Shown: one piece after another, positions 1 through 64,000 of the stretch
Layout of the letters: every line of letters begins with the position of its first letter
Position numbering within the stretch: the first letter of the stretch is position 1
Assembly (NCBI GenBank): GCA_002269645.1
Contig: NIVC01001300.1
Span: 282,539-346,538 of the forward strand
DNA length: 64,000 nucleotides
Origin: Macrostomum lignano
Taxonomy: Eukaryota
Direction of reading: 5' to 3'
Position numbers and translations under genes: made by a program
The notes under the pieces: generated by a model
Seen by the model: only the letters and a program-made list of their open reading frames with translations
Databases searched by the model: none
What the model was told of the DNA's origin: nothing

Positions 1-3000
1 AGCGGATCCGGCATCGACGGCGGCGGCTTCCGCGGCTGCGTGAGAGACCTGCGGCTCGTGACGAACGACTCGACATTGGTCGCTACGGAGACCACGGTGG
101 AGTCGAGCAACGCGACCTGGGGAGTCTGCAGTCGGTCGGTGCAGTGCGGCAGTCCGTCGCCTTGTGAAGCAAAGACAAGCTCGATGTGCTCAGATGTGTG
201 GAACGACTTTGTGTGCCATTGCGCTGCGGACTTCGGAGGCCTGCGCTGCTCCGTTGAGCTTCCATCGTTCTCACTGGGTGTGGGCGGCAGCGTGTCATCA
301 GCGAGGTTCGCGTCTGCAGCAGGTGTGTCAAGTGTGTATGGCGGAGACTCGTGGACGATTGAGCTGAGGCTGATGACTTTGTCTCGAGGAGCGTTTCTGC
401 TGCTACTGGGCGACCCGAGCGACTCGGCGACCACTCCGAGACTGCTCGCTACGGTGAGTTTTTATAGATAGATTATAAATCCTAGTATATATTGCTAATT
501 ATAATTCCTACGAAGGAGTCTGCATTCACAAGTGGTGTGTTCTTGGCGGCTCTTGGTATTTATATAATTTATATTAAGAAACCCTGTTTTTATAATTTCT
601 TTAAAATTGATTCTTCCTAAAGTAAAATCAATCACACCACCGACGCTCCGCGTGAAAAGTGCATTTAAACGCATTCATTTTCATTTTGGCTCTTATTATA
701 CAATATTTTTAAACGGTAAAATTAAAAAGACTGAACGCACTTCCTTTCTATGCGGAATTTAAACTGATTTTATCGTAGCTTCACCTTGTAAATGTGGCAA
801 AATTTAAGACAGCAAATATATAGCTTGCGAAAATTAGGAAGTTTTCTCTGAAATGAATGCTTTGCAAATGCAGAACTGATGCAAAACGGATAAAGGTCAA
901 GAACACAGTCACACTGAGTACAAGGCACTTTAAGCACACTGAGTACGAGTGGCATAATAGATTAGCTAAAATGCCAAAAATCTGTGCGAGGCAGTTGCAA
1001 TATCAATATTTGGTTATGATACAATCAAATGTAGAGCAAAGCGTGGCAAAATCGTCACAATTGTCGTTTCGTTTCTGCAATATGATTCAGTCTCAGATGT
1101 CAATTGCGGTTTGGAATTGGGCCCTATTCTTTTAGCAAACGATCAATATACCGGAGAAAACAGGTGAAAATTTCAATCCTAAAAGCACTAGTCGACAACA
1201 AAGTACAAAGTCTGATTAAAAAAACAATCCTTGATTCTTGATCCCTGAGCTTGCCTCTCGGAATTTTTTACTGCAGATCGATGCGTCTGGCCGTTTGTCT
1301 GCCCAAGTACTGTATGGCAACGGCTCCGAAATAGTAGCGCTGACATCCTCGAACTCGGTGGCCACCGGCGAATACGTCTCCGTGAAGATTTCCTTGTCGA
1401 TATCGGATCGCTCGCTGTCGCTGTCAGTGTCATCTTCAGTCGGGTCGGCATCGCTGAGCAGTGCGAGTCCGCTGCCGCAACTGTCAGGCCAGCTCATCAT
1501 CGGCGGCTTCAGCGGTCTTCTGGCAGCCCCGGCTCCGCCTCCAATTGAAAGCAGCGGCACTAAAGGCAGGTCAAGAAGATCACTGCCTGCCTTACCTACT
1601 AGCATTTCGTCAACGCTTTCAACGAATCTCACCGCATTTCGAGGAATCATTGCATCTCCGAAGCTCAATGGACTCAAACCGCTCATTCTGGGTTCAGTGG
1701 AGTCCAACGTGACTGACCTGCTGCCAGGTGCCGTTGCTGCCAGCGAAACCGAATCCATCACTGATGGAGTCGTCAATGAAGACGTTTGCACAAACTGGGA
1801 ACCCTGCCAGAAAAATGCGACCTGCACCAATGTGTTCTACAACAAGTTTTCGTAAGCAATGTTTAGGGATTACATTCGATATTAGATTGAAATTACTCTT
1901 TGAAGCCTTTAAAATTCGCAACCTGCACAAATCAAATTTTAGCTGCGAATGCGAACCTGGCTGGCGCAGTGCTGATTGCTCAGTCAGGGACCACTGCGTC
2001 CCTGGATCGGAGGACTGTCCGACTGGCGCTCAGTGCGTCAACTTGGAGCCAAGGGGATACGAGTGTGAGTATTTATTATTTGCTATAAAGTACAAGCCGC
2101 AATAAAAATATACTCAGCCATATCGAAAAGTCGCCATCACAGAAGATTCCGTCTGTGGTCGCCACTTTTGAGAGTGCAGGTAAAGTCTCTCAATCTTTGC
2201 GAGTGACGCAACCAACTTAGCTACGTCACGGCAGACTTGAGTGGAAGAATGAAGTCGGGGAAGCGGTGTGCGAGGGTTGGACGGATTAAAGCTACCCCGA
2301 TCAGTTATCTTCCATTTCAGTTTTCTCGTACAGTCCAAGATAAATTGCTCACTGGCGCCTAAAACTCGTATACTCAGCAACAGTCAAAAGTTCCACCTGT
2401 GCAAATCACGCGTAGTTTGAGAGAAAACTTCTCATTTCAAATGCACAGTAAATGGTAAATAAAAATAGATTTGCTTGGTAGGTGAAACTTTTTACTGTTG
2501 TTGAGTATATACTTTTTTCAATATATGTATGCATAGCAACAAAGCGTTCTACATTTTCTGCTTCTCCGACCACCAAACTCGCCAGGTCGCACAACCGCCA
2601 CATTCCAATCCTCCACAAAGCTGAGATTATCGGCCAGCCGCTTCAATGAAGCATTGACGAGCCTCACTGGCTGGGCCCGCACCCGCGAGCTGAACTTCCG
2701 ACTGCTGTCTATGACCAACAGCGACGGTCGCCAGCTGTTTGTCGAGGCCAAGTCCGGCCATCTTCGAGTGTCCCTTGACAACAAGCACGCGATGTCCGAT
2801 TTCTCCATAGCAACCGGCTTCCCATTTACGTTTGACGTCAGGTTTTTCACCGAACGGCGCTTAGAACTCAGTGCGAAGTTCAATGGCACCGACGCTGCTA
2901 CGACTTTCAGCGAATCTCATGACTTTGCACCGCTGACTCTCGACTCTGCTGCTGTGGTAGTTCTTGGCGACAGCGGCTTTAAGGGTTGCCTTGGCAACGT

Positions 3001-3840
3001 GCGACTCAACGGCTACTTGGTCCCGCTAGTGAACCGGTCGCTCCCCTCCGACACGCCGGGATTTTCCTGGTCTGCAACTGACGCGGATTCCATCATCTCA
3101 CCAACGCCTGGTTGCCATGGAGACGTAGTATGTAAAACGGGTGTCTGTCAGAACTCCGGTCGTTGCAGCGACATGTGGAACAAGTATGTCTGCGATTGCA
3201 AAGATGGGTTCTCCGGACCCACGTGCTCTGCCGTCGCTTCGGTGCCCTCGGTGGGAGCGATAATTGGAATGGTTGCTGGAGTTGTGGTCGCCGCTGGCAT
3301 AATTGTTGGTTAGTAAATCGGTTGAGCCGTTTCTGCCAAAATCGATCACATTCTAGCGTAGATACCTACTGACAAACCATTTTTAGTATATTGATTGGTA
3401 TCCATACATTAAAAGGGGTGTAGGATCTCATATGTGGGTCCCTCAATCTCCTAAAAGGGCGTCCCCCTTACCCTGTCTACTAGAGCTGGTGGTTGTGGAT
3501 GCCACGTCCAAGAGCTTGCAAAAGTTGAACTCCTATAAATTGTCGAAGCCCGGTTGCCTCTTTTATTTTGTTTTTAAGAGGTGAAGCGTAGCTTTTAATA
3601 GCATTAGTGTTGTCTAGTTTTTAGTTATTACCCTTAGTCTGCAGAATGATGAATTCATCTCCAATATCCCCAAAACCCATCGCAGCTATTGTCCTGGTCG
3701 CAAAGTTCACCACGCTGTTCCGTCCAAGCGCTTCATCGGATCTTCAGTCTCAGTCCAAGTTGGATCCGACCACCGGGGTTCGCGTTGGTCACCTGCGATC
3801 GAAGTCGGCCAAACCGGTGCCTCAAGAGGTGTTTTTTTGA
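1..3840 (+). CDS. Crumbs-like paralog A, 3' part (end of LamG1, EGF, LamG2, 2 EGF, LamG3, EGF, TM, 'PQEVFF' tail); 5' end lies upstream of the window
   Basis: Phase-consistent exons <1-453, 1277-1851, 1943-2064, 2586-3308, 3686-3840 with GT-AG introns. LamG motifs FRGCVRDLRL and FKGCLGNVRLNG; six-Cys EGFs; TM AIIGMVAGVVVAAGIIVAIVLV; tail ...TTGVRVGHLRSKSAKPVPQEVFF*. Confidence 0.88.
2109..2509. mobile_element. Two adjacent MITEs of a TA-CTCAGCAAC terminal-repeat family, in an intron of A
   Basis: 2109-~2360 is the reverse complement of most of 18051-18330. 2369-2509 has its own TIRs (tatactcagcaacagtcaaaagttccacc / ggtgaaactttttactgttgttgagtata). Confidence 0.7.
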
Positions 3841-5639
3841 GCTGTTATACTTGTGCACACATGGTAACAGGCCTCTTGATATTTAACTATTGTGTCTGTT
3901 TATAAACTTTTTTGTTCAAATATTTAGGACAATATTGTTACTCCAGTGAAGGTATTACAACAAAGAGGCTATTGTTTTTGTAAATCCAGTATTTTTTCTA
4001 TTGCACGTACGTACAGTGTCTTGGTTTTTATCACATCGGTAAACTCAAATTCTTATGTGCGTATAGATACGCTGTAAATTACATATATATATGCAGCTAA
4101 TACCCATAATCATCATCATATCATTTTATTAAGCCTTCGCAGACAATAAAATACCGGTATTATGATTGCCACTATATCCGCCGGTGAAATATTTACTAAG
4201 GAAACGCCCAGAACGAAATTGTCGATTTTCATTTCCAGGCTGCAAATTGAGTTTGTTTCATCTTGATATTTTTTACGAGTAAAAAAATTGCATAAGGTGC
4301 CTTTCTTATGAAATCAGATGTATATTTTTCTTCTTTTGTTTAGAAATTTTAGCCGAATTCGTCATAATAGACATTGTACAGAACATTCCAATCTGTGTTT
4401 TTTTTTCAACTGAAGTACCGTTCTTCTTTTTGTACAAGTAGAGGTTCAACATACTTTCAACAGCAAAGGGCTGCAATCACTGTGGTCATTGCTATTTTTA
4501 TCTAATTTTATATACAGCTGTTCCAGACCATGAAATGTTATTAGGCTACGGTGTGTACCCTTTTCAATTTTTAACTTTTCAAAAATTGCATTCCTTCAGT
4601 TTATCTGTTTCTTTTTAAGTGAAGTGACTATTTTCGATCTGAAAAATTACAATCGCTGTTACACATTATTACATATATTACTAACGATTCTTTTGTCTTG
4701 GCTTTTCAAAGTACGAACGAAGTGTTATACGGGCATTGGTTTTAGTGATATTTTATCTGAGCAAAACAAAGATTTTAGCTTCCTTTTAAATAGACGAAAA
4801 GAATAGATGAATATCGTCATTCAATAATCGCAAGATGCTCGCCACATTGGGCAGCCCATAGCTCTGCGCATCATAAATATTACTGTTATTGCATGTATCT
4901 TGTTAGTCTTGACAGGACGTCCTTGAAAGGTTGGAAAAAACCGTCCTACGACGCACCGCCCAGATCACGTGACCATCTAGTTGAAGCACCAGCCAGATGG
5001 AGCAGGATGGTGCAGGGTTGTTGCAGCCACAACTACCTGGCGGTTATGACGCTCTTATCAGCTTGGAAGAGCCTGAAAAGATTTAAAATGTGTTAATCAT
5101 TATTTAGCTCTGTGGCAACTACATTAAATTAAAAATTTTTTAACGACTTAAAGGACGCACCAACGCCGTGTTCGAGGACTTCCGGTTATCTCGAACTGCT
5201 AGCAGCGAGCCCGGACTCCATCGTCTTTGACAGGAGCAATCAGGCCTGGCAAGCGGCGCACCTGCTCAGGAACGTTTTTAAATTCAGCTGCGAGGGACGG
5301 CCCTGAAGGTGCGCCTCTTCAGTGCGGCCGTAAAGCCAATCCTTTAGCATGGCATGAAAGCGGTGCCGATGACCGACACGCGAGAGCGAGCCCTGGACGC
5401 GCGGGCTACATGTCCCTGCTGCGCTACGCCCTGGGCATGCACAACCCCGAGAGGCTGCCTTTCAGAACGCCGGCCTACAGAGGGACGTCGAGCAGTTTGT
5501 GCACCAGTGTTCCGTCTGTAATCGACTGCCTGCAGCCACGTAGGCCTATTGAAAATGAGGAATCATTGGCCACCCGCATCAAAAGACCATTGAGAGGGTC
5601 CACATTGACTGGGTATTCGTACAAGAAGCAATAGATCTA

Positions 5640-5875
5640 CTTGTTGGACAGGTCCGCAGCCAATTTAGTGAAATTCTTGAGAACAGTTTTCACTTGGTTT
5701 GGTGTACCAGAGCTCGTAGTTTCTAACAATGGGGGCAAGAGTTCACATCTGAAACCCTGCTATCCGGGCTTTGGACTATTGGAGCGCAAAAATGGAAACA
5801 GCCCCTTACTCGCCGCAGTCGAATGGCACAGCTGAAAGAGCCGTTCAGACTGTAAAAAGAGCTTTGCAAGCTTGA
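5640..5875 (+). mobile_element. Degenerate Gypsy/Ty3 integrase fragment
   Basis: LVKFLRTVFTWFGVPELVVSNNG, then in another frame METAPYSPQSNGTAERAVQTVKRAL; these match the SDNG and PQSNGxAER integrase motifs. Frameshifted. Confidence 0.72.
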
Positions 5876-6002
5876 ACCCCGCGACTAACCCACTCCGATT
5901 TCAACGCCTTTCTGCAGAAAGTCCTTCTCTACCACCGCAATTCATCCAACTCGCGTGGTGCGACGCCTGCTGAACTGGTCTCTGGTCGTCGGCTGCGCGT
6001 CC

Positions 6003-6148
6003 TCATTTAGGCGCCGCATACACTCATTTTGGCGCCGCAGACACTCCTTTTGGCGCCGCGGACGCTCATTTTGGCGCCGCAGACGCTCACTCATTTTGGC
6101 GCCGCAGACGCTCATTTTGGCGCCGCAGACACTCACTCGTTTTGGCGC
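6003..6148. repeat. 21-bp minisatellite (tcattttggcgccgcagacgc), about 7 units
   Basis: Visible tandem units; related to the array at 26593-26953. Confidence 0.85.
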
Positions 6149-6326
6149 CTTAGATGCATTTGGGTTGCTATTAGATGTGCTCAAATAGTGGAGCACCCCA
6201 GAATACTTCACCAGCTTTGGCATCTATATGAGGTCCGTGGAATCGATTGCGATTGCTCAAATTCCTGGGACGTTATCGATTGCAGCTTTGCTGCTAAGCT
6301 CAATGAAAATATTATTTGTTAAAACT

Positions 6327-6533
6327 GTGTTCCTCTTTTCTGAATAGGAGTGTAAATTCCCGCTGGGAAATTTGAGGGCCGTGTGAGCTTTCTAATCGCA
6401 CACAGAAAGTTACGGCATGAATCATATCGCGTGAATGACACACACGCTCACACAAGATCACACAGAGAGCTCACAAAGCCCTAGAATTTCCCGCCGGGAA
6501 CTTACATCTTGCTTTTTTCTAAAAATAGAACAC
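6327..6533. mobile_element. Probable MITE
   Basis: Imperfect inverted repeats tgtaaattcccgctgggaaatttgagggc (6351) and gccctagaatttcccgccgggaacttaca (ending 6506), extended by gtgttc...gaacac. Confidence 0.55.
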
Positions 6534-7177
6534 CTAAATAACAGGCAATTTAGGCTTGCATTTAGCTTGATGCGAGACTTGTTGCTTAATTCAGCCACGG
6601 AATGAAAGCATAGCTTTTACAGTGTATATAGAAATAAAGTTTTATAAGTAGATAAGGAATGCCAATGTAATGAGTAATTCTTCATGTAGTTATTTATGTC
6701 TAGTGTGAAATAAGCGAAGTTCACCTTAGTGTAAATTCCATATAAACTCAATAAATAGAATATTCAGGTGCAAGCTCCCTTCAAGACTATGCGACCTATC
6801 ACTTCACTATTATCTAATCTGAAAGCCCAACAATATCCGTGATTTATCAGTGGCAGGTGATTCATCAGCAATATTTGCAACATATTAGCAACAAAACTAG
6901 TGAGTGTTCGCGCTGTGAATTGTTTTAAACTTAAGCCTATCTTGAGCACATGGATTACATTTTGAACCATTTACACTGAAGGTTTAAAGGCTGCACTCAA
7001 TAGTTTCCTGAGAATCGAGCCCAACTCCAATTTATAGATACATTTAAATTCATATTTATATATCGCTTGAAATTATTCACTGCGTTTGTACACTTATGAG
7101 TACATTCGATGAAGATTGCTGTTTAACTACCTAAGACCTCTAAGACCTCTACCTTTTTCACCTCTAAAGCTTGTAGG

Positions 7178-7856
7178 ATGACATCTGGAGTGCTTCAGCA
7201 GCGGGTTAATCCGAGGCAAAAAATCATAAGGATGCTAATTATGATCGGTTTATCGTCAATTTTGTGTGTAAATGAAGCGATAGGAGGTTCAGGTAAGCCA
7301 AGTTCGCATGAAGAAAAGGTTTTTTTCATTTTACCGCCAATGAACTTGCCGTTACAGGAAATTAGGATTTTCATTAACGATTCCCAACACAGTTGAAGTT
7401 TAGACGTTATGAAATTTAAATGTTATGGAATGATGTTATGATATTTAGGTGTTATGAATTCATGAAAATTCTGTTGCCAATAGTAATTATTCTTCTCACG
7501 CTTAAATGCCTGTTAATAACTTTAGCTTTATGAATATAATTTTTCCACCACTGATTTTCAATATGAAGGTTCTGACGAGGACGCCAACGAATTGGCGCGG
7601 ACGAGGCGAGCCGCCTGCAGCGAGGGCGACTGCAAGAATGGCGGGACTTGCTGGCCGGGTCCTGTGACGTCAAGCACTCCTCCGTGTCTGTGCACTGAGG
7701 CGTACACTGGTACATATTGCACTGTTAGAATAAACTTTTGTGCTACAACCTCCGATGGCAGCACTTCATCAAGCAATCCCTGCCAAAACGGAGGCACCTG
7801 CAGCAACACAGACGCGAGCCCCTGGTATCACTGCAGCTGCGTTTACGGCTACACAG
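7178..7856 (+). CDS. Crumbs-like 5' module B: signal-peptide exon plus a propeptide/2-EGF exon (orphan, or alternative 5' end of C)
   Basis: Exon 7178 (or ATG 7232)-7292, MLIMIGLSSILCVNEAIGGS, donor GTAAGC. Exon 7569-7856, GSDEDANELARTRRAACSEGDCKNGGTCWPG..., closely similar to F exon 42513-42800. Confidence 0.75.
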
Positions 7857-7928
7857 GTGGGTGACCCGCTGTAAATCAAAATGAAAAACTTTAAAAATTA
7901 AAAAACCTAGTAATATCAAAATAGCTTT

Positions 7929-8884
7929 TGATGTAACCGCCCTTGTCGCCTGTCCGCTCCTATTGAGAGACGAACACTTGGCTAGAGGGGGCAATGACCG
8001 TAGGCTGCCTATGACCGGGCAATGACCTGACGGACCTCCAGCACCAGACTGTCCCGCCCACATGATTAGTAGCTTTGGTAGCGCTTCGTGACCAGAGGGC
8101 CAAGGACCCACATGGACCCCACCTGTAGCCAAGGTGCAATAGTTGGTCACTCGGTCATGGTATGACCGAGTGGCTGCCACCACTCTATGTGACCTGGCGC
8201 ACCTGGATCTTTCTACCAGACCTCTCGAGGCTAGAGCCCCGCCTGGATTGGTTACCAGGGGATTTAGGCTAACAGGGGAGACGCATGCAGCCGAGTACAG
8301 GGAATCTGCTTGGGGCATGATCGGGAACTCTGGGCTCAATCCTGGAGGATTTCTCAGCAGGGGATCCTTTGTGGCTGTGAGCGAGGCTGACTTGCGACTT
8401 TGATTACTAAGAGTAGTATGAGGCGAACATGCACTGTCTCCAGTTTAGATTGCTCAGGGCGAAGGGACGCGTTAGCATGGGGTTGCAACCTTCCTACTGC
8501 CATTCTGTGCCAAGACTCGCTAATCCCTCTACTGCACGCACACGCGGCCCCGCAGCACGCACTCACAGGCGGGCTTTGCACGGGGAGAGGCCATTAGCTT
8601 ACCCAAACTTCCTTATGCTTTGCCACCCCGGGAGAAAGGCTTAGCAAGCCATGAGTTAAATGATGGTGAAAGATTGAATAATGATGAAGTTAGTTAATAG
8701 TTAATAATTAGGCCCTTAGGCAAATAAGCAGGCAATTAGGCGGCTTCACTATTGAGTAAAATACAGCAAAAGATGCGGTATCACAATTGGCTCAGCTCTC
8801 TAATCAGACAATGGAAAATAGGCAAACCCCGGATAAGCAAAGGCAATTGGAGCACAAATTAGTAACAGGAACTTACCGGCAGCT

Positions 8885-8919
<35 letters not shown>

Positions 8920-10158
8920 GAGTGACCGAGGGTGGCTGTAGGCTGCAGTCAGGCAGACAGTGAAGCGGCGATGCGCTGGAGCGGCAAGGCGCTGATGTAG
9001 ATCAGGCGATGCTGATGATGCTGGGCGGTATCAGACCGCTGGCCGATAGGCGAGCTCGCTTGGGGAGCTAAGGATAACTTGACGGTAACAGACCGCGGAC
9101 CGGCAGGGATTCGTCTAATAGACGAATGGGTCAGAACTCAGTCTGACGGCAAGTCTAAAGAAAGACTAGGAGCCCGAAGGTGGGCAAAAGTTGAGCATTC
9201 TCATGCCGAAATCGCTTCCTTTTATAGACCTCACAGCCGCCTCCTCAAGGTCGTTACCATGGTTCCCTCTCTCTGATCGGCTGCCGGCAGAATGACGTCA
9301 GAATGAGTCATGATGAGAAGCATGAGACCGGCATAGCAACATGAGAAATAGGGAAATTGCGCAATCCGGAGGTGGGGTGGGGGGATAATTGGCGCAGCGG
9401 GTGGTCGCGAAAGTGTTGCGCAAGCAAACATGGAGAACAATAGGGCTGGGGTCGAGAACAAAGGAATTGGAAATCAGGGATAATTGGGGAAAACTGAGAA
9501 CAGTGGAAAAGTAAACATTAGAGAAAAGGTGATAATTAGGTGCGAAAACGAGAACAAAAGAAAGAGAAAATCGGAGAAAATGTGATAATTGGTGGGGGTC
9601 GAGAGAACAAAAGAATAAAAAACGAGAACAATAGAAGCGGAGGTGGGGTGGGTGTCACATGAGAAATTTGGGAAGGAGAACAATAGCGTGAGAAAAGGTT
9701 GCGCAAGAGAGAGGGATGAGTCATCGATGAGTCACCGAGGGGGAGAAGGGGTCACACGACTTGCGTCACCGTTTGGGAGTTTGAGAGGGGATGGGGAGAC
9801 GGTGAGCACACAAAGTACTGTAAGTAGACACAGGGAAAGAGGGGACAGCGCAGGAAAAGAGTGCAGAGAGAGACAAAAAGAGGGGGAAAGGGAAAGTACA
9901 AGAAGAATAGGGTGGGAGGCAGAAGAGATAGGGTAGAGGGGGAGGTACAGAGAGGGGTGGGGAGCTCCGGAAAGGCAGGTGTGGCGGCAGGGGAGACGGA
10001 ACCAAGGCAGTAGGAGGGGTGCAGCAGAGCGGGAGTCTCCAGGCCTGGGCGGAGACCTGGCCGAGTCTCGACAGCTCTGTGCAGAGGGTGCACGGGATAG
10101 GAGGCACTTTCGAAAAAGTTCCCATGCCCTATCCCGCGACCAGAGCGTGGTTACATCA
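7929..10158. mobile_element. 2.23-kb insertion with TG...CA ends, 10-bp inverted termini and a 4-bp TSD (solo-LTR-like)
   Basis: TGATGTAACC (7929-7938) and GGTTACATCA (10149-10158), flanked by CTTT on both sides (7925-7928, 10159-10162). No recognisable ORF; internal (AG)n at ~8888-8915. Confidence 0.75.
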
Positions 10159-11051
10159 CTTTGTAAAATTGAAACAGCTTAACTTAATTAAACAGTAAAG
10201 GCTGTCTAAAATTATTTTAACTAAAATATTTTTTTCGTGAAATTTAATCAAAATATATATCAAAAAAACATAATACGAGTAGGCTTGTACCAAAGCTAAA
10301 AATCGCTTCGGAAAAATGGCCTAATCTTATCTGATTGTCTGGCTCAGAAAACCAATGTCATTCCATACAATCAGCCACCTCACTGATCTCATCCACCATC
10401 TCACAGATCCCATCCACCATCTTACAGAGCTCATCCACCAACTCACAAGACCATTCCATCCTCTCAGATGCGTCATCAATCAACTCTCAGAATTCCTCCA
10501 GCTCTGACGATTTGTTTTCATTTTTCCCTCCCCGTAATCCAAGCCATCGCTTTAAAATTAAAATACGGAAAAGCTACGAGTAAAAAGTCAATTCTCACCC
10601 TTGTAAAATATTTGTTGTTAACTGCCCGGTTGGAGTCACCACAAAAGCCAGCCACGACGGCATTCGCGCAGCAGCAGTTAAACTCAATGTTCTGATTGTT
10701 TTCCTTTCGAATCCTTTCACAGTACACAGTACATAGATACACAGTACATAGTCTGTGTATGCAAAAAATTTCATACCCAAATGTCTACGGAATTTCCATG
10801 GAATTTCCGTGCAGCGTACAGTGGCGTTTTCTACAGTGTACACTAGTGAACCCATGTTCTTATAAGCAGAATCTCTGTTTCATAAAAAGATCAGAGTCAT
10901 ACTGAAGAAGGTATAAAAATATTATTGTACCTCATTTCAAGGTTGTAATGTTTCTAGTTAGGCAAGTATTCTTTTTTAACCTGCTTCTATTTATTAGTGG
11001 ATATTCTGCTTAGTCTGAGGCATAAACAAGTCAATGACACTGAGAAGAAAC

Positions 11052-14000
11052 ATGGAAAAGGTGAATATTTTCGACATAGAATTTGTGTCCTTACTTTTTC
11101 AGAGAATACATTGGTTTAATAATTCCGCTCCGTGAATTTAGGGCTATAAATTTCAGGCCCAGGCAAAAAAGCTTCATAGCTATATTAATCACAATTAGTT
11201 AATTAAAGTTATTTAAACAAATCAAATTAAAAAGTTTTTGATCTTCTAAAAACCCAGCATTCAAATAACATTTGATGTATTAGAAACAGAAGTAACTGTA
11301 CTCGGATAGGAAAATATATAATTTAAACATTATCACGCGCTTTAACTTCTTAGATTTTTCTTCATTTAAAATTGCAGGTGATTTGCATGGTGTCTTTTTT
11401 CTTGCTGGCCTTTAACCAATATCCGTTTGTTCTTGCTGCTGGCCTGGAGCCGGCACCCTGCGACCCAAGTCTTTACGGACTCAAATGTCAAAACGGGGGC
11501 ACCTGCACGAGCAAAGTTGGCAGCTCGAACTACTCCTGCATTTGTGTGACCGGGTTTGAAGGTAAGTTTTTATGAGCCAAAACTGGAATCGATGGCTGTA
11601 AATTGCATAGAATTTTATTATTGATCATCTTGACTCACCTGCCACCGCTAGTGCGGCGCCGTCACGCAGGGAGATCCTGTGGTGCCGGTGTCAGCAGCGC
11701 AGTCCCATTCGGAGAGTTCAGCAGGTGGATGGCTTTTCGCCCGGTTGTGAACGAGCCTGCAGGACATACCGCCTGTAGGACATGGGACATTCCAGGACAG
11801 TCCATACCGCCTGTAGGACATGGGACATTCCAGGACAGTCCATACCGCCTGTAGGACATGGGACATTCCAGGACAGTCCATACCGCCTGTAGGACATGGG
11901 ACATTCCAGGACAGTCCATACCGCCTGTAGGACATGGGACATTCCAGGACAGTCCATACCGCCTGTAGGACATAGCAAATTACTATCTTTACAATCGTCG
12001 AAAGCATCCGGATTTTAGCCGATGTAGGCGAGCCTGTCCCGAGTAAAGGTGGGGCAGCCATAGATGAAAGACTCCACATTCTCACCACCTGAAAGGCAGA
12101 ATTGGTATTTCTCACTGCGGATTTTCCTGTAGGTAGCATTGCTTACTAAATCAGCCATGACTCCCAAAAGGGTCACTATGGCTACCGCTCTGATACTCCT
12201 GATAAAAGTCATGGGCGTCTCGTTGCCACCCACTGTTGAATCCAAGTGATAACAATAAGCAGCAATCTTGTTAAATGCCTAACGAATGCTTGTACTTTTA
12301 ATTAAAAAAAACTAGGCAGACACTGCGAAATCAACATCAACAACTGCGCAAGTCACCCATGTATAAACGGGCTGTGCTCAGACTTGGTGAATGACTACAG
12401 CTGCAGCTGCTACCGAGGCTGGCAAGGCAGGAACTGCAACGTCGATCACAATAACTGTTTCTACGGCGCCTGTCTCAATGACGGCCGCTGTCTTGATGGC
12501 AATGAAACGTAGGTGAACAGATATGCTCATAAAATTAATTTATCGATATAATTTTTCTAAGGTTCTTTTTGCACATAGGCTTTCTAAATTTTGCAACATT
12601 TACCATTACTCTGATGGTTGCAACAAATAACTGCAGATACAGTCAAAGCTTTCTTAAACCTACAAAAAATATACCGAAATGTGTGTATCCTCGACAGATT
12701 CACCTGCAACTGTTCTGACACGGGATTCAATGGCTCCAGATGCGAGGTCAACATTGATGACTGCGCCAGCAAGCCCTGCGCCAACGGCCTGTGCACGGAC
12801 CTGGTGAAAGACTACAGCTGCAGCTGCTTCACAGGCTGGGAGGGCAAGAACTGTTCAGTGGACACCGACTACTGCCTGTCAGGGCCCTGTCAGAACGGTG
12901 GCGTCTGCAGCGACGGAAACTCCACGTGAGTGGCTCTGAGCATATCTAGGAATTATAATTACATTAGATTTTTTTAATTTTAGCGTAATATAAAGTGCTA
13001 AAATGTTGAAAAAATGTTTCTTTACTTGAAAAGTAGATGAACAAAGCCTTATGTTTTCCAACGCCACACAGTAAAAAAAGCTACAACTTTTGCAGAGCTA
13101 CTACAGATTTCTTAGCCTCCCCTGCTGCAATTATTGATTCATTTTATGCAACAAAAATGCTGCAGATTTAGCTGCGATTGCACCAGCATCGACTTTCAAG
13201 ACTCAACCTGTAGCTCGTGGATTGATAACTGTCTGTCAAGTCCCTGTCAGAACGAAGGGAAGTGTATCGATGAAGTCAGAAATTACACCTGCGACTGCAC
13301 AGATACAGGGTTTACTGGGGACTGGTGTGAGAACAAAATAAATGAGTGTTATGACCAGCCCTGCATCAATGGCCTTTGCATTGACCTGGTGCAAAACTAC
13401 AGCTGCACCTGCTTCACAGGCTGGGAGGGCACAAACTGCTCCGTAGATACGGACTACTGCCTGTCAAAGCCCTGCCGGAATGGCGGCGTCTGTAAGGACG
13501 GAAACTCAACGTAAGTTGCGTGATTCTAGTTGGTACAAAACCAAACTGTAACCAAAATGTATTTGTAGCTAACTGGTTTCAAAACTTACAGATACACCTG
13601 TGACTGCTCTCGCGTTGACTTCCAAGGCGACACCTGCAGTTCCAAGATCGAGGACTGCGCGTCGAGCCCGTGCCAGCACGGCGGCGGGTGCACCGATGGT
13701 GTCAGGAGTTTCACCTGCGACTGCCTGCCCGGCTACGAGGGCCCGACCTGCTCAGTCGACATCAACGAGTGCGAGCGGTTCGGACAGCCGTGTCAGAACG
13801 GAGACGTCTGCAAGGACCTGGTAGCGGATTATGCCTGCACCGGCTGCCCCGCTCACTTCGGAGGCAAAAACTGCTCCGTGCTGCTTCCACAGTACTCGTT
13901 CGGCATAAGCGGACTTGTATCGTCTGCGAGTTTCGCTTCTCTGCCAAATGCGTCAAGTGTGTCTGGCGGAGACTCGTGGACGATTGAGCTGAGGCTGGTG

Positions 14001-17000
14001 ACTTTGTCTCGAGGAGCGTTTCTGCTGCTGCTGGGCGACCCGAGCGACTCGGCGACCACTCCGAGACTGCTCGCTACGGTCAGTGTCCTTAATGGTTCTT
14101 TTTTCTGGATTTAGTGCGATCTTTCAGTTTGTTAAAATCTTTTCAGATCGATCGTTCTGGCCGTCTGTCCGCCCAGTTACTGCACAGCAACGGCTCCGAT
14201 ATCGCAGCGCTGACGTCCTCAGACTCGGTGGCTACCGGCAGCTTCGTCTCCGTGAAGATCTCTGTGTCTATATCGGGTCGCTCGCTGTCGCTGTCAGTGT
14301 CATCTTCAGTCAGGTCGGCATCGCTGAGCAGTGCGAGTCCGCTGCCGCAGCTGTCAGGCCAGCTCATCATCGGCGGTTTTAACGGTGCCACGGCAGCATC
14401 GGCTCCGCCTTTGAGCCGCAATGACAGATCAAGAAGATCCGTTTGGGATCCTAATTTATCTTCATCTGTAGCCAATGTTACTGCATTTCGAGGTATTATT
14501 GGCTCGACCAGGATCAATGGAATCACAGCTTTACTTCTCAGCTCCCCAGCAGCAACGCTACAAGAAAGTTTTCCTGGAGCAATTAAACCGAGCGGCTCAA
14601 CAAATGTGGTTCTTGGAAAACTGGCCGAAAAAGTCTGCGAGCGTTTCAAGCCTTGTGAGAACGGAGCGACGTGTCACGATATTTTCTACAACAATTTTGT
14701 GTAAGTTCGCTGGTGTTGCCTTTCTGCATGTTTCGATCGTGAATAAAGTATATGGCTGAGTAACCCACTGGTACGAGCTACATACATGTACTCCCAACTT
14801 TTAGCTGCGAATGTCATTCGGGCTACCACGGCAAGGACTGCTCCAAGGACATTCCGGACTGCGACCTCAATCCTTGCGGAGAAGGTTTCTGCTGTTTCGA
14901 AAAAAGCAACGCCTCATTGTACAACAGTTCGGACCTTCCATCGCCCTTCAACAGTTCGTTTAGCTTTTCGCGTGCGTCCGGCTCTGTGTGTTTACCTGGC
15001 TGTGAAGAATCACGATTCACAAGTACGCCTTTTTCTGCATGAGCCATTGCATGCTATTATCTCATTTCTATTTTTGTATAGCAGTTTTGCAAACCCAAGC
15101 CATGTCCCTTACAAATAGGCTCTTCTCTCTAACTGCTTTCTCCTGCTCTTGTCTTTATTCTTCAACCATAATGAACGACTGAATTTAGTCTCAGAAAAGT
15201 AGTATAATGCCTAACCCTCTTCTCTGCTTTTGTCTTACTGCATTACTGACTTCTTACTGCCTAAACACAGTCCAATGATTGTTGTTTATCATTATGTTGC
15301 ACTGTGGTGGTACCTTCTTAGTGTGCCTTTGAAACAGTAAACAGGCAGAGGGTAAACTTGTTTTTCTTGAGAAATTCGGGCGAGTCATTTGCCAGAAAAG
15401 CTTGATTCGCAATACGATATTGTTTAAAATAATTATTCACAAATGTTTAGTATGCTATGTACGTGTAGATTTCACACCTATCAGAACTTTATTAGTCCAT
15501 ATACAAATTTCTTGCACAAACTTTATTATCCCATGCACAATTTTGAGCGATGAATCATTTTTATATTAATTTCAGTACTGTCTCCCACTCTATTTTTCAC
15601 TCCTTACAAGGTTCAGCCGCGACGCAAGTGACGGAAGGCTCACTATCTGCATTGAAAGACGTATATATCGCCACCTCAGCAATTTTTTCTATATCTGCTG
15701 TCCTCGCGTCGTTGTTCGCATGGCCTAAATTAAAAAATCGGTGTTGGAATAAAAATGTTAGCAAAGATTTTATTTTATGTTTTTTTACGATTTCCAATGA
15801 GCCACTCGAAACTGTGAACTTCGATTGATGGGGCTGGATTTTAGCGAGTCTTTATCACCAGGGGCTTTAGCACCAGGTGCTTTAGCACCAGGGGCTTTAG
15901 CACCAGGGGCTTTAGCACCAGGGGCGCAAGCACCAGGGGCGCAAGCACCAGGGGCGCAAGCACCAGGGGCGCAAGCACCAGGGGCGCAAGCACCAGGGGC
16001 GCAAGCACCAGGGGCGCAAGCACCAGGGGCTTTAGCACCAGGGGCTTTAGCACCAGGGGCGCAAGCACCAGGGGCGCAAGCACCAGGGGCGCAAGCACCA
16101 GGGGCGCAAGCACCAGGGGCGCAAGCACCAGGGGCGCAAGCACCAGGGGCGCAAGCACCAGGGGCGCAAGCACCAGGGGCGCCAGCACCAGGGGCGCCAG
16201 CACCAGGGGCGCCAGCACCAGGGGCTTTAGCACCAGGGGCGCCAGCACCAGGGGCTTTAGCACCAGGGGCTTTAGCACCAGGGGCTTTAGCACCAGGGGC
16301 TTTAGCACCAGGGGCTTTAGCACCAGGGGCTTTAGCACCAGGGGCTTTAGCACCAGGGGCTTTAGCACCAGGGGCTTTAGCACCAGGGGCTTTAGCACCA
16401 GGGGCTTTAGCACCAGGGGCTTTAGCACCAGGGGCTTTAGCACCAGGGGCTTTAGCACCAGGGGCGCCAGCACCAGGGGCTTTAGCACCAGGGGCTTTAG
16501 CACCAGGGGCTGTAGCACCAGGGGCTTTAGCACCAGGGGCTTTAGCACCAGGGGCTTTAGCACCAGGGGCTTTAGCACCAGGGGCTTTAGCACCAGGGGC
16601 GCAAGCACCAGGGGCGCAAGCACCAGGGGCGCAAGCACCAGGGGCGCAAGCACCAGGGGCGCAAGCACCAGGGGCGCAAGCACCAGGGGCGCAAGCACCA
16701 GGGGCGCCAGCACCAGGGGCGCCAGCACCAGGGGCGCCAGCACCAGGGGCGCCAGCACCAGGGGCGCCAGCACCAGGGGCGCCAGCACCAGGGGCGCCAG
16801 CACCAGGGGCGCCAGCACCAGGGGCGCCAGCACCAGGGGCGCCAGCACCAGGGGCGCCAGCACCAGGGGCGCCAGCACCAGGGGCGCCAGCACCAGGGGC
16901 GCCAGCACCAGGGGCGCCAGCACCAGGGGCGCCAGCACCAGGGGCGCCAGCACCAGGGGCTTTAGCACCAGGGGCGCCAGCACCAGGGGCGCCAGCACCA

Positions 17001-18050
17001 AGGGCGCCAGCACCAGGGGCGCCAGCACCAGGGGCGCCAGCACCAGGGGCGCCAGCACCAGGGGCGCCAGCACCAGGGGCGCCAGCACCAGGGGCGCCAG
17101 CACCAGGGGCGCCAGCACCAGGGGCGCCAGCACCAGGGGCGCCAGCACCAGGGGCGCCAGCACCAGGGGCGCCAGCACCAGGGGCGCCAGCACCAGGGGC
17201 GCCAGCACCAGGGGCGCCAGCACCAGGGGCGCCAGCACCAGGGGCGCCAGCACCAGGGGCGCCAGCACCAGGGGCGCCAGCACCAGGGGCGCCATTGCCA
17301 AAGTAATTGTTGGGGAACGCTAAAATGGGTAACAGTGGCGCCACGGTTGCTGGAAAAAGGGCGCAAATATTTCAGCCTGGCAACGTCCCTCTCTCTCTCA
17401 TTCGCTCTTATATCAGTAGTCAGCATTATTCTAATGAATTTTAACCACATGGCGTTGTTTCCTTTAATGTTTTATTATATGACAGAGACCGGTGGAGGCG
17501 GGGCGCACAGCACCCGTGGCAACTGAGTTAGGCAGACTGCCTGATTCAACTTATGCGGTTGCTGACCGACAACACGTATGACTTCCGCTCAATGTGCTGT
17601 TATTTTATTGATAAAAAATTATTGTAGCGTTCATTGAATACTTTATGAATTTATAATCCGTTTCCTACACAGGAAAGTACAATTGTCACCGGAGAATATG
17701 ACTATATCGGATCGTCTGGACAAAATGTTAGTGACATTTGCTTATTCTTTAACAGTATTGAGTCATTTGCAAAGAATACATAAGCAAACTAAACGAACGA
17801 TACACGCTTAATTCACTAGGTGGCCGATATAGTTCAGACTCCTGCTGAAGCAGCGACAAACAGCGGTTGGCAAGATGATTCACAGCCGGGTCAACAGGCG
17901 CCAAAACCGAGGCCCAGAGTGGAGCTATTTAACCCTGATGGGGAAGCTAGCGCTGAATCATATGCGAAACTGGATATCGTGTATGTGGATATCAAAGGCA
18001 CAAATAATGCGGAAGAATTACCCCAAAATTCAGTGAGCAGAGATGATTAA
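11052..18050 (+). CDS. Crumbs-like paralog C (~912 aa): signal peptide, 10 EGF, LamG, 2 EGF, TM, long Tyr-motif tail
   Basis: Exons 11052-11060 (tentative MEK), 11378-11561, 12316-12508, 12698-12925, 13166-13510, 13592-14078, 14147-14700, 14805-15022, 15611-15756, 17486-17575, 17673-17726, 17820-18050. All phases agree, total 2739 nt, no internal stop seen. [22 protein letters not shown]. The donors at 15023 (GTACGC) and 15757 (GTTAGC) are weak. Confidence 0.78.
11765..11974. repeat. 38-bp perfect tandem repeat, about 5.5 units, intronic
   Basis: Unit cataccgcctgtaggacatgggacattccaggacagtc starts at 11765, 11803, 11841, 11879, 11917 and 11955. Confidence 0.95.
15855..17294. repeat. 15-bp minisatellite (gcaccagggg + cgcca/cttta/cgcaa), about 96 units, in the intron after the TM exon of C
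   Basis: Directly visible; it generates the spurious GAPGA/PLVLA ORFs. Confidence 0.97.
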
Positions 18051-18330
18051 ATATACTCAGCAACATTGAAAAGTCGCAACTCTGTGCTCCAGTGAGAAAT
18101 TTCTCTTGGACTATTCTGAAATAAAAGTTACGAGAAAACTAACCGGGGTAGCTTTAATCCGTCCAACCCTCGCACACCGCTCCCCCACTTCATTCCTCAA
18201 CTCAAGTCTGCCGAGGCGTAGCTGAGTTGCGTCACTCGCAAAGATTGAGAGACTTTACCTGCTCTCTCAAAAGTGGCGACCGCGGAAGGAATCTTCCATG
18301 ATGGGGACTTTTCAATGTTGCTGAGTATAT
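18051..18330. mobile_element. 280-bp MITE with 25-bp TIRs and TA-type ends
   Basis: atatactcagcaacattgaaaagtc ... gacttttcaatgttgctgagtatat; an inverted second copy lies at ~2109-2360. Confidence 0.85.
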
Positions 18331-19005
18331 CAATACCTGTTCAAACGTTTGTATAAAAGATTTACCTCTTGGTTTTTTATCTTTGTCTGTGGTCACATTT
18401 GATTAAATTTACAAAAGTATCAACTGTTTCGTAGCAATGATTTGTTTTCATTTTTTCCGCATCTCATACTTACGTATTACTAGTACCTGGTAGCAACTCT
18501 TTGCCACAAGCGGACAAAAAGGTTGCATAAATTTACCACGCGAAATATTGTAATTTGCTGTTTTTCTGAAGCTTCTCAGTATGAGAAAGCGTACATTATT
18601 TACAGCTTTGTTGGCAAAACAGTAACTGCAGCTTTTCGCCTAAATTACAACTGTCATCTTAGTTACCAAAGAAAAGTCGGGTTTTTTATACTCGCTTTAA
18701 GGATTCAAACTGCAGCATATTATAACCTTAACTATAAATTACACAAACACATCGAAATGCACAGATGCGACAACAGAGATCACACTTTACTCATCGACGT
18801 TCATCAACTGATAAAGTCATAAAGTATATTCATAAGAAATGCCAGACATTGTCAATTTAGCTGACAAATTTAAGATGCCAAAAGTTACTAAAGTAACTTC
18901 TGTCGGTAAAATTTCAGTTGATCAAACTAAATAGCACTAAGCACGAGTACATTATACTCGACTAATTGAGGAGAATTTTTGCGTGAATAGAAATATTGCT
19001 TATTT

Positions 19006-19078
19006 GGCACGACAGCCCAGTGGTCTGGCGCGGCACTCTTATGTGTCAGCGGCCCAGGCTCGATTCCAAGTGCAGCCA
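19006..19078 (+). pseudogene. Degenerate tRNA-like sequence, possibly a SINE head
   Basis: 73 nt with an A-box-like CAGCCCAGTGG and B-box-like GGCTCGATTCC at tRNA spacing, ending GCCA. Acceptor and T stems are mismatched and no anticodon can be assigned. Confidence 0.38.
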
Positions 19079-20651
19079 CATTAATTTAAGATTAAATTGG
19101 AATCTCGGCTTGGCTCTTTAACACCTTTGAGGGACAACTGCAAGGAACAGTGAAGTGTACATGCTTAGCAATAAAAAGAGTTAGGGCCGCTGTACACTCC
19201 TGTGTGATGTGTGCCTGCGCGTATGACTGCGTACGTATCTTGTGTGCCTGCTCAGGGGAGTCTGCAGAATAGACAGTAATGCACCTCTCGCCGGTTGTGT
19301 GACAATGTCGCTTAAAGTGCACCAGACTACACACAGCCGCCCACCCTGTCTCTAATAAAAGATGCCTCCTTAGATTTTGACTGAGGGGTTTTAAGGTTTT
19401 AATTTACTCGCACAAATTGAAAGGCTTTGTGTTCTTCAACAGATACTCACATTATAAATTGATGCCGCGTTCTCGCTTAAAAGCACTCAAGTACGTTTGA
19501 ATAATGAGCGCACGAACCCAGCGTCGCACCCAAGTGGTAAAATAAACACTTCTTAAACGGATTACTCGTACATTTTCATAAACAGGTTTAATAGGCTAAA
19601 AATAGCTTCATTAACATCCTATTTTTCAGTGTGGATTGCCTAGCATGCCTTAATTAACAAGTTTTCTGTTGATCTTTTCTTAACAAACTTGTTGCTTATT
19701 TGGGCCGCTTGAGTCATGCGCTTTCACGCAAATCAGAAACGCAGTGGAAAGGGTTTTAGCCCAGCCCGTGTGCTTTCTATCAACCTGGCAATATACGGTA
19801 AGCTGTTTACAGAAGCGGAATGTTTGAATTGAGGATACTAAATTTCTCTATTTAGCTTGCTTCTTTTTTTAGATATACAGTATGGGAGCACAGAAATTTT
19901 CGCATTGATAGCTAGAGTTGCAATTCAATATCAAGCACAATTATATTTTGTAACTCGTATAAATTTAACGGTCATCAAATTAGGAGTATCTCTGAGCGAA
20001 GTCTGCAAAGAAATTGAAATATTATATTTTTCAATAATTTTTTCTAGACAATAAATTGGAGCGGAAAAAGCGAAAAATGAAAAAGGTAACGACATACTTC
20101 TCTTACTGGCATATTTTTTCGCTTTACTTTTTAATGTAAAATATGGCTCTCCATTTAATCAAGCCGAGCAAATAATAACAAACGAATCGCTTTTTTCACT
20201 GTTTAGGAAAACTCTTTTATAAAAGACACATGTAGCAACTTCTGAAATTCCATCGGAACCCTACTAGCTTAATTTTTCTGTTCTTACGTCTAGTTAATAA
20301 CATCTGTAAAAAGTAGCTTAGTAATTATAAACCAGAGTTAATATCCATCCAGGCAAAACGCATACACTTAAGATTGCAGCTTGCGGTTCAATATGGTAGC
20401 TTTCAAAGGTTTGTCAGTGAAGATTTGTCAATAGGAACCAAAATACAAAAAATGAAGCTTTTCCAGCGAAATAAATTTAAGCGAGAAAAGCAGTTTTCAA
20501 GTTACGACATTAACCGTCAGTAATATACAGCATGCCAGCTTAGCTCACAAATAGTATTGCTGCACTAAATTGTAAATTACTTCAGAGCGTCTCGGAAACT
20601 GCTGGTAAGCTGCAGTTCCAGGAAAGTTTTATCAGCACTGGTTCGTTGGTG

Positions 20652-23600
20652 ATGATGTTTCTTTTCATTTCTTTGTCGACTACTTTCTCGTGTAAGTATG
20701 TTTAGATATGTTCTGATGTACACGCACCTCTGAATAAAAAATTGGCAGATTATTATCTAGTTCAGATAGACCTATTTCTTTTTTTTCAGCTGTATCATCT
20801 GTTCAAAAACTTAAGTCGTGCACATACAGTAGCTGCAAGAATGGAGGCTATTGCTGGCCACACCCAACTGATACATCACCTCCTTGTGTGTGTCCTGAGC
20901 CGTATTCGGGCTCACATTGCACAGTTCGTATCAAATACTGTTCAACAGAACCATCTAAGTGCCAGAACGGAGGCACCTGCAGCAGCAAAGATTCCAGTCC
21001 CTGGTACAGCTGCAGCTGCGCTCCCGGATTCACCGGTGAGTCAATAGCTATTCAAACCTGTGTTTTTTTAAGTTTTGATTATAAAAACATCAGGTAATTG
21101 CGTGAGGAATGTCAGTCCTAGAATTTCAATCAAGCACTAGCCGACACAAATTTGGTAAGCTGTGGGATACCTGTCAGATTATTTCTAAACGGGGGCTTCA
21201 TCTACATTACTGACCTATTATACGTATCGATTTTTCAGTGGTGGTGAACTACGAGTGTAGCTAAAACTGATGGTTACGTAGAATTTTCTTAAATAATCAT
21301 TTACCTTTACGAAATCACGGGACGGTTACTCAGTTGCTTCACTACTGCTATAGTGGTGTAATCGTGATTTCGAATTGGCAGAAGTTGTATTAATTATAAT
21401 CTCAGGTTATTGCAACCACTTTTAGGACCCTAATAACTTGCTGACACAATAGGCAACGAAGGCTAACAAAATACTATACGAGCGTAGATTTTCGCGATAA
21501 GAAGACGGATGACGAGTGACCAGAGTCTTCCAGTCCAGTCCCTTTGTCGGGTATTAACTTTTACTGTCGTTTAATTTTTGATAGTTGTTGACAGCGTATG
21601 GATAGCATTTTGTTAAAAATATTGAAATGAGAAGCCAGACTGCATTGGTGAAATAACTTGGACGGTATCGCACAAACTTTAGTCAGCTAGCTAAGTTTTG
21701 GTATGTTGGCACTTGTGTTATTTCTGACCAATGTCAGCTTGCAGACTACGTGAATGTAATCCGACACGCCTATTTAACTGACATCTGGGCGCGTCTCATG
21801 TATACGGAATGAGTGTACATGATGCTCGACCAACAAGCCAATTTGTCACAAAAACCTCACATTTTTTACATTGTTTTTTCATGGAATTGAACTCCAACAC
21901 TAAAATTAAATGGGACTGTTTTGAAACTTAGCCATAGGGTGTCATAACATTGTAACATCACAAGACAAAACGAACTATTTTACCACATGACCTGAAATGA
22001 CGTGCTATGAAAAATGAAAACTGGCATGAAATTAAGTATTAATGCATTGATATGCATCCGCTCCTAGAAAGCAAATTAATGTAAAGAACCTAGTAGGAAA
22101 GGAAAACAGCTTAATCATTAGAACACTATGCTACTCCTCCCTTGGTCCGGCAATAACCAGCATTCGTTTGTAACCGAAATCACATGAGGTACAAAATAAA
22201 TGAGAAGATTGTGCAGTTGAGAAGCAAACTTAATTCGCATGAAAAAGTATTTTACAGCAAAATTATGCAAATTATATAAGCAGAGTTCACCTCAGTGAAA
22301 ACACATAGCGTTCTAAAGTTACAAAAAAGAGAAAAAATTGTTGGAAAATCAGTACCAGCCTCTGAAATAAAATATTTAATTTGGTCCTGTTTTTGCTGGC
22401 TATTTTCCACTGCAGGTCAGAACTGCGAGACGAACATTGACGATTGCCAGCCGAACCCGTGCAAAAACGGAGCGACATGCATCGATGGCATCAACTCGTA
22501 CAGCTGCAAGTGCTACGATGGATTTGACAGTACAGACTGCTCCAATGAAATAATTGATTGCACGCCAAACAGGTGTCACAACCATGGCATCTGTTTAGAG
22601 CGCAGCAACAAATACCTCTACGAAAAGCCCTCACTTCCGCCGCCATTCAACGGCACCTTCAACTACTCCCTAGCAGCTGGCTTTGTCTGCCAGTGTCCGA
22701 AAGGTGAGATTAAATTGATGAAGCATTACTGCCTTACTGCCAACAAATGCCTGCTGTAATAATATTTCTAAAACTACAGACTATCGCGATGACTACAATG
22801 ATAACTAATAGCGCAATCTAAATCTTAGGTAAATTATAAATCTGTTGACACGGACACCATGAATTAAAATAGAGTCGATGTGTTAAACAAAAAAAAATTG
22901 CTTTCTTAAAATCTAGCAAAATTAAGACTTAAGTTGAGAAAAATAAAATTTTCAGACTAGAAATTATTATTGTAATTTAAAATTCCTAAAAGCTGAAACG
23001 ACCCAAATATTGTATTAACAAACTACAATCATTGTACCATTCGCTAAATCGCTAAATTATCATCAATTTCGCTGCTGCAAAACGGCTCTGCATCCAACTT
23101 TATAGCATCGAATTTTGCATACTTTGCCTACGGTAATGCTTTTCCTTGAAAATCACAGAGTTTCATATATTTAGTCTGTTTAAACCCAAGATTTGGTCAG
23201 ACTTTCAGCAAAAGGTCTTCGTAGATCACGTTAAATTATTGGCTTCTACTGAAAACTACCAAAGTAAAATATTTCAAAACCTCTTTTCTGTCGTATATGC
23301 TAATAAAAAAAAATTCACTAGTAAGCATAGAACACTCAAAAAATACTACGCTCGGAGCTAATAAGAGGAAAGTTACACAAATCGGGGTCACTAATAGCTC
23401 TGCCAGCTATTACCACTTGCAAAATACTTTTTAACAGGAGCCTACGGAGACACGTGCTCCATCAACCCGAACGACTGTCTGAAACCGGACACCAACCGCA
23501 GCGTGTGCGCTCACGCGTCGAGCTGCACGGATGGCCTGGCCTCATTCACCTGCCACTGCCTGCCCGGCTACGAGGGCCCGACCTGCTCAGTCGACATCGA

Positions 23601-25783
23601 CGAGTGCGAGCGAGTGCCTTGTCAGAATTCGGAGCCGTCTGCAAGGACCTGGTAGCGGATTATGCCTGCACCGGCTGCCCCGCTGAGTTCGGAGGCAAAA
23701 ACTGCAGCGTCAGACTGACTGGCTGCGACTCCAGCCCGTGCCAGAACAATGCTACTTGCGAGCCGCTGCTTCTTCAGGAGCTGCCGTCACCTGCTCACGG
23801 ACATCGCTGCACCTGCAAGCCTGGCTGGTCTGGACCGCAGTGCAACGAGACCACTCTAGTTTCATTCAGCGGGACGTCCAGTTTCAGCGCCAATTTCACC
23901 ACAACAGCTGACTGCACTTTCGAGCTGTCGTTCCGCACGACTCTCGCCCACTTCGACCTGGTCCGGCTCTCGTCTCACTGGGGAGACATCCGAGTCGGCG
24001 CTCACGACTCCAGTCTCGTGCTGTTGTTCTTCAATGCCTCATCGTCTGTGATTGGTCGAGTCGCTTGGCCAATCAGTGACAGCTTGGCCTCTGCTGATTG
24101 GCTGACGCTGTCGGTCTCGCTGACCAATGGCAGTGCGACATTGAGTCGCAGTGAGTCGGGAGTGAGTCAGCTGCCTCGAGCACAGCTGGTCGACGGTCTG
24201 TCGGACTCATTCAAGCCGAACAGTCGAATGTCGGTTCGTGTCGGCGGCGAGAGCGGATCCGGCATCGACGGCGGCGGCTTCCGCGGCTGCGTCAGAGACC
24301 TGCGGCTCGTGACGAACGACTCGACATTGGTAGCAACGGAGACCACGGCGGAGTCGAGCAACGCGTCCTGGGGAGTCTGCAGTCGGTCGGTGCAGTGCGG
24401 CAGCCCGTCGCCTTGTGAAGTAAAGACGAGCTCGATGTGCTCAGATGTGTGGAATGACTTTGTGTGCCACTGCGCTGCGGACTTCGGAGGTCAAAACTGC
24501 TCTGTTGAGCTTCCATCGTTCTCACTGGGTGTGGGCGGCAGCGTGTCATCAGCGAGGTTCGCGTCTGCAGCAGGTGTGTCAAGTGTGTATGGCGGAGACT
24601 CGTGGACGATTGAGCTGAGGCTGGTGACTTTGTCTCGAGCAGCATTTCTGCTGCTGCTGGGCGACCCGAGCGACTTGGCGACCACTCCGAGACTGCTAGT
24701 TACGGTCAGTGTCCTTGTGGTGCTCCTCTGTAGATGTTCAAGGTGTTTTAAAGTCAGTTTTTGCTTTAAAATCTTTTCAGATCGATCACGATGGCCGTCT
24801 GTCCGCCCAGTTACTGCACGGCAACGGCTCCCTCATCGCAGGGCTGACGTCCCCAGACTCGGTGGCCAATGGAAGCTTCGTCTCAGTGAAGATCTCCGTG
24901 TCGATATCGGGTCGCTCACTGTCGCTGTCAGTGTCATCTTCAGTCAGGTCGGCATCGCTGAGCATTGCGAGTCCGCTGCCGCAGCTGTCAGGCCAGCTCA
25001 TCATCGGCGGCTTCAGCGGCGCCAAGCCAGCTCCAGCTCCATCGTTTAATCCCAGCAGGCGATCAAGACGATCGCTGGCGTCACTGCCAACTGCCGTTGC
25101 TCGGCTTCTTTCATCAAATATTTCTGCGTTTCGAGGTGTTATAGGCGCCACTAAAATTAATTCAGACCGGGCGTTGATCCTCAAACAAAACGATTCCAGT
25201 TGGACCGACAGGCTTCCAGCAGCCATTGTTGCCAGCAAGTCAGTAGGAGTCGCTTTATCTCTAAAGTTGAAACTCGTTGCGAGACTTCAAAATCTTGTCA
25301 GAATGACGCTACGTGTTGGAATTTTTTCTTTGTCACGTATAGGTAAGTTTATTAGCAATAGCTAATAAAATAGTCATTTATCATCGCACGTGAGTCCGAA
25401 CTGTTGCAGGTGTGAGTGCGCAGCTGGGTGGCACGGTCCCACGTGTTCTGAGCCGGACTCTATAACAAGGATTCAAAACAAGACTCACCGCCTAGAAGTG
25501 CGAGTGCCTTGATCGCAGGAATTGTTTCATCCACGATCATTATCATTGGCGCCTGCATTGGTGAGTCCGTTGTTTCACATAACTAACGAGCGAGGCTTCG
25601 TTATTCTGTTTAAATTCATTTTCACCTGCAGGTACTCTTGTTTTCCTGAAGCTCCGACGAGCTCACGAAGTGAAGCATCGAGGTCCGTGGGACAGATTCG
25701 ACTTGAACGGCCCAACCGGTGTTCGAGTTGGACACCTGAGACCGGACGGAATGCCGCCGTGTCCACAGGAGGTGTTTTTCTGA
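20652..25783 (+). pseudogene. Crumbs-like paralog D (signal peptide, 7 EGF, LamG1, EGF, LamG2, EGF, TM, 'PQEVFF' tail) with three frameshifts; pseudogene or assembly errors
   Basis: Exons 20652-20691, 20790-21035, 22416-22703, 23438-24704, 24781-25342, 25410-25560, 25632-25783. Frameshifts at ~23629 (+2, giving TAG at 23653), ~25253 (-1 in a T run) and ~25455 (14-nt insert). Crumbs signature [38 protein letters not shown]. Confidence 0.8.
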
Positions 25784-26592
25784 GCAGTCGATTGGTTCCT
25801 GTCAGTTAAGAAAAATCAGGCTGCTATTATTGTTGACATCCCATTGATTGTAGACATCTTAATTCCTTTACCATTTACCGAAATTCTAATTTTCATTAAG
25901 CAAGTACTTGGGCCCCACATCTTAGCTTATTCTCATTTGAAAAGATCTACGTCTCTACGAGTACTTAGCTCCGTCATTTATTTAAAAAATGTTTATGTAC
26001 GTTTCTTGGGTGCAGAATATCCAGAACCTTCTTAAAGCGCGATAGACTATTTTAAGATTCACAAAATCTCATTGCTTCATCCCCTTGAGTGTTCTATTAT
26101 AAATTTACTTTAGGATTTTTCACGCTGGATCTCAGGCTCTGGCCAGCCTAACTTTCTTTTTTTGAAATTCGGCTTCTTTATTTTTATTATTTTACGCTCG
26201 AATTTGAACAAGGTAACAGAAATATTTTGACAGCTTTTACCGTAAAATCAATGCAGACGGAAAGGTATTTTTATATGAATTAAATACGCCTCTACTGCGC
26301 TGGTGTTCGGCGGCCAAGGTTTTCTTTATCTAGAGAAATTATAAGCAATGTACATGACAACAAAACCAGTGCCCGGTGCCCTATGACCTCACACAATTGA
26401 CGGCTTAAAGGCTTTTTTGTGCCATCGAATAGCATCAAACAACTCCAACGGTGTACACAGGCCATGTAATTCAAAATTTGCCTTCCTTTATGGTGACGTG
26501 ATTACAAATGGTTTTGCCATGGTTTTTTAGTGGGGGAAAAAGTCAAGAATTCTACCTGTACATGTACGTTATTTCCAGAATCGGTGTTGTCA

Positions 26593-26953
26593 GCGCTCAT
26601 TTTAGCGCCGCAGGCACTCATTTTAGTGCCGCAGGCACTCATTTTAGCGCCGCTGGCACTCATTTTAGCGCCGCTGGCACTCATTTTAGCGCCGCTGGCA
26701 CTCATTTTAGCGCCGCTGGCACTCATTTTAGCGCCGCTGGCACTCATTTAAGCGCCGCTGGCAGTCATTTTAGCGCCGCTGGCACTTATTTTAGCGCCGC
26801 TGGCACTCATTTTAGCGCCGCTGGCACTCATTTTAGCGCCGCTGGCACTTATTTTAGCGCCGCTGGCACTCATTTTAGCGCCGCTGGCACTCATTTTAGC
26901 GCCACTGGCACTCATTTTAGCGCCGCTGGCACTTATTTTAGCGCCGCTGGCAC
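26593..26953. repeat. 21-bp minisatellite (tcattttagcgccgctggcac), about 17 units
   Basis: Directly visible; same family as 6003-6148. Confidence 0.93.
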
Positions 26954-28771
26954 CATATTTAGACACACTGAAGCAATTTTTTTTTTCAAAACGGGTCATG
27001 TGGATGCTGGGGACAAAACATTGGCCCCCTGGCCCCCTGTACCCCCCCCCTAACCGCCCTCCCCTTTCGGTGGCGACGCTCCTGAGCGTGAACGATCCTT
27101 AAAATGGAGAACAACTTAAACACCGGAATTGAGCCGGATCTTAAGGCTTGATTCCTTGCGAAGCTATGGAAGTGCTCCAAAATCGATGTCTCAAAGTTTT
27201 GAACTCTACTTGTTTCTGGACTATTTTTACTGATGATGTTAAGGGTATCTACAATAGTTGATTAATTGCGTTGGAGTAAAGTGCATGTGTAGTAAAGATA
27301 CGTGTACACGGGGCAAAAGCAACTCAGCGGTATAAACGTGCGCCTGACTCTGATGCCTTAGCCACCGCGGTTCTATCCCGTTATTATCGGATTAGAAAGA
27401 CAGAACGGATGTACACTTTGTGTGTGTGTGCCTGTGTTCTGGCCGTCAGCGAGATGGTTGCCAGCAATGTCGCCAGGGCAAACCTGTAATTATTATCATG
27501 AAAGACTTATTATGAAGATTACTATACAGCCCAAAGTAAAACCCAATTGACTGTACAATGGATGACTGCCCGCTCGGACTCCTTTTACCTTTTGCAGCTT
27601 AAGGAAGGGACTTGGATGCGATGCCTCAGTGTTTCTACTCAGTTTGGTCCGTAGCTTCACTTTAAGCTTCATTCTGGCGCTTGGTTGACACCCCTTTAAG
27701 CGATAGAAGTCAGTATAGTAGCCAGTGAGGTGACCACATGGGTTCATCTATTAGCTTGCTACCGCATAAGGGCGCTGTCACAAATAGTGACACGAACTTG
27801 CACTACTAATTCGATGTGACGATGTGGCTGTCCAGGCTTCCAAATCTACGTCGTAAGTGTTTAATATGCTGTTACAACTTCTATATTTGATGAAGTTGAC
27901 AAAGAATCTTGAATTCACAGTTTGGATAAGTTGATTTTGTCCACAAAAATTGATTCCGTAATTATCAGTTGGTTCACATTGCTTCGGGGTCAATTGCAAG
28001 TACTGCTATCTTTCGACTGTGTTTTGAACTTTCATGAATTTTAATGCAGCATTTTTTATTGAGGATTTGATAAGATTCTCAATATCCTAAACGCAGCAGT
28101 GTTTTTTTCTACTTGCTTTTTTGCTTTCGCTAGACGTAAAGCAGCTTGAGCGCACTTGCGCATACTTGACAAAAGAAAATGCGTAGGCGCATTTACGTGT
28201 TTTCTACTGGTGTACTCATGGTGCTAGTCATCTTTTTTCGTTGCCTTAATGTTCTATATGCTGAGCAAAGACATTGTTTGGGCTTTACGCCCATATATGC
28301 AGCCCTATTATATATATGAAAAACAAGTGGCTTCTCTGCTCTAGAAACAGTTCGTTTAAGTTTTGTAAACAAGCTATTTTTAGCAACAATAGAGAATCCA
28401 GGATTCTGCGAGTATAAGAAAATTGGCTACTTTATATGTATTGCTCAGTGAGCTGCATTATGCTATAAAGGTGTTTTTAAGAGTAAAAACAAACATTAAT
28501 TTATTCTAAGAAGTCGAAAAGAGTTACTTAGACGCATCAACTTACGAGCGTAGCTTTTTACCGAAGTAAACCTTTTGATACCACCATCAATATGGCAAAA
28601 ATGCGAGTCTACTCATGAACCTCTGCGACTTATTGGAAGAAGTTTTGTAGATTGCTAAGTAACTTTTTAATAAATTCAAGATTTCTTTAAAGCGCAAAGG
28701 ACATGAATAAGGTATTTTTTTAATCACAATGTCTTTTACTTTTGAGAGACTAGCAGACAACAGTAGGGGCA

Positions 28772-28998
28772 CCAGCCATAAGAGAGGGGCACCCACCGAG
28801 AGACAGGGGCGCCCACCAAGAGACAGTGGTGCCTACCAAGAGACAGTGGGCCTACCAAGGGTGCCCACCAAGAGACAAGGGTGCCCACCAAGAAACCGGG
28901 CCGGGTGTCTACCAAAGAGACAGTGGTAACTACCAAGAGACAAGGGTGCCAAACAAGAGACAGTGGCACCCACCAAGAGACAAGGGCGCCCACCAAGG
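28772..28998. repeat. Degenerate ~20-bp tandem repeat (cccaccaagagacaagggtg) about 170 bp upstream of the predicted ATG of E
   Basis: ccaagagaca cores recur at roughly 20-bp spacing. Confidence 0.75.
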
Positions 28999-29170
28999 TA
29001 TGAAATATTGGCATTTTTCAGGCTCTCTTCCATCAATACTTCTGCGTGCGCAACTGCTTCCTCCTGACTAAGCTAATGCCTCTTCTAGTAACTTATAATC
29101 ACTTAATACCACCAGAAAACTTAGAAAAGACAAAGTACTGAAAATAACTAATAATTTACTTGCATTGTCC

Positions 29171-32100
29171 ATGTTTGACGCTCATTTTACGTTGGTGATT
29201 TCACTCAGCTGTTCAGTTGTAGGTTCTATAAGTAGCTAGCTTCGAGTAAATCGTTTCTTCTGACTCATACTACTCACCTGCAGTTCTTTGCAACGGTTTT
29301 GCTCGCAATCGCCTTCAATCCGCTCGTCTTTGCCAGAAGAGTAAAATGCGATTTGAAATGCAAAAATGGTGGAACATGTGAAAAACAGCAAGGTACAGAC
29401 GTATGTACTTGCAGCCCTGGTTACAACGGTGAGTACTTTTGTTGACAAAGCAGACTGCAAGGCTATATCAAGACTCATGGGGGTATTGCTGAAATTATGT
29501 GGCTCATTGGGAAAGTGCTGACATGTAAAGGTTTAATTTGGCAATTTCTACTTTTTTAAAGCTCCTGGCGGGATTTCTTACATGACAAGACTCGTGTGGG
29601 GAATAGCTGAGGTTTCAAGGCTCCTGGGCGGATTGCTCAAATGTCGTGGCTAACATGGGGAATAGCTAAAATTTTTGAAGCCCATCGGAAAATCAAATCC
29701 CAAATATATATGCCCAAATTATCTAAACAATTCGTCTTAATTTTAATTTAATTAAGGCACATTATGTGAGAATAATATACGAGTAGATGACTGCGCCAGC
29801 AAGCCCTGCGCCAACGGCCTGTGCTCAGACTTGGTGAAAAACTACAGCTGCAGCTGCTTCACAGGCTGGGAGGGCAGGAACTGCTCAGTGGACACTGACT
29901 ACTGCCTGTCAGGGCCCTGTCAGAACGGCGGCGTCTGCAGCGACGGAAACTCCACGTGAGTAGTCTGAGCCATCGGGAAGCTGCAAATGCGTTTTGGCAT
30001 GTGCCAAAGCCTCAGATTGGAATGCTTCACCAATTGCATTGCATATATGTAGAATGCACATCTAGTTTTCTTTGTTATAAGCTGTAGCGATGGAGGCAGG
30101 CTGCATTGACAGCAACGGAAAGAGAGTTTTTTTCTATTTAATAGTATGATATACGATTATATGATATTTCGGGCCGAAAAGCCATAGAAAATAGAAAATA
30201 AAAGTGTTACAAGCGCCTCAGAGGTGTGTTTGAATACAGCACTGTATTAGCAGACGAAAGCAGAAGGCGCGGGGATGGCGAGGAAGACGGCCGAAGGATG
30301 GCATGCGAAGCGACCCCGTCTAGCAAACATTGAAGCTTAAAACTTTGTTGAGTAAAACAGGAGGAGAAACAAAAAAACATAAGATAAAAGAAAAATCGGA
30401 AAAATATTACGACAGCAGAGCGCACGCACATAAAGGGCCAACTGCCCCACCACCCCATGCACCCTCACACACGCCCGAACAGAGAACAGCACGAGCTAAC
30501 TGGAAGTTTGGTTTTAAGAATTTTTGTGAAAGCATAGTGAAGCCTAATTTCCTTAGAAACTGCAGAAAGTTTTCTTAGTATTTGGAGCATATTAACCCAA
30601 AAATTACTTGAATGTCGCCTTATCCTGTGCATGTGAATAATCTGTGCTGTGCATGTTTTTCTGATAATTCTGACGGTCGTGCCTGAAAATTTGAGAACAC
30701 AAGCACACAAGAGACACCTATTGATTCACCCAATGCTGGTCACGACTTCCAAGAGGATTCTTAGTCCGATTAAAAATTACTAATAAAAATTTAGCAAAAC
30801 TTTCACAACAATTGCGCCACTGACTATCTGGACTAAGAGAAGTTTTTTGTATCAATGTAAATCAAACACGCCAAATATTATTACAGCATGTGACAGTTAA
30901 AAAGGCTTTGTTAAAATAGTCACCAACACTATAATCAAAAGACAAACATAGCCGAATGAAATCAACTTCGTCTTTTCAGCTTCACCTGCGACTGCTCTCG
31001 CGTTGACTTCCAAGGCGCCACCTGCAGCTCCAAGATCGATGACTGCGCGTCGAGCCCGTGCCAGCACGGCGGCAGGTGCACCGACGGTGTCAGGAGCTTC
31101 ACCTGCGACTGCACAGACACGGGATTCACAGGTGACAGGTGCCAAAGCAACATTGATGACTGCGCCAGCAAGCCCTGCATCAACGGCCTGTGCTCAGACT
31201 TGGTGAAAAACTACAGCTGCAGCTGCTTCACAGGCTGGGAGGGCAGGAAATGCAGCATCAACCACAACGACTGTCCGACGGGCGCCTGCCTCAATGGCGG
31301 CAGGTGCATTGATGGCAACGGCACGTGAGTTCTCCTCGACTTGGTTCAGCTGCAGCTGAGGGCTGGGCGTCTGGATGCAGCGGGAGGCCTAGTGGCTACT
31401 TTAACTAATATGAAGTCTAAATACGATTCTTTAACTACAAAACATTACTCCAAGTTATATAAACGACGTTTTAAACAGTCAAAAAATTATCACAAGAAAC
31501 CGCTGATGGAGATGCTCTGAGCAGATCTGTTATCTGACAGATATAAGAGCCGAGTTTGCAGTTAGTATTGCATATACACCTACGACTATTTAGACACGGG
31601 ATTCACAGGTGACAGCATTTTCAGTAACCTCACTTATGATCCGTTTTCGAATAAATTTATCTTGACTGCACCCAGTTACTAACAGAGCGAGGTCAGCTTA
31701 ATAAAAGATCAACACACACACACACATCTACGCATATACCAAACAATGTTCAATCTAACTTTCCCAAGAAACTGTTGAATATTTACAGTACAGTGATTCT
31801 ACCCAATGATGGCAAGGATTTCCAACGGAATTAGCTATCAGGACTAGAAGTTTGTAGAAGTTGTCGCTTCAAGCTACGTACGTCGTATGTCTTCAGTATG
31901 ACACTGGAAAGCAGATATTTGTTTAAAAAAAGCAATATCACTTTCAAGAGCCAGTTCAGAAATAGAAAGCCACACGTATCGGAATGAAATAAACGTCTTA
32001 TTTTCAGAAAAATAAATATAAATATCTAATATATAAATATATATAAGAATAGGCGTAGAGTAAAGTATGGAGATTGCGAATACGTTGATCGGGTTTCTGC

Positions 32101-35100
32101 CTTCACTTCGAATACCTTAAGCAAGTGGTCCGCACCGTTGTGAAAAAATTGAACATTTAGATTTGGTTTCTGGTTTTTAATTTACATATAGATTTGAGAA
32201 AATTTCGCCTGAAATCAATAATTCTGAACTGCCGAGTTTCCACACTGTTACAACAGCTGTTGCAGCAGAGCTGGTGGTCCTGGATAGCCAAATTTTTTAA
32301 CCAATTTTCTTTTAAACTAGTGTCTTTTGGTTTTATCTATATAAGAAATAGGAAGAAAGTTGGAAAAAGTTAAAAAATAATCTATGCTGTTATTTCCATT
32401 TCTGTGTCCATTTTTAAGCATGCTACCTAACCTCAATTTTTCCATTCAGGTTCACCTGCGACTGCTCTGCCACCGACTTCAACGGACCGAACTGCCAGAG
32501 CCGCATTGACGACTGCGCCAGCAACCCGTGCAGCCACAACGCCACCTGCACGGACGGGCACAGAGACTTCAGCTGCAGCTGCTTCAGCGGCTACTCGGGA
32601 AAGACCTGCTCCGATGACGTGCCGGACTGCTCGCCGAATCCGTGCAAGTTCGGTGCCGCCTGTCTGCAGCGCAGCAACCAAGCTCTGTATGGAAAACCGA
32701 CACTGCAAGCGCCGTTCAACGGCAGCTTCCGCTACGCGCTGGCTGCCGGTTTCGTCTGTCTCTGCCAAAATGGTGAGGAGATCCGGTACATCCTAAATTA
32801 ATTCCAACCTAAATTAATTTTCATTTAACTGCAACAGGTACCTACGGAGAAACCTGCTCCATCAACCCTAACGACTGTCTGGACCCGGCCACCAACCGCA
32901 GCGTGTGCGCTCACGCGTCAAACTGCACGGATGGCCTGGCCTCATTCACCTGCCACTGCCTGCCCGGCTACGAGGGTCCGACCTGCTCAGTCGACATCGA
33001 CGAGTGCGAGCGCTTCGGACAGCCGTGTCAGAACGGAGCCGTCTGCAAGGACATGGTAGCGGATTATGCCTGCACCGGCTGCCCCGCTGAGTTCGGAGGC
33101 AAAAACTGCAGCGTCAGACTGACTGGCTGCGACTCCAGCCCGTGCCAAATGAACGAGAAGTGCAAACCTCTGCTTCTTCGCGAGCTGCCGTCACCTGCTC
33201 ACGGCTATCGCTGCACCTGCAAGCCTGGCTGGTCTGGACCGCAGTGCAACGAGACCACTCTGGCGTCATTCAGCGGAAGCACGGCCTTCAGAGTCTTGCT
33301 GGACAGCTCCAAGTTGAGCACGACAACTGATTGCACCTTCGAGCTGTCGTTCCGCACGAGTCTCGCCCACTTCGATCTGGTCCGGCTCTCGTCTCACTGG
33401 GGAGACATCCGAGTCGGCGCTCACGACTCCAGTCTCGTGCTGTTGTTCTTTAATGCCTCGTCGTCTGTGATTGGTCGAGCCGATTGGCCAATCAGTGACA
33501 GCTTGGCCTCTACTGATTGGCTGACGCTGTCGGTCTCGCTGACCAATGGCAGTGCGAAATTGAGTCGCAGTGAGTCAGGAGTGAGTCAGCTGTCTGGAGC
33601 ACAGCTGGTCGACGGACTGTCGGACTCATTCAAGCCGAACAGTCGAATGTCAGTTCATGTCGGCGGCGAGAGCGGATCCGGCATCGACGGCGGCGGCTTC
33701 CGCGGCTGCGTGAGAGACCTGCGGCTCGTGACTGGCAACTCGACATTAGTCTCTACGGAGACCACGGCGGAGTCGAGCAACGCCACCTGGGGAGTCTGCA
33801 GTCGGTCGGTGCAGTGCGGCAGCCCGTCGCCTTGTGAAGCAAAGACGAGCTCGATGTGCTCAGATGTGTGGAACGACTTTGTGTGCCACTGCGCTGCGGA
33901 CTACGGAGGCCGAAACTGCTCCGTTGAGCTTCCATCGTTCTCACTGGGTGTGGGCGGCAGCGTGTCATCAGCGATGTTCGCGTCTGCAGCAGGTGTGTCA
34001 AGTGTGTATGGCGGAGACTCGTGGACGATTGAGCTGAGACTAGTGACTTTGTCTCGAGGAGCGTTTCTGCTGCTGCTGGGCGACCCGAGCGACTCGGCGA
34101 CCACTCCGAGACTGCTCGCTACGGTCAGTGTCCATTCTGGTGCTCATTTGTGGATTTCATCAGATCTCCTAAAGATAATTTTCGTTTAAATATTTTCAGA
34201 TCGATCACGACGGCCGTCTGTCCGCCCAGTTACTGCACAGCAACGGCTCCGACATCGCAGCGCTGACATCCCCAGACTCGGTGACCACTGGCAGCTTCGT
34301 CTCCGTGAAGATCTCCGTGTCGAAATCGGGTCGCTCGCTGTCGCTGTCAGTGTCATCTTCAGTCAGGTCGGCATCGCTAAGCAGTGCGAGTCCGCTGCCG
34401 CAGCTGTCAGGCCAGCTCATCATCGGCGGCTTCAGCGGTTTTCGGGCAGCTCCAGATCCATTGTCGAGCCGCCGAGGCAGATCAAGGAGATCTGTTGGTC
34501 TGCTACTGTCAAGCCTTGCAAATATCACTGCATTCCGTGGATTAATTTCAGCTCCTCGAGTTAACTCTCTGTGGCCGTTGATTCTAGATTCAAGTAGAAA
34601 CATTTCTCTGGATTATTGGCCTCATGCTATCATTGCCACCGAATCTGTTGGTGTTGTCACTGGCATTGTCCACGATAGCGTATGCGAGTATGACTCTCCA
34701 TGCATGAATGGGGCAACATGCACGAATACATTTTTCAATAGCTACAAGTAAGTTTTTTTATGCATGTAGTAGGTAATTTATCCATCTTCCAGTGTATATT
34801 TTAGTAACTGTATAATCGCACGCACCATGTTTGCAGATGCCATTGCTCAGCTGGCTGGCACGGTGCCAACTGCAACAAAGCAGATTCTGCAAAGCAAACA
34901 AAGCAGGAGATAGGCAATAATGCTTCTCTGGCATTAATCGCTGGTAGTTGCGCCGCAGCAGTTGCTGCCATCGCTGCGTTTGTTGGTAAGTCGAAGTTCG
35001 CTCCCGCTTTTTTTTAATTTGTCGTCATGCCACCTGTATTTTTCCTAATCAACAGGTATTTTTATTGTCGTGAGGCACAAGAAACTGGCAGCCGAGAAGC

Positions 35101-35213
35101 TGATAAGTAAATCATACTGGGCCACCTTAGATCTGGACGGGCCCACAGGAGTTCGTGTTGGACACCTGAGATATGACGGTGTGGCGCCCGTTCCGCAAGA
35201 AGTGTTTTTCTGA
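29171..35213 (+). CDS. Crumbs-like paralog E (~1066 aa, intact): signal peptide, 11 EGF, LamG1, EGF, LamG2, EGF, TM, 'PQEVFF' tail
   Basis: Exons 29171-29218 (tentative), 29284-29428, 29757-29955, 30980-31324, 32450-32772, 32838-34123, 34200-34747, 34837-34985, 35056-35213; phases agree, total 3201 nt. Signature EGF CLQRSNQALYGKPTLQAPFNGSFRYALAAGFVCLC resembles the CLQRS..LYG..F..AAGF.C.C insert EGF I recall from Crumbs/CRB2. Confidence 0.88.
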
Positions 35214-37718
35214 ACTGGTAAATAAATGGCTTAGTAAATTGAGCAATTGATGCTTGTGAAAATGTAAAATTTACATAACTCTTAACGACGTAATGTAAGT
35301 AATTTAATGTTACCATGACTTTTCTCCTCAATTTCATTAAGCTTTTCGATATCATTTTCAGCGGTGCTTTTTCCGGAATAACTTTTTCAATTTTACATTT
35401 TGTTTATGACAAACCTCGTTATAAATCACAACATCTTGTCTTTACTCGCTTCTATTTTTGGAAGTTCGCGCCATCAAACTTATTAATAGAATAACAACAT
35501 TACTATGTACACTATTTCATCCGATATTTTTTAAACTACGAGCGCACATATTAAACTGACTACAGATTTTTATGCAGATGTTTCCACGTATAAAATGTAA
35601 AAATGTAAAATGTAATAATGTAAATAATGAAATATGTAATATAAATGTAATAAATGTAATAATAAATGTAATAAAATGTTATAAAATGTAAAAACTCGAA
35701 AACAATGTAAAATGTCGGATAAAATACCAGTGTCATAACTGCATATTTGCTCCTATGAAATCTACTACAAGTTCAAAAACAAATATTGATTTGGTTTAAG
35801 TAACCAGAGAAGATTTTGGCTCAGTTTATCTCTACGATGACGCTGCCGTCATTGAAGCTTTTATAATTGATGCGATTGATTTTTGATGAGATCCGACACA
35901 GCACCTACTAAAAGCCTCACCAATCGATAATTTCCTGTTCAACTTCTCTAAGAGGTCGTCAGGTATACTGTTCTCGAGAGGAAGTAGCTTATTTTTTGTT
36001 TGACTGTATGTGAGAACGAGGTCAACTACTGTTTTTGATAGAAGTTTCTTGGTTGGTTGCAGTCCTAACAGCGTTTTTGGTTATAAAACAACAAATTTTA
36101 TGACCGTGTAAATCCGATAAGCTCCCATTTTTGCTTTGTTTTATTGTGTATCCTCCGCTTCTCTGCTTAGTTTCAGGTCCAACATGTTAAATGGGACATC
36201 TGACTTTTTAAACTTACTGGTCAGCTCAGTATCAATAAATAAACATGGTGGGACCGGCTTTTCAATAGTTCAGTTCATTTCGGATCCCGAGGTAACAGAA
36301 TTAAATTTTGAGTGTAATTATAACATAGCTACCCAATTCCGTCTGATACGTAGGTCCCAAAGCAGCAGCATTGCGGGCGTGCAGCTGGATCCTGTTGCTA
36401 AGAAATTTCAGCAAGATATCAGCATAGGGAATTCGAAAAACAGAACTTCTAAGTTCAAGATGAAGCGACTCGAGGGCTACGTGAGCTAACTCAGTTATAC
36501 AACCTTGTCGAAGCGGCTTTTCTGATAGTAGTGTTATTTATCTGTCAATTTTGAAGTAAAGAAACTCCATGTTCACTTGTTGCAAGGGACATTGTTGAGA
36601 CTTGATCGTATAGGGACATGCAGGAACAGATATTAATTTTGTTGAAAAGAACAATAGCTATCTAAAAAAAGATCACATTGACCTGCCATAAATGTTTAGA
36701 AACTAAACGCATCACCTGACTGACTCAAATTTTGACGCCCTAATAGGCTGCTTTTAAAATTATTTATGATCCAGTTATTATAGAACAAGAAATTCAAAAG
36801 TAAAAAAGACAGAATAAGGGGCACAAAAGGACTACTGAGTATTGAGTAGTACCTGGGGGCACGGAGGCAAAAATGAAAACAATAACAAAAATAACAAATT
36901 TAAAAAAATAGCAAAAAACTGTCAGTCAGTTCACAAAAAGTTCATCGTCAGTGCGCGTATCACAGAGAAAGACGACAAAAACAAGTTTGTGGTTAGAGTG
37001 TGAGAACCGCGCCGATGTAAGATTTCTATCAAATGAGCAGGCAAATGTTCGTACACACTAACTGGAAGACAATGGCTGTGTTAGGGTATGAGTCTGTCTT
37101 GTTAAAGAAATTTTGCTTTATAGCACCGACTGCCAGAGAAATGGTAAATAAAACCTAAGTATTTTGCAGACAGAAAGACGAGCAAAACAGCGATATTTAC
37201 ACACATCTGCCCAATGTATCTTTCTCATCACGCTGTGTAAACGCCTGGTGAGAGACTTAGACTTTACTCACCTGAGCGTAGATCCTGCCCCAGACAGCTG
37301 CACTTGCAGATCATGCAAAATTCCATTGAGGCCAGATTTCGATGTGATTGAATTTAAAAAAATAAATAAATGCACCTTCATTTGTGACCTCTCCCTATTT
37401 TTAGAAGCAAACCTTGACCTACTGTGGATTGAAATGGTTAACAAAATCATATCATATTTGCAATATGTTTGCAATGAGGTGCATGTGTATCATAAGAAAC
37501 ATATGATGTTTATTTATGAAAAACTTCAAAGTGATGTCGACAAAACGCACAGCAACACATAACCTGTTCGGAACAGAAACTCCAAGACATCATGTCCAGG
37601 ACCACAAGAAGTTACCGTTGAAAGAAAGATTCTGGAAAGAAATTAAACCATAAAACTTGGGTTGCATAAGCAAATACATTATTTGTTGTTTTGCTTTAAA
37701 TAAGCAAAACAGCAAAAA

Positions 37719-38012
37719 GGTTACAGTCCGTCTGTATTAGCTAGGCTACCTGCCGACGCCTATTCACGGGTGCGATCCCTCTACTGCTCGACGCGGAGAC
37801 TTTTGCCTGCTGGGTGTACCCCCTGGGCCGGTACGTCTCTCCTTGGCTAACCTGGCCGCCCCGGCCTCCGCCAGGGTGACCATGTTGACGCCAGGCTTAG
37901 AGTGGACACCTGATCAACATAGAGCGTCGGCAGACAGGACTCCCAGCCTCAAGCCGTTCCGTTACCCGGCCTCCAGGTAGCTGGATTACAGACGCACGCC
38001 ACTACGCCCGGC
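37719..38012 (-). ncRNA. 7SL: Signal recognition particle RNA (7SL), full length, ~294 nt
   Basis: The minus strand reads GCCGGGCGTAGTGGCGTGCGTCTGTAATCCAGCTACC...CCCTGGC-GGAG-GCCGGGG (helix 6)...CCGGCCCAGG-GGG-TACA-CCC-AGCAG (helix 8)...GGGATCGCACCCGTGAATAG...TTTTT, collinear with metazoan 7SL. Oligo-T terminator at 37714-37718; TATA-like TTTAAATA about 25-32 nt upstream. Confidence 0.93.
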
Positions 38013-38869
38013 CATTCATTGGGGTGTCAGAGGTGATATTTAAAGGAGAAAAGTAGTGTAAATAGCGCTTTTCGATATATTTTATTCGAATATTGACATT
38101 ATTTTATATTCTAACCCTTTAAAAACTAAATATTTGAAAGTCATATTTTTTATTTCTGCTTTGAGCATGTAGTGATTGATTATCTTTTGCATTTTTCGAA
38201 GAACAACTAAAGCCCTTTGATCTAAGTTGTTGATTAGGTGATAGTAACGCAACCTGAATATAGCAATATCGATGTAATTTACTAAAAAATTAATTGAATA
38301 CCATATAACTGGCACTGTAATAGGCACGAAATAAAAATAAATGAATAAAAAGACACAAAAATAACTATGATGCGTATTTTGAAGGGAAAGCAGCCAGATT
38401 TTGCAATATTCTATAAAAACGGTTTGAACCGATATGTATCGAAGTGTATAAAATTGGTTATGAAAATCGCTATAAAAACTCTAGTAGTTTCTAGATACGG
38501 GTATACCTGAAATAGATAAGCGAGAACTAATCAATTTAAATCAGTACGAACAATTAGAAAATTAAAAATGGTGCATGTGCTTCCACTTCTCCATTGCACA
38601 ATGCTTGTACTGTAGTTCGTGCAGCAGGTGAATTTGAGTTTGCCCAGTGTCTATCGGTGAGCGAGTTCCGGCTGAGTTATTGAGGAAAATTAAAGATGAT
38701 TACCCTGTGCTTGTGTGGACAATTTTCTAATTTATATAATTCCTATTTTATATATAGTAAATACTGAATTATTCAGCTAATAGGTATTGCTTTCTCAACA
38801 TTTTTAAACATTTTTCAAGGCATTCTGTGTAAAAGTATTAACTTTTGATGCCTTCTCAAGAATGATAAG

Positions 38870-39281
38870 CCCCTGGTGCTGGCGCCCCTGGTGCTGGCGC
38901 CCCTGGTGCTGGCGCCCCTGGTGCTGGCGCCCCTGGTGCTGGCGCCCCTGGTGCTGGCGCCCCTGGTGCTGGCGCCCCTGGTGCTGGCGCCCCTGGTGCT
39001 GGCGCCCCTGGTGCTGGCGCCCCTGGTGCTGGCGCCCCTGGTGCTGGCGCCCCTGGTGCTGGCGCCCCTGGTGCTGGCGCCCCTGGTGCTGGCGCCCCTG
39101 GTGCGAAAGCCCCTGGTGCTAAAGCCCCTGGTGCTGGCGCCCCTGGTGCTGGCGCCCCTGGTGCTGGCGCCCCTGGTGCTGGCGCCCCTGGTGCGAAAGC
39201 CCCTGGTGCTAAAGCCCCTGGTGCTGGCGCCCCTGGTGCTGGCGCCCCTGGTGCTGGCGCCCCTGGTGCTAAAGCCCCTGC
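38870..39281. repeat. 15-bp minisatellite (ccctggtgctggcgc), about 27 units
   Basis: Same unit as 15855-17294, opposite orientation. Confidence 0.95.
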
Positions 39282-40306
39282 AATTAAGCAGGTATTCAGA
39301 CAGTTTTCAGTCTACTGACAATCTACTGCACCTGATTACATATCGGTCAATTCGCAGTTACCAAGTTTTGTTACTCCAATGAGCTAATGCGATTGCGTGG
39401 CACTGCCCTTTCTTGGGACAAAATAGCTAATAGCACATGATGTGGATAATGTCCAGGTCCCTTGTTCAAATATTCGGATAGAATCCGAGCGCACTGCAAT
39501 TTATTAAAAGCAGCAGTGACCATACAGACTAGGTCAGATGGACTTGCTGTACAATACAATTTTTGTTTGCGCATCTCTTTAAATTTTACTGACGGAATCT
39601 CGCCAAAATGCAATTAACCCACAAGACAATAGCTCTGCCCGTATTTTTAGAATTTCAGCAAAACATCTCAGCGTGAGACTGAGAATGTACAGTAAACTCA
39701 AGCTGAGCATATCCTACATCCTAAAATCTAACTGTACATTTTTCGTTTCACTCTCATGTGTAGAGGCTCTCGGGCAGCAATGTGTCTTTCTTATAAAGCG
39801 TAGAAAATTGCACTGCTTTGAGTGAGTACCCTTTTCAAGGGGTATTGTGCGAGCTGAAGGCTACACAATTTAGTCGTATACTTTACCTGTAACTGCAGAC
39901 TTTACCTGCCTGCCAGTCAATAAGGACAGCGTCTTGCTACAGCACCAAGGAGATTGGCGATAACCTAAATCATACCGATGGTATTACGAGCTAAAGGTAA
40001 CTCACTGTTTTCAGTATTCATTACGTTGAATATTACCCTTAAAGACTACACATTATGAATGTAAATACTGGTAATACATACCACTGCAATAAATTGCATA
40101 CTGTAGCTACATTATTTGAATTCCTAGAAAAACTATTAGCGATTTTTGGTATTTTTTGTTTTTACTTTATTTTCGAGTACCTGCATCGAACACTTAGTCC
40201 AGCGTTAATTTAGTAGCTAGTGCTAATGTGCGGCTAACTTTGCTAGAAATTAAAAGCTGACGATCACAACAGCGGCTCAAAATCAACTATTAGATCCAGA
40301 GATTTT

Positions 40307-40821
40307 AGCGCCAGGGGCGCCAGCACCAGGGGCGCCAGCACCAGGGGCGCCAGCACCAGGGACGCCAGCACCAGGGGCGCCAGCACCAGGGGCGCCAGCA
40401 CCAGGGGCGCCAGCACCAGGGGCGCCAGCACCAGGGGCGCCAGCACCAGGGGCGCCAGCACCAGGGGCGCCAGCACCAGGGGCGCAAGCACCAGGGGCGC
40501 CAGCACCAGGGGCGCCAGCACCAGGGGCGCAAGCACCAGGGGCGCCAGCACCAGGGGCGCAAGCACCAGGGGCGCCAGCACCAGGGGCGCCAGCACCAGG
40601 GGCGCCAGCACCAGGGGCTTTAGCACCAGGGGCGCAAGCACCAGGGGCGCCAGCACCAGGGGCGCCAGCACCAGGGGCTTTAGCACCAGGGGCGCCAGCA
40701 CCAGGGGCGCCAGCACCACGGGCGCCAGCACCAGGGGCGCCAGCACCAGGGGCGCCAGCACCACGGGCGCCAGCACCAGGGGCGCCAGCACCAGGGGCGC
40801 CAGCACCAGGGGCGCCAGCAC
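40307..40821. repeat. 15-bp minisatellite, about 34 units, inverted relative to 38870-39281
   Basis: Directly visible gcgccagcaccaggg units. Confidence 0.95.
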
Positions 40822-40999
40822 TTTCAGTTTCCTTTCCTTTCTTTTCCTTAGCTACATTCCCTGGATCCTTGTAAGGGTTTCAAGTAGAAGCGCTGTTTCT
40901 ACATGTAAAACTAACTGGGAGAATGGGAGCTAGAGTGATACGTATGAATGATTTGTAGCTATTATTTTAGATTTTTATAGTTCCATAAAACAATCAGCG

Positions 41000-41655
41000 T
41001 GTCTGGCGGAAGGACATTTACCTTCCCCTCGGACAGTCTACTAGTCTACGACACCTCCAACAAGGTATCCCTACGTGGATCCCGGGCACTCGGGCCAACC
41101 CGGCAACTAGTTGGCCGATCGCCTGGCCAAGGCTGGCTCGACCGGATCTTTTACTGCTCCGTTGACCGTAGCCTCTACTCCAGCCTTTGTTGTCATCACT
41201 CGCATTCACCAGTTGGTGACTTCAAAGCACAGGAAGAGGTGAATTCGGAGCGGCCGTTCCCTTGTCTTTCCCCCACCCTCCGCAGGTAAAAATCGATAGT
41301 GGGGAATGCCCATTCTGAATCTCCGGTGTTGAAAATGCGGAGCACTTTATTCCGCCTTAACTCAGGAGAGGCTCACCTAACTCAGCCCAAATCCGGACCT
41401 CTCCACCGTTTTCAGGCCCGAGAATCTCTGCCAGCTCGTCCGGTACTTAAAGGCTACCGGGCGAGCGACAATCCACTTCCTGGACTCTCCAGAGGGAGAC
41501 CGCGCTGGGTACACCGGCACCACCAGATCTCCCTGCGCGACACCGCAGCACCAGCTGCCCGTGGTCACCAGGGGTTTGCGGAATGGGCGTCGACGCCTTC
41601 CCACTTTATCTTGATGTCCAGAGCCCCCCGCAGCTGAGTCATGTAAGTCAAGAAA
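41000..41655 (+). mobile_element. 5'-truncated, degenerate non-LTR retrotransposon 3' end (I-group-like CCHC region)
   Basis: QVKIDSGECPF*ISGVENAEHFI zinc-knuckle remnant; the 3' end ccccgcagctgagtca... is shared with 46420-46850. Confidence 0.55.
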
Positions 41656-42327
41656 TGTGAAATGAACCTCCCACTTGCTTTTCGCTCTAGCTAGTATCAT
41701 TGAGCATCAGTTTTTGTTTATTAAAAGCAATGAAACTGTACTAGACTAAAGTATGTTTTCTTTTAAATTTACAGGCTCCCCTGCCATGCTGCTTCAAGTC
41801 CAGGCGAACAAGTGTCAAACTGGCACAATTTTAGCTCCTATAATCAAGCTTTTCTATGAACCACAAAAGATTTAAGCTTTCAAATGTCATAATCTGACTA
41901 CTTAATAGCTCTGTAAACTAGTAGCATAAGTTCAAAATTGTTTTAAAATGATTTACGACAATAAAACTAAATAATTTCGGTTTTTCTGTTTAAACAGCTG
42001 ATCTTAACTAAAAAAATCAACGTCTTTTCGATGTGCATTTTAATTTGCAGTATTAGTTCACTCCTATAAAGAAATGCAATATTTTCTGGCTTCGAAAAAT
42101 TCGTTTTTTCTTTGCTTTGAGCCCCACCTAGCTACTTAAAAATATACCTGTGACTGCTTTTAACTATTTGATTCTTTCTTCATTGTTGATTATTTTCATA
42201 TTTATAAATCCTATATACTAATTTCCTGTATTTCTACTAATTTAGATTGTTTCAATTTGTTTTTTCATGCTGCTCAAATACTTTCAAGTTTTAAACTACA
42301 TAATCCTTGGCTCTGAGCTCGTCAAGA

Positions 42328-45300
42328 ATGTCGTCCAACATTCGACTGCCGATATTAATTCTTGTTCTGACGCTGGCTACGCATCGAGTTTCGTGTGTAT
42401 CCGTTTCAGAAGATTTAACCGCAGGTGAGTTGGGGTTATAAGGTAGCTGAAGTGGCTGTTAGGAGAATTGCAGCTTCTAAATATAAATTTCCCACTGATT
42501 TGCAATATGAAGGTTCGGATGAGGACGCGGGCGAATTGGCGCGGGCGAGGCGAGCCGCCTGCAGCGAGGGTGACTGCGAGAATGGCGGCATTTGCTGGCC
42601 GGGTGCTGTGACGGCAAGCACTCCTCCGTGTCTGTGTACTGCAGGGTACACTGGTGAACATTGTAAAAGTAGAATCAATTTTTGTGCTACAACTTCAGAT
42701 GGCACTAAAAATTCAAAAAATCCCTGCCTGAACGGAGCCACCTGCAGCAACACAGACGCAAGCCCCTGGTATCACTGCAGCTGCGCTCCCGGCTACACAG
42801 GTGAGTGACCTGCTGTAAATCAAAATTTGAAACAAAAGAATGTTTTTTGAACTTTTTTATCAGAATCGCATTATACGACTTAATAGCTCAATTCATTTGG
42901 ATAGTAAAGGCTTTCTTCAATGGATAAAATTTAACAATATTTTTTCAAACTTAAAAATATGGTTATTCAAAAACTCACAGTAACCTTTACCAAGGCTTCA
43001 AATTGATTTGAGAAAAGTAATCATTCCATAGTCTCACCATCTCTCATCCATCATCTCACAAAACCCATCCACATCTCACAGAACCCATCCCGCCAGAACT
43101 GATTAATGTTTTAATTCATTCCTTTCCGATATTTAGGGTATTAGTTTATTTAGTATCTTTCGACGAATAATGATAGTATAAGGAATATTAATAGTGAACC
43201 GACAGCTCAGCCGCAGCTATTGCGCGGCGCGTCCGAAGGCTGCTTACGGCTGTTCAGTTCAAGGACTGGGGGGGGGTCACCACGCACCCTCAATTAGCTC
43301 GTACTCCAGCTAATGCATGCACCCATTTTACAGTCGGGTGAAGTGTAGCATAGAATTCTATATTAACCTGGAATTAAAGGCTTTTTTGGCCTACATAAAC
43401 TTGTCAAGACAGAAATATCGAATCAACTTTTTCTAGATGTCGGAATCGATTAAAAACTTGTTTATTTCAATTGATTTTCGCATTAAAACTTACGCTGAAT
43501 CGGATTTCGCAGAAATTAGAGGCAAAGGTCTGTCTTAAGTGCATTTTAAATTAAAGCGTATCAGAATTCACTAAAAGCTTAATTGGGAACTACGAGTATA
43601 TGCAGAAACAATATAAAGGGCATTGAAATATTCTTTAAATTATTGGATAACTCACGATTGCCTTAGTGCTCATTAATTGAATCTGGCTACTTTTTTACCT
43701 GACGCTGCGTCTGTCGATGCAGAATTCGGTGCTGAATGTCGCAGTGTGTTTGGTAGCGTAGATTTGAAAGTCTCTCCAATGCCACTGAACTGATTGCTTC
43801 AAATAGAGCATTATGTCGATGCCGAGAATTTGGAAACTGCTGGCAGGTTTGAAACTGAGAGATGATCCCCAGGCTGCCTTTGAAGCGGAAAAAGCAAGCT
43901 ATCAAAGTTCAGTCAATTCAGTCATAAAAAAGTGGAAGAACCGTCGATTTTTATGTCGGCTAGAACAGACAGTAGCAGCTCATTGGATGGCGTGAAACTC
44001 CTTTGAGTAGTGATGGCTAGCTCTAACAAACATATACCTGCCACATATTCGAAAAAATTAGCGTCTGCATCTCTAATTGATTCACTCAGGCTCAGCTGAC
44101 GTACAATCTCTTTTGCTTTACCAGTGGCTGGACACCACTGAACTGCAGTAATGATACTGATCGAATAGCTTTCTCAGTATCCAGAATGTTCTTGCAGGAC
44201 ATATAGTAGCTCGATCCTTTGCGGTACCAATACCATCGAGATTGTCATTCTAGTGAATTAGATTGCAGCGCTCCAAGGAGGACATACTGAAACATCAGGT
44301 TAGTAAGCAGGTAGTGAGACACCTCTAGCGAGACGCCAAAGCTTTCAGTTGGTGTCGAAGCTTTTCTAGCTTCCTAACGGGATCCCTGCCGCAATTTCTC
44401 TTGTGCTTGCCGATTGTCGTTGTGTTTTTTACATTTTAACACCTGCCAGAGCTGGGCGACCGTCAAGAAGTAAGTGGTTTCCTGATGCCTGGTCAGTACG
44501 GCAATGCGCTAGCAGTGAAATACGGCTAGTGAAAGTTTTGTCGAGGTCTTCTGGATACTCTTGGGTAGATACGAGCTAATAAATTGAATTCATTAATGAA
44601 GCAGCTCAGAGGTGTATTCGCATGCATATGTCCATTTTGTAAGACAATCGATTGCGTCTTTAATTTATTTATTGTTATCATTTTAGTCAGTTATATTTGA
44701 AGTCGTCCAAGCGGTAATTTAAGCAAGCAGATTTTAAATTTGCGAAAATAGCCGAACCTGACCGTCGTCCAAAAATCGAGCCAATCTCTTTCACTGCACC
44801 GGGAGTTCTTTGACGCTTGTAGAAACGATGAAGTCGTCACGAATGTGCAGAGAGCAGAGTAACTCAGGGACATTTCCACTGTCTAAGTAAACAATGAGAA
44901 ATGCAATGTTAGCTGTCTTTGGCAAAACAACAAAGTCGGCGGCAATCAGGTTGCACTCAAAGCTGCATTTTAATGTTGGCAAGCGAGGCAATCTCATCCT
45001 GAATGAGGAACTCCACATTTGCATTTTCCATTTGGTCTTGCTTGATCTGGTGCCTCTGATCTGTTGTTGCTGACATTGAGTCGTTCAAGAAGCTGATAAA
45101 ATACTGTTAGCGCACTTTTTGACGAGAATTTGTGTCCTGGAACGCGTCGATGAAGGCATCGTTCTTGAAGTGCAAGGAGCTAGCACAATCTTGATTCTTT
45201 TATTGGACTGTAGTTTTCTCTTCGAATAGGCTGCAGCCATTCTAGAAGAAGTAGTGGATCGTGTAGAGCAATTCGAAAAATGAACTTCTGATGTCCATTT

Positions 45301-48300
45301 CAGAATTCCTTGTGAAATTCTTTTGCACGTAGTTAGAATGACAGTTGATTGTAGTACTCGTACATTTGTAGTCCATGTTACAATTCTCAGAGAACCAGAA
45401 TCTGAACAAGCGGTCCGATAGTCTTTACAGCAAAAAGGAGTCTCAACTTAAAAGCCGCCTAAGTCTTCTGTGCAGTGTCTTTGTGCAAAGCTAAGTAAGG
45501 CCTGAGGGGGGCTATGCCTTGAACTCCTGTGTCAAAACGATCTCAACAATTCATCACATTTCCCAACAGTCTATGATAGTGAAATAAATTATAGACTATC
45601 TTTCAACCTACCAATATGCTTATAAGAATTTAGGTATTTCTACACTAAGCATCCATTTCTTATAGATTTCACATTTGATGTGAGCTGTGCCCACTGTTAG
45701 GGACACTCTTCCGAAATTCGCGCTCAGAAAAGTACCTTCGCTTCCAGGTTAAAATTTCGAATTCTGTAGTGTATTAGTGAAGCATTGAAGAGTTAAGAGG
45801 ATTCACGACAAAAGCCAGTCAGGACTGATACGCCTAAGCGGAAGGTCCTGACTATATTTTTTCCCTTTCGACTTTGAAATCTGCATGCAGGCACCCATAT
45901 CCATCATCTCGCAGATCCCATCCACCATCTCACAGGACCCTTTCATTATCTCAGATGCCTCATCCATCAACTCTCAGAATTCCTCCAGCTCTGATTATTT
46001 GTTCTCATTTCCCCACTCCGTAATCTAAGCGATCGGTTTAAAAGTAAATTTTGGAAAAAACTATGAGTAAAAAGTCAATTCTCACCTTTGAAAGTATTAG
46101 CTGTTATCTGACCTGTTGGAGTCACCACAACAGCCAGACAGGACTACATATGCACAGAAACCGCTAAACTGAAGTTTCTGATTTTTTCCTTCCTTTCGAT
46201 TTTTCAATCTGCATGCAGGCACCAACTGCGAGATCAACATTGATGACTGCGCCAGCAAGCCCTGCGCCAACGGCCTGTGCTCAGACTTGGTGAATGACTA
46301 CAGCTGCAGCTGCTTCACAGGCTGGGAGGGAAGGAACTGCAACATCAACCACAACGACTGTCCAACGGGCGTCTGCCTCAATGGCGGCAGGTGCATTGAT
46401 GGCAACGGCACGTGAGTTCTCCTTGTTGACTTGACTCAGCTGCAGGGGGCTCTAGGCGTCAACTCCCATACTACCTCCTGGCGACCACAGGCATCTGGTG
46501 CTGGGGTGCCTTCAGGATGGTAGCCAATAAGTTAGCGAGCGATCTGGCAGAAATTCTCAAGCCTGAAAGCATCGAAAAAATCCGGGTTGGGGCCGAGGCA
46601 GGTGAGACTGTCCTTTGTAAAAGACGGGGATTCACAGATGAAGTGCTCCGCATTCTCAACACCGGAGAGGCATAATGGGCTTTCCTCACTGCCGGTTTTT
46701 ACCTGGGGTTAGCGATGTCTGGCAAAAAACATTTATGACATGAGAGGGCCATGGTTACAACCTTGATGTCCCTGCGGTTGAGTTCTTCAATTTTCGTTAG
46801 TAAAGATTCGAGATAGGTACTCTCCTAATTCGATTCTATTTTTTTCTTCTGCAGTGACTACTGAAACTAATATACAGTGTAACTACCACTCTGAACCTAT
46901 AAAACCTTACTCCGAAATTTTTAACCGTCGTTTGTATAGTTAAAAAATGAACACCGAAAACTGCCAATGGAAACACACTGAGCAACCGGACTAGAGTGCC
47001 GAGTTTTCTGCTTGAATTTCAGATTCACCTGCGACTGCACAGACACAGGATTCGCAGGTGACAGGTGCCAAAACAACATTGATGACTGCGCCAGCAAGCC
47101 TTGCGCCAACGGCCTGTGCACGGACCTGGTGAAAGACTACAGCTGCAGCTGCTTCACAGGCTGGGAGGGCAGGAGCTGCTCAGTGGACACTGACTACTGC
47201 CTGTCAGGGCCCTGTCAGAACGGCGGCGTCTGCAGCGACGGAAATTCCACGTGAGTGACTCAAAACCGATTGTGTTTTTACTTTTTTGGTATAATCTTGC
47301 AATTTTGAATTGTGCTGCAGTTCTATCTGCATGGGTGCTTGTAGTTGAGTGCTTCGGGTTTGTTAGGGTTGTGTCGGATTGTAACTTTAATGTATCGCTA
47401 TTTACAAATTTAATTTCCTGCAACTCAATGTAACTTTCTCAGATACGTTCAAAGTAACCGTACAATCATCTCAGTTTTAGATGCCAATTAGATGTCTATC
47501 TTAGTTGACCGATCATCACATTTGCACTCGTGCACGGCTACCAAGATAACAATGCATCGATGCTATAGTGCCTTTTTAAACATGCGTGTCTATTTCTCAC
47601 TTTCCACAACCAATGCTGTCTTAGAAGCCATTCTTTCATAGGTTGGGTGGCTGGGGTTGATTTGGGTGCTTGAGGAGGGGTTGTGGTTGGGTGCTTTGGG
47701 TTGGATTGTGGTTGGGTGCTTTGGGTTGGATTGTGGTTGGAGGCTTGGGGTTGGATTGTGTTTGGGTTCTTTGGGTTGGGTTGTGGTTGGGTGCTTTGTG
47801 TTGGGTTGTGGTTAGGTGCTTTGTGTTGGGTTGTGGTTGGGTGCTTTGTGTTGGGTTGTGGTTGGGTGCTTTGGGTTGGATTGTGGTTGGGTGCTTTGGG
47901 TTGGATTGTGGTTGGAGGCTTTGGGTTGGATTGTGGTTGGAGGCTTGGGGTTGGATTGTGTTTGGGTTCTTTGGGTTGGGTTGTGGTTGGGTGATTTGTG
48001 TTGGGTTGTGGTTAGGTGCTTTGTGTTGGGTTGTGGTTGGGTGCTTTGTGTTGGGTTGTGGTTGGGTGCTTTGGGTTGGATTGTGGTTGGGTGCTTTGGG
48101 TTGGATTGTGGTTGGAGGCTTGGGGTTGGATTGTGGTTGGGTGCTTTGTGTTGGATTGTGGTTGGGTGCTTTGTGTTGGGTTGTGTTTGGGTGCTTTGTG
48201 TTGGGTTGTGGTTGGGTGCTTGGGGTTGGATTGTGGTTGGGTGCTTTAGGTTGGATTGTGGTTGGAAGCTTGGGGTTGGATTGTGGTTGGAGGCTTGGGG

Positions 48301-51300
48301 TTGGATTGTGGTTGGAGGCTTTGTGTTGAGTTGTGATTAGGTGCTTTGTGTTGGGTTGTGGTTGGAGGCTTGGGGTTGGATTGTGGTTGGGTGCTTTGGG
48401 TTGGATTGTGGTTGGAGGCTCTGGGTTGGATTGTGGTTGGGTGCTTTGTGTTGGATTGTGGTTGGGTGCTTTGTGTTGGGTTGTGTTTGGGTTCTTTGGG
48501 TTGGGTTGTGGTTGGGTGCTTTGTGTTGGGTTGTGGTTGGGTGCTTTGGGTTGGATTGTGGTTGGAGGCTTGGGGTTGGATTGTGGTTGGGTGCTTTGGG
48601 TTGGATTGTGGTTGGAGGCTTGGGGTTGGATTGTGGTTGGGTGCTTTGTGTTGGATTGTGGTTAGGTGCTTTGTGTTGGGTTGTGGTTGGGTGCTTTGGG
48701 TTAGGTTGTGGTTGGGTGCTTTGTGTTGGGTTGTGGTTGGGTGCTTTGGGTTGGGTTGTGGTTGGAGGATTGGGGTTGGATTGTGGTTGGAGGCTTAGGG
48801 TTGGGTAATTCTCGAGTCTTTGTGCCGTGGTTTTTGGAACTCTTTCTGTGCGTTTTTTAGTTTTCTGCCATGTTTTGTGTTTTTTCCATCATTTACTTGT
48901 AGGAATCTTGAACGGACAATGCAAAATCGAGTATTAATCCTAAATAAATGATTATCTGCTACGGCAGAAGGCATAGTCAAGCAAAAACTCCCCAGAAACT
49001 GTTGGAAGTTTTCTTAGTACTTACAGAACATTAACCCAAAATTTACTTGAATATGTTTCACAGATAATTCTGACCGTCTTTCCTGATAATTTGAGAACAC
49101 ACTCGTACGGGAAAATCGTATTGATTTACCCAATGCTGGTCACACCTTCCCAGGGGAGTCCAATTAAAAATTTTTAATAAAACAACTTCCTCAGATGTCA
49201 CTAAAAGCATCACGGACTCCCAGGACTTGGAAAAAGTTTGTATCAATTTAAATCAAAGAAGCCAAATACTCGTATTTTTACAGAATGTGACACTTGAAAA
49301 GACGTTTCACTAACACTCATCGAAAGACAAACATAGCGAAATGAAATAAACTTCGTGTTTTCAGGTTCAGCTGCGACTGCTCTCGCGTCGACTTCCAAGG
49401 CGCCACCTGCAGCTCCAAGATCGATGACTGCGCGTCGAGCCCGTGCCAGCACGGCGGCAGGTGCACCGACGGTGTCAGGAGCTTCACCTGCGACTGCACA
49501 GACACGGGATTCGCAGGTGACAGGTGCCAAAACAACATTGACGACTGCGCCAGCAAGCCGTGCATTAACGGCCTGTGCACGGACCTGGTGAAAAACTACA
49601 GCTGCAGCTGCTTCACAGGCTGGGAGGGCAGGAACTGCTCAGTGGACACTGACTACTGCCTGTCAGGGCCCTGTCAGAACGGCGGCGTCTGCAGGGATGG
49701 AAACTCCACGTGAGTGGCTCAAAGCTGGTTGAGTTTTTAATTCCTTGGGATAATCTTGCAGTTCTGGATAGCGCTTCAGTTTTATTTGCATGAAATCCAG
49801 AGAGTTATGTTTTCGGTTTCTTGGGCTGACTTAATTTTTGGGATTGGGTACTTGATGGGTTGTGACTGGGTACTTGCTGTTGCGTATTTGAGGTTGGGTG
49901 CCTGGGAATAGGTTTTGCTGAGTGCTTTGGGTTGGGTTAGCTCTGGCTGGGTGTCAGGGGTAGGTGCGTTGGGTTGCGTGATTGGAGATGGGTTGTACCT
50001 GAGTGCTTGTGTTGGGGTAGGTGCTTAGATTTGGATCGTTGTTGGGTGCTGGGGTTGAGTTGTTGTTGGGTGCTTGAGACTTCGTTCTCGGTGTCGGGTT
50101 GTTAGGTTTGAGTCCAGCTTCTGGTTGCTTTGTAGTTAGGCACTTTGAGTTGGTTTCTTGTTGTTGGGTTACGATTGCGTCCTTGTTGAGTTAGATGCTT
50201 GGGGTTGCATAGTGGTTGGGTGCTTGAGGATGGGTTGTGGTTGGGTGCTTGCGGTTGAGTTCTTTTTGGGTGCTTTGGGTTTGAGCTTAGGGTCGATTGA
50301 TTGGGGTTAGATGCTTCTAGGTGCTGAAGTTGCCTTGTGGTTCGGTTCTTGAGTGTGCGTGCTCTGGACAGCGTCTTCGGGGTTGGGTTCTTAGTGGCAT
50401 ACAGGTATTAGGTTCGCTTCTATCATACATGTATATGGTTATTGATAGGTATGTTAAGGAGCTGGAAGTTAGGTTTCCGAGTGTTTCCACCGTGCTTTAA
50501 AGCATTTTTGTGCATTTTTTAAAGTTGTCACAAAGCCGAAACGCAAATGTGAGCTGCTATACAACATGGCTATAATACCTCGCTTTAAGCTGCCAATCGC
50601 TAAAAGTGAGGATAAAAACCTGATGTCTTAATCGCATGATCTGCTTCTGCGTTACTTATATAAATTTATATATTATATAATATTGTGGGTAAGCAGACAT
50701 TCACACATTCCCGAGCACTCACCTGAACTTCAATCGGACCCAGTGACCCACTAAACAGAGAGCAGAGCCGCTGCTGAATGCTCTATACGATTGGATATTG
50801 GATGAGTGGCGATGGTTCGTGTCGTGTTGTCAATTTTATCTTTGACCTCTTCCATTGCTCCAATTTTTCTATCTTGTCTGGTCCTTCTTGTCTTGTTCCT
50901 GTTTTTTTTATTTTACTCTTATTTTCGATAATTTGCTGTGTTTTATCTCTTTGCTGAAATAGAATGTAACTTTGTTTCTTTTGAATTTTAAATCTGCGCA
51001 TGGGCGTCACTTTGTGGACAATTTTGGCCACAGACAGTCTGAATTAAATGTCTTCTGTTTCAATAAAAAAGGGGACCTTGTTTGAATTGAATTTCCGTGA
51101 GGACTGATATTTCTTAGTGTTTGAATTGAAGTACTGCTAGTTTCTTTTGAACAAGACTTTTTTCAAAAGTCTTGTTCAAAAAGAGGTAAAATGGTGTATA
51201 CTATTAATGGTGTATACTATTAACGGAAAATCACTGCTAAAAACGCTTCTCACATAATTGCAATCGTTGAGTCTGATAATATAAGAAAGAACGCATTGGG

Positions 51301-53094
51301 GAAACGTATTGATTTAGGTCATTGCTGGTCAGAACAGAAGTTTTTACATCAGTTTAAATAACACATTTGTACGTATGTACGTATGTGAGGCTTGAAAACA
51401 GGCATTTTTGGTAAAATAAGGTCACTAATTAAAAACCGCAAGCACAATTAAAACATGTTTTCAATTGTGTACAATTCAGAAAACAAAAGCCAAGTCTAGC
51501 AAAATGAAATCAACGTCACTATTTCAGGTTCACCTGCGACTGCTCTCACATCGACTTCCAAGGCGACACCTGCAGTTCCAAGATCGATGACTGCGCGTCG
51601 AGCCCGTGCCAGCACGGCGGCAGGTGCACCGACGGTGTCAGGAGCTTCACCTGCGACTGCCTGCCCGGCTACGAGGGCTCGACCTGCTCAGTCGACATCA
51701 ACGAGTGCGAGCGGTTCGGACAGCCGTGTCAGAACGGAGCCGTCTGCAAGGACCTGGTAGCGGATTATGCCTGCACCGGCTGCCCGCTAAGTTCGGAGGC
51801 AAAAACTGCTCCGTGCTGCTTCCACTGTACTCGTTCGGCATAAGCGGACTTGTATCGTCTGCGAGTTTCGCTTCTCTGCCAAATGCGTCAACTGTGTCTG
51901 GAGGAGACTCGTGGACGATTGAGCTGAGGCTGGTGACTTTGTCTCGAGGAGCGTTTCTGCTGCTGCTGGGCGACCCGAGCGACTCGGCGACCACTCCGAG
52001 ACTGCTCGTTACGGTCAGTGACCTTAATGGTTCTTTTTTTGGATTTCATCAGGTCTCCTAAAGTCAATTTTCGTTTAAATATTTTCAGATTGATCACGAC
52101 GGCCATCTGTCCGCCCAGTTACTGCACAGCAACGGCTCCCACATCGCAGCGCTGACGTCCCCAGTCTCGGTGACCACCGGCAGCTTCGTCTCCGTGAAGA
52201 TCTATGTGTCGATATCAGGTCGCTCACTGTCGCTGTCAGTGTCATCTTCAGTCAGTTCGGCATCGCTGAGCAGTGCGAGTCCGCTGCCGCAGCTGTCAGG
52301 CCAGCTCATCATCGGCGGCTTCAGCGGCGCCAAGCCAGCTCCGGCTCCATCGTTTAATCCCAGCCGCCGATCAAGACGATCCATGGCCGCACTGCCAACT
52401 GACATTGCTCGGCTTCTTTCATCAAATATTTCTGCGTTTCGAGGTGTTATAGGCGCCACTAAAATTAATTCGGACCGGGCGTTGATTTTCGAGCAAAACG
52501 ATTCCAGTTGGACCGACAGGCTTCCAGCAGCCATTGTTGCCAGCGAGTCAGTAGGTGTCGCTTTTATCACTGAAGCTGAAACTCCTTGCAAGACTTCAAA
52601 ATCTTGTCAGAATGGCGCTACGTGTTTGAATGTTTTCTTTGTCACTCATAGGTAAGTTTAGTTAAGGTAGCTAAATACGAGTAGTAACCCAAATTGTATT
52701 CTATCACCGCATCTGACTCCAATGTGTTACAGATGTGAGTGTGCAGATGGGTGGCAAGGTCCTACGTGTTCTGACAAGGATTCAAATAAAGACTCGCCTA
52801 GAAGTGCGAGTGCATTGATCGCAGGAATTGTTTCATCCACGATCATTATCATTGGCGCCTGCATTGGTGAGTCCGTTGTTTTACACAACTAACGAGCGAG
52901 GCTTCGTTATTCTGTTCAAATCATTTTCACCTGCAGGTATTCTTGTTTTCCTGAAGCTCCGACGAGCTCACGACGAGAAGCATCGAAGCCCGTGGGTTTG
53001 GGACAGATTCGACTTGAACGGCCCAACCGGTGTTCGAGTTGGACACCTGAGACCGGACGGAATGCCGCCGTGTCCACAAGAGGTGTTTTTCTGA
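42328..53094 (+). CDS. Crumbs-like paralog F: signal peptide, RARR propeptide, 11 EGF, LamG2, EGF, TM, 'PQEVFF' tail; one -1 frameshift
   Basis: Exons 42328-42424 (MSSNIRLPILILVLTLATHRVSC), 42513-42800, 46219-46411, 47023-47250, 49365-49709, 51528-52013, 52089-52651, 52733-52866, 52937-53094. One C is missing in a C run at ~51785 (tgcccgct versus tgccccgct in C, D and E). Confidence 0.83.
43690..45500 (-). mobile_element. Possible highly decayed hAT transposase in intron 2 of F
   Basis: Minus-strand fragments FPN...ALFEAISSVALERLSNLRYQTH (like the hAT dimerisation motif SS..ER.FS.L) and FLIVYLDSGNVPELLCSLHIR. Weak, judged by eye only. Confidence 0.35.
46420..46850 (-). mobile_element. 5'-truncated non-LTR retrotransposon 3' end (I-group-like), intronic
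   Basis: LNRRDIKVVTMALSCH... and PLCLSGVENAEHFICESPSF...LG; tail gagtcaagtcaa; homologous to 41000-41655. Confidence 0.6.
47640..48806. repeat. G/T-rich ~25-bp minisatellite (gggttgtggttgggtgctttgtgtt), with a decayed continuation at ~49840-50400
   Basis: Directly visible; extreme G+T strand skew. Confidence 0.92.
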
Positions 53095-53472
53095 GCATTC
53101 AATAACTTTCAATATGTTTGTTGCGAACAATCATGCTGCCATTGTTTTAGAAATCCTATTAATTGTAAATATGCTTTCAATCCTAAAACTTTTCACCAAA
53201 ATTTTACGAGCGCTCGTACTTTGAACAAATACTTGTGCCTGATCACATCCCAGTTTGCATCCTTTTGAAAAAAAATTACGTCTTAACAACTATACATTTT
53301 ACTTTCCTTATACTATTTAAAGTACATGTAAAAAACTTCTTGCATCTTCTGAAATGCATCTGGAATGCATCATGACAACCTGGAACTTAATGATACTATA
53401 AAACCGTAGGGTAGCATTGTTTACAAAGAGAAACTGCAAAAAATTATAGTGCTGTAGCTACATTTTATAGCT

Positions 53473-53643
53473 TGTATTAGCTGGGCTTACCCGTTTATTC
53501 TCGAGTGCGAACTCTCTACTGCTCGACGCGGAGACTTTTGCCTGCTGGGTGTACCCCCGGGGCCTGTACGTCTCTCCTTCACTAAACTGGTCGCCCGGCC
53601 TCCGATAGAGTGACATTGTTGACGCCATACTTACAAGTGGACA
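53473..53643 (-). pseudogene. 5'-truncated, diverged 7SL copy (S domain and 3' end)
   Basis: ctctactgctcgacgcggagacttttgcctgctgggtgtacccc is identical to the sequence at ~37780-37823; flanks are diverged and the 5' Alu-domain half is absent. Confidence 0.85.
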
Positions 53644-53879
53644 GAAAAAATTAAAATGAATTACCTTTTATCGATCAAAATTTTAGCAAACAAAGAGAAA
53701 TGAGCCATTATAGACGCACATATAACCATAAGACGCGTATGTCAAAAAAGAGCAGTCTGCACTAGCAATAACAAAAAAATGGTTTGCACCGATAGGTATC
53801 GAAATAGAAAAAGCAACAACATCAAAATACTTAGTCCCCCAGTTAGTGGAGAGAGCATCAGATGTCAAATCGATGCGTC

Positions 53880-54520
53880 AGCGAGCGAACTTGTAAAGCC
53901 AATTGAAGGTGTCTGGCGCCCCAGCGTCGCTCAGGATGCAGTCTACGTACCTCGGGTCCTCGCTTGACCCCACCTAAGCGGTCCCGGCAAAGTGAGCAGC
54001 AGGACATCCTGAACGGGCTTGAAGGCAGTAGCTCTCAACCCGGTTCACGTGGCTTACCAGTTGACGTTGCCGCCGGTGCAGGATGGTGGATGGGCGCTGT
54101 AGCTAAGTCCTCTGTTACAGGTCTTCGGACCGGACACTCTCATCAGCTTAAAAGGCGTCAAGTCCAGCTGCCCCTCCAGCGTGGCCGCTAAAGTCCACGT
54201 CTCGGCAGTGTAGAACAGGACGGTCTCGACTACCACCGCCTGCCACAGCCGAGCCCTCTGGCAATCGGTCGGGCAGCGAATCGACCTGTGGGCCATCCAG
54301 GACTGTCCTTTCGAGCGCCGGATGTCGTCCTGGCGCCGGGTGGGTACCAGACCTCCGAGGTAGGTGTTCCACTGGCAGTTCTCGAGCCTATAATCATCTG
54401 CCCGTCTTCGCAGCGGCATGGCAGCTCCGTTGGGATATCGGCTAGGATGGTCAGCACCTTGGACTTCAGCGTGTTGACAACTAGGCAGACGCTTGATGTC
54501 ACGTCGACAAACCGAATTAA
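53880..54520 (-). mobile_element. Degenerate RTE-like LINE fragment (end of RT and C-terminal region)
   Basis: CLVVNTLKSKVL, LWQAVVVETVLFYTAETWTL and DVLLLTLPGPLRWGQAR in shifting frames. Confidence 0.7.
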
Positions 54521-54779
54521 TCATAATTCGAATTAATCGTAATGAGAATTGCAAATGACTCTAGTGGTTTCTAGAGTCATTGGCATTAGCTCAGCGTGAA
54601 GGTCAATTTAAATCAGTACGAATAATTAGAAAATATGTATGTTGAGAACATGAGCTAGTGTTTCCAATTGTCCATTGCACAATACTTGTAAAGTTGCTCA
54701 TGCAACTGGTGAATTTGCTTTTGCCTAGGGACTGTTGGTGAGCGAGTTCCAGTTGGACCATTTCGGACTGTCCGCGAAT

Positions 54780-55392
54780 ACCAAAAAGACGATGGTGCTG
54801 ACCGTGCCGACGAACCTCCCAGCTGAGATCTACTGCCGCTGCACGAACGGGCAGGTGGCGTTGCTGGCCCGCTGCAAAGAGTGATCGTCTACCTCGGTGG
54901 TCTGGCGCCAAGCATCATGGGGACACGGCACGGCGCAGGGCGCTTGCCTGGGGCGCATTCCGCACCGTGCGGACTGTCCTGCAGAGCCGGCCGCGCTGCC
55001 GGATCGGCTGAGAGGGCGGCTGTTCCAGGCCGTCACTGAAACCGTCCTCCTTTACAACGCTGAAACGTGGACACCGACGAGTTATACCGACGGGCCCAGC
55101 TCTCCCGACCCAGCCAGCTGCTGCGCATCCGGCACCTACAGCTGGCCGGCCACGTCATCTTGGCAGAGCAGTGCTGCCTTGAGCCGCTTCCAGACGTGCT
55201 GCTGCTCTCCCTCCAAGGGCCGCGCCGGCTTGGTCAGGCGAGAAGTCTGCGTTTTGTCGACCTGCTTTTAAGAGACGCTGAAATCTCCGATCCCCGCGGA
55301 CTCGCTATTCTGCGCAAATCTGCGCTTGCGCGCGCATTTTGACAGCAACCCAATTTAGTTGGCTTGCCCAGGGTTGTTGTAGTTTGTTGTAG
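54780..55392 (+). mobile_element. 5'-truncated RTE-like LINE with a (GTT)n tail
   Basis: LFQAVTETVLLYNAETWT and RIRHLQLAGHV...DVLLLSLQGPRRLGQAR; tail gttgttgtagtttgttg...gttgttg at 55374-55390. Confidence 0.75.
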
Positions 55393-56020
55393 TTTGTTGT
55401 TGTTGTTGTTGAGCTATTTATGAATGTTATAATGTGATTAACCTAATTTTCTGAACGAAAAGCTTTATGAATATCGATAGAGAGCAATAAAAAAGGCACA
55501 ACATATCAAAAAATGAACACTGGATCTGCCTCCTATCAAAAGCAATAGCAGTTTTTGTGTTGAAAAAATGAAAACTTCCTATCTCCGTAGTGTATTTTTT
55601 TTCGGAAAAACCTACCTTTTAAATTTTCTAAGAAACGAGGTCTCCCGTCAATTCTACTTAAGTCGTCCTTGGTATGTATGCCAATTTAATGTATATAATA
55701 AATACTGAGTTAGCCAGGTATTTTTTTTCGAAGTTTCCAAGGCCATATCAACAGCTGAAATTTTATTTTTCATGCCAATAAAACGTTGCCAGCACTGGGG
55801 TATAAAGCTAGTGTAGAAATTACCTTATGATTATTATTAACGAATTACTATAATGGGAAGACAGATTTAACCATAAAAACTCCATGATAGCATTTTCAAG
55901 TATTTTCGCAGCCAAAAATTGCATGGAAAACTTATATACCTACAACCCCGGATTGGGGCGAAAAAATTTTAAATATTTTTTAAAGACTTTTAAGTTGGGG
56001 TATTTCATATCACTAACGGT

Positions 56021-59000
56021 ACTACTATATGAACCCGTAACGGTTGATTTTGGAGGTGGGGTGGGTGTCAACCCTCCTCGCCTCTCATTGGCTGGCGCCC
56101 CGATCACTAGGTGATCGATACCCGTATCGATATCGGCGCTCGGCGCGCGCGCGCCGTAGGCGCGTGGCGTCAAGCGCCGTCCAGCCGCAGGCGACCCTCC
56201 CCAGCCGCAGGCGCACCTACCGATATTAGATCCCAATAAATCAATCAGATCCCAAATCAATCAGATCCCAAATCAATCAGATCCCAAGCGCACCCTCCGA
56301 GCAGCAGGCGTCCATGCCGCAGGCGCCCCTCCCCGCCGCACGCGCCCTCCCCCGACATGTATGCGCAGGCGCCCTCCCCGCCTCAGGCGCCCCTCCCGAT
56401 ATGTATGCGCACTCTCCCGAATCTTGCACTATGGCTCTCTAGTGGAAAGTACTCTTACTTGTGCTGGTTGCGGGTGATTGTAAGGCTTTCTGCTTGACTT
56501 CTTTAGTTTACTTGATGGTTAAATGAGGAGTGGGAGCTGACGCGCCTACCTCGGGGGAGGAATGCAGCCCCGCGGTCTGATGCAGCGCTTTCTGTTACCC
56601 CTCTCCGTCCGCACTGTACTTGGTCTCCGCTAGGATCCCCCGGCCCTGGCTCTGGGGGCGGGTCCTTTGTACTCGACCCTGGGTTAAAAACTCACATTTG
56701 GAGGCTCTGGGGAGAGTTGCAGTGGAGTTCAACAAATTTCTGATAAGATCTCTTGCGGGGGCATGACACTCGTCTCGAAATAATAAAAACCTGAACAAGT
56801 GCTGGATGCCCTTACTAGTTGGCGGGTTGTTACCTCTACAATTGTGTACTATTTCTGTCAATATTTTCCCCTGCATTATGTCAATATGTGCTACAGGGTG
56901 TCATAATATGATACTTTTACGCACTAATATGTACACTCGTATCATAATTTTCCTGCATTGTGTCTGCTTCTACATCTACGATGTGTGTATTTTAACCTAT
57001 CCCCCGATATATAATATGTGCCCGCGATGTGTGGTAATATGCCGAAATGTACATGTACAAAATCAATAGTGTGTATATACGTCTGCATCGTTTTTGTCTA
57101 TGTTTTAATAATATACACCTGCATTATACTGGCTTTCCATATGAGTGGCAACTCCTTTGTAACCTACAATTCGTTGACTCAGTGTTAGTGGTATTTTGTA
57201 ATTAAATTACTACGTCTAAATGTTGTATTATTATTGAATTCAATTATTATTGAATTTCACTCCTCATGTGCTAGGGAGGTCTAATTGTAATATAATCTTG
57301 CTATTAATCTACCATCTCTACTGTAAGTAGACTGTGACTTGGTGTCTGGGCTCGAGTTGTGTACTCTTTGTATGAATGCATTCTTGGTGTGTAACTCCTG
57401 ACCATCCCTTCCCTCTGGGAGCACTGCAGGTAGACTAGTATGGCTTGGTATTCAGGGCTGGCGTGTGCACGTAATACTCTGTAATATTTACCGGACTCGG
57501 GTGGGGAAGCTCACTGTACGGCTCTCTCCGTGGGGTGTGATTCACCGCCTCTCTGTCCCGCGCCTCCTGCCAGGGCAGCTCTCTGTCCCTCCGCGGGGGT
57601 GACTTACACACTGCCTCTCTGTCCCGCGCCGCGTGCTGCGACATGCCGGGTAGCGTCCTCTATCTCCTACTGCCTCCACGCACTCTCTGTCCCCCTCCTG
57701 CTACAGGAGGGCTGGTTGCTCGCTGTACAGGGCAGCGTCAGCATCTGGGTTTCCTTCCTGCACCGTCTACCCCACCACTATACTGACTAACCGCATGCAC
57801 ACGACATTGGTGGGAGGGGCGGAGTTCCCCACTGACGGGTGTACACCTACTCGACGCTGAAGGTACACTTGCTGAACGCCCACCCTGTCAGATGTACACT
57901 TGCTGAACACCCATCCTGTCAGATGTACACTCGCTGGACGCCCACCCTGCCGGATGTACACCCCGGGTGACTAATTCGCTTACTTTTCTATTAAAATACT
58001 TGCCATTTATTATGTCTGCTTTTTATTCAATTTTATATGGTTTGAAGGTTTATTTTGCTGTAATACCTAGTTTCTTATAAAAATCTACTCTCGACGATGG
58101 TTGTGTTGGCTATTTCATTAAAATAACCTGCTTTTGAATAAAACGTTGTATTTAAGCCTCCAGTTTTTTTTCAAAATCATAATGGAAACCCTCCGACACC
58201 CCTGGAACCTCCTCGAGCAGCTTACATAGAGCTTGCAGACCCTCGAAACCCCTCTAGTGTGCCCTGATTTCAGCGGTCTAGAGGTTAACATCTGAATTTT
58301 TACACTATATTTTCCTTACATACAATGAGGGTTTGGGATACAGGAGTCTGGAGGGTTTGGAAGAGTGAGTCTGGCGGGAGAGGGGGCTTGTGGGATGATG
58401 AGGATGTGTACACTGTTTAGCAGTTTTAGCCTACCTTTTGGGCTAATATGCTTACTATTATTACTACTATTATACCTACTATGTACATACTATTATACTA
58501 CCCACTATTAAATATGCGGCACTAAAACCAACTTTTGATAATACATAGCGTGTTTTGGTGGATTCTCCCTCACGTCTCTGTCCCTACACATGTGCTTTTT
58601 AGTATTCTCTGTTTGTGTACCTCTCTGTAACGTCTCTGTACGCTCAGACTGGTTTCTCCGTCCCCGCGCGCGCCTCTACTAAAGTTTGCTGTTACCTACC
58701 CTACACACTGCTCTCTGTCTCCCTCCGCGCACACCTCTCTGCCCTTGCATGCAACTTGCATGTCTACTCCTCTGTCCTGCCCTCGCGTGGGTCCCTGTCT
58801 ATACATAGCTACCAGACCCTACCTCTCTCTGTGCCTTGCTCGCAACTCTGTCCCAGGCCCCCCTTCATACTTCTCTGTCCCGGGCTGCAACTGGCTGACA
58901 CGCGCCTCTCTGTTCCCCAGCCTGCGTGGCTGCCTACCCCTGCACACTGCTCTCTGTCCCCCTCCGCGCCTCTCTATCATCCTATTCCTGCAGCTGACCG

Positions 59001-60145
59001 TGCCGTTTAGCTCTGTCCACGCACGGCTCCACCCCTGCCCGTGTCTCACTGTACCGCCCTGTGTGGCTCCCTTACCCTGCGCGTTTGCTCCCCATCTCCC
59101 TCCTGCTCCATATGTTTCTGTTCCCTCACACTACGCACACGTGGCTGGCTCTCTGTCCAAACACATCTCTGCTCCTCCACTCTATCCTCGCGTGGCCCCT
59201 TGACGGTTCGCATGCCCCTGCATACCCTGCCTGCCTCTCTGTCCCCTGCAACTGGGGAGGGAGCTCTCTATCCTCTGTATGGCTTTCTCTGTGGGGTGTG
59301 TGTGACTCACACTACCTCTCTGTCCTAGCATGCGCCTCTCTATCCGGCTCCTGTAGCAGGCTGTGTTGTTCACATCTCTTTCCACCCACCCTCTGCCCGT
59401 ACACGCTCAGTGTACAGGGCTGCGTCAGCATCGGGGTTAAAACTTCTCGCTCCCTATGCTTCAACAGTATAACAACCTAGTGGCTGGTTCTCTGTCCACC
59501 CACCCCTCTCTGCCCGTACACTCTCACTGTACAGGGCTGCGTCAGCGTTAGGGTTGAAACTTCTCGCTCCCTATACCCCACAACCGTGTAGTGTCCTAGT
59601 ATGGGCGCGACCTGGGTTCGATTTCGCTAGTTGAGATGTAGGTGAGAGAGGGGAAGAGGCCCGTATCGATGACTACATATCGGTGTACACACATATCGGG
59701 AGAGTGTACACTCGGGGCGCCTGCTGCATACATATCGGTGTACATATAGGGAGAGTGCGCATACATATCGGGAGGGCGCCTGAGGCGGGGAGGGCGCCTG
59801 CGGCATACATGTCGGGGGAGGGCGCGTGCGGCGGGGAGGGGCGCCTGCGGCATGGACGCCTGCTGCTCGGAGGGTGCGCTTGGGATCTGATTGATTTGGG
59901 ATCTGATTGATTTGGGATCTGATTGATTTATTGGGATCTAATATCGGTAGGTGCGCCTGCGGCTGGGGAGGGTCGCCTGCGGCTGGACGGCGCTTGACGC
60001 CACGCGCCTACGGCGCGCGCGCGCGAGCGCCGATATCGATACGGGTATCGATCACCTAGTGATCGGGGCGCCAGCCAATGAGAGGCGAGGAGGGTTGACA
60101 CCCACCCCACCTCCAAAATCAACCGTTACGGGTTCATATAGTAGT
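56021..60145. mobile_element. 4125-bp non-autonomous element with ~400-bp TIRs and a 6-bp TSD (Polinton/Maverick-like)
   Basis: 56021-56420 and ~59749-60145 are near-perfect reverse complements. Termini ACTACT...AGTAGT; AACGGT duplicated at 56015-56020 and 60146-60151. No pPolB or integrase ORF recognised. Confidence 0.8.
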
Positions 60146-60160
60146 AACGGTCATGTCATG

Positions 60161-60390
60161 TCGCCCCTGGTGCTGGCGCCCCTGGTGCTGGCGCCCCTGG
60201 TGCTGGCGCCCCTGGTGCTGGCGCCCCTGGTGCTGGCGCCGCTGGTGCTGGCGCCCCTGGTGCTGGCGCCCCTGGTGCTGGCGCCCCTGGTGCTGGCGCC
60301 CCTGGTGCTAAAGCCCCTGGTGCTAAAGCCCCTGGTGCTAAAGCCCCTGGTGCTAAAGCCCCTGGTGCTAAAGCCCCTGATGCTGGCGCT
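60161..60390. repeat. 15-bp minisatellite (ccctggtgctggcgc / ccctggtgctaaagc), about 15 units
   Basis: Same family as 15855, 38870 and 40307. Confidence 0.93.
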
Positions 60391-60451
60391 CTTTGGTATC
60401 TATTGATACTAGCGAGTATCGTCAGCAAGTTTTGATTCTTTCCCAAATTAT

Positions 60452-60733
60452 TCAAGTGTGTATGGCGGAGACTGGTGGACGATTGAGCTGAGGCTGGTGA
60501 CTTTGTCTCGAGCAGCGTTTCTGCTGCTGCTGGGCGACCGAGCGACTCGGCGACCACTCTGAGACTGCTGGCTACGAGCGTACGGTCAGTAGCTTTTATG
60601 ACGCCTTTGTTTGACTGCATGAGATATTTTAAAGTCAACTTTGTTTTTTACACCTTTTCAGATCTATCATTCTGGCCGTCTGTCCGCCCAGTTACTGCAC
60701 AGCAACGGCTCCCAAATTGCAGGGCGGACGTCT
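60452..60733 (+). pseudogene. Orphan fragment G of the Crumbs-like LamG2 region (end of one exon, intron, start of the next)
   Basis: [29 protein letters not shown] (then frameshifted), donor GTCAGT, acceptor ttttcag, [21 protein letters not shown]; no flanking exons found. Confidence 0.85.
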
Positions 60734-62471
60734 TCATGTTGAACTTGACAAATCAATATTATAATTTTGACAGTATGATCAGTACAACTGAATCAGGTTC
60801 CCATTCGATTTTGATAACTTTCAAAATGCCAATTATTTCTGCTTAAAATGGCTGGCCTTTTCTTAAGTTGATGCTCGACTCTTAAATAAAATGAAAGAAT
60901 CGATTTGATAATCTTCAATGTACGAGGCCCATTGAATGTTCAAATCTACCTATTGAATATGCTAGCGCTTATGGAGAAAAATCCAACCTTCCTGCAGAAT
61001 CGTCGAATATCTCAAAGGTCCGGTGAGCTACCGACTTGTTAATTCTTGTTTGAGAAGGTGCGCAAACTCAAGTTGGCCCGTGTTTTGGAATTTTGTGTGC
61101 CTGCGTTGCTGTCGAAGGCGGGATCCCCCTTGGTGTTTCGACAGGAGGAAAAGTGTGCTTTCTTTCCAAGCTTCATTCACATCAGCACAAGAAGTGATAT
61201 TGGAGAGCGGTCAGTAACGCTCATATTACAGCTGAATTGTCTTAAAATATACTGTCACTAATGCTACCCTTTTTCTACTTTAACTGTTTAACGTTTCTGA
61301 AAGGACGAAGTAATCAAGAAAACCACGTAGGAAAAGCTGGGTTGCATCAAAGCTCGAGCACTAGTTTAGTTATTAGTAATTTGAAGCTATCTACCAAGAT
61401 TGAAAAATGAAAAGTATAAACAATATTATAAATAGATTTGAGCATGATTATTTATTTAAACTGCCGATGCAGCAATGCATCATAAATCATTGTGATAAAT
61501 TTGAAATAAAAACGCAACTTGTGTATTCATAATAAATTTAACATTTAAGTACAACATGCCGCCCAAAAACTGCTGCAGCTGTTTGGAATAAAAATTATGT
61601 CACACATTATCAGTCGTTAATTCAAATAGGTAGCATATCAAAAAATTCTTTACTCAAGTTTTTTGAGCTAGAAAAATAAAATAAAATAAACTGAATTGAT
61701 CGAAGCGACCACAGCAAAGGCCAATGTTTGTTCAACAAGTGTGGAATTTACTAACCAATCTAAGCAATACTTTTTGATTAATTAAGTGCAATAAAACTAA
61801 AAAACATACAATTACAAGTAAAAACCTGGAAATATAAGAATGGATTATAAAAAAATATATAATTTTCCTGCGAACTTATAATTTCAGCTCGCAGACCAGC
61901 ACTTAATTAATTAATTATTACGAGTCTGAAACAGCTTGCGTTGCTTAATCATCTGAAATGCAGTTCTACAAGACAGTCAAATTAGATTTTAAAAATACAC
62001 GCAAAATATATAAAGCTGATTATAACAATTTTTAATATACGGCTGGAAAAAATATTAACAGTTAAGCTGTCTGCTGGAAATAAAATATCAATGAAAATGT
62101 ATGCGCCTAATAGTACAGGAAGCACTTGTGAATATCTGCTGGTTATAAACAGAAAACTGAGAATGTTCTCAAGCACAGTTAAAAACACAGTGGAATGTTA
62201 CTGCAGTGAACCCGCCCACCTCAATACTGTACTCAATTTACAACATTTTTGTACAACACTTCTACTAATAATAAAACAGTTAATACATGTACCATAAAAA
62301 CTATTAAATCTTTATGACGTGTTATTAAACATCTAATAACCACAATATCTCATGACAATACATCGCAATGGAAATTAGCAAGTTTATTAATGTTCATTGC
62401 AATTTCGCTTTGAAAAAGACATAATTCCCATATCTCATTTATAAGTGACAAAGTATTTATCAAGGACAGAC

Positions 62472-62614
62472 TCAAATGAGGCGCTCCTCAGGCGGTGGCC
62501 TCACAGGTGGCTGGGCCTGCGCGTGGGCGTTGCTCCGGCTCTCAGCCTTGGACGGGCCGTAGGTGCCAGACTCTTTGCGACGGTTCTGCACGTACTTGAA
62601 TAGCAGCACTGCAA
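62472..62614 (-). CDS. crb: Terminal exon of canonical Crumbs (end of TM and cytoplasmic tail); the rest of the gene lies beyond 64000
   Basis: Minus strand ttccag|tt gca gtg... translates AVLLFKYVQNRRKESGTYGPSKAESRSNAHAQAQPPVRPPPEERLI*, with the FERM-binding GTYxPSxxE and the PDZ-binding ERLI. Not listed in the ORF track. Confidence 0.95.
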
Positions 62615-62747
62615 CTGGAAGTTCGGGTTGAAATAAAAATTAAATAATAACAATTAAGTCATTTTACGATTAGCTTACTTTTAGTAGAGTTTGCCGGCTT
62701 AGAAATTTAAACTTTGCATAAGACCGGTTCAGGAAGTGGATTAATAC

Positions 62748-64000
62748 AGATTGATAACTGATTACAGCAGATTGATAACTGATTACTGCAGATTGATAAC
62801 TATTACAGCAGATTGATAATTGTTTACAGCAGATTGATAACTGATTACTCTAGATTGATAACTGATTACTGCAGATTGATAGCTGATTACTCTAGATTGA
62901 TAACTGATTACTGCAGATTGATAACTGATTACTGCAGATTGATAACTGATTACTATAGATTGATAATTGTTTACAGCAGATTGATAACTGATTACTGTAG
63001 ATTGACAACTGATTACTGCAGATTGATAGCTGATTACTCTAGATTGATAACTGATTACTGCAGATTGATAACTGATTACTGCAGATTGATAACTGATTAC
63101 TATAGATTGATAATTGTTTACAGCAGATTGATAACTGATTACTGTAGATTGACAACTGATTACTGCAGATTGATAACTGATTACTGCAGATTGATAACTG
63201 ATTACAGCAGATTGATAACTGATTACAGCAGATTGATAACTGATTACAGCAGATTGATAACTGATTACAGCAGATTGATAACTGATTATTGCAGATTGAT
63301 AACTGATTATTGCAGATTGATAACTGATTACGGCAGATTGATAACTGATTACTGCAGATTGATAATTGTTACAGCAGATTGATAACTGATTACTGCAGAT
63401 TGATAACTGATTACAGCAGATTGATAACTGATTACTGCAGATTGATAACTGATTACTGCAGATTGATCATTGTTTACAGCAGATTGATAACTGATTACTC
63501 TAGATTGATAACTGATTACTGCAGATTGATAGCTGATTACTCTAGATTGATAACTGATTACTCCAGATTGATAACTGATTACTGCAGATTGATAACTGAT
63601 TACTGCAGATTGATAACTGATTACTGCAGATTGATAACTGATTACTGCAGATTGATAACTGATTACTGCAGATTGATAATTGTTTCAGCAGATTGATAAC
63701 TGATTACTGTAGATTGACAACTGATTACTGCAGATTGATAACTGATTACTGCAGATTGATAACTGATTACAGCAGATTGATAACTGATTACAGCAGATTG
63801 ATAACTGATGACAGCAGATTGATAACTGATTACAGGATTGATAACTGATTATTGCAGATTGATAACTGATTATTGCAGATTGATAACTGATTACTGCAGA
63901 TTGATAACTGATTACTGCAGATTGATAACTGATTACTGCAGATTGATAACTGATTACTGCAGATTGATAACTGATTACAGCAGATTGATAACTGATTACT
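62748..64000. repeat. 21-bp minisatellite (agattgataactgattactgc), >1.2 kb, in the last intron of crb
   Basis: Directly visible; runs off the end of the window. Confidence 0.97.

Follow-up and report, generated by a model that had tools for sequence, protein, structure and literature searches.

Crumbs is normally a low-copy gene, with one to five members in described animals, and its identity is defined by two motifs of the cytoplasmic tail, a FERM-binding motif and a terminal ERLI with the accepted variants E/D-R/K-L/I-I/L. Canonical Crumbs localises apically and binds Stardust/Pals1, Par6 and Moesin. Neurexin, Caspr, syndecan and glycophorin C carry tails that end in glutamate and three hydrophobic residues (EYYV, EFYA, EYFI), and such ends are bound by PDZ domains in scaffolds of the MAGUK or syntenin type. 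The FERM-binding motif of the short Crumbs tail is RxxxGxYxPS (PMC5968619), three Crumbs genes occur in C. elegans (PMC4359734), and mammalian CRB3 has an alternative-tail isoform, CRB3-CLPI (PMC2064851).

Here, we propose that a tandem array on one strand (A, C, D, E, F and the relic G) probably arose from crumbs of Macrostomum lignano and lies tail-to-tail with it; in this array, the tail was remodelled and the core homogenised, yielding modulating variants. The window, that is, the whole stretch of DNA analysed, comprises 64,000 nucleotides, and its exon models combine GT-AG sites, paralog comparison and gene predictions by other groups. Its features are as follows.

1 to 3840, + strand: gene A (exons 1-453, 1277-1851, 1943-2064, 2586-3308, 3686-3840; 5' end before the window), encoding the end of LamG1, EGF, LamG2, two EGF, LamG3, EGF, TM and a 44-residue tail ending PVPQEVFF
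7462 to 15042, + strand: gene C, including "fragment B" (coding exons 7526-7856, 12316-12508, 12698-12925, 13166-13510, 13592-14078, 14147-14700, 14805-15042)
20738 to 25783, + strand: pseudogene D (EGFs, LamG1, EGF, LamG2, EGF, TM, EVFF tail)
29236 to 35213, + strand: gene E (8 exons: 29236-29428, 29757-29955, 30980-31324, 32450-32772, 32838-34123, 34200-34747, 34837-34985, 35056-35213)
42328 to 53094, + strand: gene F (exons 42328-42424, 42513-42800, 46219-46411, 47023-47250, 49365-49709, 51528-52013, 52089-52651, 52733-52866, 52937-53094)
60416 to 60736, + strand: relic G (3' end of a LamG2 exon, intron and start of the next exon, with no other gene part)
62472 to 62614, - strand: final exon of canonical crumbs, coding for six TM residues at the helix end and for the tail, with the FERM-binding motif and a terminal PPPEERLI
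62739 to 64000, no strand assigned: 21-bp satellite in the last crumbs intron, running off the window end
32833 to 34440 in E, 1-459 in A, 23433-25040 in D, 13855-14400 in C and 51792-52350 in F, + strand: homogenised tract, 84-96% nucleotide identity among copies and with crumbs

The first-pass annotation had counted at least five copies (A, C, D, E, F) and two fragments (B, G), with EGF repeats, one to three LamG domains and a TM in each copy. The array itself is real, its EGF-rich and LamG exons lying where they had been placed and all on the + strand, but B is the 5' exon of C, D is a pseudogene and G a relic, and C is without a confirmed TM or tail. The four complete 3' ends (A, D, E, F) consist of a TM-coding exon and then a short tail exon ending PQEVFF. 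LamG domains, which Pfam detects weakly in the window copies, number three in A (the first cut by the window start), two in D and E, and one in C and F.

Gene A, truncated at position 1, has an open frame of 675 codons, with its TM at 3251 and its tail running to 3837; LamG2 scores 25.7 bits in Pfam, and the AF2 model of LamG3 is an LNS/LamG sandwich plus EGF (pLDDT 87) matched by neurexin and agrin LG folds. Gene E is intact, with an open frame of 1066 codons encoding about 12 EGF including an insert-EGF, LamG1, EGF, LamG2, EGF, TM (at 34928) and a 46-residue tail (to 35210); no start codon was found in the exon model, and it probably lies in an upstream exon. Gene F has an ATG and signal peptide within exon 42328-42424, followed by about 11 EGF, one LamG, EGF, TM (at 52812) and an EVFF tail (to 53091). 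Its 843-codon frame is nearly intact, one C being missing from a CCCC run at ~51783 in this assembly, a site that the annotated proteins matching gene F (P0127, P0271, P0005) read through. The open model of gene C (791 codons) begins at 7462 with a candidate start codon and signal peptide and holds about 11 EGF and one LamG, with the insert-EGF last and a stop 17 codons after it; gene C matches neither the TM nor the tails of P0001 and P0003, and a candidate TM-like exon lies at 15611-15828. The former fragment B (7526-7861) matches the first exons of F at 86%, and the long first intron is also present in F. D, with its TM at 25506 and tail to 25780, has three frameshifts in alignments to E and F, at 23612-23635 (-6/+2 nt), ~25255 (T run, -1) and ~25450-25500 (+17 nt), of which two are complex indels, and is therefore a pseudogene. 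G is 81-84% identical to the corresponding junction of C, D, E and F, and exists in the homeolog too.

The - strand exon at which the array points, earlier described as encoding a GTY...EERLI tail, proved genuine: it has a polypyrimidine tract and CAG acceptor, encodes ...VAVLLFKYVQNRRKESGTYGPSKAESRSNAHAQAQPPVRPPPEERLI before the stop codon, and matches the end of P0126/P0269 at 100%. Its tail reads R-KES-G-T-Y-G-P-S within ~40 residues after the TM, in agreement with RxxxGxYxPS, and ends PPPEERLI at 62472-62498, with the PDZ-binding motif ERLI. The other crumbs exons lie just beyond the window end, at the same locus in contig NIVC01001923.1 (L004, 99.8% identical over window positions 52481-64000), where they encode EGFs, an insert-EGF and three LamG regions; the LamG3-EGF-TM exon follows the 21-bp satellite in both L003 and L004, and P0269 scores 32.7 bits against Laminin_G_2. 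The - strand gene is a true Crumbs member. More broadly, proteins encoded in the window match M. lignano proteins at 89-100% identity. The introns and spacers of the array are filled with satellites and insertions.

How do the + strand copies compare with Crumbs (Drosophila Crb, CRB1/CRB2)? They share the type I membrane architecture with an EGF array, insert-EGF and LamG alternating with EGF, a phase-1 intron splitting the TM, a short tail and collinear sequence homology. Unlike Crumbs, they are shorter, with one to three LamG and only one EGF after the last, their tails are without RxxxGxYxPS and end EVFF rather than ERLI, and they form a tandem array adjoining the parent gene. In a full HMMER scan, M. 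lignano Crumbs P0126 ranks closest to gene A among proteins outside the paralog family (E 1.7e-92, 47% identity), behind the Macrostomum paralog models P0121-P0125 and ahead of ERLI/GTY-tailed Crumbs of other phyla; pairwise alignments of A with M. lignano Crumbs across LamG3-EGF show 46-51% identity. Residues 42-1054 of E are collinear with residues 301-1345 of Crumbs P0128 (E 4e-129), and residues 10-598 of A align with residues 822-1410 of P0137. This ranking and the collinearity of E over ~1000 residues support the view, already taken in the first-pass annotation, that the copies are a Crumbs-derived, local expansion, and crumbs itself adjoins. A neighbour-joining tree of the LamG3 module agrees, placing A with M. 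lignano Crumbs in 189/200 replicates and recovering a Macrostomum clade in 200/200. The two EGF types earlier named as Crumbs features are indeed enriched in ERLI-ended matches, the insert EGF at 18/35 against 3/27 and the C.C..TGF.G..C EGF at 30/35 against 9/27. The copies retain the Crumbs exon plan and domain order, with modules lost.

It is in the tail that the copies depart from Crumbs. One tail type of 40-46 residues, TGVRVGHLR...PxPQEVFF, is common to A, D, E and F. In these four window tails there is no G-x-Y-x-P, no tyrosine motif of the ITAM/ITIM type, no kinase or death domain, and no ERLI or accepted variant, all four ending QEVFF (no tail was found for C). The EVFF tail exon starts at the same intron position as the crumbs tail exon, in phase 1 and with six residues of the TM helix still to come, and the two tails are similar in length and end (P[VC]PQEVFF vs PPPEERLI). 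Because exon start, phase, length and end resemble those of the crumbs tail exon, the EVFF tail appears to have diverged in place. The swapping of signalling tails that had been suggested is thus not supported: the four in the window are one conserved type, on an exon corresponding to that of crumbs. The likeness of PxPQEVFF to PPPEERLI extends over eight residues and could be due to chance, as could the resemblance of the EVFF end to a PDZ ligand. Between A and E, TGVRVGHLR and PQEVFF together differ by ~8 synonymous and 0 replacement changes; the tail motif is under purifying selection.

Among described tails, CRB3-CLPI is alike in that the ERLI end of a Crumbs family member is replaced and its cytoplasmic partners changed, but there by alternative splicing of one gene, whereas in Macrostomum separate genes carry a new tail conserved among them. 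The tails of neurexin, Caspr, syndecan and glycophorin C are likewise short and end in glutamate and three hydrophobic residues, and neurexin is the best PDB match to the LNS-EGF ectodomain fold; however, their homology to the copies is limited to domain types, and they have a juxtamembrane 4.1/FERM site that is absent from the EVFF tails.

The most uniform part of the copies, common to them and to crumbs, is a 1.8-kb core of LamG1-EGF-LamG2. In E, the homogenised tract spans exon 5, the brief intron after it and the 5' portion of exon 6, and nucleotide identity of 93-96% inside it stands against amino-acid identity of 46-48% in neighbouring exons; a 453-nt block common to A, D, E and crumbs has a dS of 0.06-0.12. 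This near-identity is most simply explained by gene conversion, although its source could be exon transfer in the very recent past as opposed to repeated conversion. The dN/dS ratio is 0.3-0.6 in the core, 0.39 between E and its homeolog and 0.18-0.32 between F and its homeolog, the latter two pairs being free of stops, and values of 0.2-0.4 suggest moderate constraint only. With dead and live copies adjacent and near-identity that has sharp limits and extends across an intron, the locus resembles tandem families that exchange sequence with a parent gene and evolve by birth-and-death with conversion, which is a general evolutionary mode rather than a functional family, and the tract here is known from sequence comparison.

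Could the array be an assembly artefact in which haplotypes or homeologs were placed one after another? Assemblies of M. lignano are fragmented, and there are near-identical loci (L003 at 93-98%, L005 at 99%), yet the copies are unlike in architecture, their exons diverging by 5-40% and their introns further. The E-F-crumbs order is found again in three contigs of another assembly, with L003 collinear across E-F-crumbs and both L004 and L005 across F-crumbs, and gene model P0121, from another assembly, reaches from A into the first exon of C. Because of this exon divergence and recurrent order, the array is neither a chance pattern nor an assembly collapse, and we give an artefact hardly any credence. 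We also find it highly improbable that the copies belong to another EGF family (Delta-like, Notch, fibropellin) and resemble Crumbs through shared domain types only. Family members do bear the UniProt names "Delta-like protein" and "Neurogenic locus Notch protein", and many EGF-only matches are to Notch and Delta, but the Pfam lists of the window exons and of P0001-P0003 hold only EGF-type and Laminin_G families, without the DSL of Delta or the LNR and ankyrin of Notch. Long collinear alignments across the EGF, insert-EGF and LamG regions are to Crumbs only, the best non-Macrostomum matches nearly all have GTY and ERLI tails, and the exon structure and conversion tract are common to the copies and the adjacent crumbs.

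The likening of the array to a variable recognition-receptor cluster, with many diversified ectodomains coupled to new signalling tails, draws on the several copies differing in module content, on the homeologous contig carrying at least 125 kb of cluster, and on long tyrosine-rich tails in paralogs, found only in predicted models outside the window (YAGV-x9-YDNL in P0001, two YDVI in P0003). It sits poorly with window tails of a single short type, an ectodomain core that is least variable and homogenised with crumbs, gene-wide homeolog dN/dS of 0.18-0.39, and variation by whole-module loss rather than point hypervariability, and we judge it unlikely. Slightly better placed, but still doubtful, is that the Crumbs ectodomain became a multi-gene receptor family with several unrelated outputs, its LamG core matched to Crumbs by conversion so that the members would read, or compete for, one extracellular partner and yet signal differently; the outputs would be the EVFF/TGVRVGHLR tail in the window and the tails with tyrosine motifs in other parts of the cluster. 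No more probable is a view in which crumbs alone matters and rampant segmental duplication, in a genome rich in repeats and itself recently duplicated, has left most copies without function. The three frameshifts of D, the fragmentary G, the unclear TM of C, the frameshift of F in the window and the satellites and insertions throughout would all fit, but E and A keep long open frames and all splice sites, the tail motif has changed only synonymously between old copies, homeolog dN/dS is below 0.4, and F-type copies are intact at two other loci (P0125, P0271).

In light of the array being a probable offshoot of crumbs, what might the role of its copies be? Repeated copying of crumbs has probably produced tandem, same-strand paralogs adjoining the parent gene, followed by module loss (A retaining all three LamGs, D and E two, C and F one) and by birth and death evolution that left D and G dead, while gene conversion would have kept the LamG1-EGF-LamG2 core alike among copies and crumbs. 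The live copies would be type I membrane proteins whose ectodomains may share the partners of Crumbs and possibly contact Crumbs itself. The EVFF tail of these copies would no longer recruit FERM proteins, its hydrophobic end probably binding a different PDZ scaffold. The copies may thus serve the Crumbs apical/adhesion system as variants that are tissue-specific or modulate it. The array is a lineage-specific expansion of shortened crumbs copies, undescribed but fairly ordinary, and not a new type of receptor system.

These findings also show that public databases misname the proteins ("Delta-like", "Notch", "hypothetical") and that several fused gene models are incorrect. An essential polarity gene has here clearly exchanged sequence with the genes beside it. 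Macrostomum lignano is amenable to in situ hybridisation, RNAi and transgenesis. The array separates the role of the Crumbs ectodomain from that of its tail: the outside was duplicated several times over and the tail reshaped, with the FERM site lost, the PDZ end altered and a new invariant motif gained.

We propose, with high confidence in the evolutionary account as a whole, that the + strand EGF/LamG genes of this window are an array of Crumbs-derived paralogs lying beside a canonical crumbs gene. The DNA is eukaryotic and rich in introns; EGF-type cysteine patterns are frequent in the stop-to-stop frames of its + strand, and the presence of EGF and Laminin G domains is confirmed by Pfam. 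In self-comparison of the window, exon sets repeat at 82-95% nucleotide identity and introns are less conserved. Exon models guided by GT-AG sites, frame continuity and paralog comparison gave the following features.

Gene copies, lesions and the crumbs exon
Gene A, 5' end cut by the window start, + strand: 5 exons, 675-codon frame
Gene C, + strand: 791-codon frame
Gene D, + strand, 23612-23635: frameshift 1, a -6/+2 nt lesion
Gene D, + strand, near 25255: frameshift 2, one T lost
Gene D, + strand, near 25450-25500: frameshift 3, +17 nt
Gene E, 29236-35213, + strand: 8 exons, 1066 codons, frame uninterrupted
Gene F, 42328-53094, + strand: ATG with signal peptide at 42328
Relic G, 60416-60736, + strand: remnant of one exon junction
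crumbs last exon, 62472-62614, - strand: good acceptor; last six TM residues, R-KES-G-T-Y-G-P-S, PPPEERLI and stop

Exon modelling found no start codon for E. The frame of F is broken once, where a CCCC run that genes C, D and E keep whole lacks one C; since annotated proteins of near-identical loci (P0271, P0127 and P0005) read through this site, an assembly error may account for the break. D is a pseudogene, and sequencing error was rejected as the source of all three of its frameshifts, two being complex indels. The piece at 7526-7861 that the first-pass annotation had set apart as fragment B proves to be the first coding exon of C: it matches the first exons of F at 86%, a 3.4-4.5 kb intron follows in both, and the C model that starts with it is open. 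The M. lignano UniProt protein P0005 matches the exons at 51.5-53.1 kb at 100%. Public gene models of the window and related loci (P0121, P0122, P0124) are chimeric; P0121 fuses gene A, a repeat ORF (window 5227-5634) and the first exon of C, and P0122 (2231 residues) consists of several copies strung together.

There are three LamG domains in A, two each in D and E, and one each in C and F. Their Pfam scores are weak, and the third LamG of A has none; the AlphaFold model of this domain (pLDDT 87) nevertheless shows an LNS/LamG sandwich together with an EGF, and it matches the LG structures of neurexin, agrin and laminin. A furin-like basic motif (R-S-R-R-S / R-x-K/R-R) occurs in the variable LamG2 loop of every copy (about 1530-1560, 14430-14460, 25060-25090, 34470-34500 and 52360-52390), and in the Crumbs of other animals a comparable group of basic residues (RRRR, RVRR, KRQ) lies, by eye, apparently in the same region. 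EGF-pair exons (12698-12925, 13166-13510, 47023-47250, 49365-49709 and 30980-31324) start with F-T/S-C-D/N-C and end with D-G-N-S/G-T; at 228 or 345 nt, their gain or loss keeps the frame, and F in the window has one such module more than the F-type protein P0271 (843 vs 713 residues).

The - strand exon carries in its tail the two Crumbs signature motifs (set out in PMC5968619), and two M. lignano proteins end in exactly its sequence, the 421-residue Crumbs protein P0126 and P0269, which belongs to the same NCBI cluster. The preceding crumbs exons sit past the window end in NIVC01001923.1 (assembly GCA_002269645.1), a contig of the same locus that matches window 52481-64000 at 99.8%: EGF exons, an exon with 88% protein identity to exon 5 of E, and one exon each for LamG2/EGF and LamG3-EGF-TM. 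The last crumbs intron contains the 21-bp satellite at 62739-64000. The homeologous contig NIVC01000114.1 matches window 32090-64000 collinearly at 93-98% and has the same layout. Because of the tail motifs and the layout on these two contigs, the earlier description, in which the array converges on a canonical crumbs gene, is correct.

The Crumbs descent of the copies themselves, also claimed at first pass, is upheld by database ranking, collinear alignment, EGF motifs and phylogeny. A 458-residue window exon used as query recovered M. lignano proteins at 83-92% identity; outside this species, its LamG part was covered only by CRB1, Crumbs and a 'fibropellin-like' priapulid protein. When gene A was compared with 1.84 billion representatives in a full HMMER scan, Macrostomum paralogs ranked first, M. 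lignano Crumbs second (47% identity, E 1.7e-92) and a second Crumbs-like protein of M. lignano third, followed by a run of proteins from other phyla, such as Tubulanus and Hypsibius 'Protein crumbs', in which 11 of the next 12 matches (P0128, P0130-P0140) end in GTY...ERLI-type tails. Residues 42-1054 of E align collinearly, in one stretch, with proteins so tailed (31% identity, E 4e-129), as do residues 10-598 of A. The insert-EGF (CLQRS..LY...AAGF.C.C) and the C.C..TGF.G..C EGF, which had been taken as Crumbs features, are indeed commoner in ERLI-ended matches. In a neighbour-joining tree of the LamG3-EGF module, restricted to references with full-length matches because the best HSP per reference had mixed LamG positions, A and M. 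lignano Crumbs paired in 189 of 200 replicates, and all 200 recovered a clade of the Macrostomum sequences.

Database names of family models include 'Delta-like' and 'Neurogenic locus Notch protein'. We reject these identities because Pfam results for the window exons and family members contain no DSL, LNR or ankyrin domains. A PDB sequence search returned neurexin and EGF matches only and cannot discriminate, since no Crumbs ectodomain entry was among them.

In each of A, D, E and F, a TM exon is followed by a last exon ending in PQEVFF and stop. These EVFF tails are 40-46 residues long and vary in their membrane-proximal part; common to them are L-D/N-x-(P)-T-G-V-R-V-G-H-L-R and P-x-P-Q-E-V-F-F. 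Over 15 motif codons, A and E differ by about eight synonymous and no replacement changes, a sign that purifying selection acts on the motif. Neither a TM nor a tail could be recognised in C, to which a TM-like exon at 15611-15828 could possibly belong.

Were these tails swapped in, as had been suggested, or inherited? The last intron is in phase 1 in crumbs, A, E and F, six residues ahead of the first basic residue that follows the TM helix; the tails are of similar length and end in a similar way (PPPEERLI in crumbs vs PVPQEVFF or PCPQEVFF in the copies). With intron phase and position as in crumbs, and length and end similar, we reject replacement by a foreign exon, and a swap is not borne out in the window. 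The simplest reading is that the EVFF tail is a diverged ancestral Crumbs tail exon that would have lost the FERM-binding motif and changed its PDZ-type end. Short-query protein database searches with the crumbs tail exon and the EVFF tail gave no candidate; because known matches exist (P0126 and the F-type protein P0125) and were also missed, this marks a limit of the method, not absence.

Different, long tyrosine-motif tails do occur in paralogs at other places, P0001 and P0003, as known from predicted models alone. In these models (L001 10001-12765 and L002 10001-13868, two other M. lignano loci) the long tail follows the TM and the LamG core is the same; the motifs, YAGV-x9-YDNL in P0001 and YDVI twice in P0003, resemble ITAM/ITIM-type docking sites. 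P0001 lies on the homeologous contig, about 40 kb upstream of the window equivalent, on the same strand.

A tract made up of exon 5, the short intron that follows and the first part of exon 6 has 84-96% nucleotide identity across A, C, D, E, F and crumbs, with dS of 0.06-0.12 in a 453-nt block common to A, D, E and crumbs; flanking exons reach just 46-48% protein identity and about 70-75% at the DNA level. Because a bounded near-identical tract that includes an intron sits in otherwise old paralogs, gene conversion or a very recent transfer of exons appears to be its best explanation. The presence of dead copies (D, G) alongside live ones points to turnover by birth and death. Compared with the homeologous locus, E has a dN/dS of 0.39 (813 codons, no stops) and F one of 0.18-0.32, so that constraint on both is moderate.

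The spacer between E and F holds a full-length metazoan signal recognition particle (7SL) RNA gene (37716-38012, - strand; 249.7 bits, model positions 1-299 of 299), a stretch also present in the homeologous contig. Between and beside gene copies, in both orientations, a 15-bp satellite, CACCAGGGGCGCCAG, occurs four times (15856-17294, 38869-39270, 40307-40821 and 60162-60389) and yields long false ORFs (GAPGA and PLVLA repeats). About 46 copies of a 25-bp G/T-rich satellite (47662-48804) within an F intron produce the window's strongest GC skew (+0.29), and the long first intron of C contains a 38-bp perfect tandem repeat (11765-11973; 5.5 copies, 100% identity). A 4.1-kb segment (56020-60163), flanked by 400-bp inverted repeats (56020-56418 vs 60146-59749, 99.25%) and missing from the homeologous contig, has the appearance of an inserted foldback or terminal-inverted-repeat element. 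Neither its ORFs nor eight non-EGF ORFs of the window, including reverse-transcriptase-looking ones at 54-55 kb, had a Pfam match.

What might these proteins do? Live copies encode single-TM proteins with EGF and LamG domains, a short tail that is conserved and, in F, a signal peptide, and are predicted to be Crumbs-family surface proteins with a Crumbs-like, partly Crumbs-identical outer face. Inside the cell they would couple to something other than the Crumbs partners Moesin/Yurt and Stardust/Par6, probably via the hydrophobic EVFF end and the TGVRVGHLR motif. A possible role is in Crumbs-based apical organisation or adhesion, as tissue-specific variants or as modulators. We offer this functional account, as a whole, only tentatively. 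The analogy with variable recognition-receptor clusters drawn at first pass is not supported by the evidence.

The genome of M. lignano is known for heavy duplication. Literature searches, which also covered this family's gene identifiers, brought up no account of a Crumbs expansion in Macrostomum or in any other flatworm. Crumbs families known so far are small, with three members in C. elegans (PMC4359734), and an altered Crumbs tail was previously known only as a CRB3 splice form (PMC2064851). The Crumbs-derived array should be of interest to polarity and evo-devo specialists.

Follow-up and report, generated by a model that had tools for sequence, protein, structure and literature searches.

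A tandem array of Crumbs-like receptor genes in Macrostomum lignano contains an unannotated member with a probable tyrosine-motif tail

Crumbs proteins, including CRB1-3, are single-pass proteins with EGF repeats and a laminin-G domain; the cytoplasmic tail of Crumbs is 37 aa long, contains a FERM-binding site and has ERLI at its C-terminus. Draper/CED-1/MEGF10 and PEAR1 are also single-pass proteins, with EGF repeats outside the cell and a disordered tail with multiple tyrosines inside. In the vertebrate paired receptors and the Alr proteins of Hydractinia (PMC9546547), the genes are arranged in tandem, ectodomains are more conserved than tails, the tails are unalignable and some of them carry tyrosine motifs. 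The gene described below, gene C of Macrostomum lignano, has features in common with all of these systems: its predicted product spans the membrane once and combines EGF repeats with a laminin-G domain, it lies in a tandem array and its putative tail contains several tyrosine motifs.

The analyzed stretch of DNA (64,000 nucleotides, hereafter the window) belongs to contig NIVC01001300.1 of the M. lignano assembly Mlig_3_7 and contains a tandem array of genes encoding single-pass EGF/laminin-G receptors. The paralog P0004 (BOX15_Mlig014908g1) is encoded inside the window, and locus L001 is identical to window positions 18703-45213. Gene C (7178-18050, plus strand) consists of 12 exons and 982 codons without internal stops, and all of its introns have GT-AG borders. 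The features of the gene and its 3' flank are as follows (a slash marks the splice site).

7178-7292, plus strand: exon 1, ATG and signal-peptide core MLIMIGLSSILCVNEA; donor CAG/gtaagc, phase 1
7569-7856, plus strand: exon 2, N-terminal EGF repeats; 77% identity to P0001 (tblastn), within the stop-free model
12316-12508, 12698-12925 and 13166-13510, plus strand: exons 3-5, EGF repeats; GT-AG borders, all phase 2
13592-14078, plus strand: exon 6, EGF repeats and the start of the laminin-G domain
14147-14700, plus strand: exon 7, the rest of the laminin-G domain and an EGF start; donor TGT/gtaagt, phase 2
14805-15022, plus strand: exon 8, juxtamembrane EGF and EGF with insert; donor CAA/gtacgc, phase 1
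15611-15756, plus strand: transmembrane (TM) exon, TM helix followed by a basic stretch; acceptor acaag/GTT, donor AAT/gttagc, phase 0
15757-17485, plus strand: intron of 1729 nt, mostly a 15-bp minisatellite
17486-17575, plus strand: tail exon 1, 90 nt, 30 aa, phase 0; gacag/AGA ... CAC/gtatga
17673-17726, plus strand: tail exon 2, 54 nt, 18 aa, phase 0; cacag/GAA ... AAT/gttagt
17820-18050, plus strand: tail exon 3, 231 nt, 76 aa and TAA; acceptor cactag/GTG; carries ESYAKL and DIVYVDI
18051-18331, no strand assigned: MITE-like element adjoining the stop codon, with 25-nt perfect terminal inverted repeats

The top protein matches of gene C were all M. lignano paralogs, and vertebrate CRB1/CRB2 were among the top matches outside Macrostomum (~24-27% identity over ~60% of the query). 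The EGF domains passed the Pfam threshold, while Laminin_G_2 scored 20.7 bits, just below the cut-off of 22.9. A tblastn comparison showed that gene C is colinear with P0001; the phase of exon 1 fits a join to position 7569, giving ...GGSGSDEDANE, and this part is colinear with P0001, P0002 and P0067. Exon 6 and the first half of exon 7 have 92-95% amino acid identity to P0001, P0002 and P0005, and the DNA of exon 6 is 91% identical to window positions 51522-52382. The C-terminal half of exon 7 is merely 35-50% identical to any paralog. Exon 8 is of the type typical of paralogs with tyrosine-rich tails (49-59% identity to the exons of P0001, P0006, P0007 and P0003), and its closest DNA match is the exon of P0006. 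In total, ~350 codons peculiar to gene C, with 35-50% identity to any paralog, remain open, which argues for constraint.

The first two nucleotides of the TM exon complete a split AGT codon begun at 15022, and the exon ends on a full codon with a donor at the 96th percentile. The TM segment has a mean Kyte-Doolittle value of 1.95; it is followed within 15 residues by five K/R and preceded by one, in agreement with the positive-inside rule. The following intron contains 95.9 copies of the G-rich unit CACCAGGGGCGCCAG (15856-17294, 1.44 kb). The same satellite was found in the window at 38867-39280, 40290-40821 and 60159-60389, in both orientations, and thus is a dispersed non-coding repeat. Reading it as a coding (APGAP)n exon was rejected, since this frame clashes with the TM exon and the repeat is dispersed in both orientations.

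The three tail exons had been joined in the initial annotation into a tail of ~135 aa, and this model held: coordinates and frames agree, borders are GT-AG and no internal stop was found. On the contig, whose numbering is that of the window plus 282,538, they lie at about 300,024-300,588. Among all GTs, the donors of the tail score at the 92nd-97th percentile; among all AGs, the acceptors score at the 98th, 94th and 77th. The last of these, cactag/G, is weak, and an alternative acceptor, ttcag/ACT at 17838, preserves both the frame and the motifs. The two short tail introns (97 and 93 nt) are family-like and have a GC content of 0.30-0.32 versus 0.39-0.60 for the exons. A separate gene at this place, or one on the minus strand, was considered and rejected: Met is absent and no antisense ORF exceeds 51 aa. 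An exon of the type that ends the other genes of the window (described below) was not found downstream of gene C. The same strand, the fitting phases and the lack of a rival ORF on either strand allow us to suggest that these exons are most readily interpreted as the C-terminal end of gene C. The cytoplasmic part would then comprise 135 aa, ending in ...NSVSRDD, and is acidic and probably disordered. The MITE-like element holds the sole AATAAA (18120) past the stop codon of gene C. A diverged copy of this element is located at 2108-2358 on the minus strand.

In a log-likelihood test of codon usage, for which family exons served as the training set, the known tail exons scored no better than control ORFs bounded by AG..GT, so the test is uninformative. 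The best support comes from exon layout. In three other M. lignano hypothetical proteins, P0001 (BOX15_Mlig025742g2), P0006 (BOX15_Mlig022007g1) and P0007 (BOX15_Mlig017317g1), a juxtamembrane EGF exon precedes a TM exon that contains the entire helix, after which come three short, tyrosine-rich tail exons; every tail border that was mapped is in phase 0. The 3' layout of gene C (14805-15022, 15611-15756, 17486-17575, 17673-17726, 17820-18050) is the same. The TM and tail exons encode 44, 24, 25 and 42 aa in P0001, 43, 24, 26 and 45 aa in P0007, and 36, 38, 30 and 49 aa in P0006, which also has an extra unmapped stretch of 11 aa after the TM exon that is missing from P0121 and P0122. These paralogs share with gene C an EGF/laminin-G ectodomain and tyrosines in Y-A and Y-D-x-I contexts; they differ in the intron after the TM exon, which is 87-201 nt long in them and 1.7 kb and filled with satellite in gene C. 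P0001 is present as two tandem copies and P0006 as three homeolog forms; the copies of P0001 are ~98% identical and therefore too recent for measuring selection on a tyrosine-rich tail.

The sequence similarity of the tails is limited. Those of gene C and P0006 have a common tyrosine position at the exon border (seven residues ahead of the end of tail exon 1 in gene C, as in TYLTSDRRP, which ends the P0006 exon), an ESTIV/EISTV exon start and YD[YV]I, and tail exon 2 resembles the P0006 exon EISTVERYEMAPYDVIS... In Smith-Waterman comparisons with shuffled sequences, this pair gave p=0.06 and the other pairs were not significant; BLASTP gave an E-value of 0.11. The known members of this class are equally unlike one another in their tail sequences. 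The TM and tail sequence of gene C is unique: it had no DNA or protein match in the P0001, P0006 and P0007 loci, and a homeolog of the tail was not found in four other M. lignano loci. The exon structure of gene C is more than chance, and the motifs alone are weaker evidence.

The other four genes of the window (ends at 3837, 25780, 35210 and 53091) finish in ...PQEVFF, which we take to be a class II PDZ-ligand-like end. These genes and the paralogs P0004, P0002 and P0005 form the neighbouring group with this tail and match the array and the strand of gene C; in them an intron splits the TM segment and a single terminal exon (...GPTGVRVGHLR..PQEVFF) is present without a multi-exon tyrosine-rich tail. 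Thus, the earlier contrast of gene C as a phosphotyrosine member with a PDZ-tailed rest is correct within the window, but gene C is not alone, as P0001, P0006 and P0007 lie elsewhere. Gene C is not unique, and at least three further lineages with tyrosine-rich tails exist in the genome. In its distal ectodomain, gene C shows 92-95% identity to paralogs from both tail classes, but the regions nearer the membrane and the tails diverge. Judging by these identities, the family evolves as a mosaic, in which distal ectodomains are homogenised among neighbours and membrane-proximal parts and tails are kept distinct.

The tail of gene C has an ordinary tyrosine content (5 in 135 aa, 3.7%). The chance occurrence of motifs was estimated by composition-preserving shuffles of the tail, with patterns that had been picked after the sequences had been seen; on this basis, acidic residues flank all five tyrosines of gene C (p=0.026), and Y[AD] occurs at 12 of the 21 tyrosines in the four tails (gene C, P0001, P0006 and P0007), a count reached in none of 20,000 shuffles, so that the tyrosine contexts over the four tails are non-random. 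The recurrence of Y-[A/D] and of YxxΦ (Y-x-x-[LIVMF]) is compatible with phosphotyrosine docking or AP-2 sorting motifs of a generic kind. The Y-D-x-[IV] sites presumably resemble ligands of Nck- and Src-type SH2 domains, like those of the pYDxV docking tail of nephrin.

Taken together, we consider it fairly probable, as a joint statement, that gene C is intact and belongs to a family of single-pass EGF/laminin-G ('Crumbs-like') receptors specific to Macrostomum, that the gene is absent from public annotation, that its 3' part is the same tail module as in the transcribed paralogs P0001, P0006 and P0007, and that this tail would be a generic phosphotyrosine or sorting tail with no demonstrable ITIM. 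Its tyrosines lie in predicted Y-[A/D]-x-Φ contexts preceded by acidic residues. Clustering driven by a ligand could lead cytoplasmic tyrosine kinases to phosphorylate them, and the phosphorylated residues could serve as docking sites for SH2/PTB domains; in addition or instead, unphosphorylated YxxΦ motifs could bind AP-2 and cause endocytosis. The analysis shows the gene structure, the reading frame, the architecture common to the paralogs and the motif statistics, and from these we infer the expression of gene C, the phosphorylation of its tail and its binding partners. Cytoplasmic tyrosine kinases that carry SH2 domains, among them Src and Syk types, are present in flatworms (PMC2820527, PMC3135232).

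It could be assumed that the tyrosines act as sorting signals that bind the μ subunit of AP-2/AP-1 for endocytosis or polarised delivery and not as phosphotyrosine docking sites. Three of the five tyrosines of gene C (YDYI, YAKL and YVDI) fit YxxΦ (p=0.028), as do eight over the four tails (p=0.011), and the motifs are placed in a predicted unstructured tail far from the membrane. However, none of the five tyrosines of P0001 fits YxxΦ, and the acidic flanks together with the Y-A/Y-D bias are more typical of kinase-substrate or SH2 motifs, so that sorting in place of docking appears rather unlikely. The two functions are compatible with each other, as the preferred reading of a generic tail allows.

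The status of gene C in public data was evaluated next to its paralogs. Its tail or 3' half occurs in no protein among 5.8 billion clusters, so there is neither an annotated model nor an ortholog among them. A protein search with the spliced TM exon and tail gave no matches, and a profile of the four tails matched fragments of the P0006 and P0007 homeologs only. A phmmer search of 1.84 billion representatives with tail exon 3 returned six weak multi-stretch matches, which were judged spurious (the two inspected were repeat proteins). The literature contained nothing relevant on these locus tags or on Macrostomum Crumbs-like genes. The models of P0001, P0006 and P0007 derive from a genome-guided transcriptome assembly, and the RNA-based annotation of M. 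lignano dropped novel transcripts below 0.5 RPKM (PMC5730564); gene C may therefore be silent or very weakly expressed.

Accordingly, gene C could be a silent or recently inactivated duplicate, or its mRNA could read through the TM exon donor to a TGA at 15826-15828, near the position of 15828 given in the initial annotation, which would yield a motif-free tail of 34 aa. The RNA-based annotation has no protein over the 3' half, and the G-rich minisatellite before the tail, the MITE at the stop codon and the weak last acceptor are in line with this. However, the neighbouring gene at 20738-25780, which ends in EVFF and is clearly intact, is likewise unannotated, and paralogs with 92-95% identity cause multi-mapping, so that absence from the annotation is weak evidence. 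In addition, the whole 982-codon frame is open, the codons unique to gene C included, and the read-through stretch has an intron-like GC content of 0.32. Loss of function or of the tail is therefore regarded as improbable, and an intact gene with a tyrosine-motif tail is preferred.

The label of an ITIM-bearing inhibitory receptor found little support. IVYVDI is indeed located at 17976-17993 and is the sole match to the ITIM consensus ([SIVL]xYxx[IVL]) in the tail of gene C, but at least one match appeared in 16% of shuffles, and it is not at a demonstrably conserved paralog position. The paralog tails contain the matches SAYDVI and SPYAGV, giving three over the four tails versus 0.6 expected (p=0.02); their positions cannot be equated with that of gene C because the tail alignment is not significant, and in the MAFFT alignment, which has no statistical support, IVYVDI is opposite gaps in all other three tails. 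An ITAM (Yxx[LI]-x6-12-Yxx[LI]) was found neither in gene C nor in the three paralog tails; the gap of three residues between YAKL and YVDI is too short for one, as had been proposed. NPxY is absent from the tail of gene C. Several points favour a working ITIM in gene C that would recruit a phosphatase of the SHP/Csw type and make the receptor the inhibitory half of a paired system: the consensus matches, the distal ectodomain common to members with a different tail, and the ITIM/ITAM tails of tandem receptor arrays in other invertebrates, for instance Hydractinia Alr (PMC9546547). This reading nevertheless seems highly doubtful, given the chance level of the match, the lack in the family of an activating counterpart with an ITAM or charged TM residue, and the lack of a second ITIM/ITSM spaced to suit tandem SH2 phosphatases.

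The related idea of a paired-receptor-like arrangement was borne out in part: one ectodomain is common to two tail classes with unrelated tails, but no activating counterpart (ITAM or charged TM residue) to gene C was found, the other class ending in PQEVFF. It is very improbable that the tandem family is a true paired-receptor-like recognition system, in which gene conversion would keep a common EGF/laminin-G ligand-binding end and the 3' modules would link one recognition event to PDZ/polarity scaffolds or to phosphotyrosine signalling, possibly with an SHP-recruiting ITIM in gene C. If true, paired-receptor logic would have been invented independently on a non-Ig, Crumbs-like scaffold.

On the preferred reading, the locus reveals a receptor family specific to this lineage, whose members combine nearly identical outer ectodomains with one or the other of two unrelated cytoplasmic modules. 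Such an array clearly exemplifies the exchange of 3' modules and mosaic concerted evolution among tandem genes. The locus also supplies candidate flatworm receptors for phosphotyrosine signalling or endocytosis. Should gene C be expressed, a receptor gene that is currently missing would be added to the annotation of M. lignano, a model for regeneration and stem cells. The locus alone is no proof of ITIM-type inhibitory signalling beyond the usual lineages.

A comparison with the known systems indicates that gene C is not an orthologue of Crumbs, whose short tail with a FERM-binding site and ERLI differs from the 135-aa tyrosine-motif tail ending in SRDD. Draper/CED-1/MEGF10, PEAR1 and nephrin differ from gene C in that the latter has neither NPxY nor an ITAM, and protein searches found no sequence relationship with them. 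Compared with ITIM/ITAM families, the family of gene C has no ITAM, its ITIM match is at chance level and its alternative tail is PDZ-ligand-like and not activating. Finally, the gene C family differs from the vertebrate paired receptors and Hydractinia Alr in that its ectodomain is not an Ig-superfamily one.

At least five EGF/laminin-G single-pass receptor genes lie head-to-tail in the window:

up to 3837, + strand: gene A, its 5' part cut off by the window start
7178–18050, + strand: gene C, with a tyrosine (Tyr) tail
20738–25780, + strand: unannotated EVFF-tail paralog, apparently intact
29284–35210, + strand: gene encoding P0004 (BOX15_Mlig014908g1), EVFF tail
42419–53091, + strand: P0005/P0002-like gene, EVFF tail

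P0004 is encoded within the window, where 18703–45213 matches its locus (L001; GenBank assembly GCA_002269645.1, contig NIVC01001300.1) without a difference. The GenBank annotation of this contig calls no gene anywhere in 18703–28702 and so misses the one at 20738–25780. EGF and Laminin_G_2 domains were detected (Pfam). The top protein matches of the 3' half of gene C were all from Macrostomum lignano, and vertebrate Crumbs proteins were among the best matches outside Macrostomum. The identity to these is only about 24–27%; Crumbs-like is a fair description of the ectodomain, but gene C is not a Crumbs orthologue.

At the end of the array, an inverted repeat of ~400 bp (56017–56418 versus 60149–59749, 99% identical) adjoins a laminin-G exon fragment (60416–60736) and a minisatellite copy, which suggests a rearranged gene remnant. 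Further long tandem-repeat blocks are located at 26500–27050, 47660–48800 and 62739–64000; one block is G/T-rich and intronic in the 42419–53091 gene. These blocks are consistent with a genome containing 15% simple and tandem repeats (PMC5730564).

The full model of gene C comprises 12 exons and 982 codons, with GT-AG borders at all introns and no internal stops; it starts with an ATG and a signal-peptide-like N-terminus and closes at the TAA of the tail. In the TM exon (15611–15756), the first two bases finish the codon split at 15022 and the 3' border (AAT|gttagc) falls after a whole codon. The TM helix has 21 residues with a mean Kyte-Doolittle value of 1.95, five K/R in the next 15 residues and one before it. 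The tail is encoded by three exons, which together contribute 124 residues:

17486–17575, + strand: tail exon 1, 90 nt, AG/GT borders
17673–17726, + strand: tail exon 2, 54 nt, AG/GT borders
17820–18050, + strand: tail exon 3, 231 nt, ending with TAA

Every TM and tail exon coordinate of the initial annotation was correct, as were the position of the IVYVDI motif (17976–17993) and the stop at 15826–15828 in the unspliced TM-exon frame. A candidate alternative first exon (11387–11560) lies inside the 4.4-kb second intron; it encodes one EGF, is similar to the first exon of P0004, and its donor (GAAG|gtaagt, phase 1) fits exon 3 at 12316. The exon may be a relic, or it may mean that gene C has two 5' ends.

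The predicted joining in frame of three phase-0 exons as the tail of gene C, proposed earlier, was borne out in the sequence, and comparison with transcribed paralogs supports the assignment of these exons to the gene well. The strongest evidence is the layout of those paralogs. The M. lignano GenBank models derive from genome-guided transcriptome assembly (StringTie/TACO with de novo transcripts and TransDecoder; PMC5730564), and three such transcriptome-derived proteins were placed on their own loci. All three share the 3' layout of gene C: a juxtamembrane EGF-with-insert exon, a whole-TM exon and three short phase-0 exons.

Lengths of the TM and tail exons in Tyr-tail proteins
P0001 (BOX15_Mlig025742g2): TM exon 44 aa; tail exons 24, 25, 42 aa
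P0007 (BOX15_Mlig017317g1): TM exon 43 aa; tail exons 24, 26, 45 aa
P0006 (BOX15_Mlig022007g1), mapped exons only: TM exon 36 aa; tail exons 38, 30, 49 aa
Gene C: TM exon 49 aa; tail exons 30, 18, 76 aa

In P0006, 11 extra residues (GKLSLGYFERQ) outside the exon map stand between the TM exon and tail exon 1; they are absent from the homeolog fragments P0121 and P0122. The short tail introns of gene C (97 and 93 nt, GC 0.30–0.32) and its exons (GC 0.39–0.60) are family-like. The tail-exon donors rank in the 92nd–97th percentile among all nearby GTs, and the acceptors in the 98th, 94th and 77th among all AGs; the last acceptor is weak, but splicing to another one at 17838 would keep both the frame and the motifs. 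The tail exons contain no Met, antisense ORFs reach 51 aa at most, and there is no EVFF-type exon 3' of gene C. Codon usage failed to distinguish known tail exons from controls. About 350 codons (second half of the laminin-G exon, juxtamembrane EGF exon, TM exon and tail) show 35–50% identity to any paralog; that they are still open, with intact splice sites, argues indirectly for function.

The tail exons are flanked by repeats:

15856–17294: minisatellite CACCAGGGGCGCCAG, 15-bp unit, 95.9 copies, occupying most of the 1729-nt intron 5' of the tail exons
38867–39280 (− strand), 40290–40821 (+ strand) and 60159–60389 (− strand): further sites of the same minisatellite
18051–18331: MITE-like element with 25-nt perfect terminal inverted repeats ATATACTCAGCAACATTGAAAAGTC
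2108–2358, − strand: diverged MITE-like copy

Four of the six frames of the minisatellite lack stops, reading (APGAP)n and similar, and GGGG recurs at 15-nt intervals on the sense strand of the gene C intron; a coding role was ruled out because copies elsewhere in the window run in both orientations. The MITE-like element begins immediately after the TAA and holds the only downstream AATAAA (18120); gene C may thus owe its 3' UTR and poly(A) signal to this element, or the element may have clipped the original C-terminus.

Neither the tail nor the 3' half of gene C was found in any protein of a database of 5.8 billion clusters, and a complete HMMER scan, with the last exon as query, yielded nothing beyond weak multi-stretch matches, judged spurious. 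These protein searches revealed no transcript-derived model or orthologue. Such absence is weak negative evidence, because the clearly intact 20738–25780 gene is equally unannotated, paralogs with 92–95% identity impede read assignment, and the annotation dropped novel transcripts below 0.5 RPKM (PMC5730564). Gene C adds a new, unannotated member to a family whose proteins are already in databases as hypothetical.

The tail has an ordinary tyrosine content (5 Tyr in 135 residues). Chance levels of motifs were obtained from composition-preserving shuffles: three YxxΦ motifs occurred in 2.8% of C-tail shuffles and at least one ITIM-consensus match in 16%, so the ITIM-like, inhibitory label first given to the tail finds no support beyond chance. 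An ITAM is absent, as had been noted, the gap between YAKL and YVDI being three residues. In the four Tyr tails taken together (C, P0001, P0006 and P0007), A or D comes directly after 12 of 21 Tyr (a level that 0 of 20000 shuffles reached), YxxΦ was observed 8 times versus 3.4 expected (p = 0.011) and the ITIM consensus 3 times versus 0.6 (p = 0.02). The Tyr contexts thus appear non-random, which is suggestive only, because the patterns were picked after the sequences were seen.

The Tyr tails do not align significantly (C versus P0006: Smith-Waterman shuffles, p = 0.06; BLASTP E = 0.11). In both C and P0006 tail exon 1 has a Tyr at a distance of exactly 7 residues from its end (TYAVADRQH| versus TYLTSDRRP|), the following exon begins with ESTIV and EISTV, respectively, and a YD[YV]I motif is common to both. 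A MAFFT alignment, itself statistically unsupported, places the ITIM-like IVYVDI of gene C against gaps in all three paralog tails. On the best reading, the cytoplasmic tail is disordered and carries short linear motifs built around tyrosine, which could serve for phosphotyrosine docking, for AP-2 sorting or for both. Kinases of the Src and Syk types, which contain SH2 domains, are present in flatworms (PMC2820527, PMC3135232).

The contrast drawn initially between the tail of gene C and PDZ-type tails of the other members holds within the window, where only gene C is Tyr-tailed and four paralogs share a terminal exon (3760–3837, 25634–25780, 35058–35210 and 52939–53091, + strand) ending in ...GPTGVRVGHLR..P.PQEVFF. 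An intron interrupts the TM helix of these four, and their ...PQEVFF end resembles class II PDZ ligands and, more loosely, the PPPEERLI end of Crumbs. Genome-wide, however, gene C is not unique: Tyr tails also occur in P0001 (two tandem copies), P0006 (with homeolog forms P0121 and P0122) and P0007. The second P0001 copy (locus L002, 26416–33918, ~98% identical) lies downstream of the annotated one without a gene call; it retains all four Tyr motifs, and its last intron is 220 nt versus 2471 nt in copy 1. At locus L003 (NIVC01000114.1), P0067 (1–9462, partial, N-terminal half) adjoins P0007 (10001–12765, partial, C-terminal half) in the same orientation, and the two models probably represent a single Tyr-tail gene.

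The distal ectodomain of gene C (240 residues) is 95% identical to that of P0001 (Tyr class) and 95% and 92% identical to those of P0002 and P0005 (EVFF class), whereas the membrane-proximal half, TM and tail are 35–50% identical to paralogs or unrelated. At the DNA level, 13586–14440 of gene C and 51522–52382 of an EVFF-tail gene are 91% identical over 863 bp, intron included, and the similarity stops within the laminin-G exon. The pattern resembles a tract of gene conversion or recombination that breaks before the class-specific 3' module. As for the paired-receptor analogy proposed at first, there is no activating counterpart here; the mosaic structure, with a shared ectodomain and differing tails, makes the analogy apt at the level of structure, while a paired function would be putative. 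As in paired-receptor families, the tails are more diverse than the ectodomains, and the same is true of the Hydractinia Alr array (PMC9546547).
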